The notes beneath the pieces are model-generated. The model was not told where the DNA came from. It made no database searches and worked only from the letters and a program-made list of their open reading frames with translations. Shown here one piece after another: positions 1-64,000 of a stretch of 64,000 nucleotides of DNA. The number at the start of each line of letters is the position of its first letter. Position 1 is the stretch's first letter. The stretch comes from a virus, in IMG/VR virus record IMGVR_UViG_3300037470_000856, positions 77,030 through 141,029 of that record. One strand, 5' to 3'. The position numbers and the translations under genes were made by a program.

Positions 1-111
1 GGATGCCGAGCTTCCTGAGTTCAGCCTCCTGCTCCGTCGTGAGCAACACGGCCGCCATCACCATCGGTCCGAGCACGGGACCGCGACCGGCCTCGTCGAT
101 GCCAATCAACC

Positions 112-363
112 TCATCGCCTGGGCACCCCTGCCTCCGCCATGCACGCGGGGCAGACGATGCCGTCCTTGTTGCAGCGTCCGATCTCAATGCGCTTCTGGA
201 GGTCAGCGAGCCCCTTCCAGACGTGCCCTCTTCTGCGCGCGAGCTCAACCTCGAACTCCTCCGTCGGGATGCTCGAGAGATTGATCCCGAACGCGTCTCC
301 TCGCTCCCTCTGGCGCTCGATGGCCCGTCGCGCCGCGGTGTAACTCTTCCCTGTCTCGGTCAT
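112..363 (-). CDS. small hypothetical protein with C-terminal Cys pair (start uncertain)
   Basis: 3' part of ORF 112..942: [16 protein letters not shown]...[11 protein letters not shown]; upstream KFKKVVRVR suggests the true start may lie slightly further upstream. Confidence 0.45.
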
Positions 364-803
364 CCGGACACGGACGACTTTCTTGAATTTCCCACGTCTT
401 CCCTCTTCCTCCGCGCCAACGTGTCTCTCAGGTTCTCGATCCCGAGCGCAAATTCGTCTCCCTCGACGAGACGCCTCAGCGCCACGGTGACGTGATCGCG
501 CAGCAGCGTGCGGATCTCGGGGTTGTTCAGCACGTCCTTGAGCGGGGAGGAGAAGCGGGGCTGCGGGACGAACACAGAGACGCACGCGAGATGCGGCACG
601 TCGGCGAACCCCGCGGCCCTCACCGCTTCCCGGACGCCGAGGACGTGGGACCCGGAGCGCGTGCGCACCGTGTTGCCCCAGGAGAAGAAGGTCTCGCCGT
701 CGCCCATCTCTTGGCCGGTGTGCCACTGGAACGCGACGTCGAAGGAGAGACCACCCTGATTGACGCGGAGACGGAAGGGTCGTGGAGAATCTATTCGGCC
801 CAC
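360..803 (-). CDS. stand-alone GyrB/ParE transducer-domain-like protein (fragment)
   Basis: FDVAFQW...FFSWGNTVRTRSGSHVLGVREA...CVSVFVPQPRFSSPLKDVLNNPEIR resembles the GyrB transducer (VALQW..SFANNIRT.GGTH..G...ISV.VP.PQF...K.KL.N.E.R); GTG at 803 is in frame. Confidence 0.6.
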   Translation of the reverse strand: MGRIDSPRPFRLRVNQGGLSFDVAFQWHTGQEMGDGETFFSWGNTVRTRSGSHVLGVREAVRAAGFADVPHLACVSVFVPQPRFSSPLKDVLNNPEIRTLLRDHVTVALRRLVEGDEFALGIENLRDTLARRKREDVGNSRKSSVSG

Positions 804-1085
804 CGAGCCTTCGGATCTCGATGTGGGTTGGCCACAGAGGCCGGGCGCCAGTCCGGGTCCACACGGGCGAATCGCTCGTGCTCTCGGGAGAACTCTCCGA
901 GGCGCTCGGCGATCTCGTCCTGGGACATGTCCTGCGCGGCATCGTGTCCGATGACGATGTTGATGTGGAGGGACCGCAGCCATCCCCGGAGCATCTCGAT
1001 GCCAGCCAAGTGGTTTCTATCGGGTTTCTCCGCGTCGAGGCGAATTTTGCGGAGTTCGAAAAGAGGGTCTTGGTTCGGGCTCACC
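791..1085 (-). CDS. hypothetical protein
   Basis: protein-like 3' part of ORF 791..1255 (VSPNQDPLFELRKIRL...), fits between neighbours. Confidence 0.5.
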
Positions 1086-1097
1086 TGCGTACTACTC

Positions 1098-1563
1098 CTA
1101 CAGGGTTGTGCCCGCATCGGCGTCGAGGAGCGCCTTGCGGAGCATGTCGAGGTTCGGGGCCTCGGTCTCGATCTTGAGTGCAGGCGTGTACCAACCCACC
1201 CGGAACGGACGCTCAAGTTCGTGCGGCACATGGATGACGACGTCGGAGTCTCCAAGACCCAGGAGTACTATCGTGTCCACGAGCCCCTTCTCCATCGCTG
1301 CGGCCGCCACCTCGGCATGATCGTCTTCCGCCAGGAAACGGAACACCTCTTCCAACTCGCGGTCTTCACGAATGATGGTGTCGTGGGTGTGGTCCCAAAC
1401 CCCGTGCTCGCCGTCGAACCAGAAGATCTCCGGGGAGCTCGAGAAAGAGGCACCTCGGATCGTCGCGACGACTTCTTCGAGATGCTTCCGGTACTCTCCG
1501 CGGACACGCTCGGATTCCTTGAGATCGGAGAGGGCCTTATCTCGGAGTTCCGCCAGTTTCATG
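1098..1563 (-). CDS. hypothetical protein (start approximate)
   Basis: MKLAELRDKALSDL... portion of ORF 1098..1955. Confidence 0.55.
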
Positions 1564-1579
1564 GGTAGCCTCATGCGTT

Positions 1580-1955
1580 CTACTCTCTGAAGAAGCTTGG
1601 CCGTCGAGGGCCTCTGAGTGTAGGGGTCGATGCCTCGAGCCGCAGCCAGAGAGCAAAGCCATGCCGCTGCCCGGCGCGATTTTTTCGATCCCGGATGCGG
1701 GTCAACATCACCCGGTCCGTCACAAGGCCCTTGCGCCACGCGAGCAGCTCCTCGGGCGGCAGGTACCCGTGCCTCGTCGCCGCGGTCACCCCGAAGTAGA
1801 TCAATCCCGAGCCCTCCTTGGACGGCCCAAGAGTAGGTCCATGTGACGTCCTCGACGGTGAGTTCGGGCACCTCCTTGTGGAACTTGGCCATGATGTGTG
1901 CCACCAACTCCGGGTGATGCTCCACGACTTGCTTGGGTTTCAGGTGGCGTTCCAT
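1580..1955 (-). pseudogene. hypothetical protein with apparent frameshift near 1805
   Basis: MERHLKPKQ...WAVQGGLG in one frame continues plausibly as LIYFGVTAATRHGYLPPEELLAW in the 1580..1804 frame. Confidence 0.35.
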
Positions 1956-1958
1956 CGC

Positions 1959-2354
1959 TCAATCCGTGAACGTCCCATCAGGACCAATGCCCAACGCTCC
2001 CCCAAGGCTCTTCGTGCCCGGAGCCTGATGAGAGATCGAGCGGGCCTCCACGGTGCCCAGGAGTTGACGGACACCCTTCTTCCACTCCTCGACGTCGTCC
2101 CAGTCCAGCGACTTCCCATCGTAGGACAGGAGTCGTTTCAGGGCGACTATCCCAGCCGTCAAGTCCAGCGCCAAGTCCCCGGGCCAGATGCCCTGATACC
2201 CGAGGCGTTGCAGCAGGTCGGCGCAGGCGAACACCTCCACCGTGAAATCCGACCGGAGACCTTTGCGAACTTTCGCAACGACGTCCTGGAGAGCCTCCGC
2301 ATAGAACTCCTGGCCCATGTCGCTCTCGACGGGATGGTAACCCCAAGCACCCAT
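1959..2354 (-). CDS. DUF4259-like hypothetical protein
   Basis: N-terminal MGAWGY..ESD motif typical of the DUF4259 family. Confidence 0.5.
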   Translation of the reverse strand: MGAWGYHPVESDMGQEFYAEALQDVVAKVRKGLRSDFTVEVFACADLLQRLGYQGIWPGDLALDLTAGIVALKRLLSYDGKSLDWDDVEEWKKGVRQLLGTVEARSISHQAPGTKSLGGALGIGPDGTFTD

Positions 2355-2576
2355 AGCAGCACCCTACCTGGCTGGCGGCTTCAGGGCCACTCCGAACAGG
2401 CGACGACCTCCGGCTTGGTCGCGTCGCGTGCCATGTCCCAGAGGAGCCGCTTCGCCCCGGTGCCGTCGTCCTGGATGTGGATCCCGGCAGCCTCCGACTG
2501 GTCTTCCTTGAGTTTCGTGACCGTCACGCTCCTTCTACTCCGAGCTCAACGCGTTGCTACCGCCGCAGGCGCCGGC

Positions 2577-3113
2577 TCAGCCCTCTTCCGAGATCGCGTG
2601 GAGAAGCTGCGAGCAGACCTGGACCCACTGGCGCATCTTCTTGAAGTGATCCTTCGATCCCTCGTCCTTCGGCATGCGCACCGAGGTCTGGATGCCGGGG
2701 CGCACCGGGTCGTCGAGAGGCAGGTCCCGAGGCACCTCCACGATCGTGCACGTCAGGATCTCGCCCTCGGGATGCTCGCTGGAGACGCGAACCTGGGCAG
2801 CGCGGAACGTGCCGTGCAGCTCCTTCTTCGATGGGTTCCCGTGGCGGTCGAAGCGGAAGCACTCCGCGAGGTCCTCGCCGACCGGCCGCCAAGCACCCAC
2901 GATGCGCCCCGCATCGGCCACGACCACGATTGGCCTTTCGAGGCGAGGGAGCGCAGGCTCGTCCGGCATCCACTTGTCCACGTCGTGCAGGTACAGCACC
3001 TCCGCGACGAAGCCGTGGGTGACGTCGGCGATGACGCTGAGAGAGTCGATCAGCGTCTCCTGCGAGATGCCGGGCATCTTGCCGGCCATGAAGTCTCCGA
3101 GTGTGAAGGACAT
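2577..3113 (-). CDS. hypothetical protein
   Basis: MSFTLGDFMAGKMPG..., ATG preceded by AGGAGG. Confidence 0.6.
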   Translation of the reverse strand: MSFTLGDFMAGKMPGISQETLIDSLSVIADVTHGFVAEVLYLHDVDKWMPDEPALPRLERPIVVVADAGRIVGAWRPVGEDLAECFRFDRHGNPSKKELHGTFRAAQVRVSSEHPEGEILTCTIVEVPRDLPLDDPVRPGIQTSVRMPKDEGSKDHFKKMRQWVQVCSQLLHAISEEG

Positions 3114-3355
3114 GTCCCTCCTTTTACACCTTCGTCGGTCCGCGATCCTACGGCTTGCGGAACACCAGGATGGGCTCTCGTGCCTGGTCCTGCGACCGGT
3201 TGAGAGACGAGGTGGGTCGGTGGCGGTGCAATGGCGGTGACCCCGAGACGACCACTGATCCCACCGGTTCGCCACAGCCTCAAACCCCATCTCGACCGTA
3301 GGTCTGCTCGTCCCGCTCCGCGCTCCACGGACAGACGCCAGTAGCCGCGATCCTC

Positions 3356-5872
3356 CTACGGCTGATCATCGAGCATGGGGTCGGGCTTGCGGAAATCTTG
3401 GACTGACCCCACCTCACCGCGACGCAGCAGTTTCTCCCGACGCCGGTGCTCCTCGTGACAGAACTTCCCGCTGTTCTGCTTGCTGTAGTCCACGAACTCC
3501 CGGCCACAGTGACGGTACGCGCACGTCTTCGTGCGACGTCGAAACTCGTCGGCCTCCATCATCTCGACGCGGCATTTGGGGCAGTGCTTCGGACGCCCTC
3601 CCGTCAAGGACACCTTGAAGTCTTGGCCGCAGCTTTCGTTCTGGCAGGTGAACACACGATGGTCTTTCCGAGGATGCCTCCTCCGCTGCGCCCTACGTCG
3701 TGCTCGAGTAGCACAGGATTCGCCACAGAACCGGTTGTTCGTCCGCGACGCGTGGAACTGGCGCGTGCACCCTTCGCACACCTTCACGATCTCCTTCTGT
3801 GGGCGCTCTGGCAAAGGCATCACTACCTCGACAGGCTCGCGGAACTCCTGCTCCTCGGCGAGGGCCCCGCGTCTGCACCACACCAAGACCCACTCGCAAT
3901 TATCAGCCTTCACCGGCGACGGCATCGCGTACCGTATGCGTTCCGGTTGCCCGAGACCGAGTTCGATGCCGATGGCGGCGGTGTCTTCCACGAGGTTGTA
4001 CTTCACACCCCGGTAGATGAAATCGTCCACGTTCAGCACGAGCCAGCCCCCTGGCGCCAAGGTACGCACGGCACGCTCCACCACAACCTTCCAGAACCGC
4101 TCAAGCCATACCTCGTAGGTCCCATAGCGCGCGCTCGACTGCGTGTTCTCGTCGGCGTAGTGCTCCTGTTTCCAGTACGGAGGCGATGTGAGCACCATGT
4201 CAACGCCGGGGGGAGGCTCAAACTCTTCGGCAGCCACGCAGCTCAGCTCGACGCGCTTTTCAGATCCCGGCACGTAACGATCCACCCACCGCGCGAGCTC
4301 GTGCAGCCCTTGGAACGATTTCGTGCTCGGCTCGCAGGCGATGTACCGTGCCTTGGCCGAGGAGGTGAGCGCCCCGAGCATGCGCCCTCCCCATCCCCCG
4401 CACGGGTCGAACACGGTGCCCCCCTCGGGGCAGTAACGGTCCACGAGGACCTTCGCCACCGAGGGTCGGAAGTTGTAGACGCCCGACAGCCGGTAGCGGA
4501 GCCCTCTGCGAACGCCGGCCGCGTTGGGGACTTGTCCACGCTCAAGCACCCCCTCAAGGACACGGCGCAGCTCTGTGTCGTCGTCGAACATGGCCTTCGG
4601 ACTGACGCGGCTCCCCGCGTTGTGGGCGTCCCAGATGTGAGGCATGAACGCCTGGCAGCTAGACTGACCCACCTGCCGCGCCTTGAGGGTGTCTCTTTGC
4701 AGGATGTGGCCGAGTTCAAGACGCGCGAGGGTAGACAAGTCCTCTGGCCGTGCGACGTGATAGGGGAACCCGGCACCTCTCCAGAAAGCGAGCAGATCAT
4801 CAACTAGCTGATTGTCACCCTTCGCCCATGCCTTGCAGCGCTCGCGAAGTTCCTTCGGCAGCGATATCCTCTCGCTGGTCTGGATCTTCGGAAGCGGCCG
4901 CACTTCCTTCGGCCAGAATCGTTCCGGGAGCTTGTGCAGCATGTCGGGGGTGATATGCGGAGCGACTATCTCGAACAGGCGCCTTGCTGAGGCGGCTCGA
5001 ATTTTGACCATCTTGCAGGTGGGATGGTGAGTAGTGACGTAGATCCTCAGGTTGAATCGCCTTCCCAGACCCTCCGCAATCTCCTGTGCTTGCTCTTCCG
5101 AAAAGTCCCCCACAGCGAAAGCCGGGATGCCGCCGTCCTCCAAGGTTCCATCATCGAAATACCAGAACGCCAAGGACCTCTCCGTCAGAGACTCGATGAT
5201 CGAGGGCAGGAATACTTTCTCGCCGTTCGGATAGAGCAGCCGCCGCATCGCTTTAAGCCAGACGTGCTGGTCTGTGCGGAACCCGAAGCCGGCCCGTACC
5301 TCACCGGAGTCGTGCATCTGCTTCTCCTCGTAGAACATGGGGCGCGAAATCGGGGACAAAATGTCGTGGACGTGCTTGAGGTAGGCGTGCGTGACCTTGA
5401 AAATCCCTCGCTCAAGCAGATGCCCGTCGCCCAGCATCGACCCGATGATGACCTCCTTCTGCTCTTCGGTGAGCTCAACGACCGACGTTGACCGCTCCGT
5501 CTTACTGATCGCCTCGATGCCCCACAGTTTCCGGAGCCGTTGGATCGCGGACTTTTTGACGCCGTAGTGCTTGGCGATTTGGCGCTCGCCCATACGGCTG
5601 TAGAGGTCCCGCAGGATGGCGGGCGTCACGTCGTCGAGAGACGGCCCAGCATGGCCCTCCTGCCGTTCCCTCCTCTGTCGCGGGGTGATGGGGCCGATGC
5701 CCCAACGCTTCCTCAAGCGCGCCACAGCAACGTCGCTGAACGCCGTCTCAAGGCCAAGGTCAGCGGCCACCTTCGCCGCGATCTGCGCGTCGGTCAGCAG
5801 ATCCTCTTTGTAAAGGCGCCGCAGTTTCATCTCATCCAGGGCCTTGGAGAGCATCCCGTATTTGGTGGCCAT
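3356..5872 (-). CDS. HTH + LAGLIDADG endonuclease + amino-DNA methyltransferase + Zn-ribbon fusion
   Basis: VIIGSMLGDGHL and LAFWYFDDG (LAGLIDADG_2 motifs); NFRPSVAK, VFDPCGGWGGR (SAM binding), TSPPYW (N4C/N6A catalytic motif); several CxxC pairs at the C-terminus. Confidence 0.85.
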   Translation of the reverse strand: MATKYGMLSKALDEMKLRRLYKEDLLTDAQIAAKVAADLGLETAFSDVAVARLRKRWGIGPITPRQRRERQEGHAGPSLDDVTPAILRDLYSRMGERQIAKHYGVKKSAIQRLRKLWGIEAISKTERSTSVVELTEEQKEVIIGSMLGDGHLLERGIFKVTHAYLKHVHDILSPISRPMFYEEKQMHDSGEVRAGFGFRTDQHVWLKAMRRLLYPNGEKVFLPSIIESLTERSLAFWYFDDGTLEDGGIPAFAVGDFSEEQAQEIAEGLGRRFNLRIYVTTHHPTCKMVKIRAASARRLFEIVAPHITPDMLHKLPERFWPKEVRPLPKIQTSERISLPKELRERCKAWAKGDNQLVDDLLAFWRGAGFPYHVARPEDLSTLARLELGHILQRDTLKARQVGQSSCQAFMPHIWDAHNAGSRVSPKAMFDDDTELRRVLEGVLERGQVPNAAGVRRGLRYRLSGVYNFRPSVAKVLVDRYCPEGGTVFDPCGGWGGRMLGALTSSAKARYIACEPSTKSFQGLHELARWVDRYVPGSEKRVELSCVAAEEFEPPPGVDMVLTSPPYWKQEHYADENTQSSARYGTYEVWLERFWKVVVERAVRTLAPGGWLVLNVDDFIYRGVKYNLVEDTAAIGIELGLGQPERIRYAMPSPVKADNCEWVLVWCRRGALAEEQEFREPVEVVMPLPERPQKEIVKVCEGCTRQFHASRTNNRFCGESCATRARRRAQRRRHPRKDHRVFTCQNESCGQDFKVSLTGGRPKHCPKCRVEMMEADEFRRRTKTCAYRHCGREFVDYSKQNSGKFCHEEHRRREKLLRRGEVGSVQDFRKPDPMLDDQP

Positions 5873-5938
5873 ACTCGGGATACTACCGAACCCATGCCCG
5901 AACGTCCAGACTAACGGATGAGTCCAACCGTAGACGTA

Positions 5939-5973
5939 GAAAAGGCCACTCCGGCGAACCGGAGCGACCTTCT
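5939..5973 (-). terminator. intrinsic terminator after the major capsid gene
   Basis: minus strand AAGGTCGCTCCGG-TTCG-CCGGAGTGGCCTT-TTC hairpin with UUCG loop just 3' of the MCP stop. Confidence 0.7.
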
Positions 5974-5990
5974 CAGATCAGTCGCTATTC

Positions 5991-6866
5991 CTAGCGAGTG
6001 ACCGTCAGGCGCGTCAACCCACGTGGGTTGTAGGCCCCAATGCCAAGGTTCTCGAACACACTGAAGCCAATGGTTCTAGCCTTCGGATCGTCGGCAGACA
6101 GAACGGTCAGCTCCGTCCTGACCGGGATCCTCCCGAACATCTCGGGTTCGCAACACACGTACACGGTGCCCGCGGGCACGATGCGGCTCGTGATGACCTG
6201 GGAACCCCAGAGGGTGGCCTGGAGGCCGGTCTTGAGCAGTGTCGCCTGGCTCTCGATGTCCAGGATGTCCCGACCGAACTTGCGGATGTCGGCGTAGTCC
6301 CGAGCGTTCAGGTACACGCGCGCGACCCGGAGGTCGTGGCGCTCGATGAGCGCGAAGGCATCGGCCAGCACCGCACCGGAGATCGGAGCGACCACCGGGA
6401 TGTCGGGGTTGGTTCCACCGGGGATCGAGTCGAACCCGTTGGTGGCGATGGCATCCAGAACGGCGAACACTCGCTCGTCCTCGGCGGCCTGGATCTGCGC
6501 TCGCGCGAGGTTCTGGGCACGCTCGATGAGGTCGAAGCGGCGCTCCTTGATCTGGGTGAGGGGAATCTCCGGGTTCGAGGCGATCTCGAACAGCGGGAAG
6601 ATCACGCGACGCGGCTTGGTGACCGCGATGATGTTCTCGCCCTCTTCGCCGACCACGAACGCGGTGACGTCGGGGTCTTTGTCGTAGATGGGCAGAGCAC
6701 CGTCGGGGAGTTGCTCGACCAGGAAGGTCTTGCGTCCCACCGAGGTGTAGTCTCGCCGAGTACGGAGAGGCTGCGTCAGCGACGCGGCCAGCTTGGCACG
6801 ACCCGCGGGGGTCTTGATGTACTCGGAGATGAGTCTTTGCTTCACAGCGTTGGAAACACCGGTCAT
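5991..6866 (-). CDS. major capsid protein, HK97 fold (Bxz1/encapsulin-like type)
   Basis: LAASLTQPLRTRRDY..VGRKTFLVEQLPDGALPIYD...FEIASNPEI...AQIQAAEDERVF; strong RBS AAAGGAGAAG before ATG 6866; follows protease and scaffold. Confidence 0.85.
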   Translation of the reverse strand: MTGVSNAVKQRLISEYIKTPAGRAKLAASLTQPLRTRRDYTSVGRKTFLVEQLPDGALPIYDKDPDVTAFVVGEEGENIIAVTKPRRVIFPLFEIASNPEIPLTQIKERRFDLIERAQNLARAQIQAAEDERVFAVLDAIATNGFDSIPGGTNPDIPVVAPISGAVLADAFALIERHDLRVARVYLNARDYADIRKFGRDILDIESQATLLKTGLQATLWGSQVITSRIVPAGTVYVCCEPEMFGRIPVRTELTVLSADDPKARTIGFSVFENLGIGAYNPRGLTRLTVTR

Positions 6867-6882
6867 TGTCTCTTCTCCTTTC

Positions 6883-7542
6883 CTAGACGCGCTGGTCGTA
6901 GACCAACTCGAACTGCTCCGAGTCGGGCGGCATCTTGAGGATGCCCAGCAGGGTGGAGGCCGCCGCACCGTTTGCGACCTGGGACGTGATCGTCGCGATG
7001 TCGAGGGACACCGCGGCGCCGGTTTGGGTGGTGACACGCATCATCAGGTAGCCGTTGCGCGAAGCGACGAGTTCCTGACCGGCCGTGTAGATGAGGTCGT
7101 CGCCCGCGGCGAGCGGAGCGGCGGCGGCCAACGCCTGCGTCTCGAAGAGTTGGTTCCCGTAGGTTCCCTGGGCGGACACGTAGGTGTTTTTGCCCGAGGC
7201 GGGTCCCGGCTGGTTCTCGAACGCGTTCCCGACAGCCGTGTTCACGAACACGCCGAGAGGCTGGATGAGGATGTTGTCGGGGGCGCCCGGCTCGACCGGA
7301 CCTCCGATGAAGTTCGACCCTTGGTCGGGTCGGGTGAAGGCGACGCTGCCGCTCAGGACACCGAGCACTCCGGTGTTGGTCTGAGTGGAAATCGTGCCTG
7401 CGGTGGTGACGATGGGCGGGTTGGTCTGAGTGAAGCCATCCGCCGTCAGAACGCCGGTGGCGTTCCTGATCCCTACGTGCAAAAGACGCAGGGCAGCGGA
7501 GCTCTCGGTCCACCCACCACTCGCCTGTCCAAGCATCGGCAT
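6883..7542 (-). CDS. putative capsid decoration/cement protein
   Basis: Gly/Ala/Thr-rich 219 aa directly upstream of MCP, AAGGAG RBS. Confidence 0.6.
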   Translation of the reverse strand: MPMLGQASGGWTESSAALRLLHVGIRNATGVLTADGFTQTNPPIVTTAGTISTQTNTGVLGVLSGSVAFTRPDQGSNFIGGPVEPGAPDNILIQPLGVFVNTAVGNAFENQPGPASGKNTYVSAQGTYGNQLFETQALAAAAPLAAGDDLIYTAGQELVASRNGYLMMRVTTQTGAAVSLDIATITSQVANGAAASTLLGILKMPPDSEQFELVYDQRV

Positions 7543-7655
7543 TTGCTGTTGCTCCTTGTTTACTGGCTGAGTGAGGTGGGGTTCGTGTCGGCGGACCTGG
7601 GAATCAGAGTCACTTCACGCTACCGGCCCGAACCATTCACATATAGGCGCCCTGG

Positions 7656-7670
7656 ATAGGGGCTTTACCG
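7656..7670 (-). promoter_or_regulatory. putative late promoter motif CGGT-AAAGCCC-CTAT
   Basis: matches YGGT-N7-YTAT seen at four other minus-strand structural gene starts. Confidence 0.55.
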
Positions 7671-7713
7671 AGGTCGAAGGGGCTTATAGGGAAACTAAAA
7701 ACCCCTTCGACCT
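7671..7713. repeat. 12-bp inverted repeat AGGTCGAAGGGG / CCCCTTCGACCT
   Basis: perfect inverted repeat between the scaffold stop and the putative late promoter. Confidence 0.7.
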
Positions 7714-7728
7714 GGAGGGGCCGTTCGA

Positions 7729-9189
7729 CTAGCGCGAGCGGGGGAGTCCGAAGACCTCGGCGACGTCGGGAGCGGTGTCCCAGATCTTGCCGAGCTCGGC
7801 GATCTCATCGTGGGCAGCCTTGGGCATGCCCGCGACGTTGCCAAGCGACTTGGCGCCGGCGGAGGCGGCCTTGGGCTGCGGGCGCAGCTTGGGGGCGCCG
7901 GCCTTCTTGCCGCCCTTCTTCTCGTCGGAGCCGAAGTCGAAGTCGTCCTTCTCGGCCTTCTCGTCGGTGCCGGCGTCGGCGTCCTCGGGCTCCTCCTTGG
8001 ACTCCTCCTCCATCTCCTCTTCCTCGCCGCCCTTCTTGGCGGTCTTCGGGAGGTCGAGGTCGGCGTAGAGCGCGAGCAACTCGTCGTCGGCGGAGGCTTC
8101 CTTGTCGGACTCCATGAGGCCCATCGGGTCGGTGCCCGCGGTGATCTCGATGTCGTTCTCGGTCGGGTCGCCCTCGCCGGCCTTCTTCTCCGAGCCGTTG
8201 CTCTGTGCGACGACGGGGGTGTGTGCGGCGGGATCGGGGTTGACGTTGCCGCCCTCGCCCGACTGGATATCCGCGCCCTTGGCGAGGGGATCCCGGTTGT
8301 CCTCGGCCTTCTTGCCGGCCATGACGGACATCTCCTCGTCCATCTCCTCGAGCATGGCGCGGAGCATAGCCTCTTCCTCCTCTTCCTCCTCTTCCTCCTC
8401 CATGGCGCCCTTCTCGCCGGAGTAGCTGTAGTCGGCCTTGTTCTGGTCGACGCCGTCGCCGTCCATGTCCTCGGCCATGAGGTAGGCCATGAGTTCCTTG
8501 TCGCTCATGCCCTCGTCCTCGTCGTCGTCGGCGCCAAAGAAGTGGCCCATCGCCTTGACGATGCGGCCAAGCGCGCCATCGATCTTGTCGAGGCGGGCGG
8601 TCATCTCGTGAGCGGCCTTCTTGCCGCCCTCGTCGAAGAGTTTGGTGCCCTCCGACTCCTCGCCCTTCTCGAAGTCCTTCTCGAAGTCCTTGTCGTCGTC
8701 AGCATCCTCGCCGGCGAGGACGGAGAAGGTCTCCATCGCCGCCTTGAGTTTGGCGTCGTCGAGGTCCATGAGCCGCACGGCGCGGTCCTCGACCGCGCTG
8801 ACCAAGGCGTTGGGCAGCATGGCCGACGCGAGGCGGACGCACAGTGCGGCGCGCTGCTCGGCGAGCTGCTTGAGGGATGCCTGCTTGCCGCCACCCTCCG
8901 CCATCGCCTGCTCGGGCTTCTTCTGGAATTCCGAAGTGGCGGGATGGTCGAGTTTCTCCGTCGTCAGGTTGCCGGGCATCGCCGGAGACGGAGACTCGGG
9001 CTCCATCGGCTTGTGGAGGTCTTCCGCCCACGAGATAGTGTCGCCGTTCTCGTACTTGTCGGCGTCGGGATCAGGGTAATAGGCTGGGGACGCAGGGCCT
9101 TCGGTGCGGTCCACCGCAGGCATCTGCGGAGGCGGCGAAGCCTTCTTGCCCTGCTCGGCCAGTTTTCGGGTGAGTCGTTGACGTGCCAT
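7729..9189 (-). CDS. putative capsid scaffolding protein
   Basis: 486 aa, very acidic and low complexity, between protease and MCP; many KKA/KQA/KTA/KEA sites. Confidence 0.65.
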   Translation of the reverse strand: MARQRLTRKLAEQGKKASPPPQMPAVDRTEGPASPAYYPDPDADKYENGDTISWAEDLHKPMEPESPSPAMPGNLTTEKLDHPATSEFQKKPEQAMAEGGGKQASLKQLAEQRAALCVRLASAMLPNALVSAVEDRAVRLMDLDDAKLKAAMETFSVLAGEDADDDKDFEKDFEKGEESEGTKLFDEGGKKAAHEMTARLDKIDGALGRIVKAMGHFFGADDDEDEGMSDKELMAYLMAEDMDGDGVDQNKADYSYSGEKGAMEEEEEEEEEEAMLRAMLEEMDEEMSVMAGKKAEDNRDPLAKGADIQSGEGGNVNPDPAAHTPVVAQSNGSEKKAGEGDPTENDIEITAGTDPMGLMESDKEASADDELLALYADLDLPKTAKKGGEEEEMEEESKEEPEDADAGTDEKAEKDDFDFGSDEKKGGKKAGAPKLRPQPKAASAGAKSLGNVAGMPKAAHDEIAELGKIWDTAPDVAEVFGLPRSR

Positions 9190-9216
9190 CGTGGTTTCTC
9201 CTCTTGGTGTGCCTGG

Positions 9217-12200
9217 CTAGAACCGGGTCTGCTTTCGCAGCGAAAGGATTCGCCCAAGACGCACCAAGGTCTTGGCTTCTCCCGTTTGTGGTTTGCGACC
9301 GAGCACCTCGGCACAGCGCGCGAGGTACTTATCGAGGGACGGATGCCCGTCGGTAGACCCGACCCGGAGAGCGGTCCTGTAGAGATCCCTCGAAACTTGG
9401 AAGTCGTGGGTCTGCTTGAGCCGGGCGATCCCGTCGATCAACTCCACGTCGGACCGGGCGATGCAAAGCAGCGCCTCGGTCCCGGCGGCCAGCTTGGCCA
9501 TGGCCGCCTGGTGGTTGATGTTCTCGTTGGTGGAGGTCTCGAGTTCGGCGGGCGAGGGCTCGTCCTTGTCGCCCTCGTCGCCCTGCATCTTGTCGCGGAG
9601 CTTCTTCTTGATCTTGTCGAGGACGTACTTCTCGACCGCGTCCTCGAGATCCTTCATCGGGTCCGCGTCCTCGCCCCCGCCCGGGTCGCCTGGCATCCCG
9701 GGCATGCCGCCTCCGGCGTCGTCTCCGGCGTCGTCTCCGGGAGGAGCGGTGAGCTGCGCGAGGCGAGCGTGCGCGAGGCGGGCCTGGCGACGCTCCTCGG
9801 CGAGCTCGGCCGCGGTCTTGGATCCCTCGAAGCTGACGGTCATGTCGCGCGCGGCCTTGGCCATCTCGTCCTCGCTGGCCGTCCACTGGCGCGGGGGCTC
9901 CGAGAGGAGGCGCTGCATCTGGCTGCGTGTGTCGAGGTTGATACTGTCGGGCTGCAGGATGTTGCGCATCACGGCGCCCTGGAACGCCGGGACGTCGACC
10001 CAGGATGCCTCGATGAAGGTAACGCCACCCGTGGGGTCGAGCGTCTCGTGGCCGCACAACTCGGCGACCCGAAATTTGTTGCCAAGCTGGTCGTACTCGT
10101 ACTGGCCCTTGCCATACTTGACGTGCTCGCAGTTGTGAACGGCAAGGCCCTCGACCACATATGAATGATCGCCCTCGACCCCGAAGTTGTGGACCGGACC
10201 AGAGTAGGGCTCGCAGGAGACGCCCCGAACGCGGTAAATGAGCCAGTTACCGACGCGCTTGAACCCATCGGTCACGGCCGACATCGTGACACGGGCTGTC
10301 TCCCGGTCAGAGAACCTGACCTCATCACCGAACCCTTGAGGATCGGAGACCACAAGACCGAACGAGGGGAGCCACCCACGGTGGTCGCGTACGGTAACGG
10401 AACCGTCACCGTTCACCACTTGGTCGAGGGTCGCGCTGCGACCTCCAAAGGTGACCTTCTTGTACGAGTACAAGCCGCACCGCGCGGCTAAGATGTGCAT
10501 CTGGTTCAACAGGTTGAGTGATGTAGTGGAGCCAACGATACCGACGTCCGCCTGCGTTGCATCACCGCCGAGCCACCCGAACAGGACGTGCTTCTGCACC
10601 TCAGGACTCCATCGGAGAATTGAGGGATCAAGACGTTTTTCGTGCGAATACTCGCCGCAGTACCGGAAAAAGAACTCGGCGACCTGGGCATCCATGAAAC
10701 GGACATCCACGGACCCGCTGTCCTCTGTGCTGCCGGAATTCCGGTTCCGATGCACCCGGACCGACCTGTCTGCGCTCCCCACCCACTGCCGGTTGCAAAC
10801 CTTGCACTGGTAACAGTCATCGGCCCCTTTCTTGAACCGGACGTTGTACGCGTACTCCGAGGGAGCCCGGCACCCCGGGCACATGACGTCAGAGGAGACC
10901 GACCGGCTCGTGCTACGTCGATGGACCGGAGTCACGCTGTCGCGGGCGACCAAGGTGCGCCAGTTTTCCGACGAAACCCGTCGCTCGTCGCGGCCGAACT
11001 CCTCGTTCAGGAGCTTCTCCACCTCAGCCGCGAGAGTGTCATGCTCGTGGTGGCCGAATGTGAAACTGACCCCGACCCTCTCACTGTCCCGCTTGATGAA
11101 GGATCCCTCGGCCAGGAAATAGCCAATAAGCCGCGCCCTGTTGACGGTAGCGTCGTCTGTGTTCTCCGTCTCCTGCGGGATGGGGAAAGCGAGATAGTCC
11201 CCAGCCCTGAGGTCTCTAGCCGCGACGAATTCCAAGTCCACGTCGAACAGGCGTTTATAATCCCCCATCTCCACGACGTTCACGGCATAGGGATTCGGGT
11301 TTTGCAGCCGCGTGTTGTGGCCTGGGAGGAACCGGCGCCGGAACGCCTTCACCGAACCGCGCTCGTGCTCCACCGTACGCCGAAGCGGAGCTCCACAGCC
11401 GCACGCGCAGATCTGTGCGGGTCGGAGCGTCCAGTACGGATGGTTGGGGGTGGAGCGCAATCCAACTGGGACCCCGTCGACGTCGAGCGAGATGAGATGC
11501 CCCTCGTACGGACGGCGCATTGTCTCTGTGACGGCGCCCGTCAAACCTGTGTGGGTAACGACGGCATCTCCCTCGACAATCTCCTCGATCGGCACGTACC
11601 GTCCGTCCGCCAGGAGCACACGGGTGCCGGGAGGGAAACACATCTCGGTCTCGTCCGCAGCCACGTTCCCGCACTTCGTGCAGATCGTCTCCGTGACGCT
11701 GCAGCCCATGCTCATCGTGCCCATGCGGCCCGACTCGATGTCGCGGATCAGGCTCGCGTGGCGACGGCTCGTGGCGATGAGGATGTCGACGTAGACCGAG
11801 TCGCCGATGTCGCGGGCGGCGGCGTCGATGATGCGGCCCTTGGACTGGTCCTCGATCTGGACGTGCTCCACGAAGTTGTGGGCGCCGACGAAGGTGCGGT
11901 AGCTCTTGAGCAGCACCGGGCGGTCCCACGCGTCGTGGTTGTTGTTGATGTAGATGTCGCACTTCGGGAGGATGTGGTAGTTCGCCCACCGCCGATTCAC
12001 CCGACGTCCCATCTCGCTGACGTTGCCGAGTTTGACGTTCGACACCTCGGAGGTGTCCACCGACGCCACGATGGTCGCGTGCGTCAGGAGATACTTCTCC
12101 GGGGAGAACTGGTCCTGGAGGATCTCCGACGCCTGCGCCACGAGGTTCGGCGAGCTCGAGGCGGTGCGGACGCGGCCCCTGGCACGCTGCACGAAGTTCC

Positions 12201-12264
12201 CCCAGTAGTCGATCGACCACGAGGGCTGTGTCACGTCCGCGCGGGCGTACTTGAGGAAGGCCAT
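9217..12264 (-). CDS. prohead (capsid maturation) protease with intein
   Basis: NNNHDAW...YRTFVGAHNFVEH...GRIIDA...SMGC...FIEASWVDVPA motifs of Bxz1-type maturation proteases; position upstream of scaffold and MCP. Confidence 0.8.
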   Translation of the reverse strand: MAFLKYARADVTQPSWSIDYWGNFVQRARGRVRTASSSPNLVAQASEILQDQFSPEKYLLTHATIVASVDTSEVSNVKLGNVSEMGRRVNRRWANYHILPKCDIYINNNHDAWDRPVLLKSYRTFVGAHNFVEHVQIEDQSKGRIIDAAARDIGDSVYVDILIATSRRHASLIRDIESGRMGTMSMGCSVTETICTKCGNVAADETEMCFPPGTRVLLADGRYVPIEEIVEGDAVVTHTGLTGAVTETMRRPYEGHLISLDVDGVPVGLRSTPNHPYWTLRPAQICACGCGAPLRRTVEHERGSVKAFRRRFLPGHNTRLQNPNPYAVNVVEMGDYKRLFDVDLEFVAARDLRAGDYLAFPIPQETENTDDATVNRARLIGYFLAEGSFIKRDSERVGVSFTFGHHEHDTLAAEVEKLLNEEFGRDERRVSSENWRTLVARDSVTPVHRRSTSRSVSSDVMCPGCRAPSEYAYNVRFKKGADDCYQCKVCNRQWVGSADRSVRVHRNRNSGSTEDSGSVDVRFMDAQVAEFFFRYCGEYSHEKRLDPSILRWSPEVQKHVLFGWLGGDATQADVGIVGSTTSLNLLNQMHILAARCGLYSYKKVTFGGRSATLDQVVNGDGSVTVRDHRGWLPSFGLVVSDPQGFGDEVRFSDRETARVTMSAVTDGFKRVGNWLIYRVRGVSCEPYSGPVHNFGVEGDHSYVVEGLAVHNCEHVKYGKGQYEYDQLGNKFRVAELCGHETLDPTGGVTFIEASWVDVPAFQGAVMRNILQPDSINLDTRSQMQRLLSEPPRQWTASEDEMAKAARDMTVSFEGSKTAAELAEERRQARLAHARLAQLTAPPGDDAGDDAGGGMPGMPGDPGGGEDADPMKDLEDAVEKYVLDKIKKKLRDKMQGDEGDKDEPSPAELETSTNENINHQAAMAKLAAGTEALLCIARSDVELIDGIARLKQTHDFQVSRDLYRTALRVGSTDGHPSLDKYLARCAEVLGRKPQTGEAKTLVRLGRILSLRKQTRF
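10132..11640 (-). mobile_element. intein with LAGLIDADG homing endonuclease in the protease (503 aa)
   Basis: starts CFPPGTRVLLADG, block B TPNHP, LIGYFLAEG, ends VHN followed by Cys. Confidence 0.9.
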
Positions 12265-12265
12265 C

Positions 12266-12916
12266 TCAGCAGGCTCCTTCCGCGGGCGCGCAGTGGTCGT
12301 CGAGGATGTCCGAGGCCCGGATCATGAACAGGCACCGCGGACACGCGTGGAGTTTGACCATCTGGCCGTCCTCCATCTTGTAGGAGGCGCGACGCAGGGT
12401 GCCGCCGCACGCCTTGGCGGGGCAGCCGTAGCTCCCGCTCGCGTGCTCGTTCCGGCTCACGCGGTACTTTCGGTCGCGCGCGTGCCAGTAGAGCGACTTC
12501 TTCACGAAGGCCTGAGCGACGCGCTGCGTCATCACGCTGCGGCTGGCGGCCTGCTTGCCCCCGACGCCGTCGGGGCCGACCTCGTGGACGAGCTCGACCT
12601 GGGGGACCTTGCGCTCGATCGTGTTCGTCGCGGGAGCGCCCACGGCCACGTCGCCGGAGATCCCCGCGCCGCCGGGCACGTCCTCGTGCATCGGGGAGAT
12701 GAAGGGGTTGTCGCCCGGGTTGACAATCTGGAGGGACTCGACGGGGATGCGGTACGATGTGTGCGGGAACTGGACGTCGCACATGCCGATCCCGGGCCAC
12801 GTCGCGACGACGCGCCCGATGTCGGTCGCCCCGCCGTTCACGAGCCGGACGGAGTGCCCGACCTCGAACTCCTGGCCTCGGGCCTGCCAGTTCCCCTCGT
12901 CTGCGCGTCGTTCCAT
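12266..12916 (-). CDS. hypothetical virion-associated protein (SH3-like N-terminus, Zn ribbon C-terminus)
   Basis: FEVGHSVRL..IGRVVATW..CDVQF; CPAKAC...CPRC; carries QRVAQAFVKK. Confidence 0.65.
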   Translation of the reverse strand: MERRADEGNWQARGQEFEVGHSVRLVNGGATDIGRVVATWPGIGMCDVQFPHTSYRIPVESLQIVNPGDNPFISPMHEDVPGGAGISGDVAVGAPATNTIERKVPQVELVHEVGPDGVGGKQAASRSVMTQRVAQAFVKKSLYWHARDRKYRVSRNEHASGSYGCPAKACGGTLRRASYKMEDGQMVKLHACPRCLFMIRASDILDDHCAPAEGAC

Positions 12917-12921
12917 AGTCC

Positions 12922-13869
12922 CTACGCGGTCAGGCTGTAGCCGTGATCCGCGGCCTCCTTCCCCTTGTCGTCGGTGCGGTGGCCCGGGACCCACCCCTCG
13001 TCCTCGTCGCCCTCCTCCTTCGGTCCCTTGGACTCGTTGCCGGGGACCCGCGACTCCGCCGTGAGGACGTAGCCGTGCTCGGGGACCGGGACCGACGCCT
13101 TCTTGTCGTCCTTCTTGTCGTCCTTCTTGTCGTCCTTCTTGTCGTCCTTCTTGTCGTCCTTCTTGTCGTCCTTCTTGTCGTCCTTCTTCGCCTTGGCCTC
13201 GTCCTTCTTCTTCTGCGCGTTCTCGAGGAACTCGGGCGGCAGGCCGGCGGTGAGGCTGTAGCCGTGCGCGCTGGCCTCGACGTCGACCTCCTCGACGTCG
13301 CCGGGCTCCACGACCTCGACCCCGGACTCCTCAACCTCGGGGGCCGTGGCCTGGGCCGGCTCGTGCTCCTTCATGCCCTCGCGGATGGCCTTCTCGGCCG
13401 CGTCGCAGATCTTCTCGACCGCCTTGGCGCTGGCCTTCGCGGAGATGTCTCCCTCCTTGCCGGCCCTCGACTCGCGCATGTCCTTGACGGCCCCCGCGAT
13501 CCTGCGGAGCGCCTCGATCGCCTCGCTGACGAGGGTCTCGACGTGGTGCTCAAGGGCGCGGCCCATGCAAGCCCCGACCTCGTTGAGATAGGAGACCCGG
13601 TGCGGTCGCTTGAGTGACTCCCGGATCTTCTCCGTCTGCGCGTGCAGGAACCCGTCGAACTCGAGAAGATGTTCCTTGGCCCCCCCGACGTACTGGACGT
13701 GCTCTCGCGCGGAGTCACAAGCATCCTTGAGCCTACCTGCCGCGACCGCCTGGTCCTTGCCGGCGTCCTTGGCCATCACCTCGGCGACACGGCAAGACCG
13801 GGTGAGTTCGTTCTCAAGATCACCCAGCTTGTCGATGTACGCTCGGGTCTGGTGTAGGGAGAGTGCCAT
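12922..13869 (-). CDS. hypothetical head protein with (KKDD)7 tract and three HGYxLTA motifs
   Basis: 315-aa ORF with coiled-coil-like N-terminus. Confidence 0.7.
   Translation of the reverse strand: MALSLHQTRAYIDKLGDLENELTRSCRVAEVMAKDAGKDQAVAAGRLKDACDSAREHVQYVGGAKEHLLEFDGFLHAQTEKIRESLKRPHRVSYLNEVGACMGRALEHHVETLVSEAIEALRRIAGAVKDMRESRAGKEGDISAKASAKAVEKICDAAEKAIREGMKEHEPAQATAPEVEESGVEVVEPGDVEEVDVEASAHGYSLTAGLPPEFLENAQKKKDEAKAKKDDKKDDKKDDKKDDKKDDKKDDKKDDKKASVPVPEHGYVLTAESRVPGNESKGPKEEGDEDEGWVPGHRTDDKGKEAADHGYSLTA
13099..13188. repeat. 12-bp tandem repeat CTTCTTGTCGTC x7.5 encoding KKDD
   Basis: perfect tandem array in the sequence. Confidence 0.95.
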
Positions 13870-13890
13870 TCGTGCTTCCCAGGGGGGCTA

Positions 13891-14406
13891 CTAGCCGGCG
13901 GCGACCGGGACCTTGACGTCGTTGGTGCTCAGGAGTTTGGCCATCTTGGCGATGAGCGCCGAGGCGGCCTTGGCGTTCGAGAACATGCCGTCCTGCTGGA
14001 CCTGGCGAAGCTGGTCGAACTCGTCCTGCTTGAAGACGTCCATGTAGGGCTCGTCCTGGTTGCGCAGGAGGGCGCCGGACTGCTCCTCCCCGATCTCCGC
14101 GGGGTTGAACTCGTTCGGCTTCACGTCCTCCATCGTGTAATTCTTCTTCGGGTCCATCTGGGCCCGCTTCGACAGGGCGGAGGCGTACCTGGCCAGCTCG
14201 GGGTCCTTGAGGGTGCCGTCTTCGGTGCGCTCGACGCCGGCACGCTTCTCGACGTGGTCGGAGAGGATGTCGCAGCGGAGGGCGAAGTCCTTGGCGATCT
14301 TCGCGGAGAGCCTCAAGGTCTCGGTCTCGGACATGAAGAGGGTGGCGAGGCGATCGAGGTCGGCGGTGACCTGCAGGGCGCCCTGTTTCGTGAGCTGATT
14401 CGGCAT
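13891..14406 (-). CDS. hypothetical head protein
   Basis: 171 aa, AGGAG RBS, first gene after a putative late promoter. Confidence 0.7.
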   Translation of the reverse strand: MPNQLTKQGALQVTADLDRLATLFMSETETLRLSAKIAKDFALRCDILSDHVEKRAGVERTEDGTLKDPELARYASALSKRAQMDPKKNYTMEDVKPNEFNPAEIGEEQSGALLRNQDEPYMDVFKQDEFDQLRQVQQDGMFSNAKAASALIAKMAKLLSTNDVKVPVAAG

Positions 14407-14514
14407 TGAACTTCTCCTGGCGTGTCAGCGAAGAGGTTTGGTTGCTGACGAAAGCGGGCGCGCATAGGACCCTCAAGATGGAGGGGCAGCCCTTCGTCCT
14501 ATTTGGGCCGCGCT

Positions 14515-14529
14515 ATAAGGCGAAAAACG
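14515..14529 (-). promoter_or_regulatory. putative late promoter motif CGTT-TTTCGCC-TTAT
   Basis: near-identical to the 36668..36682 copy; lies in a ~345-bp intergenic gap. Confidence 0.6.
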
Positions 14530-14752
14530 GCGACTTCTGCACTTTTTCTGGGAGGCAAACCTCCCCCGAACGCGCCCGTCCGACCTCGACCGGAGTTTCT
14601 CGGGAGGATCTGACGACTCTCAGGTGCCCAAGGAGGACAAACCGTTCCAGTCAAGGGATCTCTGCATACTCGGAACCCTTCTAAGGAGCATTCAGGCCCC
14701 TAGAACCCACGTGGCCGGAGACCGCGTGAGGTTCTAGGGATGTTTTCGACCT

Positions 14753-17700
14753 TCAGGCCACGTCGAGCACGACGACGGGGCGAAGCGGGTCGTCCGGGTG
14801 GAACGACCGGACGTGCGCGAGCCAATCGCCAGCCATACGTCCGTGGCGACCGCGCTCAAGCCACACCTGGGCAACGCGCTCAACCGCGAAGCGGGTCGGG
14901 CCGCGCTCCTCGAAGTCGCCGAACTCGGCGGAGAATTCCTCGCCGGGAGCCTCGCCCCCGCGCGCCGGCTTCTTCTCGTCCTCGTCGCCACCCTTGTCGG
15001 CGTAGCGCTCGGCCTCGTCGCGCTTCTTGAAACTCTTGGGGACGCCGTCCTCGTTCTTGGCGCGCCAGTTCCCCTGCTCGGTCCCCCAGACGTCGCCGGG
15101 GCCGTGCTCCTCGTCGTCCTTGACCTCCTCAGAGTCCGCACTCTCGGGAGTTTCACGATCGGAGGTCTCTGCCTTCTCATGCTCCTCCCTGGAGCGTGGC
15201 TCCTTGGCCTTCTCGTCGGGGTGCGGCAGCGTCTCCTGCTCGAGCACCTCACGCTCGCCGGTCTGCACGAAGTGGTTGAGCACCGCGGAGGCAGGCGAAA
15301 TCACCACCTTGTCGAACTTGTCGCGGATCGTGTTGAGGATGGCCTTCGCCTTCTCGCGCAGTCCGGTTCCCTTCTTGGGATCGAACGTGCCCTCGACCAT
15401 CTCGAGGTCCTCAGCCGAGGGCTGCTCGCCGTTCCTCTGCGCCTCCGCGATCCGCTCCTGCGCCTCGAGCACCTTCTCCATGCGGGGCTTCATCCGGGAG
15501 GTCGCCTCGCCGAGCACCTCGGCGCGCGCCTCGGGGTCGTCGGCGTCGGCGATGCCGGCCGCCTGCATGGTGTCGCGCACGGCCCGGTCTCCCCACTGGT
15601 CGTTGAGGATGTCTTGGACCAGGAAGTCCTTCATCATCGCTCGCAGGACGTCGGGCGTGCCGTCGTTCTTCATGAGGTCGACGAGGTCCGCGTAGCCATG
15701 CTCCTCGTCGCCGCCCGTGGTGAGATCGCCGAGCTGCTCAAAATTCATGTCGTCGAGCCCCTCCTGCATCTTGCGGCGCGCCTGCTCGGCGAAGTAGTCC
15801 TCGGTCGTCCTGAACAGCTCGGACCCCTTCCCGTCCACGACCATCTGCTTGACCAGCGCGGCCATGCCCTTGCTCGGCTGCGGACGACCTGGGAGCGACT
15901 CGCCAGTCACGGCGACCTGCGCGATGTTCATGCCGGTCAAAATCGCGTTGAGCTCCTGCGCCCGGTTGGTCTCGGGATCGAGACCCTTGAGGGCCCGCGC
16001 GACCTGATCGGCCGCGCGCCTGCGCAGGGACGACGGGAGGCGCTCGAACTGCTTGAACGCCGCCTGCGCCCGCTCCGAGTACTTCTCGGAGTCCATCTCG
16101 GTGACGCCGACCGGCGTCCCTCCGATGTTCATCGGGTTGCCCACGATGCGCTCGGCGTAGCTGAGTTGTGCGAGGCGCTCCGCGAGCTCTTTCGGGTCGG
16201 TGAGGCCGTGCAGATCTCCGAACTTGGCGGCTCTCGACGCGACGTCGACGGCCTCCTCGGAGCTTGGGTCCATCTGCTTGAGATTCTTGAGCGTGTCCTG
16301 GAAATCGATCGAGAAGCTCTCGACCTGCGCCTCGTCGAGGTCGTTGAGGGCGCCGCCGATCTGCGTGGCGAGGTCGGGGGGAAGCCGCGTTTCCTTGCCG
16401 AGCATCTCCTCCATGTTGGTCTGCGCGCGCTCGACGGCGCGCTCGACCTTCTTGGCCCGCTCCTGGCGCAGCTTCTCCTCGCGCTTCTCCTTGGCGAAGC
16501 CCGGGTCCTTGCGCTCGCGCCTGAGCTCGTCGACGCGCGCCTTGGCGTCCGCGTGCTCCTCCTTCTTGTCGTCGAGCTCGTCCTGCTTGCGCCCCATCTC
16601 GCGCTGCATCTTCTGCATCGAGTCGAGTAGCTGCTGCCTGCCGGGGCCCTCTCCCATGTGAGGCAGGTACTCGTCGCGCTGCTGATTGATCTTGGACTTG
16701 AGGTCCTTGATCTCGTCGGTGAGGTCCCCCATCTGGGCCTCGATGTCGCGCATCTCGTCGCGCGCCTGCTCGAGCTCGACGTGCACGTCCTCGGTGGTGC
16801 GCTCCTTGTCCTCCTCGGTCTTCTTCCCCTTGTCGGTGCCCTCCTCCTCGGGCTGCTGCTGGCCCCGCCACTTCTCGCGGATCTTGGTCTGCTCGTCAGG
16901 GGGCAGCGAGGTGAAGCCGACGTCGTTCCCGGTCTCGGGGTGCTTGAACTTCTGGTTCTTGACCCACTCCTCGAAACTCAGGCCGCTCTTGGGCTGCACC
17001 GGGGCCTCGGCCATGACGTGGCGCAGGGCCACGCGACGCGCGACCTTGTTCCACTTCATGGACAGGTCGGGGTCTCCCTTGTCGCCGCCGCCCATGCCGT
17101 CGAGGTCAGGGTCTTCCTCGTCCAGAGTCCGGTTGTCGCGGAGGTCGTAGCGCGGAGGCTTCTTCTTGGGCTCCGTGCGGAGCATCTTCTCGACGGCCTC
17201 ATCCTCCTTCTCCGCGGGCGACTTCGTGGCCGTCTTCGCCTGCGGAGTCCTGATCATCGCGTCCTGAAAGCGGAAGTCCTTGTTGCGCCCCTTGTTGGGC
17301 CCCTTGTTGGGCACGAAGCCCATGCCGCGGTACCACTTCTCGAGGTGCTTCTTCGACGAGCCGAACTCGGAGGTCGGGGTGAACGTCACGGTCACGCCGT
17401 TGCTGTCAACCCAGTCGAGCGTCTCCTCCATTGCTCTCGAGGCGCTGCCCGACCCGCGCCTGTCCTCGTTCACCCGGATCAGGTCCACGGACATGTGGCG
17501 GTGCTGCGGACGGTAGGCGGCGTGGGAATCTGTGAGGCTGTGCCTCTCGATCATAGACTTGCGCAGAGCGTCCCACTCCTCGCGGCTCGGGGGCTCGCGC
17601 TCGGGCGCGTCCTCGTCGTCGACGCCCATGACCCTGGCCTCCCACTCTTCGCGGGACAGAGCGGGACCTCCCTCTCGGCGCTTGCGCTGCACGTAGGCGT

Positions 17701-20700
17701 CGTAGGTCGGAGCGGCGAGCCTCGCGTTCGGGCGCGGCCGGTACTGCTCCTCGGGCGAATTGTCGACGTGCCGGCACATGTCGCAGCGTGTCCCGCACCG
17801 CCAGTACTCCTCGGAGTCAAAGGGGTAGCCGTCGTCGAGACCGTAGTGGTCGAGCAGCACGTTGAGGCAGCGCTCGCAGCTCTTCGCGGCGACCATGATG
17901 GCGTCGCCGACGTCCCACTGTCCGCTGCGCACCATGGTGTTGACGAGGTCGGTCGGGTACGACGACTCGCCCGCGCCTACGTCGGTGCTCGTGCCATCCT
18001 CGTTCAGACGTAGGATGCTGTGGTGCAAGACGTGGGGGAACTGGCTGTGCATGTACTCGGCGCCCTCGGGGGGCTGCCACGTCTCGTACTCGCCGAGGTC
18101 GCCGCCGCCGAGGCGGTTGCCATGGGCGTCCTCGTACCAGAGGATCGTGAAAATCTGGGGGTCGAACTCAAGCCCCTCGACGTGAGGGCGCGGACGCTCG
18201 TGCTCTCGGGCGATCCGGTAGACGGCCGGCGCGTTGCGGAGCCACCACCGACGGTCTCGGGACACGAGGACCGGGGCAACCCCGGCGTGCGCCAAAATGA
18301 GGCGCTCGGTGTCGGTGCCGAGGAGCGCCGCCGTGCGCATGATTTTGGGGTCCGACGCCTTCCTCGTGTGGCTCTCGTTGACGGTGCCGTCCTTCATGTA
18401 GCCGTCCTCCAAACCCGGCACGAGGTACTGGCTGCGAAGGGTCGAAGGATCGTGCCCCACGGCCTCCGCCGTCGCTTCGAGGGCCTTCTTGAACTCGTCC
18501 TTGAGTTTCTTCTCGCGCTCCTTTCTGTCCTCGGGGAGTTTGCCCTTACGGACCTTGCGGAGTTGCGCCTTCATCTCGCGGTTGGCGTGGAACCCACGGA
18601 GGTCCTTCGCGGTGATGTCAAGCGGCTCGAGGTACTCGTTGACCTCCTGCGCCGAGACGCTCAGGACGCAGTCGTTGGGCTTCTTGCCCTTGCACGCCTC
18701 CTTGAGCGCCGAGACAACTCGCGGGTTACTGATCTTCTTCTTCTGCTCGACGCCCGACTTGCCGACGTAGGAGACCGTGACGGAGCCCCGGCCGAGGGTG
18801 ATGTGCTTGACGCGCCAGGTTGTGACGCCGAAATGGCCCTCCTTGGCGCTGTCGTCGTTCCCGACGCGCTCAAACGTCTCGTCCATGAGGCCCACGGCCA
18901 ACGCGAGATCGCGGGTCTTTTCGTCCTTCGACTTCACGTCCTTGCGGACCTTGGTCTGGAGTTTCTTCATCTGGCGTCGCAGCTTCTCGACGCGCTCCGC
19001 CTTCTTGCGGTTGCGGTCGGCCACCTGACGGTCGCTGTACTCGTAGACCGTCATCTCGTCCCCGTCCTTGGTCTTGACCTTCTTCTTAGACTTGTAGCGG
19101 ACGGCGATGGCGGAGCACGTCGCCATCTTGCCCAGGTCAGGCTCGCGGGCCTCCATCTTGTCGCGGTAGCGGAACACGCGGACGGGGATCTTAGGCTCGC
19201 GATCATCGGGCAGCAGGTTGCGACGCCGCACCACCTCCGCGTGCTCAGGGACGAGGTACAGGAACAGCGCGGGGTGCGTGGTGTCGATGGTGAGCTGGCT
19301 CGTCGTCCGCATCTTGTCGGTGACGCGAACCGGGTTGAAGGGGCTGTCGGCGTCGTGAATCGCCTTGACGAGGGCCACCGCGGCGGCCTCGGGGCGTCGC
19401 ACGTCCTGAAGGCGCTTCTGGGCCTCCCACCGGCGCACGATCGAGCTGACGTAGTCGTCGCCGTGCGTGTAGCCGGCGTCCGGGTAATTCACACCGTGGT
19501 TCGTCCGCGTGTTGACGCGGTCCGAATCGAGCTCAGTGACATGCGCAGGGTGATTCTTGCTGCACTCGATGCTGAACAGCTTGTTGCCGTCCGCCACAAA
19601 CGTGTGTCCCCGGATGCCGCCGTTGTCGGTGCGCAGGGATCCCACGGCGTCGTCGATGTTGTCAAACGCGAGCGCGCGGTAGATCTTGGGGCCGTCCTTG
19701 GAGGTCAAGGGCCTCTTGCCCTTGCCCTTCCCCGGCGACTTTTTCTTGCCCTCGGCCTCGTCGCGTACGACCATGAGGGTGGTGTTGACGGCCGCGATGC
19801 CGTGCTCGTTGACCCCCTCGAGGTAGCCGGTGACCGTGTCGAGGACGACGGCCATCTCGGTGCCGTCCTTCTCGATGTGCACGATCTCGAGCTTCGCGTC
19901 GTAGGCTCGGTCGCGGTTCTTGAGCAGGCACAGGCTGTCGCCGAAACGGCGCCCCGCGATGATGCACGCCTCCCTCAGCATGGCGGTCTTCTTGACGGAC
20001 CTTCCCGAGTCGAGCACGACGATCTCGGACGTGTACGGCTTGCCTCGCACCTCGGTCACCGTGACGACCCCGTCGTAGCCGTCCTTCTGGAGCGCCTTGG
20101 TCAGCGCCTGCCCGCGCTTGCGGTACCGTCGCTCGAGCTGCGCCTTCCACGAGTTGTCGTCGTAAATCAGCCCGTCGGGGTCGGTGTTGACGGCGAGCAC
20201 GAGAGGGTTGTCGAGTTTCACGGTGCCCGTGACGTATCCGGGCAGCGGGTCGTCGTCGTCGTCGTCGGTAGTTTTGTGCGTGACGTAGAACCCCGCGGGC
20301 TCGATCTTCTGCTGGTACGGGTCCGACCCCTTCGGGGCCCGCGGTGCCTTCTCGGTGTTGCGCAGGAACTCAAACTCGACCGGCGTGCCCGTCTCGAACT
20401 TGCGACCGCGCTCCTCGACGGTGCGGAGGGGCATCTCGTCGGACCTCCGCGAACTACTCCAGCGCTCGTAGACCTTCCGCTGTTCGGCGTCCGGCAGCGA
20501 GTCGAAGACGACGTCGTTGCCCGTGTCGGGGTTGCGGAAACGCTGCCCCTTCACCAAGTCGAGAAACTCCCTGGAGTACGCAGCCTGCTTGCGCCGGTCG
20601 GCTCGCCAGATCTTGTAGAGACCGATGACGCGGTTCTTCTTGCGGCCCTTGGGGATCGGCTCGATCTCCACGGACGGCACCCCGCGATCGTCGTCGAACA

Positions 20701-20812
20701 GGCGCACGACCCGGCCGCGCTTGTTCTTGCCGAACAGCACCTCGTCGCCGACCTTGAAGTCGTCCTGCGCTGCCAGGTGGCGCATGGCCACGCGTGCGAC
20801 GAGAGCACTCAC
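14753..20812 (-). CDS. giant polyvalent protein (~2019 aa): SH3-like, ART-like, Ntn-hydrolase, topoisomerase IB, Zn domain, GNAT, coiled coil
   Basis: GTG 20812 overlaps the upstream TGA; GFYVT..LDNPL..GYDGV..EIVVL (ART-PolyVal-like); CIIAG..KNRDR (Ntn); RVGN/GKSG/KDLR/GH/SQYL (TopoIB catalytic set); RRGSG..LEKWYRGMGF (GNAT). Confidence 0.8.
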   Translation of the reverse strand: MSALVARVAMRHLAAQDDFKVGDEVLFGKNKRGRVVRLFDDDRGVPSVEIEPIPKGRKKNRVIGLYKIWRADRRKQAAYSREFLDLVKGQRFRNPDTGNDVVFDSLPDAEQRKVYERWSSSRRSDEMPLRTVEERGRKFETGTPVEFEFLRNTEKAPRAPKGSDPYQQKIEPAGFYVTHKTTDDDDDDPLPGYVTGTVKLDNPLVLAVNTDPDGLIYDDNSWKAQLERRYRKRGQALTKALQKDGYDGVVTVTEVRGKPYTSEIVVLDSGRSVKKTAMLREACIIAGRRFGDSLCLLKNRDRAYDAKLEIVHIEKDGTEMAVVLDTVTGYLEGVNEHGIAAVNTTLMVVRDEAEGKKKSPGKGKGKRPLTSKDGPKIYRALAFDNIDDAVGSLRTDNGGIRGHTFVADGNKLFSIECSKNHPAHVTELDSDRVNTRTNHGVNYPDAGYTHGDDYVSSIVRRWEAQKRLQDVRRPEAAAVALVKAIHDADSPFNPVRVTDKMRTTSQLTIDTTHPALFLYLVPEHAEVVRRRNLLPDDREPKIPVRVFRYRDKMEAREPDLGKMATCSAIAVRYKSKKKVKTKDGDEMTVYEYSDRQVADRNRKKAERVEKLRRQMKKLQTKVRKDVKSKDEKTRDLALAVGLMDETFERVGNDDSAKEGHFGVTTWRVKHITLGRGSVTVSYVGKSGVEQKKKISNPRVVSALKEACKGKKPNDCVLSVSAQEVNEYLEPLDITAKDLRGFHANREMKAQLRKVRKGKLPEDRKEREKKLKDEFKKALEATAEAVGHDPSTLRSQYLVPGLEDGYMKDGTVNESHTRKASDPKIMRTAALLGTDTERLILAHAGVAPVLVSRDRRWWLRNAPAVYRIAREHERPRPHVEGLEFDPQIFTILWYEDAHGNRLGGGDLGEYETWQPPEGAEYMHSQFPHVLHHSILRLNEDGTSTDVGAGESSYPTDLVNTMVRSGQWDVGDAIMVAAKSCERCLNVLLDHYGLDDGYPFDSEEYWRCGTRCDMCRHVDNSPEEQYRPRPNARLAAPTYDAYVQRKRREGGPALSREEWEARVMGVDDEDAPEREPPSREEWDALRKSMIERHSLTDSHAAYRPQHRHMSVDLIRVNEDRRGSGSASRAMEETLDWVDSNGVTVTFTPTSEFGSSKKHLEKWYRGMGFVPNKGPNKGRNKDFRFQDAMIRTPQAKTATKSPAEKEDEAVEKMLRTEPKKKPPRYDLRDNRTLDEEDPDLDGMGGGDKGDPDLSMKWNKVARRVALRHVMAEAPVQPKSGLSFEEWVKNQKFKHPETGNDVGFTSLPPDEQTKIREKWRGQQQPEEEGTDKGKKTEEDKERTTEDVHVELEQARDEMRDIEAQMGDLTDEIKDLKSKINQQRDEYLPHMGEGPGRQQLLDSMQKMQREMGRKQDELDDKKEEHADAKARVDELRRERKDPGFAKEKREEKLRQERAKKVERAVERAQTNMEEMLGKETRLPPDLATQIGGALNDLDEAQVESFSIDFQDTLKNLKQMDPSSEEAVDVASRAAKFGDLHGLTDPKELAERLAQLSYAERIVGNPMNIGGTPVGVTEMDSEKYSERAQAAFKQFERLPSSLRRRAADQVARALKGLDPETNRAQELNAILTGMNIAQVAVTGESLPGRPQPSKGMAALVKQMVVDGKGSELFRTTEDYFAEQARRKMQEGLDDMNFEQLGDLTTGGDEEHGYADLVDLMKNDGTPDVLRAMMKDFLVQDILNDQWGDRAVRDTMQAAGIADADDPEARAEVLGEATSRMKPRMEKVLEAQERIAEAQRNGEQPSAEDLEMVEGTFDPKKGTGLREKAKAILNTIRDKFDKVVISPASAVLNHFVQTGEREVLEQETLPHPDEKAKEPRSREEHEKAETSDRETPESADSEEVKDDEEHGPGDVWGTEQGNWRAKNEDGVPKSFKKRDEAERYADKGGDEDEKKPARGGEAPGEEFSAEFGDFEERGPTRFAVERVAQVWLERGRHGRMAGDWLAHVRSFHPDDPLRPVVVLDVA

Positions 20813-23800
20813 CGGCGCAGCTCCTCGATCACCCGGTCGGTCAAGTGTTGTCCCTTGACCGCGAGCTTGGGGTCCTGGAGGATGATGTGACGAGCCGTCG
20901 GCACGATGTGACGACGGTCGGGCCCGGGCAGCTTGAGGACGTCGATGATGCGGGGGTTGTCCACGGGCGGCTTGATGAGTTTCTCGACGAGCGCGACAGC
21001 GTCCTTCTCGGGCATCGAGACGGTCAGGGCTCGCAGGCGGTCGCGTCCCGACGGATCGAGGAAGGAGATCGGCGTGGAGGCGGGCACGCCCAGCTCGAGC
21101 AGGTCGAGCAAGAACTGCACCTTTCGGTTGCGCCGGAGCTGGTTCGCCATGTACGCGGCGAAGGGCTTCTGCTCCTGGATCATCTCGGACACCACGTCGA
21201 GCAGCCCGAGCATCTTCATCTCCTTGAGGGAGCGCCGGGCGGTCGGCTGGTTGAGGACGTCGTTGACGAGGATGGACGCGACGGCCTCCCATGGCATGCG
21301 CTTGAGCTTGGGCGCGTTCTTGCGGATCGACCGGATCACGTCGGGAGGGATCTTGAACCCGTACTTGCCCGTGAACTTGATAGCCCGGAGCATGCGCGTG
21401 GGGTCGTCGGAAAACACCCGGTCGGGCTCCTGCGGGCACTTGATGACGCGGCGCTTGAGGTCGGCTCGGCCGCACCCCGTCAGGTCGATGATCTCCGCCT
21501 TGTCGGGCCCGTGCGCCAGGTCGAGCATGCGCCACAGCAGCGTGTTGTGGACTACCACCCCGTTTGCAACGAAGGCCGGCTCGATCCCGTCACCCATCGA
21601 GATGTCGAATACGTCTTGGTCTCCGGCGTCCTCAACCGAGACGACCTCAACGTACTGGTATCCCAGTTCAAACAACCGTTGGAGTTTGACATGTTCACTT
21701 GCGCTGATAGCCATGAGGCTCGCCAGGAACTCCCCGAAATCACCGCGAACGTAAGCGTCGTGCAGAAGTCGTTTCGGACGGCGGAGCGCCTCCAAAATAC
21801 CGCTTTCGGCGACCTCACCACCCTCGTCCGTTCGGTACATCGAAGGTCCTTGGTTGTTTCCGACCCGTGTCCTGCGTCCCTTCAAAAACCCTTGGAGGTG
21901 TTCTTTCGGGACCCCATACCGGTTCCGGCTCTTGCAGGTCTGCTGCGCGTAGTCGAACCCCTTGGTCACCATCCACGGCTGGATCTTTTCCCACAGGAGG
22001 GCCGAGTCCACGGCATTGAGGTAGACGAACCTGTCCTTCACCTTGCTCAGGACGCCGTGAGCACCGAGGAGCGCCTGCAACTGCTGTCGGACATGAGGCG
22101 ACGCCGAGCAGAAGGTGATACGACCCGTGTCAAGTCGAATGGAGCCGTCACCCTCGAGGTAGGCGGCCAAGAAGGCCCACTGACTCCGCTCGTCGGCTTG
22201 GAGGATGGACCAAGGCACCACCTTGTGGTGAGAAGGAGACTTTCCATCCCGCGCACCTCCGCAGTACAGGCCCAGTTCATCCAGCCACCCCACAACTGCC
22301 TTGCTGTCGGCGTAGATGTCGTAGCCGTCTGAGTTCGCGACGAACTCGACGCCCCGCAAGACCCTCACCGAGCCCTTCTCGATCACCTTGTTCTGCAAAG
22401 GTTGGAACCCGAACACAGTGTTGAAACACTCGACGTAGCGGGAAATGAGAGCCCGATCCGAGTTGCTGAATGACACCCGCTTGTGTGTGTTCGATCCCTC
22501 AGCCACCACGCACCCGATCACGAACGCCAGCTCGGGCGTCATCGCTTCGGGTTTGTGCGCCGCCTTGAGAGTGCCGCGCTTCGGCTGTGCGGGGTCTTTC
22601 AACTCCAAAGTCAGCGGCTCCTGCCTCGTCACCTGCCGCACGGGAACGCAGAGAAGGTCGCCCTCTTCAAGTTGATCGGCCTGCACCCAAACGTGGTTGT
22701 GCCCTCGGAGGACCAAGACTGGATGGTGGTGCGTGCAGGAGAAGGAGTGGCCCCACTCGGTCGTCACCCGAAGCGTAGGGGCACAGCCGCTGTACTGCCA
22801 CCCCACAGCCACCGCGGGACCGTCTTTCCCCGCCACGGTCAAATTGAGATCCTGATGGTCTCCCTTCTCTCGAGAGGCGATCTGGTCGATGCGAAGGATG
22901 CCCCTCTCCGTAGGAATGAGGGTGTCTCCGGCCATGCAGTTGAAGGTGAACTCCCGGCGCAGGACGTCCTCCTCGATCGTCGCGGGGGCGACCGAGTGGG
23001 GCTTGTACCCCTTGCCGCCGCTGCCCCCGTAGCTCTCCTTGCGGGCGTTGGCGATCTCGAGCACCTCGCCGTCGAGATCCTCGCCGCCCACGATCCACGG
23101 CCCCTTCACGGTCAGGATGGCGACGCCGTACTGGTTCGTCGTTACGTTGGTCGGCGCCGGGATGTTCCGGGCGATCTGCTTGGCGAGCCAGTCGGAGTCG
23201 CGGCCGGCCTTGGTCATGTCGATGACGATGTCGATGTCCTTGATCGGCTGGTTGATCAGAAAGTTGCGCACAGCCCCGCCCACGACGTAGGTGTCCCGGC
23301 CCACCCCGAGGCGACGGGTGAGATCGGACAGCCACTTCATCAGGGCCACGTTTTTGCGATGGACGGAGCCTTCCACGGTCAAGGATGCTACCCGACGCCG
23401 GATCCACGTCGAGGCGACCTTCGCCGCGGAGGGCCCCATCTTGAGCTTGTGGACCTCGGGGAGCCCCCAAACCTCCATCTCGTCGAAGGCCCATGATCCC
23501 TCGGGCACGGGGCCGTCCCACTCGGCGTCCATGCCGGGCATGTAGGCGAGGGTGACGTGGGGCTTGTACTCGGGGAAGCTGTCCCCGACCTCAATGCCCG
23601 CGTCGTGGAGCTCCTGCTTGACGCGGTGCTTGAAGCCCGACAGATCCTTGTCGAACTCGACGGCGACGTGCGGGACGCGGCGATCCTTGTCGTGGTGATC
23701 GAAGTACTCGAGTCCGTTGAGCCGCGCCTCGCACTTGGGCCACCACTTGCGGCAGCACTCGCGGAGCACCTCGACGAGCTTCTCCTGCTGCTTCTCGCCC

Positions 23801-24915
23801 TTGAAGTCGCCGATGTAGAGGAACGTGACGTGGCTCGGAGAGTCGTCGTTCTCGCCCAGGCTCGGAAACTTCTTCGCCAGGTCCTTGGGCAGCGGGATGA
23901 ACATGCCGACGGACTCGCCGTCCCCGGTCTTGCTTCCCGTGGCCTTGGCTGTCTTGCCCTTGGGGTACTCGCCGTACTTCTCGCCCACGACGCCGTCGGG
24001 CACCCTGCGCTCGCGCACGATGTCCTTCGGCATCTCGGACTTCTCGTTCTTCCAGGCCTCGAAATGCTTCTCGCAGAACCAGGCGCGCCCGCGACCGTCT
24101 GCCCAGATGCCCTCGCGCTCGGGCGGCTTCTCGCATCCGGCGTGCATGCACTTCGACATGCTGTGACGGCTGGCGGCGTATCTCCAGAGCTGCGCCACCC
24201 GGATCGCGGTTTTCCGGCTGCCTCCGCGCCACTCCGCGAACTCCTTCTGCACCTGGGCGCGGAAGTGCGGACTCGTTTTGAGCAGCGTGGAGGCAGCTAC
24301 CTCGGGGTAGCGCTTCCGCGTCTGCGGATTGGTGTTCAGGACCTTCTTCTTGCCACCGTCGTAGCGTTCCGCGAGGAACTGCTCCCACTCGGCGCTGGTG
24401 GGCTTGCCAGGGTCCTTGGGAGGCTCCTTCTTGGGAGGCTCCTTCTTGGGCTCGGGCTTTTTCTTCGGCTGCTCCTCGGAGGCCGGCCCCACACGCTCTC
24501 CGTGGAGCGCGTTCTTGCCTCGGCCCAACTGGCTCGACGGGCGGTCCACGAGGGCGAACAGGCGTCCTCGATCCACAAATCTCAGACCGTGCTTCGGGGC
24601 CACGTCCGAGAATTCCATGAGGGGGCCCGAGAACAGGGAGGAGCCGTCGGGCTTCTTGATGTGCACCTCGGTGTTCGTCACCTTGTCGGCCCACGCCTTG
24701 GCCTCGTCCTCCGTCTTGAACCCTTGCAAGACGGCGCCGCCCCTCTGCTGGTGCGCGATCGCCTTGTGCCGGTCCACCACGCGGACGGGGCCCGAGGGCC
24801 ACTGGTTCGGGTTCACGTCGGCGACGACGGCGTAGTTGGCCTTCGCCTTCGCCACCCGCACGCGCAGCCAAGAGTTTGCGGCTTTCGTGAAGTTCTGAAT
24901 TGCGGAACGCGGCAC
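20809..24915 (-). CDS. multidomain protein: Zn finger + 2H phosphoesterase + CCA-adding/poly(A) polymerase-type nucleotidyltransferase with intein
   Basis: HVTF and HVTL 2H motifs; VVGGAVRN..KDIDI..EDVLRREFTFN..FSDDPTRMLRAIKF class II NTase motifs. Confidence 0.85.
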   Translation of the reverse strand: MPRSAIQNFTKAANSWLRVRVAKAKANYAVVADVNPNQWPSGPVRVVDRHKAIAHQQRGGAVLQGFKTEDEAKAWADKVTNTEVHIKKPDGSSLFSGPLMEFSDVAPKHGLRFVDRGRLFALVDRPSSQLGRGKNALHGERVGPASEEQPKKKPEPKKEPPKKEPPKDPGKPTSAEWEQFLAERYDGGKKKVLNTNPQTRKRYPEVAASTLLKTSPHFRAQVQKEFAEWRGGSRKTAIRVAQLWRYAASRHSMSKCMHAGCEKPPEREGIWADGRGRAWFCEKHFEAWKNEKSEMPKDIVRERRVPDGVVGEKYGEYPKGKTAKATGSKTGDGESVGMFIPLPKDLAKKFPSLGENDDSPSHVTFLYIGDFKGEKQQEKLVEVLRECCRKWWPKCEARLNGLEYFDHHDKDRRVPHVAVEFDKDLSGFKHRVKQELHDAGIEVGDSFPEYKPHVTLAYMPGMDAEWDGPVPEGSWAFDEMEVWGLPEVHKLKMGPSAAKVASTWIRRRVASLTVEGSVHRKNVALMKWLSDLTRRLGVGRDTYVVGGAVRNFLINQPIKDIDIVIDMTKAGRDSDWLAKQIARNIPAPTNVTTNQYGVAILTVKGPWIVGGEDLDGEVLEIANARKESYGGSGGKGYKPHSVAPATIEEDVLRREFTFNCMAGDTLIPTERGILRIDQIASREKGDHQDLNLTVAGKDGPAVAVGWQYSGCAPTLRVTTEWGHSFSCTHHHPVLVLRGHNHVWVQADQLEEGDLLCVPVRQVTRQEPLTLELKDPAQPKRGTLKAAHKPEAMTPELAFVIGCVVAEGSNTHKRVSFSNSDRALISRYVECFNTVFGFQPLQNKVIEKGSVRVLRGVEFVANSDGYDIYADSKAVVGWLDELGLYCGGARDGKSPSHHKVVPWSILQADERSQWAFLAAYLEGDGSIRLDTGRITFCSASPHVRQQLQALLGAHGVLSKVKDRFVYLNAVDSALLWEKIQPWMVTKGFDYAQQTCKSRNRYGVPKEHLQGFLKGRRTRVGNNQGPSMYRTDEGGEVAESGILEALRRPKRLLHDAYVRGDFGEFLASLMAISASEHVKLQRLFELGYQYVEVVSVEDAGDQDVFDISMGDGIEPAFVANGVVVHNTLLWRMLDLAHGPDKAEIIDLTGCGRADLKRRVIKCPQEPDRVFSDDPTRMLRAIKFTGKYGFKIPPDVIRSIRKNAPKLKRMPWEAVASILVNDVLNQPTARRSLKEMKMLGLLDVVSEMIQEQKPFAAYMANQLRRNRKVQFLLDLLELGVPASTPISFLDPSGRDRLRALTVSMPEKDAVALVEKLIKPPVDNPRIIDVLKLPGPDRRHIVPTARHIILQDPKLAVKGQHLTDRVIEELRR
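21544..22938 (-). mobile_element. intein with LAGLIDADG endonuclease inside the CCA-adding enzyme (465 aa)
   Basis: starts CMAGDTLIPT, THHHP, VIGCVVAEG and FLAAYLEGDG, ends VVHN followed by Thr. Confidence 0.9.
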
Positions 24916-24943
24916 GCGGAAGGTCTCCGCTAGACGGGACGCG

Positions 24944-24958
24944 ATAGACCGAAAACCG
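24944..24958 (-). promoter_or_regulatory. putative late promoter motif CGGT-TTTCGGT-CTAT
   Basis: 28 nt upstream of the 24915 start; matches the consensus. Confidence 0.6.
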
Positions 24959-24961
24959 TCG

Positions 24962-25498
24962 CTAAAACCCGCTTGGCCGTGATCTTCGCCGGGCCTGTCG
25001 GGCGGCTTCCTCAGCGGCCGCGGCCTCCTGCTCGAGCATCTCGGCCTCGCTCTCCGCGAGCTCGCGGGCGTGCTCCACCTGATCCCTTGCGTGCCGTGCC
25101 TGCTTCCGGGCCGTCTCGGCCCGACCCTCGGCGATCTCGGCCTTGGCTTCGCCGAACGACTGCACCCGCATCTTGCGGCCTCCCGTCATTGGAGAATGCA
25201 CATGGTCGGGAGGTACCGGAACGAAGGGCCCCGTCAGGTTCCTCGGATCGGCCGGCACCGTGATTCCCCCCATGTCGGGAATCGGAGGGCCTTCGTGGTA
25301 GGCCCCGCGCTCGGGGTATTCCTCGGCCACGCGATGACCTTCTCGGGCCTGCTCCATCTGGCGCTGGATGACGCCCCTGGTCGGCGCGAGCACCTCGACG
25401 ATGTGCTCCTCGGGATCCCCGTCTCCGGGCATCATGGAGGTGCGGTTCTCGATGAGTGCGTGGAGGGTCTCAATCTCCTCGTCCAAAAGGTCGGTCAC
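24962..25498 (-). CDS. hypothetical protein
   Basis: 178 aa, start overlaps the portal stop. Confidence 0.6.
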   Translation of the reverse strand: MTDLLDEEIETLHALIENRTSMMPGDGDPEEHIVEVLAPTRGVIQRQMEQAREGHRVAEEYPERGAYHEGPPIPDMGGITVPADPRNLTGPFVPVPPDHVHSPMTGGRKMRVQSFGEAKAEIAEGRAETARKQARHARDQVEHARELAESEAEMLEQEAAAAEEAARQARRRSRPSGF

Positions 25499-27477
25499 TC
25501 TTCGCTCTTCTTCCTGGTCCCGATCAGACGCTCGACCACCGCGTCGGCGATCTTGGCGACCATGTCGTCGGAGAGCTCAAGGGCCTTGGCGGAGGCGGTC
25601 CGGAGCGATGCGAAACGTCCCATGGGCCCCTCCTCCGGCTTCGTGTAGTCGAGCCCGAGCCGCTCGGCGATCTTCTCGGCGATGTTGGAGTTCTCGGCGA
25701 GCTGGTCTCCAGTGCGACCGTAGACGGACCGAAGCACCTCGTTGAACTGCGCGTCGTTGAAGGTGGCGAAGTCCCGCTCGAGGCGCTCCTTGACCACCAC
25801 GGGGTCGATGTTGAGCAGGTCGAGGATGGTCTCGACGTCCAGGGACCCCTTCTGGTAGAGTTGCATGAGCGCATCGAAGGTGTCCTGGTTGTCCCGGAGC
25901 GCGAGCCTCGTGAAACTCAGCTTCGGGTAGATGACGACCATTTCGCCGTCCGCGTCCTTCTCCACGAATCCCATGCGGCGGCACATGGGCTTGAAGAAGT
26001 ACTGCTCGACGAGACGCTGCACGTTCTCGCGCAGCAGCATGTAGCGCGTGTTGATGACCTCGAGGTTGATCCGGTCACCGCTGTAGGAGGACTCGCCGTT
26101 GAGCAGCGTCTCGGTCACGCCGAGGCCCGCGTAGAGCTGCCGGCTGATCAGGTCGTACTCGCCGGTGAGCTCGAGCAGGCGCCCGTTCGAGTTCATCTCC
26201 TCCCAGGTGACCGGGAAGTTCGTGACGATCGAGTAATCCGGGTCCTGAAGCGCAAGGTCAATCTGGTCGCGCAGGTTCTCCGTGTCAGACTCGCTCATGT
26301 CCTCCGCGTACACGAGCCGCACGGGCGTCATGTGGCGCGAGGCGATGGATGTCTGTGCCTGGCGGAGTTTGTCGAAGTAGACGAGGACGCGGAGGCAGCG
26401 CTGGAGGATGCTGTGGCCGCGAGGCTCGTACTGCGACTTCTTGTTCGCCATGTAGTGGACGAACGAACCCCCGTCGGGGTCCGTCGAAAGCGGAATGTTG
26501 TCGCCTCGACGCAGGGCTTCGACGACGACGGGGTCCATCGACTCGGCGACGCGCTGCGCGTTCCTGTCGCCCTGCTCCGCCATCTCGAGAACGTGTTTCG
26601 TCTTCGCGTCGGGGATCAACTCGATGATGACTTGGTCCGTGAACGGGAAAGTCTGGATGTGCACCTGCTCGGGAGGCAGGATGCGGATGTTCGTGAGACC
26701 CCGGTAGTTCTGCTTGAGCCAGTCGACCGCGAGGTCGTCGGCCTCGTCTCGCTCGACCCACTCCTCCCTCAGCGTGCTGTCGCGCTCGACGCGACGCACG
26801 ATCTTCTCCCGGATCTCCCGAGGCATCTCCGGGTTTCCATCCTCGCAGAAGATGAACACCTCGCCGATGAGAAAGTAGTCGTGGACGATCTCGAGCAGCC
26901 GCTGCAGCAGCCCGATGTTCTCCACCCACTTCTCGCAGAACCTCAGGGCCCTGTCCGCGAGGTCCCGGCTCTTGGCCTTCGGACGCGCGAGCCGGACCTT
27001 CGACAGGGGAAGCTCCGTGTGCAGGTCGATGGCCTGCCCGACGAACGGCTCGTTGTTATAGAAGAACCGGTAGTAGTTCCACTGCTCGTTGAGCGACTGT
27101 GGGAGCTCGAGGAAGTCGGGGGACAACTCGGGCGAGTAGAAGTTGCCCGCGGACGCCTGCGAGACCGCGCCGGGTCCCGCGTTGCCCCCGAAACCTCCGC
27201 CCCCTCCGAAACCTCCGCCCCCTCCGACCACGCCGCCACCGAAGCCAGTACCCCCGAACGAACCGGAGCCCGGGCCGCAGGAGGCAGCCACCTTGGCGCG
27301 GAAGCTCGTGGTCGCCTTCGACCTCATGGAGCCGACAACGACGCGCGATGGCTTGCCCACGCGGACGTGGGTCCGGTGGTTGGGCACCTCTGCGACGACG
27401 CGCTCGTCCTCGTTCCGCCGCGTAGACGCGACGGTCGCGGGGCCTGCGATCGCCTTACCTGATCCTTCCGCTGGCAT
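25495..27477 (-). CDS. portal protein
   Basis: YRFFYNNEPFVGQAIDLHTELPLSK, YFLIGEVF, RGHSILQRCLR, AGLGVTETLLNGE; downstream of terminase; Gly-rich N-terminal extension. Confidence 0.8.
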   Translation of the reverse strand: MPAEGSGKAIAGPATVASTRRNEDERVVAEVPNHRTHVRVGKPSRVVVGSMRSKATTSFRAKVAASCGPGSGSFGGTGFGGGVVGGGGGFGGGGGFGGNAGPGAVSQASAGNFYSPELSPDFLELPQSLNEQWNYYRFFYNNEPFVGQAIDLHTELPLSKVRLARPKAKSRDLADRALRFCEKWVENIGLLQRLLEIVHDYFLIGEVFIFCEDGNPEMPREIREKIVRRVERDSTLREEWVERDEADDLAVDWLKQNYRGLTNIRILPPEQVHIQTFPFTDQVIIELIPDAKTKHVLEMAEQGDRNAQRVAESMDPVVVEALRRGDNIPLSTDPDGGSFVHYMANKKSQYEPRGHSILQRCLRVLVYFDKLRQAQTSIASRHMTPVRLVYAEDMSESDTENLRDQIDLALQDPDYSIVTNFPVTWEEMNSNGRLLELTGEYDLISRQLYAGLGVTETLLNGESSYSGDRINLEVINTRYMLLRENVQRLVEQYFFKPMCRRMGFVEKDADGEMVVIYPKLSFTRLALRDNQDTFDALMQLYQKGSLDVETILDLLNIDPVVVKERLERDFATFNDAQFNEVLRSVYGRTGDQLAENSNIAEKIAERLGLDYTKPEEGPMGRFASLRTASAKALELSDDMVAKIADAVVERLIGTRKKSEE

Positions 27478-27518
27478 TGCTGCTCATCTCCTGTGGTCCT
27501 GTATTCTGTGGGTGCAGA

Positions 27519-27977
27519 TCACCCGACGTCGAGATCGAGATCGACCTCCACGTTGGCTTCGTCAAGCTCGGTCGTGCGAACGCGGCGAAGACAGTTCATG
27601 GCGTCCTTAATGGCACGGATGATCTGGACCTGAGCGCGGTGCTCGGCGCTGTGGCGAGGGAGGGAGACCTCGCACGCGTCCCGGAGAGCGGCCCGCAAGG
27701 AGCAACTGGCCGCGAGAATGTGCCTTGTCGCTCGGACGTTGGCCTCGTTCAGGGTCCGCAGACGGCGTCCCTTCTGGTCTCGGGCCTCGCGAATGGACGT
27801 CTCCCGGCGGCGTTCCTGCTTCTCGTGCCGGACCCGTCGCCGTTTTGCGGCCTCACGCTCCTGGAGCCCCAGGAGCTCCAGGCGGTGCGCTTCGACCTGC
27901 GCGAGGATAACCTCCCGGATCGTCTGGCGATCGACGGGAAGTTCACGGTCCTGGTCGTTGTCCTGACCTTCAGACAT
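27519..27977 (-). CDS. hypothetical protein
   Basis: 152-aa ORF between terminase and portal. Confidence 0.55.
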   Translation of the reverse strand: MSEGQDNDQDRELPVDRQTIREVILAQVEAHRLELLGLQEREAAKRRRVRHEKQERRRETSIREARDQKGRRLRTLNEANVRATRHILAASCSLRAALRDACEVSLPRHSAEHRAQVQIIRAIKDAMNCLRRVRTTELDEANVEVDLDLDVG

Positions 27978-27986
27978 CTCGACACC

Positions 27987-28244
27987 CTACCGAAAAGACG
28001 GCTCCTTGGTGACGTAACCGTGCTTGACGGCCAGCTTGAGAATCTTGCGGAGAAGCACCACGTCGCGAGCCGATCCCCTGAACAGGCGCTCCCACGAGCC
28101 GCCGGCTCGGGCGAACGCGCGGGCCACCCTGTCGAACTCCTTCGGCAGATGAAGGCACTTCGGCTTCATGAAATTGTCGAGTTGATAGGCGATGAACCGG
28201 TGGTCCGCCCGGTTGGGGTCGCCCGGCATGATCCCCTTCGCCAT
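27987..28244 (-). CDS. hypothetical protein
   Basis: 85-aa ORF directly after terminase. Confidence 0.6.
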   Translation of the reverse strand: MAKGIMPGDPNRADHRFIAYQLDNFMKPKCLHLPKEFDRVARAFARAGGSWERLFRGSARDVVLLRKILKLAVKHGYVTKEPSFR

Positions 28245-28247
28245 GGC

Positions 28248-31200
28248 CTATCGCCCCCGCCTGCGAGGAACCTGCCGCTTCGGGTCGGAGCCGCCGAGCA
28301 GCCTCTTCCTGTGGTTGATGCGTCGGACCTTGGCCGAGACGCCGGGCTGGTTCGGATCGGCGTTCGTCTGGGAGCCCGCGATGTGCTTCAGCTTCCCAAG
28401 ATGCATACTCGCGAGATAGAGCGAGCGCGCGAGCGCGTCCGCCATATCGTCGTGCTTCCCGTCGGACTGCGGCGCCTGGACGTCGATGATGTACTTGGCC
28501 TTGTAGGTCGCTTGGAGGGAGCGGATCTCCTCAAGGTACTCAAGGTGCTCGGGAGGGGTCTCCTCGCGCCGGAGGTATGCCTGCTTCTCCTGGTCGGTGA
28601 TGTCGTAGAGGGAGAGGCGCGACGTATCACCGACGCGGTCCCACAACAGCGACTTGAAGTTCTGCCAGATCTGGCTCTTCTCGGTCTGCGAGAAGAGTTT
28701 GCCCTCGAGCATGGTCAGGCCCTTCTTAGCGAGCGCCTGCTCAAGGGGGATGGCGCCCCACTGGTCGAAGAGGCCCTTGTAGAACCGGAAGCGGCGGGAG
28801 AGCAGGTAGATCCAGTTGGCGACGTCCTCGAACTCAAGCCGGTCCTTGTCGATGAACTCGCCCTCGCCGGCCTTCATCTTGCCGATGAAGTCGAGGATGA
28901 TGCGGCCCTGCGGGTCGATGTGCGTGATGGCGATCGACGAGGCGTCGTGGACGAGGCCGAGGTCGAACCCGACGAAGTACGCCTGCCGAGGCTCCCCGCG
29001 GTGACGTGGGCGAAGGTTCTTGTCGATGCAGTCCCACAGATCCTGGTCCGAGTCGAGCCAGCCGAGGGTGCGGTCGGTGAACTCAGCCCCGAACTCAACC
29101 TGGAACTTGCGCGGGTCGAAGGCGTACTCCTCCTTGAACGCGGCCGCGGACATGGTCGGGTTCACCTCCCACGTCGGCGCCTGCACGGCGAGCATGTTGC
29201 GGGTAGAGTCCCCCCCGTTCATCGCCTGCTTGAACTTGTCGTAGAAAAGACCCTGCTTGCCGAGGGGGCTCGAGATCATGATGATCCGGCCCTCGGACTC
29301 GGTGTCATCGCCGTCGGCCGGGTTGCCGAACGCGTCCTTCGGAGTGAACGTCTTGTTCGACGGCGACAGGGCCGTGTAGACCTCCTCGGCCGAGCTGCCG
29401 CCCTGCTCGAGGAAGTGCGCGACCTCGTCGAGGATGATGACGATGTTGCCCGGACCGCGGAGGCTCTTGGCGTTGCAGGCCGCGAACGAGACGCGCACGG
29501 AGGCGCGGGCCCGGGGGTTCTCGACGTAGGAACCGAACTCCTCGATGTCGTACGGAGTCTGGAAACGCGCGTAGGAGAGGGTGTTGTTCGCCGTGTACCG
29601 CTTGAAGAACGAGCACTTGGCGAAGTGGTGGCTCACCTCCTCGTAAAGAAGACCCGCCTGGTCCTTGCCCGTCGCCACCGAGAGGAGGCGGATCGGGTTG
29701 GAGGGGGCGAGCCCGTAATACCTCTGCGGGTTGCCTTTGTTGATCAGCTTGTACGTCTCGTACGCGGAGATGCACGCGGAGATCGTCGTGTTGTGATTGG
29801 TCAGACCGTTGGCCACGAAGCTCTCGCCCTCGGGCACGTTGAGATCGTAGACCTCGTCATGGTCCTCCACCACGAACTCGACGGGATCGTAGAAGTAATC
29901 GGCGGAGAAAATCTCGTCGAAATGCTCGATGAAGTCACGAGACGCTCCTTGGCCCAGGGCCACCGGTCGCGCCTCCCTCCAACGGGGGTAGGTCATCTCG
30001 TCGGGCGCAGAGAGCTTGATCGTGTTGCCGAGTTTGTCGCGCAGCTTGGACCGTTGCCAGCCATTGCCCATGCTTTTGTGCTCCGTGGGAACGGAGTCCA
30101 GCAGTCTCCGGCACCACGAGCGCTGGTGAGGAACACCCTCCGTGTCGCCCCTCTCTCGGGACACCGACCGAATCTTTGCGACAAGAGGGGCCATCTTCTT
30201 GCGCGTCATGAACCCCACGCGCTCAGCAAACATCGTGCGCGACCGCAACCCCCGAATCGTGAGGACGTGGTAGTCGCGTCGATGCTTCTTGTTCCACTTG
30301 GCCTTGCGACGGCTCACAATGCCCAAGTTAAGGAGCAACACCTGAACCTCGCGAGCAAGACGCTCGCTGGCCGTCGAGAACGAGACGGTGTTTCCGACTG
30401 ACTCGACGTCTCCGTCCGTCTCGAACAGACCCCGCAGGAACGCCTGCACGACAGGTACCGGAGACTTCATGATCGACCACGGGACGTGCTTGCTGTACCG
30501 GTCGCAGTCCCAGTCCCACCCCAGCTCGTGCAGGAATTCGCGAGCGGCCACGCTGTGAAAGCGCAACGCACCCGTGTTCTCCGTCCTCTTGTCCATCGTG
30601 CGTGTGGATGGCCCGAGCAGCTCCTCGAAGAGACCCTCAGCCAGTTCCCACATCTCGTCGTGCTCGACGGTCATGCAGATGCCGTTCTGGGGCTTCCAGT
30701 GACCGTCTCCCACCAGCATCCCGAGAAGGAGGCCCCACTTCTCGTCGACGTGAGCTGGGAATTGAACGTTCTTGCGTCCCGGATGAAGCAGACGCTCGAC
30801 AACATCGGTCGTCGAGACCTGTTCGGACGCCCACAGATCCGTCCCACGGTGAACCGCGATCTGATCTCTCTCACGGATCTCGTCCAGCCTGCGCCAGTCG
30901 ATGACCCCTTCCTCCGTCATAACCCTGACGCGGTGGTTGGGGGTGCCCGCGATCTCGTACCCGCAGTGCGTCTTGACTCGACGAATCTCTCGGTGGCCTC
31001 CTCGATAGAAGTAGGCCGACTTGCTGCGCTTCCGTGCCCCCTCCTGTGCGACGGTGATCTCGAGAGGGAAGTGCTCCTCGCCAGGGTACTGAACCCACGA
31101 CAAGAAATCGTCGAAGCTGTCGATCCTGACCACTCCTTGGTCGGTGAAAACGAGAGTGTCGCCGACAACACATTTGCCCGAGCGGCGTCCGATGGGGAGG

Positions 31201-31535
31201 ATGAGGTTGCGACGCTCGTGGCCCGGCTCTACCTCGGCGATGTTGCACTCATCGCGGTCGTGCTTCCACCGCAGGTACTCGGCCTCGGTGAACCACTGCT
31301 CATTCTCCCGTTTCCAGTCCGTGATGCGGAACCGGTTGTTCGAATTGTCGTCGAGCGGGATGCCGTAGTGCGCCTTGAGGATGACGCGCTGGACGGGCCA
31401 GAGCTTGAAATTGAGGCCCCAGTCCGCCTCGATGAACGTGACGATGTCGACGACGTCGCGCTTGCCGTCGTCGACATGGAGACGCCCGGCGTTTAGTGCG
31501 ATCCGGGCAAGGTTCGCTGCTGCCTTCCCTGCCAC
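28248..31535 (-). CDS. terminase large subunit with intein
   Basis: Walker A GRRSGK|T, Walker B IIILDE, ISSP coupling motif, nuclease GFDLG...HDDMADA. Confidence 0.92.
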   Translation of the reverse strand: MAGKAAANLARIALNAGRLHVDDGKRDVVDIVTFIEADWGLNFKLWPVQRVILKAHYGIPLDDNSNNRFRITDWKRENEQWFTEAEYLRWKHDRDECNIAEVEPGHERRNLILPIGRRSGKCVVGDTLVFTDQGVVRIDSFDDFLSWVQYPGEEHFPLEITVAQEGARKRSKSAYFYRGGHREIRRVKTHCGYEIAGTPNHRVRVMTEEGVIDWRRLDEIRERDQIAVHRGTDLWASEQVSTTDVVERLLHPGRKNVQFPAHVDEKWGLLLGMLVGDGHWKPQNGICMTVEHDEMWELAEGLFEELLGPSTRTMDKRTENTGALRFHSVAAREFLHELGWDWDCDRYSKHVPWSIMKSPVPVVQAFLRGLFETDGDVESVGNTVSFSTASERLAREVQVLLLNLGIVSRRKAKWNKKHRRDYHVLTIRGLRSRTMFAERVGFMTRKKMAPLVAKIRSVSRERGDTEGVPHQRSWCRRLLDSVPTEHKSMGNGWQRSKLRDKLGNTIKLSAPDEMTYPRWREARPVALGQGASRDFIEHFDEIFSADYFYDPVEFVVEDHDEVYDLNVPEGESFVANGLTNHNTTISACISAYETYKLINKGNPQRYYGLAPSNPIRLLSVATGKDQAGLLYEEVSHHFAKCSFFKRYTANNTLSYARFQTPYDIEEFGSYVENPRARASVRVSFAACNAKSLRGPGNIVIILDEVAHFLEQGGSSAEEVYTALSPSNKTFTPKDAFGNPADGDDTESEGRIIMISSPLGKQGLFYDKFKQAMNGGDSTRNMLAVQAPTWEVNPTMSAAAFKEEYAFDPRKFQVEFGAEFTDRTLGWLDSDQDLWDCIDKNLRPRHRGEPRQAYFVGFDLGLVHDASSIAITHIDPQGRIILDFIGKMKAGEGEFIDKDRLEFEDVANWIYLLSRRFRFYKGLFDQWGAIPLEQALAKKGLTMLEGKLFSQTEKSQIWQNFKSLLWDRVGDTSRLSLYDITDQEKQAYLRREETPPEHLEYLEEIRSLQATYKAKYIIDVQAPQSDGKHDDMADALARSLYLASMHLGKLKHIAGSQTNADPNQPGVSAKVRRINHRKRLLGGSDPKRQVPRRRGR
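29790..31172 (-). mobile_element. intein with LAGLIDADG endonuclease in the terminase P-loop (461 aa)
   Basis: starts CVVGDT, TPNHR, LLGMLVGDG and FLRGLFETDG, ends TNHN followed by Thr. Confidence 0.92.
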
Positions 31536-31539
31536 GAAC

Positions 31540-32238
31540 TCACGACCCCCTCATCCTCTTGCGGGCCTCTTCCTCCCACGTCTCGTCGGTCATGCGCTCC
31601 GACAGTTCGACAAAGACGGTCTCGGCCTGGTCGCGCGGGACGCCTCCCTTGTGCATGGACTCCCGGAAGCAGTCGAGCATGAACTCAAACAGCTTGCGGA
31701 AGGCCGGGCTCTCAAGGTCGATCATGCGACCCGCGAGCTGTTCCTTGCGCTTGATCCACGTCTCGCCGAGGGCCTTGAGGGCGTTGATGCGACGGATGGA
31801 GAGTTGGCTCGTCTCCTTGCCGGTACGCTCGGCCTCGATGCGCTCGAAGTTGAGCGACGCGGCCTCCTGCGCGAACCCGGTCATGACGAGATGGAGCACG
31901 TCCTCCGCGTCGATGCCCGACTCGAGCTGCTGGAGCAGCGCGTCGTTCTCGAAGAACTCCTGCTTCTGCTGCACGAGCACCGCGACCGTCTGGTTGACGG
32001 GAGGCGGGGGCTTCGGTACCGGGGCCTGCTTGCGGCGCCCGGGCTTGTCCTGCATCACGACGAGTTTGCCGCGGTGGACGACAATCTCGTCCGAGTCGAG
32101 GATCGCGTCGAGACCGTCACTCGCTACATCGCGGTAGCGCTCGTTCCCCTTCTCGTCGATCACCTTCACCCGGACGGCGTCGTCCGGGATCATGGAGAGG
32201 ATCTGGTCTCGTGTCTTCTTGGCTGCGCTCATGCTCAC
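31540..32238 (-). CDS. hypothetical protein, candidate terminase small subunit
   Basis: 232 aa helical ORF immediately upstream of TerL; assignment by position only. Confidence 0.4.
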   Translation of the reverse strand: MSMSAAKKTRDQILSMIPDDAVRVKVIDEKGNERYRDVASDGLDAILDSDEIVVHRGKLVVMQDKPGRRKQAPVPKPPPPVNQTVAVLVQQKQEFFENDALLQQLESGIDAEDVLHLVMTGFAQEAASLNFERIEAERTGKETSQLSIRRINALKALGETWIKRKEQLAGRMIDLESPAFRKLFEFMLDCFRESMHKGGVPRDQAETVFVELSERMTDETWEEEARKRMRGS

Positions 32239-32250
32239 CGTGCCCGGCTA

Positions 32251-32874
32251 CTAGGGAGCCACCCCGTTCGGCGTACCGGGCGGAAGTATGGTGGGGGGCT
32301 CGACTGGACCCTCTCCGATGCCCTGGCTGAGGACGCCATCCTCGGCGACGTACGTGAAGTCGAAGTTCATCTCGCCGCCTCTGTAGGCGGCGACGAAACG
32401 CAGGGTCGCCTGCCCCTGCGGGCCGTTGACCGTCACGACCGCCCCGACCAAGACGGCCGAGTAACCGGGTAGCGCGTCGATGGCCGCCTCGATGTTGGCG
32501 GCCGTCGCCGCAACCCCGCCCCCGGTGACGAAGTCGCGATTCGAGACGAGCTCGAACGGTCCGACGAAGAGGCTCGCCGAGGTCCCCGCGAAGACGTCGC
32601 TGACCACTTCGACGTCGCCGGTCGGAGGAGGCGTCCCGACGAACGGGTCGAGCCGCGCGTTGATCGTGTTGGTGATGACAGACCGCGCGGGCGCGTAGGT
32701 GTCGTTCGTCAGGTTGTCCGAGAACCCGAGGTTCTGGACGTGCTGGAAGACGAACCCCGTCCTCGTCTTGGTGGGGGCCATGTGGGACGTGTCCGAGCCC
32801 GTGATGAGGCTCTGCGTCGGCCGCGAGAAGTTCGCGACGAGCAGTTCGTACGGGGGCTGTGCGGCGGTGGGCAT
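32251..32874 (-). CDS. putative virion structural protein
   Basis: Gly/Val/Thr-rich beta-type composition; ATAANIEAAI motif shared with the 37321..38928 protein (TTAANLADAI). Confidence 0.55.
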   Translation of the reverse strand: MPTAAQPPYELLVANFSRPTQSLITGSDTSHMAPTKTRTGFVFQHVQNLGFSDNLTNDTYAPARSVITNTINARLDPFVGTPPPTGDVEVVSDVFAGTSASLFVGPFELVSNRDFVTGGGVAATAANIEAAIDALPGYSAVLVGAVVTVNGPQGQATLRFVAAYRGGEMNFDFTYVAEDGVLSQGIGEGPVEPPTILPPGTPNGVAP

Positions 32875-32877
32875 GGC

Positions 32878-33351
32878 TTACCTCTCTGCGGCCTCCTTGG
32901 ATCGCAGCACCTGCCGCAGAAGGTACTGGTTGGTCTCGTGGTCGCTGGCGATCGACATCAGAAAATCGTCCATCCCGAGGCTGAGCTCACCGAGACCCTT
33001 GAGGCGGTCATAGCACTTGCGCGTCACATCCTGAAAATCGTTCTCGGACAGCAGACCGCGCTCGTGGAGGCACGGAACCTGAATCCATCGAGCCACGAAC
33101 TTCTGGAATTTCGGAGAGACGTGGGCGGCCGAGACGACCTCGGGGCCGTAGGTGCCAACCATCTTCTCCGCGAGCGTGTCGATCTGGTCGGCGACACTCT
33201 CGTAGAGGCGCTGAAACAGCAGGTGATTGCCATAGTAGGCGGAGCCGCGCGTCTGCCAGTGCGACTCCTGGTAGTTCCAGATCTGCGCGCGGAGCAGCCC
33301 GAGCAGGTGCTGCAGCAGGTAGATCGCCGTCTGCTTCTCGGGGGTCATCAC
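32878..33351 (-). CDS. Dps/ferritin-like protein
   Basis: HWQTRGSAYYGNHLLFQRLYESVADQIDTLAEK matches the Dps ferroxidase motif HW...G..F...H..F...Y......D..AE. Confidence 0.8.
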   Translation of the reverse strand: MMTPEKQTAIYLLQHLLGLLRAQIWNYQESHWQTRGSAYYGNHLLFQRLYESVADQIDTLAEKMVGTYGPEVVSAAHVSPKFQKFVARWIQVPCLHERGLLSENDFQDVTRKCYDRLKGLGELSLGMDDFLMSIASDHETNQYLLRQVLRSKEAAER

Positions 33352-35617
33352 AACTCAAACCCCCCGAAGAATATACCGTCGAGGCTGGGGCGGGTCGCGT
33401 CCTCGGTCTCCACCTCGTCGAGCGACGAGTTGTGCAGGCCGAACTCGTCCACCGGGTTGGGATTGGACGCGGCCCGGATGTCATTGTCGTGGAACATCGA
33501 CGCCGTCTCCTCGGCGTCGCTCATGTCGTGCGACGCCAGTGCCTGGCGCCGGAACGCCTCGGCCCCGTCGGGGATCTCGTCGATGAGCGTCTTGTTGTAC
33601 TTCTGGCAGACGCCGTCCACGTTCTTGAACACGCAGCCGTCGCACCGCTCCATGGCGAGCACGTAGCGGAGCTGGTTCGCACGGTGGCGCAGCGCCCCCT
33701 CCTCGCACCCCTTCGCGGTTTTGGGCGTCGCGTAGGCCGCCGCGTCCACGTAGAGGTGACCCGAAAGACCCTCGTGCTTCCCGCGGACATGGACGAGTTG
33801 CTGCTGTGCCGCCCATTTCACGCGGGGCTCCACACGATAAGCGATGAGCGAGTCGAGGTCTCGCGACGCGAACCCCTCGCTCATCTGCTGACGAGCCCAC
33901 CGGACTGTCTGGGCGATCTCCTTCGGAGACACAACCTGCTCGGGGTGACGGTACTCCGCCTCCCGCTGCACGGCGCCCTGGTACTCGCGAGGCTGGCCCG
34001 CGTTCTCGTCGTCGTAGTAGCCACCCTTGACGAGCACGGGGTCCATCTCGGCCGCGATCATCTTGCGCTCGGCGTCATCGAACAGGCTCCCCACCATCTC
34101 GCGCAGGCCTGGGCCGTCAACCTCGCGCTTGAGCACGGCGTCGAGCACCTTGGCGAACTTCTCCCGCGCGGCCTGGTAGCGGGCCTCGAGACGCTTGAAC
34201 CCCTCGAGCAGCCGATGACGCTCGGCCTCCTCGGAGACGGACGCGGTGCGGGCGTGGTACTGCGCCTGCTTGCCCCGCCCCCCGGCCGCGGCGAACTCCT
34301 CGGCCGTGATGGACACGCGAGCGTCGCCGGACATGCCCCCGCTGTACTCGGCCGTCTTGGTCCGTGCCGCGAGCCGGTGTGCCATGCGGAGGCGCGTCTG
34401 CATCGGCTGGTCGGAGTCCATGAGGATCTTGGTCTCATCGAGCGTGATCAGGTTCACTCTCGCCAGGGCGCCGAGTTTCCTGGCGAGTTGGCGTCGCTGC
34501 GCCTCGGACTCCTTCCCAGAAAGGTCGAGGCGCTCGCGCTGCTGCCGATACGCGAGGATGGTCTGCACGGCCTCATGACGAGAGACCCGATCGGCCTCCA
34601 CCGTGTGGCGGACCTTGGTGGTCTCGACGTGGGTGGTCGGGACCTTTTCCTCCGCCAGGAAGGCGTGCTGGAGCGCGACGCGCTTGTCCATTACCGTAGC
34701 CGTGCGATCGAGACGGCCGGTGGCATCGAGTTTGGGGGAGTAGTGGTCGTAGGCGTCGTTCCAGTCGATCTGGTTCGGGTGCTCGACGAGCGTGAGGCCG
34801 AGGCTGCACGCACAGCTCGAGCAATCCTGCCCGCACGCGGCGACCATGTAGCGAGCGCCCTTGGCGGCCTTCACGAGCTCGTCGCGCCACTTGCCTCGCT
34901 CGAGACCTGGGTACGCCGAGGCTCGTACGTAGACCTTGCCCGCGAGCCCGTGCTCGGCCTCGACGGCCTTCACGGCGTTGGCAATCTTGCGTGCCGACGC
35001 GACGTTCATCTGAGACGCGAGACGCCGCTTGATGGAGCCCATCAGCTCGCCGGCCGCGGACCGACGCATGGTCGACTGCACCAGAGCCGCGAGTTTGTCG
35101 GCGTGCAAGGTGTCGTCATCCTCCTCTCCCTGGAACGCGTCCTCGTAGCGAACCGCGTCGCGTTCTCTGAGGTCGAGACGCACGATGCCGTCCGTGCGAT
35201 CACCCCACGCCTCCTGGAGCTCGCGGATGCCATTGTCGACGGGCTTGTCGGGCAGCCGCGTGGGGTCCTGGGCGGCGCCCCCGAACCATGTGTGGTCGAC
35301 GATCCCCATGTCCGCGCGGTCGACGTCGAAGTCGATCGTCGGGTGGACTTCGCTCGCCACGATGCCGAGGCCCTCGAGATTGAGACCCTCCTTGTCATCC
35401 TGCGCGAGCACGTCGAGCTCCTCCTCAAGTGCGAGGATCATCCCGTCGGGGAGTTGCGCCATGCCGGAGGTGGCCGGCTGCGGCACCGGCTGCGATCCCG
35501 GGTTCTCTCGAAGGCCGTGCTCGTACTCCATGTCGTGCCAGAAGCCGTCCATCATGTAGTTAGAGCCCCAGTTCTCGTTGAGCTCGGCGGGAAGTTTGGA
35601 CTCAGACTTCTTGGACA

Positions 35618-35618
<1 letters not shown>
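33348..35618 (-). CDS. large hypothetical virion-associated protein with internal duplication
   Basis: 756 aa; EHGLAGKVYVRASAY and HEGLSGHLYVDAAAY, each followed by a Cys cluster; RTA/KTA sites. Confidence 0.7.
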
Positions 35619-36640
<1,022 letters not shown>

Positions 36641-36667
36641 TGTGAAACTTCCTGCCAAGGGATGTCT

Positions 36668-36682
36668 ATAAGGCGAAAACCA
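36668..36682 (-). promoter_or_regulatory. putative late promoter motif TGGT-TTTCGCC-TTAT
   Basis: 27 nt upstream of GTG 36640; matches the consensus. Confidence 0.6.
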
Positions 36683-36728
36683 CGCCCGCTCGGCCGCTAC
36701 GGCCCAGACGCAACACGCGCCCTGTGTC

Positions 36729-37310
36729 CTACACCTTGAGTGGCTCGCCAGAATCATCGAACAGGCGCGAGATCACGAAGCTGTTGCCCATGTTCTCGAA
36801 GGCCCACAAGTCTTTCGTGGCCTTGTGGACGAGTTCGTTGTTGTTGTTGTTGTCGCCCCCCCGAAGGAACCCAGAAAGATCACCGAGGCTCGAAACACGC
36901 ATCGCGAAGTTGCTCGCGCGCTTACGGTTAGGAGCAGCCGCATGAAGGTGTTCGGGGTGGATCGCCATGAACTGCCCGGCATCGAATTTCACGAAGACCC
37001 ACCCTCCGAGTCCGGTCTGGTCCCCCTCGACCGTGCGCACCATGACGACGGTGCCCTCCGCGTCGGGAACTGGCGGGTCGGCGTAGGACAAGACGCTCCC
37101 GATGTTCGTCACGAACGAAACGCGCGTCCCCGCCTCCACCGGGATCTCGAGCGCGTTGGCGGCCCGTCCTCGATCGGTGAGGGACCGAAGGCCGGCAAAC
37201 TCGACACGCTCCTCATGCTCCTCACGACTGCTCAGGTAGTCGTCGAGCGCCGAGGCCGTACGGCTCTGCTGACCGAGCATCAGGTTCTCCCAGAATTCGT
37301 CGTTGGACAT
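36729..37310 (-). CDS. hypothetical virion-associated protein
   Basis: 193 aa with SRTAS and KRAS sites, GGAG RBS. Confidence 0.7.
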   Translation of the reverse strand: MSNDEFWENLMLGQQSRTASALDDYLSSREEHEERVEFAGLRSLTDRGRAANALEIPVEAGTRVSFVTNIGSVLSYADPPVPDAEGTVVMVRTVEGDQTGLGGWVFVKFDAGQFMAIHPEHLHAAAPNRKRASNFAMRVSSLGDLSGFLRGGDNNNNNELVHKATKDLWAFENMGNSFVISRLFDDSGEPLKV

Positions 37311-37320
37311 GACTGTTCTC

Positions 37321-38928
37321 CTAGATATCGCGCTTCACAACGTAGTTGATGGTCAGCGCCTGCGGAGCGCCAAAGGCGATATCGAACCCGAGGACGGTCT
37401 TGGCCGCGTTCGGCACGAACGGGATGTCCGTGACAGCGACCGGAGGCCCCTCGGGCTCGATAAGGACCGTGTAAGCGGTGTCGGGCTGTGGCTCCGGGAA
37501 GAGCACCGTCACCACCATCCCGGCCGCGAACACGGCCGACCCGTAGGCAGTCGTCTCGGCCAGCGTCCCCGTGCTGGCGCCGACCAGAGCACCGCGCGTG
37601 CAGTTACTCAGAACCGTGGCCGGGGCGACTCCGCCGACGATCATCGGACCGAACGCGCACCTGCGCGCCGTGAAACTCTGCGCAGGCGCGTCGCCGCTGT
37701 ATGTTGTGGACCCGGCGACCGTGCAGTCCGTCAGCGTCAGGCTGCCCACGCCGACGTAGCCCGCCAAAAGCCCCGTGCCGCCGATCAACACGTTGTTGAG
37801 TTCGTAGATCGAGGTTCCGATGACGGGGAGATCGGGGTTCGTGTTATCGTAGTTGAGAGCCGCCCCTTCGATCTCGACGCCGTACAGGTGGCACGCGGCG
37901 CAGTCGTCGACACTGAAGGTCGTGCCGGTCGCGGCTTCGAGCCAGTTGCCCCCGCTCACATAGAGGTTGTTGACGGCCGAGGCACGCAGGGTGAACCCGG
38001 TCGCCGCGGCGGGCACAAGGTCGCAGCCGAGGACCTGGATCAGGTCATCTCCGACCGTCGATCCTGGCGAGCTGTCCGCGCCCCCGGTGAGCGTCGCACC
38101 CGAAGGGACGATGACCAGGACGACCGTGCTCAAGAGCGTGATGGCGTTGCCCGCCACGCCGTCCTCAAGGGCTCGGATCGTCACGACGGAGCCCGTGACG
38201 GTGGCTACCACGAGACCCGTGATGCCGTTGACGGGGTCGTTGATCGCATCGGCCAGGTTGGCGGCAGTCGTGTTCTCGTCCGTCCCCAGCTCGAACTCTC
38301 CGGGCGCCGGGACGCTGCCGTTGGCGATGGCTGTGAAGGTGGTGCCGTCGACGTCCGCGACGTCGCCGATGTTAGGAACTGAGGCGATAGTGAACGACCC
38401 CGCTGCGAACTGCGCGCTCGAGATGTCGATGCAGGCCTCGCCGGGCTCTGTGTTCTCGATCCGCATGTCGCGGATCGCGACGCGGCGAGGAACCGTGTTG
38501 ACGCCCTCGCGCATGCGGAGGGTCGAGACGGCCGAGGCGTTGCGTAGTCGCACGGTGCCGAGACCCTGGAGGGTCACCCCGTCTTTGAGGAAGTAGACGT
38601 CCTCGACGTAGAAGCCCGGAGCCACGAAGACCGTCCATGGGTCGTTCACGTCGGACCCGTCGGGCACCGCGTCGAGGGCCGCCTGGATGGTCGTGATCGG
38701 GTCGCCGTTGGCGTCCTTGCTCGCGCCAGCGCCGGTCGGGGAGACCACGATCGTGTTGTTGACCTGCTGGAGGCCCGCAAGTTCATAGAGGCTGATGCCT
38801 CCGGGGATGCGAATGTCCGTGAACCGCAGCGACCCGTCGCTCACGGCGGCCTCGATCAGGCGTGGGCCCGCGGGGGCGTCGGCGTTCTCGACTTCGTATG
38901 CGTCACTTCTGAATGGAGGCTGCGCCAT
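37321..38928 (-). CDS. putative fibre/spike protein with pectin-lyase-like beta-helix
   Basis: ITTIQAALDA...VFVAPGFYVEDV...VTLQG is the typical entry into a parallel beta-helix; Gly/Thr/Val rich. Confidence 0.6.
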   Translation of the reverse strand: MAQPPFRSDAYEVENADAPAGPRLIEAAVSDGSLRFTDIRIPGGISLYELAGLQQVNNTIVVSPTGAGASKDANGDPITTIQAALDAVPDGSDVNDPWTVFVAPGFYVEDVYFLKDGVTLQGLGTVRLRNASAVSTLRMREGVNTVPRRVAIRDMRIENTEPGEACIDISSAQFAAGSFTIASVPNIGDVADVDGTTFTAIANGSVPAPGEFELGTDENTTAANLADAINDPVNGITGLVVATVTGSVVTIRALEDGVAGNAITLLSTVVLVIVPSGATLTGGADSSPGSTVGDDLIQVLGCDLVPAAATGFTLRASAVNNLYVSGGNWLEAATGTTFSVDDCAACHLYGVEIEGAALNYDNTNPDLPVIGTSIYELNNVLIGGTGLLAGYVGVGSLTLTDCTVAGSTTYSGDAPAQSFTARRCAFGPMIVGGVAPATVLSNCTRGALVGASTGTLAETTAYGSAVFAAGMVVTVLFPEPQPDTAYTVLIEPEGPPVAVTDIPFVPNAAKTVLGFDIAFGAPQALTINYVVKRDI

Positions 38929-38937
38929 GGTCTACTC

Positions 38938-39381
38938 CTAGACGAACACGTCGTACTGAACCGTCCCCGTGTAGGTCACGTTGAGCTCGATGTCGAAGCC
39001 CGTGGTGGTCTTGTTAACGATCCGCCAGTCGATGAATTCCTCGAGCGTCACGTACACGCGGTAGTTCGTGTTCGCGAACGGCGTGGCGAACACGATCGAC
39101 TGGCTCGTCTGGTCGACGAAGTTGAGAGTCCCATTTACTGCGCTCGACTGTGCCAAGATGTTCTCCACATCCGCCTTCGCGGCGTTGATCTCGTCGAGGA
39201 CGCAGCCTGGGATCTGCGTGTTCGAGCCGCAGATGCTGCCGTTCGGCGACTTGATGCCGCTGACTCCGCAGGTCCCGTCCTGGTTGACGTCGATGGTGAA
39301 CATCCACGACGGGTTGCATGGGTCGTTGACCCGCACCATGTAGACGAAGCAACTCTTGATGCGCGTTCGAACACCCGACAT
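38938..39381 (-). CDS. putative structural protein (fibre-associated beta domain)
   Basis: SIVFATPFANTNYRVYVT...NKTTTGFDI resembles the C-terminal domain of the adjacent gene (VLFPEPQPDTAYTV..KTVLGFDI). Confidence 0.55.
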   Translation of the reverse strand: MSGVRTRIKSCFVYMVRVNDPCNPSWMFTIDVNQDGTCGVSGIKSPNGSICGSNTQIPGCVLDEINAAKADVENILAQSSAVNGTLNFVDQTSQSIVFATPFANTNYRVYVTLEEFIDWRIVNKTTTGFDIELNVTYTGTVQYDVFV

Positions 39382-39382
39382 C

Positions 39383-39700
39383 TCACCAGATCCAGTTGGT
39401 TTCGAGTCCGCGCTTCGCGAGCCAGCGCTCCAGGGTCCTCAGGGCGTCACGGTCCGAGGACCACACGTAGAATCCCTCGAAGTCCTCGCTGACTCCGAGA
39501 TCGGGGATGGGCTGAACTTCCGAACCACCTGAGCCGAGCTTGAGTTTTCCATCCCGGAACGAGCGCAGCACCGAGGCGTAGTCTTTCGCGTTCGGGTTGA
39601 ACACGCGGAACCGGTACTCGGGACTGGCCTGCGCCAGCAGCCACTGCCGGGCGACCTTCTTGGTCATGATGGCCCGACGTGCTGAGTGTTCCTCGGACAT
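39383..39700 (-). CDS. hypothetical protein with KVARQWL motif
   Basis: 105-aa ORF, GAGGAG RBS. Confidence 0.65.
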   Translation of the reverse strand: MSEEHSARRAIMTKKVARQWLLAQASPEYRFRVFNPNAKDYASVLRSFRDGKLKLGSGGSEVQPIPDLGVSEDFEGFYVWSSDRDALRTLERWLAKRGLETNWIW

Positions 39701-39725
39701 GGGTTGCTCCTCGCCGGCCGTCCGG

Positions 39726-40502
39726 CTAGCCCTCCTTGCACCCGCTGAGGTCGATAACCACCGAGGGGACGGGCATCTTGCCGTCCGGCTCCGCGATCTC
39801 GTCGGCGACGGGCTTGATCATCCCCCCAACGTAGTTGACAGCACCGATCGCAGCGGTGCCCTTCTTGCAGTTGGCGCTCTGTAACTTCGTCGCGTAGTGC
39901 AGGACCGCGGCGATGGTGATGCCGGCGATGGCCTCGACGAGCGCGGCCGCCTCGGGGTGACCCATCGTAGCCGCGACGTCGGGCTCGACCGGGGGCTCGG
40001 GCTCCTCTGGGAGGGCTTCCTCGGCCGGAGAAACTTCCTCGGCCGCGGGCTCCGGCTCGGCCGGGGGGGCTTCTTCGGACGGCGCCTCTTCCTTGGCCGG
40101 AGCGACGTAACCCGCGATCTGTGTCACGACGACGATCGGCCCGTGAAGGCTCACGCTCTCGGTCACGTCCGCGTCGGCCCGGAGTGCCAAGCACCCGGAC
40201 ACGTCGATGTCGACGGCCGGGATGACGATCTTGTCCTGGAGACGCCCGGCGAGCACCTCGGCCGCGCTGTCGAACGCGGTGATGAGGAATGTGGCAGCGA
40301 CGCACCCTTCGAAGTTCTTGGCCTTGATCGCCTCGTTGTAGCCAATCATGGACGCCGTGCCGCCGCCCGCGAACGCGACCTGGATCAGGGGGAAGTATTC
40401 CTCGGGATTCGCAGTGCCTTTGGTGGGCCTGCATCCGCCGAGGGCGATCGGGAGGATGAGAAGGGCGCTTGCTGCGAGTTTGCCGAACCGGGCCATGGAC
40501 AT
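39726..40502 (-). CDS. lipoprotein
   Basis: basic N-terminus, hydrophobic stretch, lipobox LGG|C; Pro/Glu-rich linker. Confidence 0.65.
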   Translation of the reverse strand: MSMARFGKLAASALLILPIALGGCRPTKGTANPEEYFPLIQVAFAGGGTASMIGYNEAIKAKNFEGCVAATFLITAFDSAAEVLAGRLQDKIVIPAVDIDVSGCLALRADADVTESVSLHGPIVVVTQIAGYVAPAKEEAPSEEAPPAEPEPAAEEVSPAEEALPEEPEPPVEPDVAATMGHPEAAALVEAIAGITIAAVLHYATKLQSANCKKGTAAIGAVNYVGGMIKPVADEIAEPDGKMPVPSVVIDLSGCKEG

Positions 40503-40525
40503 GGTCTCCTACCCGATGTGCCAAA

Positions 40526-40540
40526 ATAGGAGGAAAACCG
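40526..40540 (-). promoter_or_regulatory. putative late promoter motif CGGT-TTTCCTC-CTAT
   Basis: in the short gap ahead of the whole structural block; matches the consensus. Confidence 0.6.
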
Positions 40541-40550
40541 GCGCCCGGGG

Positions 40551-41162
40551 TCAGTCCACGACGAAGTGGACCTTCTCGTCCCACTTCGGGCGGTCCACCT
40601 CACGCATGATGTTCAAGTTCTCCGCGATGGCCTGAAAGATTTTCGCGTAGGGTCCCATCTGCGGGTTCTCGACCATCCTACGCGTGGACCGCATGAACCG
40701 GTGCCGCACCTTACCCTGCGTGATGCGCATGGCCTTGGCCACCGCGCTCTGGCAAGTCGTCTCATACATCCGCATCATGATCTCGACGTCCTCCTCGTCG
40801 CCGAGGAACTCCCGAAGCGCGCGCTCCATCTCGTGCTCCAAAATGTCGGGCAGGCTGAGCACGAACTGGATGCGAGCTGTCGCGCGCTGCAGCCGGTAGC
40901 AGACGGTCGGCTGGCTCACCCGGAAAATCTCGGCGATGTCGGTCTGCGTCTTGTGGGAGAAGAAGTAGAGTTCGACAAAGTCGGCCTCGCGCAGGGGGAG
41001 TTCCTGCATGATCTCCCGGACGCGCTCGAGGTTGCGAGCAGACTCCTCGGTGGGCTCCTCGGAGAGGACCTGCTCGAGGAACTCCATGTTGTCCTCGACG
41101 CTAACGCGGGACTCTATCTCGGAAGGGTCTACGGATCGGCAATCGGCCCAAACGCTTGGCAT
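40551..41162 (-). CDS. sigma-70 region-4-like tandem HTH regulator
   Basis: ELPLREADFVELYFFSHKTQTDIAEIFRVSQPTVCYRLQRA plus a second HTH QSAVAKAMRITQGKVRHR. Confidence 0.7.
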   Translation of the reverse strand: MPSVWADCRSVDPSEIESRVSVEDNMEFLEQVLSEEPTEESARNLERVREIMQELPLREADFVELYFFSHKTQTDIAEIFRVSQPTVCYRLQRATARIQFVLSLPDILEHEMERALREFLGDEEDVEIMMRMYETTCQSAVAKAMRITQGKVRHRFMRSTRRMVENPQMGPYAKIFQAIAENLNIMREVDRPKWDEKVHFVVD

Positions 41163-41168
41163 CGGTAC

Positions 41169-41702
41169 TCACACGGTCTCCAAGAACACCTTCGGCACCT
41201 TGAAGATGACTACGAGGGAACGCAGCTCAAAGCGGACGATCGCGTAATCGCCCTCCACGTCGAGGACTTCGCCCTCGAGTTTACTGTAAATTCCGTCCGT
41301 TACCAAAACAGTCATGCCTGGGACGATGTCGGACGCGACCTCCTCGTTGAGCTGTCGCCGAAGTTCGGTGACTCGAGAGTCGGGAATCGTCGAGAGGACC
41401 CGGATCCCCCGTGGCCCCTTGCGTTCCGAGAGGACCTGCTCCACGAGTTTCGTCTGCTCGAGACGGAAGTAGCGCACCTCGTCGAGTCCCGTAGCGACGA
41501 AGGCGTACCCCTCCATGAGATGCACGGCGACGCTGCGGCCCTTCTTCTCGTAGATCCAGGCCGGCACGAACACCGGCCAGTCCGAGTCTACCTCCAGGGC
41601 CTTGCGAATCTCCTGTGCGAGGGTGCCATTCTCGACGAGTTTCTCGCCTGGTTGGCTCAGCTCAAGAGCTACCCACGTCGTTGAGTCTCGCTGGTCTGCC
41701 AC
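41169..41702 (-). CDS. NusG-family transcription elongation factor
   Basis: NGN-like VFVP...LMEGYAFV and KOW PGMTVLVTDGIYSKLEGEV. Confidence 0.8.
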   Translation of the reverse strand: MADQRDSTTWVALELSQPGEKLVENGTLAQEIRKALEVDSDWPVFVPAWIYEKKGRSVAVHLMEGYAFVATGLDEVRYFRLEQTKLVEQVLSERKGPRGIRVLSTIPDSRVTELRRQLNEEVASDIVPGMTVLVTDGIYSKLEGEVLDVEGDYAIVRFELRSLVVIFKVPKVFLETV

Positions 41703-43134
41703 TGGACGACTGTTCCTCTGTCAGCTCAATGACCCGGCGCTTGAGTATTTGGGCGAACGCGCCCGCCTCCAAGGAGGGGAGCTCTCCCGCCGAAGGCCGA
41801 ATTTCTCGGCCCCGAAGGGTGTTCTGCGCGAGCGGGTGAATGCCGATGCCCATGCGTGTGAGAATCGGTCCTTCGGCTACAGTACCCGTGCTCGTCACCT
41901 GTTTCTCGGCAATCGAAGCGTTCTGAGGCTTCGGCTTCGGTGATTGTTCGATAGGAGCGGAAGCCAAGTTCCCGGCCAGTGGAGAAGTGGCAGTCGAGGT
42001 CGAAACCGACGCTGGAGCGCCCGTGACGGCCGGGACGGCCACCTCGCTGCGCGTGGCAACCACAACAATCCCGGCGCGGCGCTGATGAAGAGCCGCGACG
42101 TCGCAGGCGAACATAGCGGACGAGGCGTGCGCAGGGCGCGACGCGAACCGCTGTGCGAACTCGACGAGGAATTCCTTGTGGAGATCTCCTGCCGCCTGGA
42201 GGCGATCCCGGTCCCAGTAGGACGGCACCGAGGCGGCACCAAAGCGCGAGAGACGATACGCGATCATACACACGTCGGCCATGCGCTCGTACCGGGTGGC
42301 CGGCGAGACCTTCTCGTCGAGTTCGTCGAGGGCCTTCACGACGGCCGCCTGGTCGGACCCGATCTTCTCGAGCAGGTCGAGGTACAGGGCGTTCGCGTCC
42401 ATGTGGAGGTACGCGGTGACGTTGGCCAGGTTGACCTTGCCGAGCATCGAGACGCCCTCGACGGCCTTGATGGAGTCGCGGACGTGGCACTCGCACACCT
42501 CAGCGACGAGGGGGAGCACGTCGGGCTCGTACTCGATCTTCTCCTCCTCGCAGATGTACGCGAGCCGGGCACCGATCTCGTTCGGAGTGTTCTGGCGGAG
42601 ACGAAACAGCGGCGCGCAGCGGGAGAGAATGGCTCCCCGCATCTTCTCGGGTTCCGTCGTGCAGAAGATGCAGACGAGCTGCTTGTCCTGCGTACCGCGG
42701 AGGTTGTCCTCGAGCGGCTTGAGCATCGCGTCCATGGCCTGGCGCGAGAGCTCGTGGCACTCGTCGAAGAGGTAGATCTTGCGCTTGCCCGAGAAACTCC
42801 CGAACTGTGCCTCCTGCGTGATGCGCTTGACGTCGTCCTTGCCCGAGTTGGTCGCGGCGTCGACCTCGAGGAAGTTCTCGGACTTGTCTGCCAGCATCGC
42901 CTTGCACGACTGACACTCGTCGCAGGGCTCCCCGTCCTGCGGGTTCTCGCACAGCAGGGCTCGCGCGAGGATGCGGCCGCACGTTGTCTTGCCGCCACCG
43001 TGGGCCCCCGCGAACACGTAGCTCTGCCGGAAACCATGGCCCGTGCGCACATACTCCTTGCAGACCTTGATGGTCGCGTCCTGGCCCAGCACGTCTGCGT
43101 AGCGCAGCGGTCGATACTTGGTGTCGAGGCTCAC
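41662..43134 (-). CDS. dnaX: DNA polymerase III gamma/tau (clamp loader)
   Basis: KYRP..YADVLGQ, GAHGGGKTT, PCDECQSC, EVDAATNSG, DECHEL, ILSRC. Confidence 0.9.
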   Translation of the reverse strand: MSLDTKYRPLRYADVLGQDATIKVCKEYVRTGHGFRQSYVFAGAHGGGKTTCGRILARALLCENPQDGEPCDECQSCKAMLADKSENFLEVDAATNSGKDDVKRITQEAQFGSFSGKRKIYLFDECHELSRQAMDAMLKPLEDNLRGTQDKQLVCIFCTTEPEKMRGAILSRCAPLFRLRQNTPNEIGARLAYICEEEKIEYEPDVLPLVAEVCECHVRDSIKAVEGVSMLGKVNLANVTAYLHMDANALYLDLLEKIGSDQAAVVKALDELDEKVSPATRYERMADVCMIAYRLSRFGAASVPSYWDRDRLQAAGDLHKEFLVEFAQRFASRPAHASSAMFACDVAALHQRRAGIVVVATRSEVAVPAVTGAPASVSTSTATSPLAGNLASAPIEQSPKPKPQNASIAEKQVTSTGTVAEGPILTRMGIGIHPLAQNTLRGREIRPSAGELPSLEAGAFAQILKRRVIELTEEQSSSGRPARLNDVGSS

Positions 43135-43188
43135 GTCTCCTCTTCTACCCCTCCGGGCCGACGGGCCAGGAATCTACCCGTGCCAGCC

Positions 43189-43743
43189 CTAGTTGTCATC
43201 GTCATCGTCGGCGCCGTTGAGGGCGTCGAGCACGTCGTCGAGGTCGTCCGTGTCGGCCACCCGCTTGCGTACCTCGGCCGCGTGCTCCTCGGCCTTCTTG
43301 CCGAACATCTGCTCGATGATGCTGAGCGTGTCCTCGTCCATCGGCCGCCACATGCCGTGGCGCTCGACCTCCTCCTTGTAGCCGACGAAGTCGGGAGGCC
43401 GGAGGCTGCACTTGAGGCCCCCGTTCTTCTCGTCCTCCTCGACCTTCATCGCGCACAGGTGGTGGTCGAGGAGCGCCTCGCGCTGGTTATCGGCGAGTTC
43501 GTTCCACACGTCGGCGCCCAGCTCGACGATGAACTTGTAGTCGAACTTCTTGTCCGTCAGGACCCTCATCAGCGGGGGAGCCCTCTTCGTGTTGCCCGGG
43601 ATCACCAGGCCGCACTTCTCGGTCGCCTTGTCCTTGAACACGACGACGATGTCATCCTCGATCAGCGCGAGGTGGGGGTGATGATTGGCGATGAGCGTCT
43701 TCACGATGCTCATCACTTCCTTGCCGGCTTTCCAGTAGTCCAC
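43189..43743 (-). CDS. phage metallopeptidase-like protein
   Basis: HHPHL..I...F..K...G...DYKFIVEL..DVW..L...QREALLDHHLC...PPDFVGY.EEVERHG. Confidence 0.6.
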   Translation of the reverse strand: MDYWKAGKEVMSIVKTLIANHHPHLALIEDDIVVVFKDKATEKCGLVIPGNTKRAPPLMRVLTDKKFDYKFIVELGADVWNELADNQREALLDHHLCAMKVEEDEKNGGLKCSLRPPDFVGYKEEVERHGMWRPMDEDTLSIIEQMFGKKAEEHAAEVRKRVADTDDLDDVLDALNGADDDDDN

Positions 43744-43755
43744 GATTGTTCTCCT

Positions 43756-44448
43756 TCAGAGGTGGGGAAACGTTTCCCGGAGGGCCTCGACGCCGCCCTT
43801 GTCCCAGATGGCGCCCGGGTCCTCTCCGGCGCGCCCGTAGCGAATCCTGCTGCACGCTACCCGAGCGCCATTCAGGTATTTCAACGCGTCGTCGGTGCCC
43901 TTACGGCCGGCCGCGTCGTTGTCGTAGGCCATGTAGACGTCGCCGAGCACCCACCGTCGCAGGAACTCGACGTGCTTCCAGGTGAGATGGGCGGAGTTCG
44001 ACCCCAGGATGGCCTGCTCTCGGGTGACGGCGTGGAGCATGGCCCACACGTCGTAGCGGCCCTCCACGACGACGACGTCGCGTCCCGCCCAGATGCCCGA
44101 CATCGCCGACGGCATGCCCGACCAGACCACGTTCCAGCGCGCGGCGGGGAGGAGGTACAGGTCGTCGTCCTTCCGGTACGGCGTCCGGCTGTCGAAACCC
44201 ATCAGCTTCCCCCGCGGGCTGTAGAGCGGGTAGATGAGTTTGCCCTCAAAGCGGTCGAAGTGCTCGCCGAAATGGTGGTGCAGTCTCGGGTCCGGGCACG
44301 GGTCCGGGGGCGTCTCGAACGTCCTGATGCCCCACTCGTCGATGATCTGGTCGGTGGCTCCGCGGCCCATCACGTAGTCGCGCCCCTCCTCGGAGATCGA
44401 GCAGAGCGAGAACGCGGAGGCCAACCACGCACCGACCGTGGTCGTCAT
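43756..44448 (-). CDS. DNA primase catalytic core (TOPRIM) without Zn-binding domain
   Basis: YVMGRG..IYPL...GFDSR...VVVVEGRYD...AYDNDAAG...EDPG. Confidence 0.8.
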   Translation of the reverse strand: MTTTVGAWLASAFSLCSISEEGRDYVMGRGATDQIIDEWGIRTFETPPDPCPDPRLHHHFGEHFDRFEGKLIYPLYSPRGKLMGFDSRTPYRKDDDLYLLPAARWNVVWSGMPSAMSGIWAGRDVVVVEGRYDVWAMLHAVTREQAILGSNSAHLTWKHVEFLRRWVLGDVYMAYDNDAAGRKGTDDALKYLNGARVACSRIRYGRAGEDPGAIWDKGGVEALRETFPHL

Positions 44449-45032
44449 GCGACCCCCACGGCGGCGCCGGGGATCTCTTCCGGGCCGAGACGGGCGGCCA
44501 CGGCGATTCCGCGGCTCGCGTTGTGGATGACGGTGAAGGCATTGTACTGGCCGATGGTGCCGAGGGTGCCGACGAACCCGCGGTCCACCGGGACGACGGC
44601 CAGCGCGTTGAGGGGCATCCACTCCGCGTGCAACACCGTGATCTCGGGCAGCACGACGCCCTCGAGATTCGTGTCGGGTGCCACGAGAATCTCGAGCGGC
44701 TTGAGCTCGTAGGACGCGACGTGCTCGACACACATGAGGACTCCCTCGGTGGTGAGATCCTGGACGTTCCCCCACTCGGCCTGGCGCCCCATGTGCGTGA
44801 CCGCCGCAACAACGTCGGCCTCGATCCCCTGACGCTTGCGCACGGCGGCGCGGATGATTCCGGTCTGAGACGGCGCCGCGACCCACTGCACGGAGCGCGT
44901 GCTCGAGACAAGGTACGGCGCGAGGTCGGCGTTGACGTGAAACTCCATCATGAGAGGAGCGGCCGCTCCTCGGCGCGTCTGCTTCACCGTGGAGTCGAAG
45001 TTGACAATCTCAAGCAGGCTAGCGCCCATCAT
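44445..45032 (-). CDS. hypothetical protein
   Basis: MMGASLLEIV... part of ORF 44445..45395, overlapping both neighbours. Confidence 0.6.
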   Translation of the reverse strand: MMGASLLEIVNFDSTVKQTRRGAAAPLMMEFHVNADLAPYLVSSTRSVQWVAAPSQTGIIRAAVRKRQGIEADVVAAVTHMGRQAEWGNVQDLTTEGVLMCVEHVASYELKPLEILVAPDTNLEGVVLPEITVLHAEWMPLNALAVVPVDRGFVGTLGTIGQYNAFTVIHNASRGIAVAARLGPEEIPGAAVGVA

Positions 45033-45540
45033 CGTCCTCCACGAGCGGGCGTTCGGGCACGACGTCGGGTTCCTCGATGTTCTCGCCGAAAAATGCCAAG
45101 ATACCCGGGCCCTCCGAATCAGAGGGTGCCTTCCTGTCGACGTTCTGGCCGGGGCCCAGGGCCCACATGAGCGCCGCCACGTCCGGGTACTCCTTCGCGA
45201 TGAGGCCGATGTTGACTGCACTGCCGTCGAGCCCGAGTTTCCTCTTGAACTCGTCCTTAAGTTCCTCGCCCGACTTCCGGTGGTGGAAGTAAGGACACTC
45301 GGCCGCCTGCTGATCCCCGGCCATGCTCGAGTCGCAGACGACGGCGTTGCGGTTTCGCCCGTCGGGGCAGTACCCGCAGACGCGGATGACAGCACGGTTC
45401 GCGGTGTGCAGCGGGAGGCGGATCTGTTCGTTATGAGCGCAGTTCTGCGGGCGCTGATCGAGGGCGTGCTCTACATAGTTCTTGCGGTGACGGAAAATCA
45501 CCTGCTTGAGTTTCTGCTTGATCTGACCCTCCGTCTTCAC
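45019..45540 (-). CDS. hypothetical Cys-rich protein
   Basis: 173 aa ORF in operon. Confidence 0.6.
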   Translation of the reverse strand: MKTEGQIKQKLKQVIFRHRKNYVEHALDQRPQNCAHNEQIRLPLHTANRAVIRVCGYCPDGRNRNAVVCDSSMAGDQQAAECPYFHHRKSGEELKDEFKRKLGLDGSAVNIGLIAKEYPDVAALMWALGPGQNVDRKAPSDSEGPGILAFFGENIEEPDVVPERPLVEDDDGR

Positions 45541-46211
45541 CCTGCTACCTCCTTCTTCTTGAGATCCCGCGCCGTCACCTTACGGAAAACCGCCCGGTCT
45601 TTCACGTAGGTCACGTAGTACGCGCTGGAGGCAGCCCCCACAAGGGCCTCATCGTGGGAGATCAGGAGAATGTCGAGGTCGAGGCGCTTTGAGAGCGTCG
45701 ACAGGAACCTCGCCGCGCGATCGACGTACCGATTCGCCACGGCCGCCAGCGTCTCGTCGAGCAGGAGGAGCGGCCGCATCTTCCGGCGGAAGATGACCGT
45801 AATGCGCATGAGCACGCTCTGCATGGTGAGAATCGAGCCGCCGAACGACTGATCGGCCACACCCTCGACGACGGTGCCGTCCTTGCGCTCGCGCGCGGTG
45901 AAGAACGTGACGGACACTTTTCCGCGAGCCTCCTCCACCTCCGCGCGCACGGAGAGGTTCTGGTCGTGGAAGATCTCTTGGAGCCCCTCGGTCTGGAGTT
46001 TCTCGACTGCCTTGACGCCGTCGGTGACCTCCGCGTCGATCAGGCGTCGCAGCAGGTTGCCGACGAGGTCGAGCAACTCGTCCTCGTTCTCGAGCGCCTT
46101 GATCTCCGCGTCGTTCTCCGCGATCTGAGCCTCCAGCGCTGCCCGGAGGGCCAAAGCCTTCGTGGCCTTGGCCCTCGCGCGGGTCAGGTCTGGGAGCTCG
46201 GGCAGAGACAT
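45537..46211 (-). CDS. Rad50/SbcC C-terminal half (ABC signature + Walker B)
   Basis: coiled coil then SFGGS signature, LLLLDE, LLISHD; no Walker A. Confidence 0.8.
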   Translation of the reverse strand: MSLPELPDLTRARAKATKALALRAALEAQIAENDAEIKALENEDELLDLVGNLLRRLIDAEVTDGVKAVEKLQTEGLQEIFHDQNLSVRAEVEEARGKVSVTFFTARERKDGTVVEGVADQSFGGSILTMQSVLMRITVIFRRKMRPLLLLDETLAAVANRYVDRAARFLSTLSKRLDLDILLISHDEALVGAASSAYYVTYVKDRAVFRKVTARDLKKKEVAG

Positions 46212-46215
46212 CGGC

Positions 46216-47370
46216 TCACTGCAACCAGACGAAGAGGGTGAGGTAGTCGTCGCCGTCGCGGTCCTCGCGAAACCGGACCCATCCGCCCTTCGGCTTCCTG
46301 GTCTTCTTATCACGCTGCGGGTTGAGCCCGAACCTGAGGGTGTCTCCGCGATGCTGGCTGAGGAGTTTGAGCAGGTACGGGTACGCGACGTCGAACCCTT
46401 CCGCGGGCATGTCGGCCTGTGCATTCTCGGCCGTGTCACGCTCGATGGTCTCAAGGTGCATCGTCACCTTGTCGCCCGAGGTGCTCGTCATGGACAGCGC
46501 CACGGTGCCGCCCGCGAGAGCGAAGTTGAGGCGTGTGTCCTCCTTGGAGGCCGACGCCGTGAGGGCGTTGATGGTCGACTGCAGGTCGTCCGTCTTAAGG
46601 ACCCACGAATGCGGATCGTCGGGCTTCTTGTCGAGGATGATGTCCGGGAACGCGTGGTGCGGGCGCCCCACCGAAAGGACGCCCTGGTCCTGGCGCACCA
46701 GGAACAGGCACCGCTCGTGCTCGCGTACCTCTACGGGGCCATCTCCGCACGAGCCGAGGAAGGAGATCACCTGCCCGAGGTCCTTGCCGTGAATGCGCAG
46801 GTTGCTGTTCTTGAGCTCCTTGATGGTCACGACCGCGAGCGCGCCCTTGTCCGTGGCCTGGAGAGACTCGTTGTGAACCTCGGTGACGGCCAGCTTCGGC
46901 GTGGTCGTGTCCTTGTCCGAAATGAAGAGTTTGACGTGGCTCAGCGCTCCATGGAGACGCTTGGCGCTGATGGTCGTTCCCTTCGGGGCCTCGGACAACG
47001 TCTCGTCCCAGAAGGGGAACTGCGACGGGTCGAGGGACTGGAACTTCCCAACCCCTTTGGGGCTCGTCGCCCTCACGGTGCCCTCCACGAGTTGGAGGCT
47101 CAAGGGCGCGTCCTCGACGGCCGCGATCCACTTGTTGAGACGCCACGACTCGACCGTGAACGCATCGCTGCTCTCGTCCCCGCTGACGTTGCAGCCCGCG
47201 ATGGGCATCGAGCAGCCGAGACGGTTGTTGTTCGACAGCACCTCGACGACTCCATCGTCGCGCCGCCGAAAGACGTAGTGGGTGGTGAGATCGCCTCCGG
47301 TCGAGGCGGTACCGATCGACACCACCTGGAGGGCCGCCTCGAGATCAGGCTTGGCAACTTCGATTTTCAT
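46216..47370 (-). CDS. dnaN: DNA polymerase sliding clamp (beta subunit-like)
   Basis: 384 aa three-domain size; LDPSQFP, LQATDKGALA, FPDI, YLLKLL patterns of DnaN. Confidence 0.7.
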   Translation of the reverse strand: MKIEVAKPDLEAALQVVSIGTASTGGDLTTHYVFRRRDDGVVEVLSNNNRLGCSMPIAGCNVSGDESSDAFTVESWRLNKWIAAVEDAPLSLQLVEGTVRATSPKGVGKFQSLDPSQFPFWDETLSEAPKGTTISAKRLHGALSHVKLFISDKDTTTPKLAVTEVHNESLQATDKGALAVVTIKELKNSNLRIHGKDLGQVISFLGSCGDGPVEVREHERCLFLVRQDQGVLSVGRPHHAFPDIILDKKPDDPHSWVLKTDDLQSTINALTASASKEDTRLNFALAGGTVALSMTSTSGDKVTMHLETIERDTAENAQADMPAEGFDVAYPYLLKLLSQHRGDTLRFGLNPQRDKKTRKPKGGWVRFREDRDGDDYLTLFVWLQ

Positions 47371-47648
47371 GGGGTTCCTTCTCCTCCGATGAACGGAGCC
47401 AGAGCCCGTTCTGCTTCTTCGGTGTCCTTCTTGAGGACACTGATCTGCTCGCGATACTTGCCCTCAAGCTGCGCGATGATGTCGTCGATCTTGTCCGGGT
47501 CGATGTTCTTCGCCCGGCACTCGGCCTCGACGGCGGCGAGACCGGACTCGGCCTGCTCCTTGCGCCCCTTGAGACGCTCGATGGCCTCCGCCACCTTTTT
47601 CCTGCGCTCGACGATCTGGTCGAGTTCCTGGTCGAGGTTCTCGCTCAT
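47367..47648 (-). CDS. small coiled-coil protein
   Basis: 93 aa, heptad-rich. Confidence 0.65.
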   Translation of the reverse strand: MSENLDQELDQIVERRKKVAEAIERLKGRKEQAESGLAAVEAECRAKNIDPDKIDDIIAQLEGKYREQISVLKKDTEEAERALAPFIGGEGTP

Positions 47649-47659
47649 GGTCCCTCCTT

Positions 47660-48586
47660 CTACTCGCTGCCGAAACCGAACTTCACGACCGATCCCTCGG
47701 CCTGGTCAATGACCGGAAGACTCCGAATTTTACGTTGTCGCTTGGCGGCGTTCTCGGCCTTCGCCTCCTGGCGCTGCGGGCACACGGACTCGTAGTCGCA
47801 GAAGCGGCAGACCTTGTAGGAGGGGGTAGCCTTGAACTTCTCCGTCTCCTGGCCTCGGCGCACCTTCTTGGCTCGATCCACGAGGGCCACGAGATCCCGT
47901 TTCATGAAATCCACCCAGTCCACTCCCTGCTCGCCCGATCCCTCTTCGTAGGGGTAGCGAAACCAGACGAACCCGAGCCGGTCCGGCATCCGCCGGTAGG
48001 CCAGGGAGAAGCACAACGCATACCAGCGGAGCTGGTCCTGATCGACCCACTTCATCTTGGTCCCGCTGTTCTTGCCGTCGAGCAGCGTGATGCCCACATC
48101 ATCGCGCCGGATCACGAAGTCGGCGCGCCCCCCGAGGGGGAGCCAGTTCGCGGCGAACCCGTAGAGCTCGACCTCGCTGCGCGCGTAGACCCCGAGCAGC
48201 TTGTGGGCCTTCATGGTCTGGAGGTAGCCCAGGACGCCGTCGATGCAGACGGTCTCCATCTCCTGGAAGGAGGGCGCGTCGTCCCAGTCGATGTAGAACC
48301 TCGGCAGCGTCGAGGTGAGTTTCTCCTTCGTCGTGTCGACGAGGAGCTTCGTGAGGCCGCTCTGCTGCTTCCACAACTCCTTGTTGTAGAAGTCCTCGAG
48401 GACCGCCTGGATCACGATGCCCATGACTGCGTGGTGCATCGACTTGTCGAGCGGCTTGGGCTTGCCCTTGCCGGGGCCCCGGCCGAGGTCGAGGTCCCCC
48501 CACCCGTACTGCCACAGGCACTTCTGAGGGCACTCCTCGTAGGCTTGGAGATGGGACCAGTACAGGGTCCTGACGTGCTTCACCAT
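47660..48586 (-). CDS. RecB/Cas4-like PD-(D/E)xK exonuclease
   Basis: WSHLQAYEECP...GIVIQ...GRADFV...LDGK...QLRWY...CRFCDYESVC. Confidence 0.85.
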   Translation of the reverse strand: MVKHVRTLYWSHLQAYEECPQKCLWQYGWGDLDLGRGPGKGKPKPLDKSMHHAVMGIVIQAVLEDFYNKELWKQQSGLTKLLVDTTKEKLTSTLPRFYIDWDDAPSFQEMETVCIDGVLGYLQTMKAHKLLGVYARSEVELYGFAANWLPLGGRADFVIRRDDVGITLLDGKNSGTKMKWVDQDQLRWYALCFSLAYRRMPDRLGFVWFRYPYEEGSGEQGVDWVDFMKRDLVALVDRAKKVRRGQETEKFKATPSYKVCRFCDYESVCPQRQEAKAENAAKRQRKIRSLPVIDQAEGSVVKFGFGSE

Positions 48587-48598
48587 CGCGCGATCACC

Positions 48599-49582
48599 CT
48601 ACCTGCGCGCCCTGTCGATGTATTCAACGGCGCGCTCCTTGACCCGGTCGGGCAGGTCGAGCCCCGCGATGATCTCCGGGAAGGGCTTGTCCGAGGACGC
48701 CTCAAGCTCCCTCTTCACCGACTCCACGAACGCGTCGACGGTCATCGCCCTCGTCTCCTCGCGCACTCGCTTCTCCATGTCGAAGATCTCCGTGGCGGGC
48801 TTGACAGTGATTTTCACGAACTCGAGGGTGGGGGGCATCTTGCGATCCCGGGGCCAGAACCCCATGACGACGACGCCCGGCTCGCGCTCCACGTTGTCCT
48901 GGGTCAGGGCCCCGCGCGTCAGGCTCCCGACATTCACCACCCACTTATCGTCGGCGATCTGCTTGACCCCCTGGTTCTTGTGCCAGTGGCCGAACGCCCA
49001 GACGTCCACATTCGGGTTCAGCTTGGGGAGGTCGGAGTAGCGCAGGATGTCCTCGCCCTTGAACATTTCACCGCCCTGGGGAGAGGCGAGGACGTGCGCG
49101 TTGCAGACGAGGTAATCCTCGTCGCGGCGCTCGACGGCGCGGAACCTGTCGAGGTCGTAGCGCGGGCCGTGGTACGGGATGCCCACGACGCGGACCTTCA
49201 CGCCGTCCTTCTCCAGGACGCACTCGTGCTCGTCGTAGAGACGCAGGAACACCCCCGAGGCGAATAGCACCTCGAGCGGGTTCTCGTGGAGGTTGCCGAG
49301 CTGTGCGAGGCGCACGTCGTGGTTGCCGACGTTGGCGAACACCGGGCACGGGTAGCCAGCGTGGACCCGGGCCACGCGGCTCACGAGGCGGTGGGGCGTG
49401 CGGATGGGCGTCTTGTCGTCGAAGAAATCGCCCCCGTCGATGACCGCGTCGCACGTGTACTTCCGCGCGATCTCCCCGACCTCGGTGAGTTTCACCATCA
49501 CGGTGTCGGCCCAGTCGTCGACGCGGGACTCAGGCCCCGAGTCGCTCGTGTGCACATCCGTGCGCCAGAGGAGGCGAATCAT
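48599..49582 (-). CDS. Mre11/SbcD metallophosphoesterase nuclease
   Basis: TDVH, GGDFFD, GNHD, NAH, GHWH, NVGSL motifs. Confidence 0.88.
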   Translation of the reverse strand: MIRLLWRTDVHTSDSGPESRVDDWADTVMVKLTEVGEIARKYTCDAVIDGGDFFDDKTPIRTPHRLVSRVARVHAGYPCPVFANVGNHDVRLAQLGNLHENPLEVLFASGVFLRLYDEHECVLEKDGVKVRVVGIPYHGPRYDLDRFRAVERRDEDYLVCNAHVLASPQGGEMFKGEDILRYSDLPKLNPNVDVWAFGHWHKNQGVKQIADDKWVVNVGSLTRGALTQDNVEREPGVVVMGFWPRDRKMPPTLEFVKITVKPATEIFDMEKRVREETRAMTVDAFVESVKRELEASSDKPFPEIIAGLDLPDRVKERAVEYIDRARR

Positions 49583-49620
49583 CAGGGATTCTACCCACCC
49601 CCGAGGTCAGCTTCGTGAAA

Positions 49621-50163
49621 CTACGAGTCCACTCCGCGACGTCGTCGACGCTTCTTGGAAACGCGCTCCGCGAACTCTTCCCCGTAGTACCACGTCAATT
49701 CTTCGTCCTTCTTGATCGTCCGCGCTGCCCAGAAGTGGTAGTTCTCGTCCATCTCGAGATTGGGGTCGTCGAAGTGGTTGAGGAACCGGAACTCGTTGGT
49801 CCCGACGCGCCAGCCCGTCGGCTCGGCGGCGGGGTCCTCCTCGTCGTAGTTGTAGATGACGTAGCGCTCGTTACTCCGCGTCACGTCGCCATCGTCCACA
49901 CCCTCGTACGTTCCCACGTAGGTGCCCTTTCGGATGTACTGGCCCGCGAAGACGCCGCGCTCGTGGATGGGGGACGTGGCGACGTAGACGACGCACCGGG
50001 TCTTCTCGATCTCCTCTTGGAGAATCGACACTGCCTGCATGATGCAGGTCTCGCAGATGGTCGGGCCCTCCCGGAGCGTCCTCCCGTGGCGCCACAGGGT
50101 CGTATGGTTTCGCGAGGTCGACCGATCGCAGAACGAGCAGGCGGGCTTGGGCGCCTTGGCCAT
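49621..50163 (-). CDS. SET-domain protein with ClpX-type C4 zinc finger
   Basis: CSFC...ICETC; SPIHERGVFA...YEG...RFLNH..DPN...IKKDEELTWYYG. Confidence 0.85.
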   Translation of the reverse strand: MAKAPKPACSFCDRSTSRNHTTLWRHGRTLREGPTICETCIMQAVSILQEEIEKTRCVVYVATSPIHERGVFAGQYIRKGTYVGTYEGVDDGDVTRSNERYVIYNYDEEDPAAEPTGWRVGTNEFRFLNHFDDPNLEMDENYHFWAARTIKKDEELTWYYGEEFAERVSKKRRRRRGVDS

Positions 50164-50349
50164 GACCAGACACCTTACCGGGGTAGGGTGCATCGTGTCG
50201 CGAAGGAAACGCAGGGGGAGCGGGACGGCGTCACGGAAGCGTGACCGAGATCTTGTTGCCCGCTACGAGTGTCTCGGATGCGGTCGGAAGTGGGGCGAGA
50301 GTCTCGACGAGCTGCAACGGATGCGGGCCGACGGGAGTCTTCCCTCGAC

Positions 50350-50665
50350 CTACTCGGGAACGAACTGCTCCTGCAGACACCCTTGGAAACGTCTCCCCGA
50401 CGGCGCTGCTTTCGTGGCCGAGCCGGGTCCGTCGGGAACTTCGAGACCGCAAGCACAACACCTCGGCACGACAAGGTCATCGTCCATCACCCCGTGGCAC
50501 CCTTCCGCTCCGCATCGTCGAAAGTCGAAAGCCCAGTCGTCAGAATCGTCGGCCGTCGCCGGCCACACCTTCTTCGCGACTTCCCTCCCCTCCACACGGT
50601 CGAGTTGCAGGAGGTTCGTGAAGAACTGGGTGAAGAACTGGGCGAAGATCTCGATCTTGGTCATC
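50350..50665 (-). CDS. hypothetical protein
   Basis: MTKIEIFAQFF..., AAAGGA RBS; Cys-rich. Confidence 0.4.
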
Positions 50666-50677
50666 GTGGTCGTCCTT

Positions 50678-51112
50678 TCAGACCGCGTAGCCTTCTTCGG
50701 GTGCGTCGTCTCTGTCTCCCACGAGCCACTCCAGGACGTCCACAAGACCACCGTAGATGATGCGCACGCGCTCCTGCTGTGCCAACGCAGCTGCAGCGAG
50801 GCGATGGTGGCCATCGAGGACGACGGGGTACGGCAGGATGCGGCCGCCTTCGCACACATTGTCCACTTCGATCGGGTCCGGAGGGATGTCCTCGCGCATC
50901 GCGTCGAGGAAGAAACGGATGCGGCCGTAGTCGTAGCTGCCGAAACCGGCGGGACGCTTCCACGGGTCCACGTGCTTGCGTCGAACGGAGTGGGCAAGCA
51001 CCTTCTCGAGGCGGGGCCATTCCTCCGCCCGCCACCCAAGAACCGCGAAGGGGTCCACGTGCTTGAGGAGCCGGCCGGTGAGGGTCTCGTAGACGCCGTC
51101 GGACTCACTCAT
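50678..51112 (-). CDS. ParB/Srx N-terminal-domain-like protein
   Basis: PDPIEV...VVLDGHHRLAAA. Confidence 0.65.
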   Translation of the reverse strand: MSESDGVYETLTGRLLKHVDPFAVLGWRAEEWPRLEKVLAHSVRRKHVDPWKRPAGFGSYDYGRIRFFLDAMREDIPPDPIEVDNVCEGGRILPYPVVLDGHHRLAAAALAQQERVRIIYGGLVDVLEWLVGDRDDAPEEGYAV

Positions 51113-51282
51113 CGGGGAGGAACTCCACCCGGGCCGTAGGGCCATGCTTGACCAAGTTGTACTCGTCTTGGAAGTGCCCCTTCTCGTCCGCGAAGTCCAC
51201 GATCTCGAGGAGGAGCTTCTTGATGATCCCCTTGGCGTCCCAAGGAACCCCTGAGCGTGTTCGCGTTACACCAGGCCCGTTC

Positions 51283-51348
51283 TGCGAACAGAGGTGGTTT
51301 CGATCCACGCACGGCCTTCGTGGCCACCACTGACCTCAGCTTGCTCGC
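51283..51348 (-). ncRNA. small tRNA-like element (degenerate)
   Basis: terminal stem GCGAGCA/TGTTCGC, hairpin GGCC-ACGAA-GGCC, T-like arm GTGG-ATCGAAA-CCAC; no proper D arm. Confidence 0.35.
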
Positions 51349-51352
51349 ATAG

Positions 51353-51436
51353 TGCTCGAAAGGGGAGTCGAACCCCCACGGTGTTTCCACCACACGGATC
51401 TGAACCGTGCGCGTCTGCCAATTCCGCCATCCGAGC
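51353..51436 (-). tRNA. tRNA-Leu(CAG), CCA not encoded
   Basis: anticodon arm CACGG-TTCAGAT-CCGTG, long variable arm, GGTTCGACTCC. Confidence 0.92.
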
Positions 51437-51579
51437 AAACTCTGGGTGTCCCCAGAGAATCAAGAACACCCAGGATTTTCACCCGCCTCGGTCTGTAGAG
51501 GACCAGCTGCCCACAGGGCGCCCTGCGGAGTCGCCCCTACGGTCTGCGAACTTCGGGAGCAGTTGCCAGTTGTGTTGCA

Positions 51580-51664
51580 TGGTGCCGACGGAGGGAATCG
51601 AACCCCCAAGGATTGCTCCACACGATCCTTAGTCGTGCGCGTTTGCCAGTTTCGCCACGTCGGC
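51580..51664 (-). tRNA. tRNA-Leu(AAG)
   Basis: anticodon arm CACGA-CTAAGGA-TCGTG, variable arm, ends ACCA. Confidence 0.9.
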
Positions 51665-51670
51665 AAGTTC

Positions 51671-51815
51671 TGAACAAGAGGAGTGATGGGGATGAGATTG
51701 CTACGCGCTCTACCAACTGAGCTACTTCCCCGTGAAGTGGGGAAGGCAGGACTCGAACCTACGACCTCGGGTTCCGTATACCGATGCTTATGATCTCCAT
51801 CGGTTCTCTCGTTCA
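51671..51815 (-). ncRNA. YrlA-type Y RNA (permuted tRNA-like module)
   Basis: T arm GTAGG-TTCGAGT-CCTGC precedes the closed acceptor hairpin CTTCCCC-ACTTCAC-GGGGAAG and then the D arm TAGCTC-AGTTGGTA-GAGC; outer stem TGAACGAGAG/CTCTTGTTCA. Confidence 0.75.
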
Positions 51816-51818
51816 TAG

Positions 51819-51893
51819 TCGGGATGACAGGACGCGAACCTGCGACCCCCTGTCCCCCAGACAGGTGCGCTAGCCAGACTACGCCACATCCCG
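51819..51893 (-). tRNA. tRNA-Pro(GGG), CCA not encoded
   Basis: CCTGT-CTGGGGG-ACAGG; acceptor CGGGATG/CATCCCG. Confidence 0.9.
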
Positions 51894-52126
51894 ATGGTTT
51901 TTCTTCGCGGATCTCTTGGCCGCCTTCGCCTCTTGCTTCTCCTTTCGTCTCCGGTTTCTCAGATGGGGGTTGGCTTCTTCTGCGGCCGCGCAGCGGGCTC
52001 GCTGCTCGACCAGGAACGCTTCGACTTCCTCTGGGTGGGACCCTTCTCGAGCCCACTCAACGAGGCGGATAAAGACGCCTCCGCGTCGTCCAGGTGATGA
52101 TGTCTGCCATGTCGTTCCTCGCTTCT

Positions 52127-52377
52127 TGGGGAGCATGACCGGAATCGAACCGGCGTAGAGTCAGAGTCCAATTTTGGGGAAACGCGTTTCACCTACGATA
52201 ACAGCTTGGTCGCAGGCCGACCCGAGCCTCAAACCCTGGACAGCTCTTTCACTCCGTACTTCCTTTCGGCATCCCCCTTGGGACCTGTCCGTTTTCGGGA
52301 GCTTCCAATCTGACTCTCCTTGTGGGAACCCTGGTCCGTTTTTACAGGGCGCCCTTCCATCGCGGGCTGCATGCTCC
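52127..52377 (-). ncRNA. 251-nt tRNA-framed structured RNA of unknown class
   Basis: 8-bp acceptor GGAGCATG/CATGCTCC + CCA, D-like arm, T arm GCCGG-TTCGATT-CCGGT, large insert closed by AGAGTCAGA/TCTGACTCT. Confidence 0.6.
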
Positions 52378-52419
52378 ATAGGGTTGTGGATGATGGTGTC
52401 GTCTCCTCGTGGTGGTCTT

Positions 52420-52497
52420 TGGTCGGGGCGACAGGACTCGAACCTGCGACCTCGTGCTCCCGAAGCACGCGCTCTAGCCAGACTGAGCTACGCCCCG
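52420..52497 (-). tRNA. tRNA-Pro(CGG)
   Basis: CGTGC-TTCGGGA-GCACG; ends ACCA. Confidence 0.95.
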
Positions 52498-52636
52498 ATG
52501 TACTTGCTGTCGTTTGCTGCTCGCACTCTTTTGTTCGCGATGGCGGCCGCGTTGCTGAGGAGACCAGCCCCTCGGCGGTACGCGGAGACCCAAGGGGTTC
52601 TCCAGGATCTCTCCCATGCCTTCATCTTCTTCACCG

Positions 52637-52712
52637 TGGCACCCAAGGCGGGAATCGAACCCGCGACCTCTCGGTTCGCAACCGAACGCTCTTTCCCCTG
52701 AGCTACCTGGGT
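52637..52712 (-). tRNA. tRNA-Arg(GCG)
   Basis: TTCGG-TTGCGAA-CCGAG; ends GCCA. Confidence 0.88.
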
Positions 52713-52731
52713 AAGTGGTTGTGCTGGATCA

Positions 52732-52807
52732 TGGCGTTCCCGGCAGGACTCGAACCTGCGACCCCCCGCTTCGGAGGCGAGTACTCTTCCAACTGAGCTA
52801 CGAGAAC
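52732..52807 (-). tRNA. tRNA-Arg(CCG)
   Basis: CTCGC-CTCCGAA-GCGGG; ends GCCA. Confidence 0.92.
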
Positions 52808-52808
52808 A

Positions 52809-52870
52809 TGGCACCCCCGGAAGGATTCGAACCTCCGACCCCACCGTCCGTAGCGGTGTGCTCTTCCGCT
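52809..52870 (-). pseudogene. 5'-truncated tRNA-Arg(ACG)
   Basis: intact anticodon arm CACCG-CTACGGA-CGGTG, T arm and 3' acceptor + CCA, but no 5' acceptor strand or 5' D stem. Confidence 0.75.
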
Positions 52871-52909
52871 TGACACACTTCTCCCGTGATCGTGAAACTT
52901 CGACCTTCT

Positions 52910-52984
52910 TGGTCGGGGTGAGAGGAATCGAACCTCCGACCTGATGGACCCAAACCACCCGCTCTGCCCCTGAGCTACACCCCG
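52910..52984 (-). tRNA. tRNA-Pro(TGG)
   Basis: GGTGG-TTTGGGT-CCATC; ends ACCA. Confidence 0.93.
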
Positions 52985-53284
52985 TCTTCGCGGTTTCTTG
53001 GGCTTAAACGACCGAGGGCGGTGCCCCCTCTGGTCCCGCCCTCGCCCGATGTCCGCCTATGTGCCCCTGCTAAGGGGATAGGACATCGGGCCGTCGCGGG
53101 AGTCGACGCCGCAGGCACACGGGGAGCAGGCCCAGACCACGAAGTGGTTGGGTGAGGCTCGACCCGGTCTTGGTGCTGACGGCGTTCATTGGAAACTCCA
53201 GTAGGAGGACTACGACCCCTCAGACGAGAAGTCAAGAGGACGCTTCACTTTTTCTTCTATCCGGGTTCCTTGGAGGAGGCCGGA

Positions 53285-53941
53285 ATTCCGTCTCGAAATC
53301 TCAGCGCTCGGCGAGTGGCGTCGCTCTGGCTCCAAGCCCAAGCTCGAGGGCTTTCCTCAGACGCGGTGGTCTACACGTTCGTGGACCCGGAGTCTCTTGC
53401 TTCGATCCGACAAAGGGGGCTCCTCTCCGGCGAATTGATTGCGAAGTCTCCGTCGCTCCTCGCGCTTGCGCGTCCCAATGCGAAAGACCGAGCGACTTGG
53501 TTGAAGACCTACCATGCTCTGCACGAGGACCCCAAGAGCAACGTCATTTTCAAAGGCCCAAGCGTCTTCTTTTCGAAGCCAGACTTCTCGAGCATGAGCC
53601 CAGGGCACCCCATCCGTAAGCGGCACCTGCTCCCCGTCCGCGTGCGCCTCGGAGAGTTGCTTCGCGACCACCCTGAGATCCAAGTCTTGGGAGTGGAGTT
53701 GAAGCCCTACCGCAAGGACATGACCGACGAGGAATTCGCACGCCGCGAGCATATCCTAACGCCGACCGAGATTGCAGGGTTCATCCGACAGAGTCCCGCG
53801 TCGCTCTGGCGCCACCACAACCGACGGGACACGACACACTACGCCAGCGACGTCCCGCATGGGATCGTCCTCACTCCTCGGATCGCTCCCCGCTACCTGA
53901 TCTTCCCAGCAGAGCACGGACACGAGTCAGAACTTCCGTAG
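53285..53941 (+). CDS. hypothetical protein, possible ADP-ribosyltransferase-like fold, with RVASLWL motif (start uncertain, possibly ATT)
   Basis: VYTFVDPESLASIRQRGLLS resembles the DarT/Tpt1-type (Y)HxT..NL.SI...GL.S opening; the clearest plus-strand gene in the window. Confidence 0.55.
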   Translation: MPSRNLSARRVASLWLQAQARGLSSDAVVYTFVDPESLASIRQRGLLSGELIAKSPSLLALARPNAKDRATWLKTYHALHEDPKSNVIFKGPSVFFSKPDFSSMSPGHPIRKRHLLPVRVRLGELLRDHPEIQVLGVELKPYRKDMTDEEFARREHILTPTEIAGFIRQSPASLWRHHNRRDTTHYASDVPHGIVLTPRIAPRYLIFPAEHGHESELP

Positions 53942-54260
53942 CACTCCCTTCCGCGTCTACGACGTGGGCGTCCAAATGCGCCGCGACACGTCGGAAGCGC
54001 TCACGGTAGTCCTGAAGAGACTCAAGCGTGTGGAACTCCTCCGTCAGGTCCGCACCGCGCTCTGCAAGGCGTCACTGGCTGGTCTCCGGCGCGCAGTCCA
54101 GGACCACGTAGACCTCTCCTGGTACTGGTGTCAGCGGGACGCTGGAGTCGGTAGCCTTCGTGGGAAGACCACGATCAGACACCTCGATGCCGAGTTCACG
54201 CAACGCGGTGACAAGTGTGGTCTTCCCGGTGCCGTCGTTCCCATCGACGACTACTTTTTG
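53871..54260 (-). pseudogene. nucleoside-monophosphate kinase-like P-loop gene with in-frame TGA
   Basis: VVVDGNDGTGKTT...DR...VVLDCAPETSQ*RLAERG...VVDAEGS; stop at 54072-54074 interrupts an otherwise continuous frame. Confidence 0.55.
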
Positions 54261-54661
54261 AGCATCTTGCACAGGAATTTCCACTTCTCAAGCACTTCCT
54301 CGTGGGAGCCCCCAGCTCGCCACACGTCCTTGTCGAACTCGCCCATGTCGAAGTGGCGGTAGCGTCCGCAGTCTTGGCTGATCTCTCCGAACACCGTGTG
54401 CCCGTCGGCGGAGATGAACAGGCACAGATCGTAGATCACGACGTCGCGCGTGGAGAGGAACTCTTGCAGCGCATCGAACGTTCGGATGACAGTGGCTCGA
54501 GCCGCTTGGGTGTCGATCCACCAGTCGGCGATGTCTTCGGGCATCACCTCGTCCGCCAAGCGCTTGCCCGTCACCGGGTGTTCAAAGGGATTGCGCCAGT
54601 CGAAGCGCACGATCGTGTGCGGGTAGGCATCCATGTCCTGGAACGAGGCTGCTTCGAACAT
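54251..54661 (-). pseudogene. SAICAR synthetase (PurC)-like C-terminal fragment
   Basis: IVRFDWRNP...GEISQDCGRYR...FDKDVWR resembles PurC EISPD..R.W...DKD.FR; N-terminal half missing. Confidence 0.55.
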
Positions 54662-54751
54662 CGAACCCCCACATCCAGTGGACGAACTACGATGAGTTCT
54701 CGCCGCGCCTCTTCGGAGACGCGGGTCGAACTAGTGGAGAGCACTGACGGC

Positions 54752-55243
54752 TCAGAGGCGTCCACGCTCCCGGAGGTACCTCGACCAGACGGTGTACTTG
54801 CGGGTCTCTCTGTCCCTGAACCCCCACGTCCCCACGTACTTGCCCGTGACGAACAGGGTCCACGTCGAGGCCCCGTGTAGCCGGACGACGCGGTGGTAGT
54901 CGTCGCGCCGGATGACGTTCACGCGTCCCGGGCCGAGCTTCCTGACGCCCACGCCGTCGCCGACGAACCGCTCCTCGTCATAGCCCCCCACGAGCAGCAG
55001 CGAGTAGGACGTGCTCCAGGGGTGGTTGTGCAGGTCCCGGTCCTCGTCGGGCTGCTTGAACTCGTGCAGGTACACAACGAAGGGGAGCCACGCGAGACGT
55101 GCCTTGGTCCCCTCAGGCCAGTGCCCCAGGACGCCGTCGTCCCCAAAGACGTAGTGGCGCATGAGGTACTCGCCGCCTTCGCAGTAGATGACGCGCAGCG
55201 GACAGCGTCGAGCGCACCAGCGGACAAACTTGTCGAGGACCAC
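54752..55243 (-). CDS. cupin-fold hypothetical protein
   Basis: YLHEF..PD.DRDLHNHPW...GGYDEE...YHRV...WTLFVTG...WGF. Confidence 0.7.
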   Translation of the reverse strand: MVLDKFVRWCARRCPLRVIYCEGGEYLMRHYVFGDDGVLGHWPEGTKARLAWLPFVVYLHEFKQPDEDRDLHNHPWSTSYSLLLVGGYDEERFVGDGVGVRKLGPGRVNVIRRDDYHRVVRLHGASTWTLFVTGKYVGTWGFRDRETRKYTVWSRYLRERGRL

Positions 55244-55248
55244 GGCGA

Positions 55249-56418
55249 CTACTCCACGGCGCTCTCGAGCACGTCGAGGAGGAGCGCGTCGATCTTGGCC
55301 ACCTCGGGAGACTTCCTGAGGGTGCTCGTCTCGTACGCGCTGCCGATCTCGGCCTGGAGATCCTCGGCCTGATCCATCAACTCGTCGTAGCTCCACTGGC
55401 CGTCCCGAATCGCCATGAGCTCCTCGGCGTCGGGTCGACGCACGCGGATGGTGTGGTCGCGCAGGATCTCGAGCCCCGTGCGCAGCAGCCGGATGAGGTG
55501 CGACGCGTGCTTCGTATCGTATCCGTACTTGGCCTCGAGCTCGGCGCGTACCTCGTTTCGCTCCGTCTTCCACATCGTGTACTGCTGCCAGTGCTTGAGC
55601 GCGGACCGGTAGCGGCGCTCCTGCCTGATCGCGTAGAGCACGTCCTGCGACAGGCCGATGCTCGCTCCCCCGAGTTCGTACACCCTCTCGTCGAGCAGGT
55701 CGTCCCTGCAGAACAGAAGGGTCGCGTGGAAATCCCGGACGCGGTTCATTAACGAGTCGAGCACCGGACCCTCGAGCAGATCCTCGAAACCGTCGGTCAG
55801 CTTCCAGCGCACGGTGATCTTCTTGACCGCCTCGTCAATCTGGTTGCGCACGTCCGCCGACAGCACCGACTCCTCGGGGAGGTCGTAGTCGCCCCGGCTC
55901 GGAGGAGCCTTCGGCGGGTTGAGGAGCCACTCGCGATGTCCCTTGATGCGCTTGAGTTGCGACATCGCGTAGCCCGTGTAGCTATGGCGACACTTCTTGG
56001 AGAGGAAGAGGTCGCGCCCCTCCACGATCCGGTCCCACGCGTCCGCCCACGAGAACAGCACGTCGCGCTCGTCGAGAAACAGGAGCTCGAGCACGTTCGG
56101 GTTGTTGTTCGCGGCGAGGGCGACGAGTTTCGTCAAGGAAAAAATGCACAGGTCGATCTCGCCATCGCGGGTGTACGAGGCCCCGGCCGTGGGATGGTTG
56201 GCGAGTTTGGCAATCGCGACCTTGGACGTCTCGCCCCACGATCCCGCCTGCTTGGCGGCCGTGTACTGCTCAAAGTTGCGGAAGAAGCTGTCCCGTACGT
56301 CACGCGGGGGGATGGCCGCTCCTCGGACGTCCACGTCCGACGTCGGCCGGGCCATGCCGTAGGCGTGGGATCCCGTGACGGCCAGAAAGATGGTGTGCTT
56401 GTCTACGTCGAAGTGCAT
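55249..56418 (-). CDS. Pol-beta superfamily nucleotidyltransferase (YcgL/RlaP-like)
   Basis: GSHAYG..PTSDVDVRG, NNPNVLELLF, GYAMSQ, YDTKHASHLIRLL, IRDG. Confidence 0.85.
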   Translation of the reverse strand: MHFDVDKHTIFLAVTGSHAYGMARPTSDVDVRGAAIPPRDVRDSFFRNFEQYTAAKQAGSWGETSKVAIAKLANHPTAGASYTRDGEIDLCIFSLTKLVALAANNNPNVLELLFLDERDVLFSWADAWDRIVEGRDLFLSKKCRHSYTGYAMSQLKRIKGHREWLLNPPKAPPSRGDYDLPEESVLSADVRNQIDEAVKKITVRWKLTDGFEDLLEGPVLDSLMNRVRDFHATLLFCRDDLLDERVYELGGASIGLSQDVLYAIRQERRYRSALKHWQQYTMWKTERNEVRAELEAKYGYDTKHASHLIRLLRTGLEILRDHTIRVRRPDAEELMAIRDGQWSYDELMDQAEDLQAEIGSAYETSTLRKSPEVAKIDALLLDVLESAVE

Positions 56419-56455
56419 GACGGTCTCTCCCGTGGGAGCCGACTGTTGTACCCCA

Positions 56456-57697
56456 TCAGTGGACATGGTCCAGGCCTCCACCACATGTGGGACAACTCTC
56501 GAAGCCGCCCAGGACGGTCTTGGTGCGCTCATTGAGTGTGTCGAACTCGGAGGACATCGTCTCGATCTGGTGATCCAAGGTGGCGACGGCGTCGCGGCTC
56601 TCGACGTGCCGCCTCTTGAGCCGACGGGCGTTATCGAGGGCCTTGCAAAACTTTCCGATGCAGTCGGCCTTCTGGGGATCGAGAGAGATGGCCCCGAGGG
56701 CCTCCTGCGTCTTCTCCGCGCGGGCGAACTCGGCCCGAGCCTCCTCGTATCGGAGAGCGAGCCCGACGGTCAGGCCGATGGCGTTGCGAAACTGTTGCAC
56801 GTAGGTCACGCGCTTGGTGGAGGGCAGCCTGTCTTCGACCCTCTCAAGGCCCGCCAGAGCCTCCACGTCGCGCCGTGCGGACCCCAGGCGCTCGCCGATG
56901 TGCAAGACCGTGGCAACGACGCGGGAGACGTCTTGGGCCTCCTTGACGCGCTCTGAGGTGGGCACCCTGGAGGCCGCGTCGTCGAGACCGTCGAGGGCCG
57001 CCACGTCGCGTCGAGCCCGCACCACGCGTTCCCCGAGCCTCACGAGGTTGGCGTTGGCCTTGGCGATCTTCTCCGCCTTCTTGTGGCGCTTCTCAAGCGC
57101 TTCGACGGCGGCGGCGGCACCGTCGAGGCCCGCGAACCCCTCGAGCCGCTCGACGAGCGTCTTGGCGTCCTTGCGCCGCACCTTGAGGTTAGCCCTGGAG
57201 CTGCGGCGGTCCGACTCGCAGTCCTTGAGGGCCCGGCTCAGCAAGTTCACGCGCTCGACGTTGGCGACCGCCTCCGCGACGGTCGAGCCCGACTCGTGGA
57301 GGAGGAAACTGACGCCGGTGATCTGCGGAGCGATCTGCGGCCACAGCTCCGAGTTGCTCGCGCGGACGGGCTCGACTCCGAAGATCTGCGCCTCAGAAGG
57401 AACACCGTGTCCGACCTTCGGGATTTCCCGGCCATCGACGATGTACATGTTGACGCTGCGGCCCTTCTTCCACGTCAGGGTTCGGCCGGTCTCCGTGTCC
57501 TCGATGTCGACCGTGCAGTGCTTGGCCCCGTGGCGGACGAAGTCAGAACCGCGGGCGTTGGTCAGCGCCCCCCGGATCGCGCGGAAAAATGCCGACTTGC
57601 CCGCGTTGTTCGTGCCCGTGACGACGGTCAGCCCGTCGATTTCGACGGTGGCGTCCTCGATCGACTGAAAATTCCGGACGCGGACCTTGAGTGCCAT
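56456..57697 (-). CDS. Rad50/SbcC N-terminal half (Walker A, coiled coil, Zn hook)
   Basis: VRNFQSI...GTNNAGKS...; ends ESCPTCGG; no Walker B. Confidence 0.85.
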   Translation of the reverse strand: MALKVRVRNFQSIEDATVEIDGLTVVTGTNNAGKSAFFRAIRGALTNARGSDFVRHGAKHCTVDIEDTETGRTLTWKKGRSVNMYIVDGREIPKVGHGVPSEAQIFGVEPVRASNSELWPQIAPQITGVSFLLHESGSTVAEAVANVERVNLLSRALKDCESDRRSSRANLKVRRKDAKTLVERLEGFAGLDGAAAAVEALEKRHKKAEKIAKANANLVRLGERVVRARRDVAALDGLDDAASRVPTSERVKEAQDVSRVVATVLHIGERLGSARRDVEALAGLERVEDRLPSTKRVTYVQQFRNAIGLTVGLALRYEEARAEFARAEKTQEALGAISLDPQKADCIGKFCKALDNARRLKRRHVESRDAVATLDHQIETMSSEFDTLNERTKTVLGGFESCPTCGGGLDHVH

Positions 57698-59016
57698 CAG
57701 GTCTCTTCGTCGTTCGGGGCGTCGCCGCCGATGGAGGAGAGAATCTGCTTGAGCTCCTCGTCGTTCTGGTACGAATCGGCCCCGAACAACTCGTCCTCGT
57801 TCTCCTCGCCGGGAGACGTGCTGCCCGTGCTGCCCGTGCTGCCCAGGTACGGGAGCACCTGCTTCTCCAAGATCCGCTTGAGTTTCGCGTCCTCGTCGAA
57901 GGCCGCGCGGAACTTCTCCATGCCCTGGAGACGGACCTTCTCGCCGTCGGGGTCGAGCCACTCGAACCACGAACCCGACTTCTTGATCAGGTTGTGGGCG
58001 ATGCCAATTTCGATGAGCGAACGCAGGTCGTCGATGCCCTGTCCGTAGCGGATGTAGAACATCGTCTCGTTGTTTTGCTGCGCGCTGATCTTGCATTTGT
58101 CAAGTTTTACCTTAACCTTCACCCCCACGACCTTGTCCGCCGACCTGTTGACCACGGCGGAGTACTCGGACGCCTTCTCGATCCCCATCGGCTGGAGGCG
58201 CAAGCGGAGCGCGGAGTAAAACTTCCACGCCTTCCCACCCTGCACCGTGAAGGTGTCCCCGTAGCCCGTCGTGTTGATGGCGTCGCGGATCTGAGAGATC
58301 CCGACGACTGTCGTCTGCGTCTTGGTGATGCGCGCCTTGAGTTTGGGCAGGAAGGCGGACCACACGGCGGCGTTCATGCCCACGCGACCCTGCTCGGCGG
58401 TGTCCTTGATCGCCTTGTCGTAGTACGCCTTTGGCACGCCGGCCCCGACCGAGTCGAGCACGATCAGGCTGACGCCGGCGCTCGCCATAGTCCACAGAAT
58501 CGCCACGCCCTCGTCGAGAGTGTCGGGCTGGCAGAGCATGAACTTGTCGGGCTCGCCGATCGGGACGCCGAGCGCCATCGCGTACGCCGGCACCATCTCG
58601 TGCTCCCAGTCGATGTAACCGACGGTGCCGCCCTGACGGATCGTCTCGGCCGCGGTCTCGAGCGCGAGGGTCGTCTTACCCGAGCCTTCCTTGCCGTACA
58701 GGTTGGTGATGCGGCCCTTGGGAAGTCCCGGACAGGGGAGGACGCCCCAGCGGTTCGCCTTCCCGCTGATGAGCAGGTTGATGACGGTCGAGCCGGTGGA
58801 GAGAACCGCCTGTGCCTGGCGGGCCTGCTTGGGGTCAAGATCCACCTGCCACTCCGTCGTCTTGAGCGCGTCCTTGAGCATGCTCTTGGCCTGGAGGAGA
58901 GGCGACGACGCGTTCCCTCCCTTGGAGCCAGAGGACGTCTTCGCCGCGGGCGCGGGCGCGGGCGCGGGCGACTTCTTGGTGGCTTTCTTCTTCGTCGTCT
59001 TCTTCGTGGTCGCCAT
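57697..59016 (-). CDS. recA: RecA recombinase
   Basis: GLPKGRITNLYGKEGSGKTT, YIDWEH, IVLDSV, SQIR, GGKAWKFYSALRL, KKSGSWF. Confidence 0.95.
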   Translation of the reverse strand: MATTKKTTKKKATKKSPAPAPAPAAKTSSGSKGGNASSPLLQAKSMLKDALKTTEWQVDLDPKQARQAQAVLSTGSTVINLLISGKANRWGVLPCPGLPKGRITNLYGKEGSGKTTLALETAAETIRQGGTVGYIDWEHEMVPAYAMALGVPIGEPDKFMLCQPDTLDEGVAILWTMASAGVSLIVLDSVGAGVPKAYYDKAIKDTAEQGRVGMNAAVWSAFLPKLKARITKTQTTVVGISQIRDAINTTGYGDTFTVQGGKAWKFYSALRLRLQPMGIEKASEYSAVVNRSADKVVGVKVKVKLDKCKISAQQNNETMFYIRYGQGIDDLRSLIEIGIAHNLIKKSGSWFEWLDPDGEKVRLQGMEKFRAAFDEDAKLKRILEKQVLPYLGSTGSTGSTSPGEENEDELFGADSYQNDEELKQILSSIGGDAPNDEET

Positions 59017-59026
59017 GGCTAGCCTT

Positions 59027-59671
59027 CTACTCCACGGACCAGAGGAAGAAGCGGTCATTCTCGCGATGCAGGACGCCCTTGATCTCGAGCTGCCCGGCAC
59101 GCTTACCCTTCGTGATGGTCCTGATGTGTGTGAACGTTTTCTTCTCGTAGGGGGTGAGGTCGGGCTCGACCAGGTTGCCCACGAAAAAATCCCAGAATCG
59201 ACCAGAGAACGTCGCCACGAGGTACGCGTCCGCCTCGTTGTGGTCCCACTTGCCTCCGCCCGCGTGCTCCTTCGCGGCCTCCACCATGTCCATCTTGGAC
59301 ATCTTCCATCCCTTGGGTCGCCCGAGCAGGTCGAACGCCCACTTCTTGACCTGCGGCGGAGCCAGCAGCAGGAGATCCTTGGCGTTCCTCTTGATGACCT
59401 CGAGGCTGAACAGGAAAAGACCGTACATGCCCTCCGAGTACTGCTCGTTGAGCACGGGGTGCTCGATGCCCATCACGTCTGGATTGAGTTCCTCGATCTT
59501 GTGGTTCAGGCACTCCCGGAGGTGGAGGTACCTCGAGACCTCGTCCTTGAACTGCCTCGGCTTGGTCCGAAACCGTCCGCGGTCCACGACACGGCCGCGC
59601 CCAGCGGCTTCCGTGTCGTGCAGTGCCCATCCGTAGTTGGTGAGGGAGGGGTCGAGGCCGAGCACGCGCAC
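59027..59671 (-). CDS. RuvC-like Holliday junction resolvase
   Basis: VLGLDPSLTNYG, IEH, PPQVKK, NEADA. Confidence 0.85.
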   Translation of the reverse strand: MRVLGLDPSLTNYGWALHDTEAAGRGRVVDRGRFRTKPRQFKDEVSRYLHLRECLNHKIEELNPDVMGIEHPVLNEQYSEGMYGLFLFSLEVIKRNAKDLLLLAPPQVKKWAFDLLGRPKGWKMSKMDMVEAAKEHAGGGKWDHNEADAYLVATFSGRFWDFFVGNLVEPDLTPYEKKTFTHIRTITKGKRAGQLEIKGVLHRENDRFFLWSVE

Positions 59672-59699
59672 GAGACACCCTACCCCTCCCTCGCGTCTC

Positions 59700-60458
59700 C
59701 TAGTCGTCGTCAAGCAGCATCAAGCCGAGGATGTTGTCGACCTCCTCGTCGCCACCCGCCGCCATGTTCCCCACGGGGGAGGAGACCTCGTGCCCGAGTT
59801 TCTCCTTGAGTTGGTCGAGAGTCAGCTTCTGGCCGATCTCGCGCTCGAGGCTGGGCACCAGGGCACGCACCTGCGCGACGATGTGCACGGCGATCTCCTG
59901 CGCGCGCGGAAGGTCGTTCTTGAGCATCTCCTTGAAAATGCACTGCTTCGCCGGGAGGAAGGTCAGCTTCTGGTACTGAGCGTCCTCGCAGTCCGCCTGA
60001 ACGTCCCACTCGTGCATCGGATAGCCCGAGAGGTGCATTTTCTTGAGCTTCTCATACTTATCACCCGAAAAAATCCAAGGCATGACGTCGGGCAGCTCGT
60101 CGAAGAGGGACTCCTTGGTCAGCTGCCCCTTCTTGCCCAAGGCCCACGACACGATGATCGTGGCGACCATGGGCTTGCCCTGCTTGCCGAGCAGCTCGGA
60201 GAACTGCGGGCCGCCGTCGAGGACGTAACCCGCCCCTTCGGCCCAGAGCCTTCGCGCTCCGATGAAATTGGGCGTCAGGCTATCCGCGTCCTGGCCCTCC
60301 GGGGGAGTCAGGGTCGCGGCCGTCACCTCCTGGCCCTCCTCCATTCCGGGCCACCAGACGAAGCCGATGCGGTAGGTCTTGCCCTTCTCCCCCTTGAACT
60401 TCTGTGCCCGGGATCCGATGCCCGCGTCGTTTTGTCCGAAACCAAACGTGGTGCTCAT
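59700..60458 (-). CDS. putative single-stranded DNA-binding protein
   Basis: KFKGEKGKTYRIGF, aromatic-rich core, acidic tail ending LLDDD; context next to RuvC and RecA. Confidence 0.5.
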   Translation of the reverse strand: MSTTFGFGQNDAGIGSRAQKFKGEKGKTYRIGFVWWPGMEEGQEVTAATLTPPEGQDADSLTPNFIGARRLWAEGAGYVLDGGPQFSELLGKQGKPMVATIIVSWALGKKGQLTKESLFDELPDVMPWIFSGDKYEKLKKMHLSGYPMHEWDVQADCEDAQYQKLTFLPAKQCIFKEMLKNDLPRAQEIAVHIVAQVRALVPSLEREIGQKLTLDQLKEKLGHEVSSPVGNMAAGGDEEVDNILGLMLLDDD

Positions 60459-60549
60459 GGTGTGTCGCTCTCTTTCGTCTTTCTGAAATGGCCGTGTCTA
60501 CTAGATGTGCCGGTTCACTTCTTCTACTCCCTATAGGACGACCATTTTT

Positions 60550-61563
60550 TCAATCGTCGTTTGTAAGGCTCGCGATGAGATCGTCAATGCCCAAGACGTC
60601 CTCTTCGTCGTCCCCGTCATCGGCCTCCTCGTCCTCTGCGCCGCCGATGGAGTCCAGAAATGACTCCACGTCGTCCTCGGAGTTGTCGTCGGCCGGAATT
60701 TCACCATCATCGTCCTCGTCGGGCAGGAGTTTCGCTATGTCGTCCCCGGCCTCCATCTCCTCGTCGGCGTCCTCTTCCTCGCCGAAGACCAGCACCGGCT
60801 CCTCGGCGTGCGGGGAGGGGTCCTGTCCGGCGTCGTCCGTCACCACCTCGTCCTCCTCGTCGTCCTCCTCCTCCGTGTCCTCCTCCGTGTCCTCCTCCGT
60901 GTCCTCCTCCGTGTCCTCCTCCGTGTCCTCCTCCGTGTCCTCGTCGTCAGAGGCGATACCGAGACCCGAGTCCACCGTGGTCAGCATGCTGTCGATGTCG
61001 GCAAGGTTGGCAGACATCAGCGGGGCCATGTTGCCGCCCCACTTGGCACCCATGCTGATGTCATGCTCGATCATCTTCGTCTGATCTCTCATCCGGCTTT
61101 GCGCGTCCTTGAGATCGGTACGCTTGGACTTAATGGAGATCATGAGGGTCTCGAGGTCGTGGGCAGCTCGCTCAAGCTCGGTCAAGTCCTCAAGGGTGGC
61201 CCGGAGTTGAACATCCGCGAGGGCCTCGCGCTCCCCCTGGGATCGCCCCACCCGGACGCGGGTGTCGTTCACCATGAGTTCGCGCTTCTCGAACTCGTAG
61301 AGGGTGCGCTTCGCGTTGATGATGCGCTTGAACAGGTGCAGATCCTCCGAAACCTGGAGGAAGATCTGGTCGACGCGGTTGAGCATCGCTCGCACCCTAG
61401 CGATGCGGGTGTTGAACCGCTTGGGGCCGAACTCGATCGGGTTGGGATCGAGTTTGACCTCCATCTTCTTGAGTTCCGCGTAGGTCTCGCGGATGCGGTC
61501 GAGGTCGACGATGGGGACATCGCTCTGTTCTGGCTCAGTCTTCTTCTTAGTCGCTGGACCCAT
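60550..61563 (-). CDS. coiled-coil protein with very acidic tail (possible recombination mediator)
   Basis: heptad-rich N-terminal half, D/E-rich C-terminal half. Confidence 0.6.
   Translation of the reverse strand: MGPATKKKTEPEQSDVPIVDLDRIRETYAELKKMEVKLDPNPIEFGPKRFNTRIARVRAMLNRVDQIFLQVSEDLHLFKRIINAKRTLYEFEKRELMVNDTRVRVGRSQGEREALADVQLRATLEDLTELERAAHDLETLMISIKSKRTDLKDAQSRMRDQTKMIEHDISMGAKWGGNMAPLMSANLADIDSMLTTVDSGLGIASDDEDTEEDTEEDTEEDTEEDTEEDTEEEDDEEDEVVTDDAGQDPSPHAEEPVLVFGEEEDADEEMEAGDDIAKLLPDEDDDGEIPADDNSEDDVESFLDSIGGAEDEEADDGDDEEDVLGIDDLIASLTNDD
60868..60939. repeat. 12-bp tandem repeat CTCCTCCGTGTC x6 encoding DTEE
   Basis: perfect tandem array. Confidence 0.95.
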
Positions 61564-61957
61564 TTGTGGCTCCCATCTCACGCAGGACGAGTCGGTTGTA
61601 GGTGTCTCTCACGCCGCGCACGTAGTCCTGGAAGACCTGCGGGTTGATGGAGCCGTTGGCGGCGGCGGACTCAAGGGCCGCGATGTCGCACTCCATCGAG
61701 AGCATGTAGCGGGCGAGTTTCGCGTCCTGCATCCGAATGCCCTGCGCCGCGTAAGCCGCGTCGTCCTCGGGCTCGGCCCCCACGTCGGCACCGAAACCGC
61801 CCTGATCGTCCTGCACGGACTGATAGGCCGCGGAGAAGCCCACGAACGAGTCGCCGTTGCGGCCTTTCACCGATCTCGTGCACGAGATCTTCGTGATACG
61901 GATGCCGTCGCGGATGCGGCGGAGACGCTCCTTGATCGCTTCCTTGTCCAGTTTCAT
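61547..61957 (-). CDS. hypothetical protein
   Basis: 136 aa with purine-rich RBS. Confidence 0.65.
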   Translation of the reverse strand: MKLDKEAIKERLRRIRDGIRITKISCTRSVKGRNGDSFVGFSAAYQSVQDDQGGFGADVGAEPEDDAAYAAQGIRMQDAKLARYMLSMECDIAALESAAANGSINPQVFQDYVRGVRDTYNRLVLREMGATNGSSD

Positions 61958-61990
61958 CTCTCCCTTTACTCCTTGGAAGGTTCACGGATC

Positions 61991-64000
61991 TTAGCGGAGG
62001 ATCTGATCGAGGAAATACGTGAGACGGTCCGGGAACAGGGTGTTGCGGGCGTCGACCTTGTTGTTTTCGATGGCCTGGGGGAGCGCCTCGAGATGCCCCA
62101 CGAGGATGACCTTCTTGCGCGCTCGCGTGATCGCCGTGTACAGCAGGTTGCGCTGTAGCTGATGCCGAAAGCTCGAGACCCACGGCATCAGGATCACGTC
62201 GTACTCCTGGCCCTGGCTCTTGTGAACGGTCGTGCAGTACGCCATACGCAGGTGCGTGGGGGCGTCCTTGAACGGCAGGTGGACGAGCATCACCGGAGGT
62301 CCGTGAATCTTGATTTCCACGATCTTGGATCGCGGGTCGAGGCGCACGATCTTGCCAACGTCGCCATTGAAAATCTCGAACCGGTAGTTGTTCTTGGCCA
62401 CCATGACTCGATCCCCCTCTCGAATCATCTCGGAGCCGAGACGCATCTCGCGAAGGCCTGGTGTCTTGGGGTTGAGAAGCTCGCGGATGCGCAGGTTCAG
62501 GCTCGTGACACCGAGCGTGCCGGCGTGACGGGGACTCAGTACCTGGAAATTGGCCTTGCGATCGTAGAGTTTCTGCACGGTCGCCGTGATCGTTGTCAGG
62601 ATCTTGTTCTCGTCACGGACCTCCACAAACGAAAAGTCGAGGCTCTTGTGCTTAAACTCCGGCACATCTCCCCGGTTGATGGCATGCGCCGCGATAACGA
62701 TGTCGCTCGCCTCGTCCTGCCGGAAGATCTCCCGGAGGTCCGTCACCGGGATGCGCCCGCTGTCGATGAGATCCCGGAGCACGTTGCCCGGGCCCACGGA
62801 GGGGAGCTGCGCCGCGTCTCCCACGAACACGATTCGACAATCCTTGGCCGTGCAGGAAAGCACCCGGAACAGCAGGTGCTGGTCCACCATCGAACTCTCG
62901 TCGATGATGGCGACCTTCGCGGGGTGGGGCTGGTGCGCCGAGAAGCCCCAGAACTCCTGCGAACCGTCCGCGTCGATGCCGCCGTCACCGAACCCCACGA
63001 TGCCCGCGTAGGTCGCCTCTCGGCCGTCGTCGCGCTCCTTGCCCTTGGCCCCGAAGGCCCTGTGGATCGTCGACGCCTCGGCCCCCGTGATGGCGGTGAG
63101 TCGCTTGGCCGCGATGCCCGTGGGCGCCGCCAGGAGGAAGGGAATGCCGGCGTCCTGGAGCACCTTCACGACCACCCTGAGCGTCGTCGTCTTGCCGGTG
63201 CCCGGGAGGCCAGTGAGGATAGAGACGGACTGCATGAGGGCGTGGACGGCTCCCTCGAGCTGCTTCCCGGACAGCGTGAGGTGCCCTCCCTCGGAGAACT
63301 CCCGGATCGCGCTTCGGGCGACCTCCTCAAGCGTAGCCTTCTCCCGCTTGGCTATCTTCTTGGTCTTAGGGCCCACGGTGCCGAGGCGTTCGAGGTACAT
63401 GGGGACGTCGATCGCAGAAATGGCGGCCCGGACGACCCTCTCGGCGAGCAGGCGCGCCGACTCGGTCTCGAGCCGGTTGAACCACGGCTCATAGATCGCC
63501 GTGACGCCGTCGCGCGTCTTGTTGTCGATGAGCAGCTGCCCCTCGTCGTGCAGGCTCTTGAGCGTATGGGCGATCTTCGTCTTGTCGATCTCGGGGGCGT
63601 ACTGCATGATGCCCTTCACGAGTTCGCCCGAATTGAGGTAGAGGTGCCCCATGCCGCGACGCACCTTGCAGGTGTAGAGCGCGGCTCCCCGGATGCGGCT
63701 CTCGCTGGCGAGATCGAGGCTGAGCCTGCGCGCGACCTCGTCGGCCTGGTCGAAGTTGATACCGTCGATCTGCACGAGGGCCCATGGGTCCTCGGACAGG
63801 AGGCGCTCGGCGTCGTCCCCGAAGTGCGCGTAGATCTGCTCGATGCGCTTCTTGGGCAGGTTGAGATCGCCGAGAAACTCGAGGCTCTGGAACATAGACC
63901 GGATGGCGCGCCACCGGCTCACGATGTGCTGCGCGGAGAACTCGGAAATACCCGGGACAGACTGGAGCTGCTCGACGTCCCCGAGCCTGTCGACCAATTC
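61991..64000 (-). CDS. RecD2-like SF1B helicase (5' end outside window)
   Basis: HhH repeats, GLPGTGKTT, APTGIAAKR, IIDESSM, VGDAAQLPSV, FRQ, TVHKSQGQE, YTAITRA. Confidence 0.92.
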   Translation of the reverse strand, partial: ELVDRLGDVEQLQSVPGISEFSAQHIVSRWRAIRSMFQSLEFLGDLNLPKKRIEQIYAHFGDDAERLLSEDPWALVQIDGINFDQADEVARRLSLDLASESRIRGAALYTCKVRRGMGHLYLNSGELVKGIMQYAPEIDKTKIAHTLKSLHDEGQLLIDNKTRDGVTAIYEPWFNRLETESARLLAERVVRAAISAIDVPMYLERLGTVGPKTKKIAKREKATLEEVARSAIREFSEGGHLTLSGKQLEGAVHALMQSVSILTGLPGTGKTTTLRVVVKVLQDAGIPFLLAAPTGIAAKRLTAITGAEASTIHRAFGAKGKERDDGREATYAGIVGFGDGGIDADGSQEFWGFSAHQPHPAKVAIIDESSMVDQHLLFRVLSCTAKDCRIVFVGDAAQLPSVGPGNVLRDLIDSGRIPVTDLREIFRQDEASDIVIAAHAINRGDVPEFKHKSLDFSFVEVRDENKILTTITATVQKLYDRKANFQVLSPRHAGTLGVTSLNLRIRELLNPKTPGLREMRLGSEMIREGDRVMVAKNNYRFEIFNGDVGKIVRLDPRSKIVEIKIHGPPVMLVHLPFKDAPTHLRMAYCTTVHKSQGQEYDVILMPWVSSFRHQLQRNLLYTAITRARKKVILVGHLEALPQAIENNKVDARNTLFPDRLTYFLDQILR

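Follow-up and report, generated by a model that had tools for sequence, protein, structure and literature searches.

At T4 middle promoters, a MotA box at about -30 is combined with a sigma-70 -10 element, and the takeover by MotA and AsiA is called "sigma appropriation". T4-type late promoters consist of the box TATAAATA, which is read by gp55 together with gp33 and the sliding clamp. The gp36 of phiEco32 is a complete sigma that includes region 2, and it uses a promoter made of one -10-type element. Phage-encoded sigma factors such as phiEco32 gp36 are reported to reprogram host core polymerase to a phage consensus for middle and late genes (PMC8948821, PMC12276001). The phage G group of jumbo phages is reported to have neither RNA polymerase nor sigma factors, which raises the question of how the timing of virion genes is set in these huge phages (PMC7824862).

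The present analysis concerns a 64,000-nt stretch of a viral record (IMGVR_UViG_3300037470_000856), called the window below, and the 141-kb contig that contains it, corresponding to 31% of the genome of a huge phage related to LR745208.1. A CGGT-N7-YTAT signal standing before head and "cargo" genes is real in this DNA. The five minus-strand strings and the plus-strand variant listed in the first-pass annotation are all present, their fixed spacing is borne out, and the motif is a strand-specific, intergenic element (Table 1), of which no description was found in the literature searched. The placement upstream of head and cargo genes likewise stands, since the same element heads the capsid operon, the protease block, the block from the DUF5661 gene to terminase, and the giant multi-enzyme "cargo" genes. 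That all sites are intergenic is right for site 36668 if the DUF5661 gene starts at GTG 36640, as in relatives, and wrong there if ATG 36757 of the longest ORF is the start.

Table 1. Motif copies and cassette genes in the window, in order of descending position; scores are from the matrix built on other phages.
Feature	Positions	Strand	Score (bits)	Remarks
Plus-strand copy, CACTTTTTCTTCTAT	53246..53260	+	17.1	sole plus-strand match of at least 14 bits in 141 kb
177-aa NusG/RfaH/Spt5-family protein gene (NGN + KOW)	41169..41702	-		directly upstream of sigma-4 gene
203-aa protein gene, two sigma-70-region-4-like helix-turn-helix domains	40551..41162	-		candidate reader of boxes 1 and 2
Boxes 1 and 2, CGGTTTTCCTCCTAT	40526..40540	-	19.8	first copy
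Box 3, GGTAGGAG	40506..40513	-		14 nt after TAT; overlaps Shine-Dalgarno-like AGGAG
Boxes 1 and 2, TGGTTTTCGCCTTAT	36668..36682	-	14.8	27 nt before GTG 36640 of DUF5661 gene
Possible extra copy, CGGTTCATCGCCTAT	28185..28199	-	14.9	between terminase and portal
Boxes 1 and 2, CGGTTTTCGGTCTAT	24944..24958	-	19.6	28 nt before GTG 24915
Spacer with box 3 (TAGCGG, 24927-24932)	24916..24943	-		box 3 within hairpin loop in relatives
Boxes 1 and 2, CGTTTTTCGCCTTAT	14515..14529	-	16.1	box 3 is TAGGAC, 14496-14501
Second copy, TTTTAGTTTCCCTAT	7686..7700	-	12.9	loop of long hairpin
Boxes 1 and 2, CGGTAAAGCCCCTAT	7656..7670	-	11.0	box 3 is TATATG, 7640-7645

The motif is composed of three boxes. Box 1 is CGGTW (CGGTTT in the source phage and CGGTAG in many relatives), box 2 is YTAT, located exactly seven bases after box 1, and box 3 is (G)GTAG or TA[GTA], located 10-14 bases downstream of box 2. 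The consensus of the first two is CGGTWnTCnnyYTAT, positions past TAT are G/C-rich and unconserved, and several copies read YTATAG. Box 3 had been missed in the first-pass annotation. In 14 of 39 sites GTAG is spaced 12-13 nt from box 2, and it is almost absent at other offsets; because box 3 is thus fixed relative to box 2 and not to the start codon, and occurs also about 100 nt ahead of the ATG in the leader of the capsid operon, it is regarded as a part of the motif. Start codons are mostly 23-35 nt, about 27 nt, after TAT, and a Shine-Dalgarno-like GGAG overlaps or follows box 3 at most sites. Hairpins start 0-2 nt after TAT in 17 of the 22 hairpin-bearing sites.

Such an arrangement might be that of a signal acting in RNA, either a site at which polycistronic late transcripts are cut just ahead of a hairpin that protects them, or a translation signal tied to the start codon, as are the start-associated sequences (SAS) of Cluster K mycobacteriophages, a 13-bp GGGATAGGAGCCC located 3-7 bp before the start codon (PMC3203893). 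The tight distance to the start codon, a U-rich box 1 in the source phage with hairpins directly after the motif, the string GGGTAGGAGACC at 40503-40514, which resembles the SAS consensus (PMC3203893), and units without terminators between them are all compatible with it. Nevertheless, a role in RNA is very improbable: the motif is conserved at 108-143 nt from ATG in the capsid and 14515 leaders, the SAS assignment is rejected by the positioning of box 3 described above, and the proteins linked to the motif (see below) are of DNA- or polymerase-binding types, not nucleases or RNA binders. Furthermore, a TAT that never varies, with bases between the boxes that are free to change, is less in keeping with an RNase site than with a protein reading two grooves of DNA.

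By itself, the degenerate pattern YGKT-N7-YTAT is only weakly above chance in the window, with 6 matches against 2.25 ± 1.5 expected and at least 6 in 3 of 100 shuffles; the sixth match, at 28185-28199, was absent from the first list. Over the whole 141-kb contig, 12 of 13 pattern matches are carried by the gene strand. A weight-matrix scan, set as a check in the first-pass annotation, gave a non-random result. With a matrix of 15 columns built only from 29 loci of other phages, the contig has 10 gene-strand matches of at least 14 bits against 0.30 ± 0.52 in Markov simulations, and 1 on the opposite strand. At a threshold of 12 bits there are 15 matches against 1.23 expected (Poisson p ~1e-12), nine of which are outside the longest ORFs, in sequence that makes up 10.5% of the contig (p = 4e-6). 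No copies occur in the 23 kb with the replication genes, which is not significant alone (~0.07, estimated).

Dozens of related phages have the signal at corresponding locations: all of sites 40526, 36668, 24944, 14515 and 7656 are retained at matching positions in relatives ranging from 42 to 66% GC. In 561 kb of related loci, the density of GGT-N7-YTAT is 0.58 per kb for non-coding DNA of the gene strand, 0.047 for coding DNA and 0.034 for the other strand. In 29/29 non-redundant relatives, YTAT is found 5-35 nt past the stop of the gene for the 203-aa tandem sigma-4 protein, and the majority have the complete motif on its upstream side. When these 29 loci (40-91% protein identity, 42-66% GC) are aligned with the first YTAT past the sigma-4 gene as the only anchor, the columns upstream read C 25/29, G 20/29, G 19/29, T 27/29, W 25/29, T 21/29 and C 19/29, between unconserved flanks. 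A matrix trained on the 141-kb contig gives 31 matches in the 4 kb downstream of the sigma-4 gene versus 4 in the 4 kb upstream (p = 2e-6, 29 loci); this gene marks the boundary of the motif-bearing region. Two complete relatives that are more distant, G003 and LR745208.1, show no excess of the strict motif.

The individual sites are as follows. The 40526 site, with counterparts in related loci L020-L056, starts 11 nt past the stop codon of the sigma-4 gene and precedes ATG 40502, the start of a 258-aa gene, by 23 nt. The 36668 site, which heads a block extending to the large terminase, is at the same place in L010, L011, L013, L018, L022 and L025; a TA-type box 3 is absent from it, with AGGAAG in its place. 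The status of the 28185 copy, 15 nt before an internal ATG of an 85-aa ORF, is uncertain since it is conserved in the closest relative, L010, only. GTG 24915, behind the 24944 site, is the start of a 1368-aa multi-enzyme gene, with a ~2000-aa polyprotein next to it, and the site has counterparts in L010, L011, L012, L013 and L018. A hairpin in the spacer of this site is weak in the sequence of the window; in relatives its sequence varies and pairing is kept, with stems CCCTTC/GGAGGG, CCCCT/AGGGG, GAGAGCCCT/AGGGCTCTC and GCCTC/GAGGC across L010, L011, L012 and L018. The 14515 site, conserved with its flanks in L011, is 108 nt before ATG 14406 of a 171-aa gene, after which the protease block comes. 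The 7656 site is 113 nt before ATG 7542 of a 219-aa gene, followed by the major head protein gene (5991-6866). Upstream of the counterparts of this 219-aa gene in 56 relatives, the best matrix match, 90-135 nt before ATG, has a median of 7.2 bits, compared with 1.6 bits on the other strand and -0.6 bits in coding sequence. The second copy, 30 nt upstream of the 7656 site, outscores it, and in L059-L068 both sides of its stem change while the loop keeps TTTAGTTnnnCTATA. The plus-strand copy precedes the only plausible plus-strand ORF, with GGAGGAG and then a possible ATT start at 53282; this ORF, for which a search found no relatives, cannot be served by read-through of minus-strand genes.

The first motif copy is always just past the 40551-41162 gene. 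Its product matches Pfam Sigma70_r4 (1.4e-9) and, by profile against PDB, sigma-4 of SigF (1e-6). The domains cover about residues 39-103 and 109-181, the second being another region-4-like helix-turn-helix. The AF2 model has a pLDDT of 78 with low confidence in the N-terminal 45 residues, and domain-level Foldseek matches are sigma-4 of SigF, SigR and SigD. Matching loci in IMG/VR number 39, and metagenomes contain 446 relatives. Assignment as a full sigma-70 family protein is rejected, as Pfam, PDB profile and Foldseek searches gave only region-4-type matches and no region 2. The first-pass annotation had already singled out this protein for in vitro transcription, and with its tandem sigma-4 domains and the YTAT behind its gene it is indeed the best candidate reader. 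In a clade with CAGT/CACT instead of CGGT as box 1, the domain 1 recognition helix is altered too, from SQPTVCYRLQRA to TQAAVSYRLKRA, and the domain 2 helix and the TAT of box 2 are unchanged; this co-variation represents one event.

The neighboring 177-aa gene was not noticed in the first-pass annotation. Profiles of its product against PDB match full-length NusG (~1e-5) and the Spt5 KOW (5e-9), and the AF2 model (pLDDT 92) has NusG, RfaH and Spt5 as top Foldseek matches. The gene is found in G000-G003 and LR745208.1, and is close to the sigma-4 gene in the four that were checked (G000, G001, G003 and LR745208.1). A clamp-loader gene (41662-43134) is located just upstream of the cassette.

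Because the NusG-like gene adjoins the sigma-4 gene, loading of an antitermination factor comes into consideration, as a rival or as an added function. As a rival, the motif would be a transcribed loading or pause site, similar to ops, at which the NusG-like protein boards polymerase started further upstream and makes it termination-resistant at the head of each long virion operon. Indeed, the cassette next to the first copy includes a gene for a dedicated NusG paralogue with the NGN + KOW fold. As in the RfaH/ops system, the NusG-family gene adjoins a short element with CGGTAG or GGTAG in the non-template strand where long operons begin: the CGGTAG of box 1 in many relatives equals the six-base core (C3-G8) of E. 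coli ops, GGCGGTAGnnTG (PMC5995543), and box 3 is GGTAG. In addition, CGGTAGCGTG in the capsid-operon leader (7616-7625, minus strand) agrees with ops in 11 of 12 positions, and close relatives retain it as GGTA[GA]CGTG. The elements are on the coding strand directly after co-directional genes without intervening terminators, so that read-through would reach them. However, this explanation is unlikely. Box 1 in the window is CGGTTT or CGGTAA, not CGGTAG, and the CGGTAG of relatives lacks T11 and G12 at the right spacing, the pause bases that ops requires; the 12-nt ops is therefore rejected, and box 3 and CGGTAGCGTG match it only in part, one exact 10-mer match in 141 kb being about what chance gives (~0.6 expected, estimated). 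By sequence the NusG-like protein resembles NusG more than RfaH, its model has a KOW domain of the ordinary beta-barrel form, and the 53246 copy has no co-directional upstream gene. Furthermore, ops is downstream of a separate promoter, and the rival leaves unexplained what is particular here, a second invariant box (YTAT) at fixed spacing and a DNA-binding-type tandem sigma-4 protein in the cassette.

Neither the sigma-70 nor the sigma-54 promoter class accounts for the motif. Sigma-70 promoters have a TTGACA-like -35 and a TATAAT-like -10 (A at position 2, T at position 6) with 16-18 bp between them. A consensus scan of 1-60000 gives no such site at any motif copy. The motif lacks a -35-like hexamer at a distance of 17 bp from YTAT or box 3 on the upstream side, and T at position 6 is kept in neither TATnnn nor TAGnnn; the earlier description as non-sigma70 is in line with this. 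In sigma-54 promoters, 10 bases separate GG at -24 from GC at -12 (TGGCAC-N5-TTGC); this class is rejected by the spacing GG-N8-YTAT without a conserved GC dinucleotide; TGGCAC after the 40526 site is not conserved at matching sites of relatives.

No Rpb1-type polymerase was detected in five related records, three of which are 92-100% complete by CheckV. A PF00940 search gave no match in G000, LR745208.1 and G001-G004, with a control search that also matched no genome, which makes the result uninformative. A phage RNA polymerase missed by standard profiles and starting immediately after YTAT, in the T7 style (CTATA, then G), is quite improbable. It would suit a compact, contiguous 15-nt element with nothing conserved upstream, the YTATAG copies, which resemble T7 -5 to +1, and the compensatory changes in the hairpins past TAT, as for 5'-terminal stem-loops of transcripts; the outcome of the PF00940 control and the many huge unassigned ORFs leave room for such an enzyme. 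Against it are the Rpb1 result, the report of no polymerase in the phage G group (PMC7824862), and the conserved cassette of factors acting on bacterial multisubunit polymerase, and box 3 would be left without a role in initiation.

Judging from its sequence and placement, the signal is most likely the late-gene promoter of these phages, and it is probably read with the two-gene cassette. The best explanation is a promoter class driving head, packaging and "cargo" genes, plus tail genes outside the window, of a huge-phage lineage, "late" timing being inferred from the virion genes downstream. We give a probability of roughly 0.55 to the reading in which host RNA polymerase uses a late promoter specific to the phage and boxes 1 and 2 are bound by the tandem sigma-4 protein. 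Since no phage RNA polymerase is recognizable, host RNA polymerase would be the one redirected to virion-gene promoters. The 203-aa protein would bind boxes 1 and 2, one helical turn apart, with one domain per box, and substitute for the normal -35 contact. The NusG-like protein may then join the polymerase and would keep it going through operons with 4-11-kb genes; a possible place for this is box 3, in which GGTAG is similar to the core of the RfaH ops.

This promoter reading has several relatives among the known systems. Like T4 middle promoters, it places a phage protein on a phage-specific box replacing -35, upstream of a TA-starting -10-like box, on host polymerase, and the spacing between boxes 1-2 and box 3 (10-14) is comparable to that from MotA box to -10 (~12). 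Unlike them, the candidate reader itself has sigma-4-like domains, the upstream element is bipartite, box 3 has no T at -7, and virion genes, not middle genes, are served. T4 late promoters are also short phage-specific elements without -35 before many virion genes, with a small phage factor taking the beta-flap/sigma-4 position, and a clamp-loader gene is near the cassette here; however, a 15-nt bipartite element with a third box is not the single 8-bp box at -13 to -6, so that the T4-type box is rejected, and no gp55-like region-2 protein was found in this fragment (PF04542). In lambdoid phages, too, the regulator gene is immediately upstream of the late promoter and late operons are long, and a promoter DNA element with a promoter-proximal -10-like repeat could pause polymerase for loading of the antitermination factor. 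In contrast, the lambdoid antiterminator Q is unrelated to NusG and sigma-4 (only a faint match to a PHROG "Q-like" family, 3.5e-4), and lambda has one PR', a normal sigma-70 promoter, versus a dozen or more copies in the 141-kb contig. The 203-aa protein would resemble phiEco32 gp36 as a phage sigma-family protein and differs in having no detectable region 2.

There are difficulties. A protein of sigma-4-type domains alone cannot melt DNA, and another component must still read a -10; the T that a normal -10 element has at -7 is absent from both YTAT and TAGnnn. Box 3 as -10 clashes with the Shine-Dalgarno-like GGAG, which would be left untranscribed at most sites, and with site 36668. Box 2 as -10 clashes with the hairpins, which would be cut, and a start right after TAT clashes with the layout it implies, that of a single-subunit polymerase, none being detected. 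A search for sigma region 2 (PF04542) gave nothing in the contig or LR745208.1, and weak or real matches in G001-G003; with 31% of the phage in hand, another factor may therefore be the true reader. Or, more tentatively, initiation and antitermination may be hard-wired in one ~35-nt element, where the sigma-2-less tandem sigma-4 protein docks host polymerase on boxes 1 and 2 and an ops-like box 3, placed either at -10 or within the first bases of the transcript, loads the NusG paralogue.

For huge phages of this kind, a promoter-like signal linked to a conserved two-gene cassette is a concrete hypothesis for virion-gene timing. The motif is also a practical marker of late transcription units in uncultured huge-phage genomes, most genes of which have no known function, and its sharing by capsid genes and giant multi-enzyme "cargo" genes fits a role of the latter as virion components. 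If the sigma-4 protein does replace the host -35 contact, this would be a new form of sigma mimicry, and a phage NusG paralogue tied to late operons would be new within the literature searched. If initiation and antitermination are indeed combined in one element, every late unit of these 400-600-kb phages would start termination-proof, by a previously undescribed takeover of bacterial RNA polymerase.

The stretch analyzed is the end (64 kb) of one 141,029-bp IMG/VR virus contig with a G+C content of 64.5% and an estimated completeness of ~31% (CheckV), and the third-codon G+C signature places almost all of its genes on the minus strand. A megablast search of 20 kb against phage records gave no match. 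LR745208.1, a 485-kb uncultured huge phage with a portal identity of 63%, is the closest match in the phage collection, followed by Tunturiibacter phage Tunturi_5 and then Bacillus phage G. Closer relatives are found in IMG/VR, with portal identities of 63–88% and some contigs of 230–619 kb.

Five minus-strand strings and one plus-strand variant of the pattern YGGT-N7-YTAT, reported in the first-pass annotation, are present at exactly the coordinates listed in the table. By number alone, the degenerate pattern proposed there is unimpressive: the window contains 6 matches where 2.25 are expected, a count reached by 3 of 100 shuffles. Its strand bias does stand out, since 12 of the 13 matches in the whole contig lie on the gene strand. 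A 15-column weight matrix trained only on 29 other phages was then used to scan the contig, and this contig-wide scan gave 10 gene-strand matches of ≥14 bits, against 0.30 ± 0.52 in Markov simulations, and 15 of ≥12 bits, against 1.23 expected (Poisson p ~1e-12). The one opposite-strand match of ≥14 bits in the contig is the plus-strand variant at 53246. A random distribution along the contig is refuted: 9 of the 15 matches fall in the 10.5% of sequence outside the longest ORFs (p = 4e-6). Several of the other six also look non-coding once homology sets the gene starts, for example at the DUF5661 gene, whose start by homology is the GTG at 36640. From strand, place and conservation together, the motif is real, and chance is excluded as its explanation. 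The additional copy at 28185 is graded as possible because it is kept in the closest relative alone. Downstream of the plus-strand site, the sole plausible plus-strand ORF (53282–53941) lacks any ATG, GTG or TTG downstream of the motif; a strong GGAGGAG stands 6 nt ahead of an ATT that may be a rare start codon, and no relatives of this ORF are found in IMG/VR.

Motif sites, stand-alone boxes and landmark genes in the window (bit scores of motif sites from the independent matrix)
Feature	Coordinates	Strand	Remark
Motif site	40526–40540	-	19.8 bits
Motif site	24944–24958	-	19.6 bits
Motif site	14515–14529	-	16.1 bits
Motif site	36668–36682	-	14.8 bits
Motif site	7656–7670	-	11.0 bits
Motif site, variant	53246–53260	+	17.1 bits
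Additional copy	7686–7700	-	12.9 bits
Possible additional copy	28185–28199	-	14.9 bits
Stand-alone TAGAAT	49588–49593	-	5–7 nt before ATG, no Shine-Dalgarno
Stand-alone TAGTAT	5880–5885	-	5–7 nt before ATG, no Shine-Dalgarno
Stand-alone TAGGGT	2361–2366	-	5–7 nt before ATG, no Shine-Dalgarno
Major head protein	5991–6866		
Protease-like 1015-aa protein	9217–12264		
Portal	25495–27477		
Large terminase	28248–31535		
Clamp loader	41662–43134		
Seven tRNAs	51352–52984		

The same motif emerges from the relatives. Counterparts of the 203-aa gene at 40551–41162, here called the sigma-4 gene, occur in 39 IMG/VR loci with identities of 40–91%, and in all 29 non-redundant loci a YTAT lies 5–35 nt past the stop codon of this gene. 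These 29 loci were aligned with this YTAT as the only anchor, so that no upstream column is forced. The upstream columns nevertheless read C (25/29), G (20/29), G (19/29), T (27/29), A/T (25/29), any base, T (21/29) and C (19/29); the next three columns are rich in pyrimidines or G and lack A, and the flanks are random. YGGT-N7-YTAT is thus recovered without bias in genomes of 42–66% G+C. Across 561 kb of related loci, GGT-N7-YTAT occurs 0.58 times per kb in gene-strand non-coding sequence, against 0.047 in coding sequence and 0.034 on the other strand. Positions matching sites 36668, 24944 and 14515 are occupied in four related loci (L010, L011, L013, and L018), with varying flanks. Furthermore, in 56 non-redundant relatives the best matrix match upstream of the 219-aa gene that comes before the major head protein in the capsid operon lies on the gene strand, with a median of 7.2 bits, the medians for the other strand and for coding sequence being 1.6 and -0.6; a score of ≥9 bits is reached in 18 relatives, versus one on the other strand and none in coding sequence. 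The distance from match to ATG is mostly steady there (90–135 nt), and both boxes are looser, with nnAT(A) as box 2 and CRRTA as box 1. Strict-pattern counts per genome show a clear strand excess in three of the compared records (G000, G001, and G002); G003 and LR745208.1, with more degenerate copies, show no such excess.

The sigma-4 gene and its neighbor form a cassette of putative transcription factors. Residues 46–98 of the sigma-4 protein match Pfam Sigma70_r4, a profile of 22 matching proteins finds the sigma-4 domains of SigF and FliA, and sigma-4 domains can be superposed on the AF2 model (pLDDT 78) at 0.7–1.3 A. A second, weaker region-4-type helix-turn-helix follows the first, and no region 2 is detectable in the protein. 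The family has at least 446 metagenome members, none of them characterized, which are automatically named “sigma-24 family.” In tblastn against phage records, the protein finds LR745208.1 only; phage G and Tunturi_5 have no detectable homolog. The minus-strand gene immediately upstream, at 41169–41702, encodes 177 aa matching full-length NusG (~1e-5) and Spt5 KOW domains (5e-9) in profile searches. Its AF2 model is confident (pLDDT 92), the top Foldseek matches are all NusG, RfaH or Spt5, and the predicted structure is that of a NusG/RfaH/Spt5 fold with NGN plus KOW. This NusG-like protein is found in G000–G003 and LR745208.1. Its gene lies near the sigma-4 gene in G000, G001, G003, and LR745208.1, as confirmed from coordinates, and immediately precedes it in about 20 of the 29 loci. 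When a second matrix, trained on the sites of this contig only, was applied to 4 kb on each side of the sigma-4 gene in the 29 loci, 31 gene-strand matches were found downstream and 4 upstream; the cassette therefore marks where motif-led units begin.

Boxes 1 and 2 are separated by one helical turn, and a third box follows at a fixed distance. Among 39 sites, TRR stands 13 or 14 nt past TAT in 24, and GTAG begins 12–13 nt past TAT in 14 and hardly anywhere else; measured from the start codon, the positions of these words are scattered. TAT itself is mostly 23–35 nt from the start codon, except in the capsid-operon and 14515 leaders (108–143 nt), and the long capsid leaders have TATATG, TATAGA, TAGTAC or similar as box 3, 10–12 nt past box 2. 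Since box 3 is fixed to box 2 and also occurs in the long capsid leader, it belongs to the signal and is more than a ribosome site. A Shine-Dalgarno role was rejected as its full account, as GTAG tracks box 2 and not the start codon; a GGAG-type Shine-Dalgarno comes after box 3 at many short-leader sites, and site 36668 carries AGGAAG in place of the TA box. GGTAG[GA] is the most enriched word in the non-coding DNA of the contig (GGTAGG 22-fold). To judge from sequence, the stand-alone GGTAGnnT boxes resemble the -10 elements expected of leaderless mRNAs and possibly represent a second promoter class.

A hairpin of ≤ -5 kcal/mol lies within 28 nt past TAT at 22 of the 39 sites, starting 0–2 nt after TAT in 17 of these, and in the counterparts of site 24944 the stem is altered on both sides while TAGC stays in the loop. 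That the motif is an RNA-level processing or translation signal is considered very improbable. Terminator-like hairpins in 1–60000 are no commoner than in shuffles. Directly upstream of site 7656, a long minus-strand hairpin (TCGAAGGGG...CCCCTTCGA, 7671–7725) holds the second motif copy in its loop, and its stem shows compensatory changes in L059–L068. Immediately ahead of the 219-aa gene's ATG, ~30 nt (..GTAAACARGGAGCA.., ~7545–7575, minus strand) are kept in ~60 relatives (L059–L132), many of whose leaders can form a small CCCTG-TAAA-CAGGG stem overlapping the ribosome site.

Box 1 reads CGGTAG in many relatives, the six-base core of ops (GGCGGTAGnnTG), the RfaH loading element of E. coli (PMC5995543), and CGGTAGCGTG at 7616–7625 (minus strand) in the capsid leader, kept as GGTA[GA]CGTG in close relatives, matches ops (GGCGGTAGCGTG) at 11 of 12 positions with the two preceding bases counted. 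An ops-like loading site without initiation merits serious attention but is unlikely: the copies in this phage itself have CGGTTT as box 1 and lack the pause bases, and neither the sigma-4 protein nor the invariant YTAT would be accounted for. A similar element, GGGTAGCGTG, occurs at about 43853–43862.

The proposal that the candidate promoter is not of the sigma-70 type is supported, in that a consensus scan of 1–60000 gives no promoter match at the motif sites, and a sigma-54 promoter is ruled out by spacing. A sigma-70-like ATGACA-17-TAGATT is seen directly upstream of the clamp-loader gene (43171–43199, minus strand), and the surrounding replication-gene block is without CGGT-N7-YTAT. In G002, a divergent gene junction (~387.0 kb) examined to tell a promoter from read-through has sigma-70-like TTTACA..TAAACT and lacks the motif. 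Most likely, the motif is a phage-specific promoter on host RNA polymerase, probably read with the cassette. A promoter for an unrecognized phage polymerase is improbable: no Rpb1-type domain was found in five related records, three of them 92–100% complete (CheckV), in a search whose control worked. A T7-type search gave no match in the relatives or in its control. Sigma region 2 is found neither in this contig nor in LR745208.1. In relatives, sigma-70 region 2 has weak matches at G001:C1:481442–481630 and G002:C1:294418–294588 and a clear one at G003:C1:182380–182568, so that the two thirds of the phage that are missing may encode a fuller sigma-like factor.

Three start geometries can be envisaged, each with a drawback. 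If box 3 is the -10 element, boxes 1 and 2 would lie at about -41 to -27, a layout resembling T4 middle promoters; leaderless or near-leaderless mRNAs would explain the tight motif-to-start-codon distance, and the stand-alone TAGnnT sites are consistent with this, but the GGAG sequences would be left untranscribed. If box 2 is the -10 element, box 3 at about +3 to +8 would be a pause, like that of lambda PR′, or an ops-like loading site; Shine-Dalgarno sequences would be retained, but the start would fall within the conserved hairpins. A start immediately after TAT would make the hairpins 5′ stem-loops, but demands a polymerase, and none was found.

For recognition on host RNA polymerase, the tandem sigma-4 protein would bind the upstream bipartite element with one domain per box. 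In a distant clade, box 1 changes from CGGT to CAGT, CACT or TGAT and the recognition helix of domain 1 from SQPTVCYRLQRA to TQAAVSYR[IL]KRA, while the domain 2 helix (QGxVRHR) and box 2 TAT are both unchanged. This co-variation, a single evolutionary event, lends indirect support to the suggested domain-to-box assignment.

The features that define sigma-70, sigma-54, T4-late, ops and SAS elements (start-associated sequences of Cluster K mycobacteriophages) are missing from the motif. Closest in logic, by analogy, are T4 middle promoters, where a phage protein takes the -35 position, lambda PR′/Q, where the regulator gene adjoins the late promoter and the antiterminator loads promoter-proximally, and RfaH/ops. 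A jumbo-phage review places phage G in a group without polymerase subunits or sigma factors and leaves NusG-like proteins unmentioned (PMC7824862), and a huge-phage survey does not describe promoters (PMC7162821). In the literature searched, neither the motif or cassette nor phage-encoded NusG paralogs of this kind are described.

LR745208.1 carries a second paralog of the tandem sigma-4 protein (288 aa, 37% identity) at 154162–154614, far from the first, which hints that these phages have at least two promoter classes. A late promoter is the best available reading of the motif, and more precisely a phage-specific one with a phage-encoded specificity cassette, in which the NusG-like protein would join the polymerase and make long operons termination-proof.

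Follow-up and report, generated by a model that had tools for sequence, protein, structure and literature searches.

Previous work defined the polyvalent proteins of phages and conjugative elements (Iyer, Burroughs, Anand, de Souza and Aravind 2017; PMC5512222). Other work described the capsid targeting sequences of T4 and the ejection proteins of phiKZ and SPN3US, which are cut at a common motif by the prohead protease (PMC5694885). In surveys, effector domains fused to MuF or to the portal protein are regarded as head cargo (PMC5512222, PMC9503650). The window analyzed here, a stretch of 64,000 nucleotides, comes from a 141-kb huge-phage fragment that carries a 2019-aa gene with the portal on one side and the prohead protease on the other.

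The gene and its slot in the head module

The gene and its neighbors are as follows; a slash marks a candidate cut.

25495..27477, minus strand: portal protein, with a conserved N-terminal extension ending FRAKVA/AS
20809..24915, minus strand: upstream sister cargo gene, a 2H/LigT phosphoesterase plus a CCA/poly(A)-type nucleotidyltransferase, interrupted by an intein
14753..20812, minus strand: whole gene of the putative modular cargo protein, 2019 aa, GTG start, stop codon 14753-14755
9217..12264, minus strand: prohead protease, intein-containing here, with conserved R-T-A/S and MAKAA/R sites
7729..9189, minus strand: acidic 486-aa protein in the scaffold position
5991..6866, minus strand: major capsid protein, start Met at 6866, matching orthologues

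The order terminase, portal, cargo genes, 2019-aa gene, small proteins, prohead protease, scaffold and capsid is conserved: four other loci with DNA sequence repeat it, and so does a fifth locus that was listed without sequence. GenBank LR745208.1 shares it, and its capsid protein is 89% identical. The original prediction called the place between portal and protease unusual, but the gene holds the same slot in all related loci fetched, making this an ordinary head-cargo slot; we take the interval to be that of SPP1 gp7 and Mu F-type minor head proteins. The protease was assigned by PHROG matches only, and Pfam and PDB searches with it gave no match.

The minus-strand open frame spans 14753..21535 and is longer than the gene itself. 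Database protein P0003 (2010 aa) begins at ATG 20785. We prefer GTG 20812 because the 2019-aa protein and its orthologues have in common the N-terminal peptide M-x(3-8)-RVA-x-[RK]-H-L, and because the GTG shares 4 nt with the TGA of the upstream gene (GTGA), an overlap that recurs in the orthologous gene at the same five loci.

Modules of the 2019-aa protein

We read the protein as a chain of independently folding modules, namely an N-domain, repeat A, an ART-fold domain, a Cys-Ntn hydrolase, TopoIB, a 4-Cys domain, a short GNAT and a constant C-terminal half made up of charged block, repeat A, coiled coil and helical region. Domain residue numbers follow P0003, the first base of residue i being 20785-3(i-1).

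20786..20812, minus strand: N-terminal 9-residue peptide ending RVA, tag and candidate first cut site, conserved at orthologue N-termini
20588..20785, minus strand: small conserved N-terminal domain (earlier labeled SH3-like, a putative fold), terminating in KQA
20441..20572, minus strand: repeat A copy 1 (F..LVK.Q.F.NP.TGN.V.F.SLP..EQ)
19982..20434, minus strand: ART-fold domain, residues 118-268, of a family not in Pfam
19139..19966, minus strand: Cys-Ntn hydrolase, C45/AAT-like, residues 274-549; nucleophile Cys274 (codon start 19966), preceded by R-E-A
18341..19120, minus strand: TopoIB catalytic domain, residues 556-815 (R640, K676, R730, H778, Y787)
17750..18328, minus strand: conserved 4-Cys domain, CxxC (970/973) ... 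CxxC (1001/1004)
17234..17713, minus strand: optional module with short GNAT acetyltransferase, fold at about residues 1067-1180, motif A RRGSGSA at 1109
17018..17227, minus strand: highly conserved charged block (TKS.AE.EDE...KKKPPRYDLRDNRTL...KWNKVARRVALRH), start of the constant C-terminal half, ending with two RVA-type sites
16847..16978, minus strand: repeat A copy 2
16391..16795, minus strand: coiled-coil segment
15116..16390, minus strand: conserved helical C-terminal region without known family
14756..15106, minus strand: C-terminal tail with W..AKN..G...F....A..YA motif, acidic stretch, FAVERVAQVW tag and conserved HPDDP.RP end

The TopoIB segment matches Pfam PF01028 (E 1.6e-27) and, in the PDB, archaeal TopIB 6z01 (2.4e-13) and variola 2h7f (2.5e-8). 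R640, K676, R730, H778 and Y787 align to variola R130, K167, R223, H265 and Y274, and this pentad is nearly invariant across the family, so that a topoisomerase IB with a complete R-K-R-H-Y set is firmly predicted. The module retains a mere stub of the N-terminal DNA-binding domain, the variola alignment beginning at residue 68.

A Cys-Ntn hydrolase of C45/AAT type is likewise a well supported prediction. Cys274 is present in 26/26 aligned rows with the Ntn domain (25 orthologues and the query), and PF03417 (AAT/C45) was matched by 17/33 members, the query segment itself falling slightly short of the Pfam cut-off at E 2.2e-4. Stand-alone homologues open with MKKEAC.. or MC...

The ART-like domain is widespread (877 representative clusters) and conserves [R/H]142-N-T, E162, Y167, Y208, W213-K214, D238, T242 and E254, and among 40 members there were 0 Pfam matches. 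Its AF2 model (pLDDT 93.6) found almost exclusively ADP-ribosyltransferase folds by VIA-align, at a modest best Z of 5.8, while Foldseek gave E > 0.2. The distant homologues P0035 and P0036, related to two modules, bear LPD22, LPD23 and ART-PolyVal domains, which define the polyvalent class. In P0036, however, ART-PolyVal (PF18760) lies at 768-830 and the query match at 564-713, and that identity was rejected. The earlier ART-like call thus stands as to the predicted fold, though not as membership of Pfam ART-PolyVal, and the segment appears to be a separate family, ART by its modeled fold alone.

The four cysteines of the 4-Cys domain are nearly invariant in the family and probably form a Zn site. 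For the GNAT module, the best structural match was AcrVA5 (Z 9.0, rmsd 3.4 Å, 94/95 residues aligned), and sequence matches included giant phage proteins annotated DarB-like or PLxRFG. A short GNAT is supported at the level of the fold. The two copies of repeat A are 48% identical across 44 aa, and the coiled-coil segment matched exclusively coiled-coil proteins.

Most of what the original prediction said of the protein was borne out by these results. It had proposed a polyprotein of 2000 aa, and there is indeed a single intact ORF, of 2019 aa; domain matches and gene order agree with its modular multi-enzyme protein inside the head module. Its calls of a TopoIB with the full catalytic set, an Ntn hydrolase, a GNAT, a twice-occurring repeat A and a coiled coil were all upheld.

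Junction motifs and their possible meaning

The linkers carry K/R at -3 and A/G at -1 of the next module, with a free middle residue, often as RVA-x-R-[Y/H/W]. When counts were anchored on independently conserved residues, the Ntn junction had K/R at -3 in 20/20 and A/G at -1 in 20/20, and the C-terminal block junction 24/25 for each position; K/R was found in 18/23 cases at the Zn domain, 18/26 at TopoIB and 7/8 at GNAT. The middle residue was variable in all junction classes. Across the roughly 30 orthologues in related huge phages, modules are added, dropped or replaced precisely at these linkers, the extra ones being NUDIX, GGACT/AIG2, 2H, RNA ligase, InPase and HAD_SAK_1. The junction motifs had been noted and the swapping at them foreseen, and both were found among the orthologues.

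Sites with this motif occur in other head genes too. The scaffold keeps five K/R-x-A sites across five phages despite poor overall conservation, and the portal site FRA[KR]VA/A and the protease sites [KR]TA/[ST] and MAKAA/[RS] are conserved. The sister cargo gene bears tags of the same kind as the 2019-aa protein, RVAQLW and KVASTW. Genome-wide, 9 instances of R[VI]A..[HWY] were counted vs 1.7 expected, and 4/9 fall in the 2019-aa protein. [KR]-x-[AG] is degenerate (0.025 per residue), and in a control, conserved columns of this type were no more numerous than several other residue-class pairs; the cleavage reading therefore relies on motif position. Some conserved instances sit within domain cores, e.g., FERVG and VGKSG in TopoIB, and cleavage after Ala with K/R at P3 is not known from any prohead protease.

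The reading we favor, with moderate confidence, is that of a modular polyvalent head-cargo protein that is ejected early. The 2019-aa protein would be loaded into proheads, where the prohead protease would cut at the [KR]-x-[AG] junctions, freeing separate enzymes within the capsid and uncovering the N-terminal Cys of the Ntn hydrolase, and the released pieces would exit with the DNA on infection. TopoIB, being ATP-independent, might then serve the incoming genome as a swivel or relax host DNA, and the ART-fold and GNAT modules might modify host or defense proteins. Counting against this reading, no MuF, portal-fusion or LPD domain was detected in the 2019-aa protein, and the ART fold match is modest.

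It is possible, if rather unlikely, that the protein is instead packaged or injected uncut and works as a single giant multi-enzyme chain in the manner of N4 virion RNA polymerase or P1 DarB. The linker motif would then be a structural or docking element, e.g., a short helix binding scaffold, portal or DNA, or else a recombination footprint between module-coding segments. Packaging without processing is described for polyvalent proteins such as N4 vRNAP (PMC5512222), the motif count is unexceptional, and the RVA-x-R-[YHW] tag, which is found at the extreme ends of stand-alone Ntn homologues and of the separate LigT gene, suits an address tag equally well. Against this, fixed -3 and -1 positions around a free residue form the pattern of a protease site and less that of a helix, the conserved motif is shared by scaffold and protease, which are classical substrates, and it always stands directly ahead of the Ntn nucleophile Cys, which needs an N-terminal position for activity.

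We doubt that the polyprotein processes itself. On that view the prohead protease would play no part: inside the capsid, or once injected, the Ntn module would cleave at its own N-terminus as well as at the remaining [KR]-x-A junctions. Autoproteolysis ahead of the nucleophile is the established means of self-activation in C45/Ntn enzymes, the site before Cys274 has the junction-type form, and the module is present in most orthologues. C45 enzymes, however, are not known to cleave other peptide bonds in trans. Peptidase domains have been proposed to process polyvalent proteins themselves (PMC5512222), but the Ntn module is missing from P0026, P0030, P0032-P0034 and the 508-aa LR745208.1 form, all of which still carry junction motifs, and the motif is also kept in scaffold, portal and protease. 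Further, where the junction has [KR]-x-A-C, stand-alone Ntn homologues at greater distance show x-x-E-C or Met-Cys, so the motif is lineage-specific and not needed by the fold.

That the protein is no virion cargo, but a late-expressed multi-enzyme of the cytoplasm that handles the genome or repairs RNA and whose location in the head operon is incidental, seems improbable. Neighboring and swapped modules are RNA-repair-like (2H/LigT, CCA-adding enzyme, RNA ligase, HAD_SAK_1, NUDIX), a topoisomerase could aid replication or packaging, and a search for a MuF or portal fusion gave nothing. Yet the portal-protease slot is strictly conserved, with starts overlapping by 4 nt, the protein has terminal tags and site motifs in common with scaffold, portal and protease, its GNAT module has homology with portions of giant proteins of virion type, and surveys show frequent packaging of ART, 2H and Nudix domains into heads (PMC9503650). 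An assembly chimera or spurious long ORF, for which only the metagenomic origin of the fragment speaks, can be dismissed, given a third-position GC of 0.86 over the whole ORF, conserved synteny, and orthologues from independent JGI, ENA and Logan assemblies with unchanged module order, including P0004 at 76% identity across 80% of length.

Comparison with known systems

A TopoIB carried by virions has a precedent in vaccinia, whose enzyme rides in the core of the particle and supports early transcription. The phage module shares fold and catalytic pentad with the poxvirus enzyme, but most of the N-terminal DNA-binding domain is missing from it, it forms part of a polyprotein, and by sequence it is nearer to archaeal TopIB 6z01. 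P1 DarB (~2255 aa), a packaged antirestriction enzyme, is likewise giant; it is head-loaded, injected and protects incoming DNA. DarB is a methyltransferase-helicase whose loading requires DarA, Hdf and DdrA. We found no homology of the 2019-aa protein to the DarB catalytic domains, and the "DarB-like antirestriction" label of phage proteins matched by the GNAT module is annotation only. AcrVA5, the anti-CRISPR GNAT that acetylates Cas12a, is also a short GNAT without the N-terminal part of the fold, but at 12% identity the common fold does not imply a common target.

As with T4 internal proteins and Alt, and with phiKZ and SPN3US (PMC5694885), there is a short N-terminal peptide ending in a protease motif, here a candidate one; one motif spans capsid, scaffold, portal and protease, with several sites per substrate; and the enzymes that travel in the head and are ejected, or here would be, include an ART, in our case predicted from the modeled fold. 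The known motifs, however, end in Glu (L/I-x-E, S/A/G-x-E) and the candidate is [KR]-x-[A/G], and the cargo of those phages consists of separate gene products, whereas up to eight modules lie here in one chain, which cleavage would divide.

The polyvalent framework, suggested at the outset, fits. As in the published class (PMC5512222), many unrelated effector domains share a polypeptide, the genes adjoin portal and terminase, ART and GNAT modules are neighbors, shuffling is extensive, and delivery with the DNA is predicted. The present family differs in that no MuF, LPD or metallopeptidase module was detected in the 2019-aa protein, in an ART-fold domain other than PF18760, and in a junction motif shared with scaffold, portal and protease, which is missing from the published description. 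It is centered on TopoIB and a Cys-Ntn hydrolase, terms absent from the text of PMC5512222 save for one reference title. In sum, the best reading of the 2019-aa protein is a new, topoisomerase-centered version of the polyvalent-protein class.

Gene extent and setting in the head module

The main reading frame is open on the minus strand to 21535, and the GTG at 20812 overlaps the upstream TGA by 4 bases. Orthologues begin with M-x(3-8)-RVA-x-[RK]-H-L, the same short peptide that opens the main protein, and the 4-nt overlap was seen at the orthologue start in four related loci with DNA and in one locus listed without DNA. Because of this overlap, the shared N-terminal peptide and the same arrangement at related loci, GTG 20812 is the likely start, and the gene extent of the original prediction, 14753-20812, held up. 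Residue numbers below follow P0003, the database version of the protein, which is 9 residues shorter at the N-terminus than the 2019-aa product. Independent assemblies from JGI, ENA and Logan contain about 30 large orthologues, carried by contigs that reach 618 kb; P0004 is the closest, with 76% identity across 80% of the length. These orthologues rule out an assembly chimera as the origin of the frame.

The source record is 141 kb long with a CheckV completeness of 31%, so the window, its final 64 kb, comes from a fragment of a huge phage. The DNA has a GC content close to 64%, and all genes at 1-49 kb lie on the minus strand.

Genes of the head module, in minus-strand reading order
28248-31535, minus strand: large terminase with an intein, first in the order
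25495-27477, minus strand: portal, after the terminase
between the portal and the 1368-aa gene, minus strand: 178-aa gene
20809-24915, minus strand: 1368-aa 2H/LigT and CCA-type nucleotidyltransferase protein with an intein, directly upstream of the main gene
14753-20812, minus strand: main gene, TopoIB multi-module protein
between the main gene and the protease, minus strand: two or three small genes
9217-12264, minus strand: prohead protease with an intein
between the protease and the major capsid protein, minus strand: acidic 486-aa protein in the scaffold position
5991-6866, minus strand: major capsid protein, last in the order

An intein-free protease orthologue matched the PHROG "head maturation protease" family at 1.8e-13; the N-extein of the window's protease gave no PDB match in a sequence/profile search. 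The place between portal and protease had been called unusual in the original prediction. This was not borne out, as the slot is the customary place of head-internal cargo; SPP1 gp7 and Mu F sit in the same slot. MuF and portal fusions with effector domains have been described (PMC5512222, PMC9503650).

The upstream gene at 20809-24915 (minus strand) is itself multi-module. It combines an N-terminal part and a Cys-rich stretch with two enzymes: a 2H/LigT phosphoesterase, which has two H-x-T motifs, and a CCA/poly(A)-type nucleotidyltransferase, interrupted by an intein that contains a LAGLIDADG endonuclease. Among related phages, these modules occur as separate genes (locus L002), in a different fusion (L003) or attached to a Fic domain (L005). 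Three inteins lie within 25 kb of the head module (large terminase, 28248-31535; nucleotidyltransferase, 20809-24915; protease, 9217-12264), and the protease orthologues of loci L004 and L005 (537 and 483 aa) have none. The gene immediately downstream of the capsid gene, at 3356-5872 (minus strand), encodes an 838-aa fusion of a LAGLIDADG endonuclease with an N6/N4 DNA methylase. The longest capsid frame (5991-7037, minus strand) starts at 7037; the orthologues and that of GenBank LR745208.1 start at the Met equivalent to 6866 (291-292 aa), and the 57 upstream codons, rich in Pro, Ser and Arg, are probably not translated. Downstream of the main gene, some 345 nt (14407-14752) contain no ORF; in L002, L003 and L004 the orthologue is likewise followed by a gap, of about 300-345 nt. 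On its coding strand, the 345-nt gap showed neither a terminator nor a sigma-70-like promoter.

Modules of the main protein

The original prediction had named a TopoIB with a complete R-K-R-H-Y set, an Ntn hydrolase, an ART-like domain, a GNAT, two copies of repeat A and a coiled coil. The TopoIB, the two repeats and the coiled coil were recovered firmly, the GNAT as a fold, the Ntn hydrolase as a well-supported call, and the ART-like domain as a probable fold but not as a member of the Pfam ART-PolyVal family. The original prediction also had a Zn domain and, at the N-terminus, a putative SH3-like domain.

Residues 556-815 are firmly assigned by sequence as a type IB topoisomerase catalytic domain. 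They match PF01028 with 96.8 bits against a cut-off of 23.7 (E 1.6e-27), and the family profile matched archaeal TopIB 6z01 at 1.3e-19, the variola enzyme at 1.3e-14 and the human enzyme at 1e-10 in the PDB. R640, K676, R730, H778 and Y787 align with variola R130, K167, R223, H265 and Y274, and this catalytic pentad is nearly invariant among 25 family members. The N-terminal DNA-binding domain of the poxvirus and bacterial enzymes is absent: the alignment starts at variola residue 68 and Deinococcus residue 74-77, and only about 25 residues, a stub of that domain, separate the module junction from the alignment start. The TopoIB and the charged block that follows it are the constant core of the family.

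The module at residues 274-549 fits a Cys-Ntn hydrolase of the C45/AAT type. We make this call because Cys274 is kept in 26/26 aligned rows (25 orthologues plus the query), stand-alone homologues start MKKEAC.. or MC.., and the KNRDR, RTNHG and SS..R blocks are also kept, all of which fit such an enzyme. The query segment scored 21.4 bits against PF03417 (AAT/C45), below the 23.2 cut-off (E 2.2e-4); the same family was matched by 17 of 33 family members at E <= 0.01, the best at 2.4e-6. The module had no PDB sequence match.

Residues 118-268 were modelled with a pLDDT of 93.6, and the model points to an ART-fold domain whose enzymatic activity is putative. About 35 of its 39 VIA-align matches were ART-fold proteins, among them SAIP (Z 5.8), NatT (5.1) and diphtheria toxin (5.0), as well as PARPs, ParT and MbcT; all had Z < 8, about 4-5.8, and Foldseek gave E >= 0.2. 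Conserved in the family are residue 142 (R in 30, H in 8, K in 2), followed by N-T, Y167 (38/40), Y208 (40/40) and E254 (39/39); the [R/H]-N-T, the two Tyr and the Glu of a "SEIVV" strand would be compatible with an ART site. The family comprises 877 representative clusters at E <= 0.001 and has no Pfam entry. Its members (19982-20434, minus strand, in the main gene; P0038-P0186 elsewhere) include many free proteins of 140-160 aa, others being embedded in giant proteins of 2000-4000 aa.

An Atlas feature search of the ART-like domain leaned to clusters bearing PF18760 (ART-PolyVal) at 0.93. That identity was rejected because none of 40 members matched PF18760 or any other ART Pfam family, and because in P0036, a distant homologue, the stretch homologous to the query domain (564-713) lies outside its PF18760 (768-830). 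A cyanophage A4 pre-ejectosome chain (9k3a_B) also aligned with the model, at Z 4.8 and an rmsd of 5.6 Å, and was not counted as evidence.

For the GNAT module (about 1067-1180), every top Foldseek match was a GNAT (probability 0.97-1.0), and VIA-align ranked AcrVA5, an anti-CRISPR acetyltransferase of 95 residues, first (Z 9.0), with dozens of GNATs behind it at Z 6-8. The acetyl-CoA motif A (Q/R-x-x-G-x-G/A) is present as RRGSGSA at residue 1109, and the six orthologues with an aligned copy of the module keep it as [RQA]-R-G-x-G-x-A. The query matched Pfam weakly (E 0.048), and the homologous part of the distant P0035 matched Acetyltransf_1 at 6.6e-5.

Between TopoIB and GNAT lies a putative Zn domain (820-1012) with a nearly invariant CxxC...CxxC pair. 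The family profile against the PDB, an Atlas feature search and a joint Zn+GNAT model all left it without a recognised fold or family; GNAT matches filled both structure hit lists of the joint model. The two copies of repeat A share 48% identity across 44 residues. The coiled coil and the helical C-terminal half matched coiled-coil proteins only, and the whole-family profile against the PDB gave nothing beyond TopoIB and coiled-coil noise. A MuF-like identity of the C-terminal half was considered and found no Pfam or PHROG support. Near the C-terminus (14756-15106, minus strand) is a mini-motif, W..AKN..G....F......A..[YW]A, also found near the N-terminus of the upstream gene (24600-24780, minus strand; ..GFKTEDEAKAWADK) and in the family members P0024 and P0034. 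This could be one more mini-module that the proteins share.

Module borders, tag and exchange

Module borders carry a [KR]-x-[A/G] motif. The junction statistics were anchored on independently conserved residues, namely the Ntn Cys, the T of TKS, the G of GT.TER, the Y of RYKSKK and the P of xPxY. In each junction class, K or R is typical three positions ahead of the next module and A or G immediately ahead of it, the middle residue and the rest of the linker being variable. K/R at -3 was found in 20/20 rows for the Ntn junction, 24/25 for the C-terminal block, 18/23 for Zn, 18/26 for TopoIB and 7/8 for GNAT. A fuller form, R-V-A-x-R-[Y/H/W], hereafter the tag, occurs at the N-terminus, before TopoIB, twice near residue 1250 and near the C-terminus, and stand-alone Ntn homologues and a separate LigT gene carry the same tag at their ends. 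Genome-wide, R[VI]A..[HWY] was observed 9 times against 1.7 expected, with 4 of the 9 in the main protein.

The motif is shared with head proteins. The scaffold, otherwise poorly conserved, has [KR]-x-A fully conserved at five places in five phages; the protease has it fully conserved at two places in five phages; and the N-terminal extension of the portal ends FRA[KR]VA|A, conserved in four phages. The tripeptide [KR]-x-[AG] is degenerate (0.025 per residue), and some conserved instances fall within domain cores. In a count control on the scaffold and family alignments, conserved [KR]-x-[AG] columns were no more numerous than several other residue-class pairs. Because this test gave no enrichment, only the position-anchored statistics are relied on, and the evidence for the junction motif is positional and comparative rather than a count statistic.

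Modular swapping at motif sites, expected in the original prediction, was confirmed by the orthologue comparison: BLAST breakpoints between query and orthologues fall at module borders (residues ~69, 117, 269, 550, 815, 1010 and 1185). The ART-fold and GNAT modules are absent from many orthologues, and others carry NUDIX, GGACT/AIG2, 2H, RNA ligase, InPase or DUF5661 modules as replacements. LR745208.1, a published 485-kb uncultured phage, belongs to the same lineage, its capsid protein being 89% identical to the window's. Its head module has only a short form of the family, a 508-aa protein of HAD_SAK_1 plus TopoIB (L006 8467-9993), with junctions ARNVA|AKY and LKQA|TKT and a C-terminal tag TVASRW. 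HAD_SAK_1 is the 'Swiss Army Knife' RNA-repair HAD.

A third copy of repeat A, with the tag before it, opens a 1222-aa protein elsewhere in the genome (G000:C1:59048-62716, minus strand, outside the window), which has 44.6% identity over 92 aa to query 1257-1343 (2019-aa numbering) and ends with RRVARRY, 12 residues ahead of its stop. It looks like another cargo-type protein with the same address-like modules.

A candidate packaging and processing route, and its parallels

The main protein would be loaded into the prohead and cut by the prohead protease after [KR]-x-[A/G] into module-sized enzymes, and the released pieces would be ejected together with the DNA. We infer loading, cutting and ejection alike because the N-terminal peptide ending in a site, the site at every module border and in scaffold, portal and protease, and the conserved slot resemble what is seen in T4, phiKZ and SPN3US. 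The cut ahead of Cys274 would also create the N-terminal nucleophile of the Ntn hydrolase; the Cys could equally be freed by the autoproteolysis typical of the Ntn family. More speculative than any of these steps is what the enzymes would do afterwards. TopoIB, needing no ATP, might act as a swivel on the entering >400-kb genome or relax host DNA. The modules encoded next door or swapped in among orthologues (2H, CCA-adding enzyme, RNA ligase, HAD_SAK_1, NUDIX, and Fic in L005) would point to counter-defence and RNA repair.

The observation behind the original prediction is confirmed, and its reading as an injected toolkit is partly supported; packaging and injection we infer. In sum, the domain architecture is firm; how the protein would be packaged and processed is a specific, testable and as yet unproven model. 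The boldest form of the model, to which we give somewhat less than an even chance, is that one peptide code, RVA-x-R-[Y/H/W] with R-V-A as the prohead-protease site, addresses, loads and cuts exchangeable capsid enzymes, so that fusion behind the tag would mark a protein as injected cargo. The Ntn hydrolase would then be activated only by the maturation cut, and the constant payload would be a virion-borne TopoIB, the first in a bacteriophage.

In vaccinia, TopIB is a component of the virion core. No description of a TopoIB in phage virions or jumbo phages was found in the literature searched, subscription journals apart. If the model is right, an ATP-independent TopoIB is delivered with the genome, for which poxviruses are so far the only virion precedent. 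A lineage without a cultured member would also gain a testable code for cargo addressing and cleavage, its packaged proteome becoming readable from metagenomic sequence, and the ART-fold family, with its 877 clusters and no Pfam entry, and the AcrVA5-like short GNAT would be flagged as candidate early-acting modifiers of host or defence.

The ejection proteins of phiKZ and SPN3US are cut by the prohead protease at one shared motif (PMC5694885). The terminal peptide of the main protein, its repeated candidate site and the occurrence of that site in scaffold, portal and protease resemble these proteins and the T4 capsid targeting sequences (PMC5694885). Like polyvalent proteins (PMC5512222), the main protein has at least two unrelated effector domains in one phage polypeptide and is linked to portal-terminase packaging genes, a genomic link present in the window and at related loci. 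The polyvalent reading stands as to effector domains and genomic link, but the signature accessory domains (MuF, LPDs, MPTase) were absent from the query at E <= 0.1 and present only in the distant P0035 and P0036. The main protein is built, moreover, around a TopoIB and an Ntn hydrolase, two enzymes not mentioned in PMC5512222. It is a topoisomerase-centred variant of the polyvalent class, new as such, and, if the model is true, it takes the concept of polyvalent proteins to the largest phages and gives it a payload so far unreported in that setting.

Follow-up and report, generated by a model that had tools for sequence, protein, structure and literature searches.

A 2H phosphoesterase domain and a predicted, intein-interrupted class II tRNA nucleotidyltransferase in a polyvalent-type protein of a very large phage

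Introduction

The polyvalent-protein concept, in which 2H domains are included, was set out by Iyer, Burroughs, Anand, de Souza and Aravind in 2017 (PMC5512222). The CCA-type class II nucleotidyltransferase has no place in that paper, in which 'CCA' occurs 0 times. In the ThpR/LigT group of 2H enzymes the extended motifs are HxTxxF and HxTxxR, with the arginine of the second essential in ThpR (PMC4201822), and the LigT-type enzymes leave a 2'-phosphate, the removal of which is still needed (PMC4201822; PMC9503650). In the CCA-adding enzyme of E. coli it is the HD domain that takes off 2',3'-cyclic phosphates when tRNA is repaired (PMC6961547, citing Yakunin 2004). Jumbo phages that have many tRNAs often encode a CCA-adding enzyme (PMC7824862), and anti-phage toxins that hit the CCA ends of tRNA are known, among them CapRel (PMC9712102) and MenT (PMC7450476).

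The gene described here, P0001, encodes a 1368-aa protein that shares with the polyvalent proteins its unrelated enzymatic domains in one very large chain, its portal/terminase neighbourhood, the shuffled order of its modules among relatives, and a 2H domain of the kind listed by those authors. With at least two unrelated effector domains in the polypeptide and a portal/terminase context, it matches the polyvalent proteins of those authors, and one relative, P0006, carries ART-PolyVal; it differs from theirs in that the unit is split over two overlapping genes and has both an intein and short conserved tag motifs at the borders of its modules. P0001 resembles the E. coli CCA-adding and repair enzyme in combining a class II nucleotidyltransferase with a phosphoesterase of a kind able to handle 2',3'-cyclic phosphate ends (PMC6961547, citing Yakunin 2004). 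The E. coli phosphoesterase is a C-terminal HD domain, however, while P0001 has an N-terminal one of the 2H fold, which is unrelated. The nucleotidyltransferase is of the same superfamily as the free-standing CCA enzymes of jumbo phages (phrog_2244, 3.9e-29; PMC7824862), which are also found in tRNA-rich phages, but here it is one part of a head-module polyprotein and is split by an intein.

Results

The window analysed is a stretch of 64,000 nucleotides (positions 77,030 to 141,029 of IMG/VR record IMGVR_UViG_3300037470_000856), to which all coordinates below refer; (-) marks its minus strand. The source is a very large uncultured phage with a genome of ~450 kb by CheckV estimate, of which the 141 kb record is ~31%. 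In the window TerL comes first, then the portal gene (25495..27477 (-); phrog_16240, 8e-31), then an ORF of 178 aa and then P0001, which puts the portal gene two genes upstream. The ORF at 20809..24915 (-), encoding 1368 aa and followed by a stop codon, is a real gene. Its start codon is GTG, with the ribosome-binding site GGAG read from the sequence at 24923..24926 (-), 7 nt 5' of the GTG, and the homologue alignment has the N-terminus MP..NFTK in common between P0001 and its homologues.

The initial annotation had placed a putative promoter upstream of the gene, and there is indeed a promoter-like motif, GTTTTCGGTCTAT (KTTTTCNNNYTAT), at 24944..24956 (-), with 28 nt separating it from the start codon. 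The window has four copies of the KTTTTCNNNYTAT motif, every one on the minus strand, against a chance expectation of 0.02. The next copy downstream (14515..14527) is directly past a gene of 2019 aa (14753..20812 (-)), the GTG start of which overlaps the stop codon of P0001 (GTGA) and the product of which has a topoisomerase IB core at residues 599-791. As the next promoter-like copy comes only after the 2019-aa gene, the two genes would make up one unit; in relatives the partner forms a single chain with the 2H and nucleotidyltransferase modules.

Seven tRNAs are encoded in the window. Two of them, tRNA-Pro(GGG) at 51818..51893 (-) and tRNA-Leu(CAG) at 51352..51436 (-), have no encoded CCA, as had been pointed out before, with CTA after the discriminator instead; the other five do encode CCA. 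A search of the 141-kb record, ~31% of the genome, for KptA, HD, PNK, RtcB, RNA ligase and a further phosphatase found none of these.

The N-terminal modules of the protein (residues 1-235; 24211..24915 (-)) include a first tag, KAANSWL, at residues 13-19 and a K/P-rich module at residues 148-235, of which two further copies are present in a 1908-aa protein encoded upstream of the window. These are followed at 23911..24210 (-) by a second tag, IRVAQLW at residue 239, and a Cys/His module (CxxxxC...CxxH, approximately residues 255-290), which is immediately before the 2H domain in many relatives. By residue spacing only, this module is a putative zinc ribbon; the structure model of a homologue has predicted beta strands there, with pLDDT about 80-89, and an Atlas search with the module gave no match. 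The 2H domain, assigned from profile, motifs and model, spans residues 336-512 (23380..23910 (-)), and the third tag, KVASTWI at residues 499-505, is within a helix that runs into the nucleotidyltransferase. Three RVA tags had been reported in this protein. The bare RVA tripeptide is common in this GC-rich genome, at 65 in ~47.8 k residues, and it is the longer motif [RK][VI][AS]xx[WYF][LMIV] that is enriched at module borders, with 97 copies in the homologue set where shuffles gave 6.1 +/- 2.4, concentrated in these homologues at the end of the 2H domain and right before the nucleotidyltransferase.

Motifs A, B, C and D of the nucleotidyltransferase are all present. The N-extein (residues 513-659; 22939..23379 (-)) has motif A (GGAVRN...DID), which is GGAVRNFLINQPIKDID at residue 546, and the carboxylate strand LEIANAR at residue 619, both invariant in the family; a loop region of 23 residues, counted in favour of the tRNA-repair reading, separates this strand from motif B. 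The C-extein (residues 1125-1368; 20812..21543 (-)) carries motif C, DLTGCGRADL, and motif D, DDPTRMLRAIKF at residues 1170-1181, in which D, P, R and F are invariant and which fits the pattern (E/D)DxxR. The Pfam PolyA_pol head is matched at 9.8e-13 and the PHROG tRNA nucleotidyltransferase family at the value given above. Pfam found no HD domain in P0001, and the 244 residues past motif B are a normal neck, body and tail, so that profiles, motifs and Pfam search agree with the original description of a class II nucleotidyltransferase without an HD domain.

What that description overlooked is a LAGLIDADG intein of 465 aa (residues 660-1124; 21544..22938 (-)), recognised from Pfam and from its splice-site residues, which interrupts motif B: RREFTFN is followed by the intein and then by T, where the intein-free family consensus is RREFTFNTLLW. 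The hallmarks are Cys1 (C660), block B THHH at 728, the terminal HN at 1123-1124 and T1125 at +1, and the match to Pfam Intein_splicing is at 47.3 bits (cut-off 35.8). Most homologues are intein-free exactly at this N|T (or N|A) junction, with an intein at the same site in P0007, P0011, P0050, P0059 and P0090 and in 4 of 80 related loci. The intein must be spliced out before the nucleotidyltransferase can function.

The model of an intein-free homologue, P0008, which is 68% identical to P0001 over the 2H-nucleotidyltransferase segment searched, matches CCA-adding enzymes at Z 21-23.4 over its residues 288-676, comprising head, neck, body and tail. A-adding enzymes follow at Z 20.4-21.1, E. coli poly(A) polymerase at 18 and CC-adding enzymes at 16.5-17.4. 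The NCBIfam equivalog cut-offs are missed both for NF009814 (76.7 bits against 290) and for pcnB TIGR01942 (75.4 against 305), which carries little weight because the intein splits the match. CCA-adding enzymes are not cleanly separable by sequence and fold from A-adding enzymes or poly(A) polymerase. The domain is described here as a predicted class II tRNA nucleotidyltransferase, complete and of the CCA/A-adding type, with presumed tRNA substrates.

A 2H domain with two HxT motifs had been located at ~23440-23910, and this is right. The motifs are HVT at H362 (23824..23832) and at H453 (23551..23559), their histidine and threonine are invariant in 23 homologues, and Pfam 2_5_RNA_ligase2 (PF13563) is matched over residues 358-460 with 32.1 bits against a cut-off of 27, as is PF10469 with 28.9 against 24.4. 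The AlphaFold model of the domain has pLDDT 92.7, and its comparison with solved structures of 2H enzymes gives Z 13-15. With both motifs, profile scores over the cut-off and the fold, the domain is a member of the 2H superfamily.

The comparison of this model with Acb1 and LigT, which had been proposed as a check, places it nearer to LigT and the CPDases. Among 68 chains at Z>=8 the best match is 5h7e (Z 15.2, rmsd 3.6 over 157 residues), others being YjcG (14.8), TT0787 (14.4) and E. coli LigT (13.2), and close after this group come Usb1 (13.3) and the viral 2',5'-phosphodiesterases (11.4-12.2). The weakest matches are Acb1 and the poxvirus or phage cGAMP phosphodiesterases (8.6-9.1). Acb1 (7t26) resembles P0001 in its 2H fold, its two HxT motifs and its being phage-encoded, but it is small and free-standing, and the match is weak, with Z 9.1 and rmsd 3.9 over 125 residues where the LigT-like enzymes reach 13-15; such likeness of fold shows no function. 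The Pfam Acb1 family (PF23474), with its cut-off at 27 bits, is matched at 15.6 bits and over residues 437-461 only. The alternative of an Acb1-like nuclease, which had also been put forward, is not supported by these scores, and the fold is LigT/CPDase-like in the model rather than Acb1-like.

Even so, the domain is no typical ThpR. It shares with ThpR/LigT and the D. radiodurans CPDase (4qak, 5ldm, 5h7e), its best matches, the two HxT motifs and the aromatic residue after the first, HVTFLY retaining that of HxTxxF. The second motif is HVTLAY in place of HxTxxR, so that the arginine essential in ThpR is absent, Tyr or Phe replacing it across the family; identity is 14-20%, and the TIGR02258 equivalog is not reached (33.2 bits against a cut-off of 65.7).

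There are 854 representatives of the P0001 family at E<=1e-3, all of them metagenomic, on huge-phage contigs of up to 536 kb. Among 80 related loci there is a portal gene upstream on the same strand in 39, a topoisomerase IB downstream in 37, and both in 33. The giant polypeptides of the relatives, up to 3381 aa, have 2H, nucleotidyltransferase and topoisomerase IB in shuffled order, topoisomerase IB being the most constant fusion partner. The 2H domain precedes the nucleotidyltransferase in 26 cases, with a gap of <=11 residues in 17 of these, and follows it in 13; there are 86 with the nucleotidyltransferase only and 25 with the 2H domain only. In P0075 the 2H domain is combined with topoisomerase IB and the nucleotidyltransferase is absent. 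Judged from these relatives, the 2H domain is an optional, mobile module and not an obligate partner of the nucleotidyltransferase, and its absence, or its variable distance and side, in many relatives means that tight mechanistic coupling is not required.

Fusions of the nucleotidyltransferase in the relatives involve phosphoesterases of four unrelated families (2H, HD, HAD_SAK_1 and PAP2), as well as RNA ligase and inorganic pyrophosphatase. Examples are NTase-RNA ligase-2H (P0196), NTase-DUF5661-HAD_SAK_1-2H (P0187), HD-NTase (P0253), NTase-InPase-2H (P0192) and NTase-PAP2 (L067). The Pfam name HAD_SAK_1 presumably comes from the 'Swiss Army Knife' RNA-repair proteins. Like these, the relatives join nucleotidyltransferase, HAD_SAK_1, 2H and RNA ligase in one chain, while P0001 has only the 2H and nucleotidyltransferase parts of that set. 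In each of five near-complete relatives (402-536 kb) there is a single nucleotidyltransferase of this kind. Two relatives have it as a free-standing gene, ~400 aa long, and there no portal gene was detected within 10 kb.

Discussion

It is tentatively proposed that P0001 is a module that heals and rebuilds the 3' ends of tRNA, within a cargo polyprotein for which packaging in the head is probable. Together with its partner gene it would make up a 'polyvalent' cargo unit of a huge phage, and this unit would be transcribed from the phage-specific promoter-like motif a short way past the portal gene. The 2H module would open or trim RNA 3' ends that have been damaged, for example those with 2',3'-cyclic phosphates, and the nucleotidyltransferase would rebuild the CCA end, by which host and phage tRNAs would stay chargeable; it may also complete the phage tRNAs that have no encoded CCA. 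Such healing and re-addition of CCA was part of the initial annotation, and the phosphoesterase and ligase fusions of the relatives, which point to RNA repair, lend it independent support at the level of gene architecture. Against it, the 2H module is optional, and since the products of LigT-type enzymes keep a 2'-phosphate the proposed healing step would be incomplete, whereas the HD domain of E. coli has phosphatase activity as well.

Alternatively, the two domains may be independent effectors that share a polypeptide only as cargo, with the 2H domain either acting as a Usb1-like RNase or breaking down the nucleotides of host immune signalling (cyclic oligonucleotides, or nucleotides that are 2'-5' linked or 2',3'-cyclic), and the nucleotidyltransferase acting separately on tRNA. 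This is a possibility, if on the unlikely side. The varying order and presence of the modules would be expected of it, as would the polyproteins that, like P0075, combine 2H with topoisomerase IB and nothing of the nucleotidyltransferase; Usb1 and the viral 2',5'-phosphodiesterases are near the LigT group in structure, the ThpR arginine is absent, and RNase or signal-degrading roles were proposed for polyvalent 2H domains by Iyer et al. in 2017. It is countered by the place of Acb1 and the cGAMP phosphodiesterases as the weakest matches, with the Pfam Acb1 score below the cut-off, by the short gap between 2H and nucleotidyltransferase in most cases of that order, and by the repeated adjacency of the relatives' nucleotidyltransferase to end-healing phosphoesterases of other folds and to RNA ligase.

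That these fusions are accidents of a gene-dense head region, and that P0001 is an ordinary, unpackaged tRNA-maturation enzyme, late only through its gene position, which adds CCA to phage tRNAs, is improbable. It would suit the frequency of CCA-adding enzymes in tRNA-rich jumbo phages, the two tRNAs without CCA, and the single copy in near-complete relatives, free-standing in two. A CCA enzyme is normally supplied by the host, however, and dozens of divergent contigs repeat the adjacency to the portal gene and the in-frame fusions with topoisomerase IB and other enzymes. The module borders are also marked by shared tag motifs. More improbable still is an RNA-tailing enzyme, for example a poly(A) polymerase, delivered with topoisomerase IB as an early nucleic-acid toolkit, loosely as in poxvirus cores. 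The near-equal scores of the pcnB and CCA models and the constancy of topoisomerase IB as a partner would agree with this, but E. coli poly(A) polymerase is at Z 18 where CCA- and A-adding enzymes are at 21-23, the fusion partners are RNA-repair enzymes, and polyadenylation destabilises bacterial RNA.

The cargo unit would probably be taken up into the capsid and enter the cell together with the DNA, because its genes are placed among those of the head and, in relatives, it shares a chain with topoisomerase IB and further effector enzymes; the activity would then be present from the first minute of infection. The earlier suggestion of a virion protein, or else a cargo role, fits the conserved place behind the portal gene (39 of 80 related loci) and the giant fusions with effector enzymes, and it is from these that we infer packaging and injection. 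A broader proposal, which is speculative and rather unlikely, is that huge phages load their capsids with a tRNA 3'-end repair kit, consisting of an end-cleaner (2H, HD, HAD or PAP2) and a CCA-rebuilder on a topoisomerase IB cargo polyprotein, which would be released with the DNA and would pre-empt the abortive-infection toxins that disable CCA, whether by CapRel-type pyrophosphorylation, by MenT-type extension or by acceptor-end nucleases. Such a kit, if real, would be the first virion-delivered translation-repair activity.

Organization of P0001

The open reading frame at 20809..24915 on the minus strand of the window, in which the GC content is ~64%, starts with GTG, with GGAG 7 nt upstream, and encodes the 1368 residues of P0001. 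The N-terminus (P..NFTK) is common to its homologues. The window spans bases 77030–141029 of a 141-kb IMG/VR virus record, which CheckV puts at 31% complete; this would mean a genome of roughly 450 kb. Leader modules (residues 1–235) and a Cys/His module (residues 236–335), for which an Atlas search returned nothing usable, are followed by a 2H phosphoesterase domain at residues 336–512, with HVT at 362 and 453, which scores 32.1 bits in Pfam (PF13563, cut-off 27). The N-terminal part of a class II nucleotidyltransferase (NTase; residues 513–659) then ends in motif B (RREFTFN), and its C-terminal part (residues 1125–1368), of which the first residue is Thr, carries motifs C and D, then the neck, body, and tail. 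The head domain is matched in Pfam (9.8e-13) and the PHROGs match is to phrog_2244, 'tRNA nucleotidyltransferase' (3.9e-29). There is no HD domain in P0001, nor space left for one. The initial annotation of a 2H domain and a class II NTase lacking HD is confirmed, with one important omission.

This omission is an intein that carries a LAGLIDADG endonuclease and was picked up, like the 2H domain and the NTase head, in the searches of Pfam, PHROGs, and NCBIfam. It occupies residues 660–1124 (Cys1, THHH, and terminal HN) and separates the two parts of the NTase. The NTase of P0001 cannot be active until the intein has spliced out. In most homologues RREFTFN-TLLW is uninterrupted, while an intein is present at exactly the same site in five representatives and four IMG/VR loci, which indicates that it is a mobile element within an active-site motif.

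Residues 148–230 of P0001, a K/P-rich stretch and a helical module, are also seen twice, at 45–46% identity, in a 1908-aa protein without a Pfam match that is encoded upstream of the window (G000:C1:69124-73128; L008).

Type of nucleotidyltransferase and 2H domain

All of the class II NTase motifs are conserved in the family. The structure compared was a model of P0008, a natural intein-free homologue (68% identical; pLDDT 88.5), which matched bacterial CCA-adding enzymes at Z 21–23.4, A-adding enzymes at Z 20.4–21.1, E. coli poly(A) polymerase at Z 18, and CC-adding enzymes at Z 16.5–17.4, a ranking that is only modest. Sequence searches and Foldseek do not separate these four classes, and the NTase is therefore referred to as being of the CCA/A-adding type.

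The model of the 2H domain, a confident one (pLDDT 92.7), is closest to the D. radiodurans CPDase (5h7e, Z 15.2), followed by YjcG (Z 14.8), TT0787 (Z 14.4), P. horikoshii 1vdx (Z 13.5), Usb1 (Z 13.3), and E. coli LigT/ThpR and AKAP18 (both Z 13.2). Viral 2',5'-phosphodiesterases (Z 11.4–12.2), Acb1 (Z 9.1), and the poxvirus and phage cGAMP phosphodiesterases (Z 8.6–8.9) are lower. For Pfam Acb1 the score is 15.6 bits, short of the 27-bit cut-off. The structural ranking and this score indicate a LigT-like rather than an Acb1-like domain, and the suggestion that P0001 might contain an Acb1-like nuclease is not borne out. ThpR requires HxTxxR (PMC4201822), whereas the second motif is HVTLAY throughout this family and TIGR02258 scores under its cut-off; judged on these sequence features, the 2H domain is not a strict ThpR.

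Distribution and genomic context

P0001 has 854 relatives in a full HMMER search that covered 1.84 billion representatives, 248 of these at E<=1e-30; those looked up are all metagenomic, on contigs of up to 520 kb. Against 50,697 phage records, megablast of the gene found no match and tblastn of P0001 found intein matches only (terminases and helicases), with no cultured relative there. Modules were mapped in the best 150 of the 854 relatives. The 2H domain precedes the NTase in 26 of these and follows it in 13, with the NTase only in 86 and the 2H domain only in 25. A topoisomerase IB (TopoIB) core is in the same polypeptide in 24 of the 150, including P0016 (3381 aa), P0018, and P0012.

In the window the TopoIB core is at residues 599–791 of the 2019-aa protein encoded by the next gene (Pfam, 1.6e-27). 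The GTG start of that gene overlaps the TGA stop of the P0001 gene (GTGA; 20806–20812), consistent with translational coupling at the junction that in relatives is fused into one frame. A promoter-like motif, KTTTTCNNNYTAT, is found 28 nt ahead of the P0001 start codon, one of four copies in the window, where 0.02 would be expected; all four are on the minus strand. The next copy falls after the downstream 2019-aa gene, which makes the two genes a single unit. A scan for sigma-70 promoters and terminators gave no signal above chance, and a 16-mer from the spacer upstream of the P0001 gene is not significantly repeated.

In the window, the terminase gene, which has an intein of its own, is followed by the portal gene, a 178-aa ORF, the P0001 gene, and the genes for the TopoIB protein and a protease-like protein, in that order. 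Neither Pfam nor PHROGs gives a match to the 178-aa ORF (24962..25498, minus strand). Among 80 IMG/VR loci with a P0001-type NTase, on contigs of up to 536 kb, a portal gene is upstream on the same strand in 39, often within 100–2000 nt, TopoIB is downstream in 37, and both are so placed in 33; the 2H domain is present in 28. Each of five near-complete relatives (402–536 kb) has exactly one P0001-type NTase, in giant frames in three and free-standing in two, so that the cargo copy is also the only CCA-type enzyme of the phage.

The unit fits phage polyvalent proteins as defined by Iyer et al. 2017 (PMC5512222), the domains of which include 2H. Nowhere in that paper, however, is a CCA enzyme mentioned. 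From gene position and architecture we infer that P0001 is packaged and delivered. The family is undescribed within the literature searched and is widespread in huge phages.

Possible function

The NTase has a variety of partners in the relatives. It is fused to an RNA ligase (PF09414, 123.8 bits) and 2H in P0196, to DUF5661, HAD_SAK_1, and 2H in P0187, to an HD domain in P0253, to an inorganic pyrophosphatase and 2H in P0192, and to PAP2 phosphatases in P0206 and at locus L067. Four unrelated phosphoesterase folds alternating beside one NTase, together with a ligase, are the signature of RNA-end healing and repair, a pattern paralleled by the CCA enzyme of E. coli with its HD domain (PMC6961547). 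The best reading, which we hold tentatively, is that the 2H domain and NTase would heal and rebuild tRNA 3' ends within a probable capsid cargo protein. The proposal that P0001 heals ends and re-adds CCA gains from these phosphoesterases and the ligase, but the 2H domain is optional and LigT-type enzymes leave a 2'-phosphate (PMC4201822; PMC9503650). None of KptA, HD, an AAA_33 kinase, a kinase-phosphatase, RtcB, or an RNA ligase was found in the 141-kb record, which is ~31% of the genome, so that their absence proves little.

That the 2H domain is both optional and mobile within polyproteins means that it and the NTase need not form a fixed pair. This favours the main rival explanation, that the 2H domain is an independent module degrading signals or acting as an RNase, although with the alternation of phosphoesterases and the ligase set against it this seems the less likely of the two readings.

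Some of the fusion partners are unexpected: P0206 also has Fic with its PAP2, the pyrophosphatase of P0192 is of the polyvalent type, P0006 has ART-PolyVal, and Fe/Mn superoxide dismutase domains are joined to the NTase in P0010 (precomputed Pfam).

To our knowledge, phage answers to tRNA damage have so far been early-expressed free enzymes (T4 Pnkp, Rnl1) or replacement tRNAs. Here a CCA-type enzyme is embedded in a head-module polyprotein, and dozens of huge-phage contigs conserve this arrangement, which suggests that the means of maintaining tRNA 3' ends can travel pre-loaded in the particle. The exchangeable 2H, HD, HAD_SAK_1, and PAP2 domains, with RNA ligase and pyrophosphatase, are a natural experiment that reveals the chemistries needed around the CCA end and hints at defence systems directed against it. 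This large family is open to direct study with recombinant protein.

Tags and tRNAs

Three 'RVA' tags had been noted in P0001. As bare tripeptides these are unremarkable in this genome, but they are part of a longer, conserved motif, [RK][VI][AS]xx[WYF][LMIV], found 97 times in the homologue set against 6.1 +/- 2.4 in shuffles (~16-fold enriched) and concentrated at module borders. The third tag is, in the homologue model, within the long helix linking 2H to the NTase head.

As had been reported, two of the seven tRNAs in the window do not encode CCA: Pro-GGG and Leu-CAG have CTA in its place, while the other five encode it. Between the annotated tRNAs there are tRNA-like stretches with a T-arm-like GGTTCGA (~52810–52880 and ~51700–51780, minus strand), uncalled by ARAGORN and possibly representing tRNAs that are degenerate, split, or unusual.

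Mobile elements

In a 230-kb related phage contig, shared with L006, a 292-aa ORF (L051:10675-11553) interrupts the NTase gene ~93 residues into the C-terminal part. The C-terminus of this ORF resembles a Vsr/EDxHD-type homing endonuclease, and the NTase resumes as a separate ORF (11492..11986). An Rfam search found no group I intron in this gene, which may be split or contain an unrecognised intron; loci L032 and L061 have similar gaps. With the motif B intein and this insertion, the NTase gene stands out as a mobile-element hotspot. Inteins and homing endonucleases are abundant in the phage genome. In the window, on the minus strand, there is an intein in the large terminase gene (28248..31535), Hint and LAGLIDADG matches are found in the 1015-aa protease-like protein (9217..12264), and an 838-aa protein (3356..5872) matches a LAGLIDADG endonuclease. 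In the relative L006, the portal gene (L006:5850-9299) also contains an intein.
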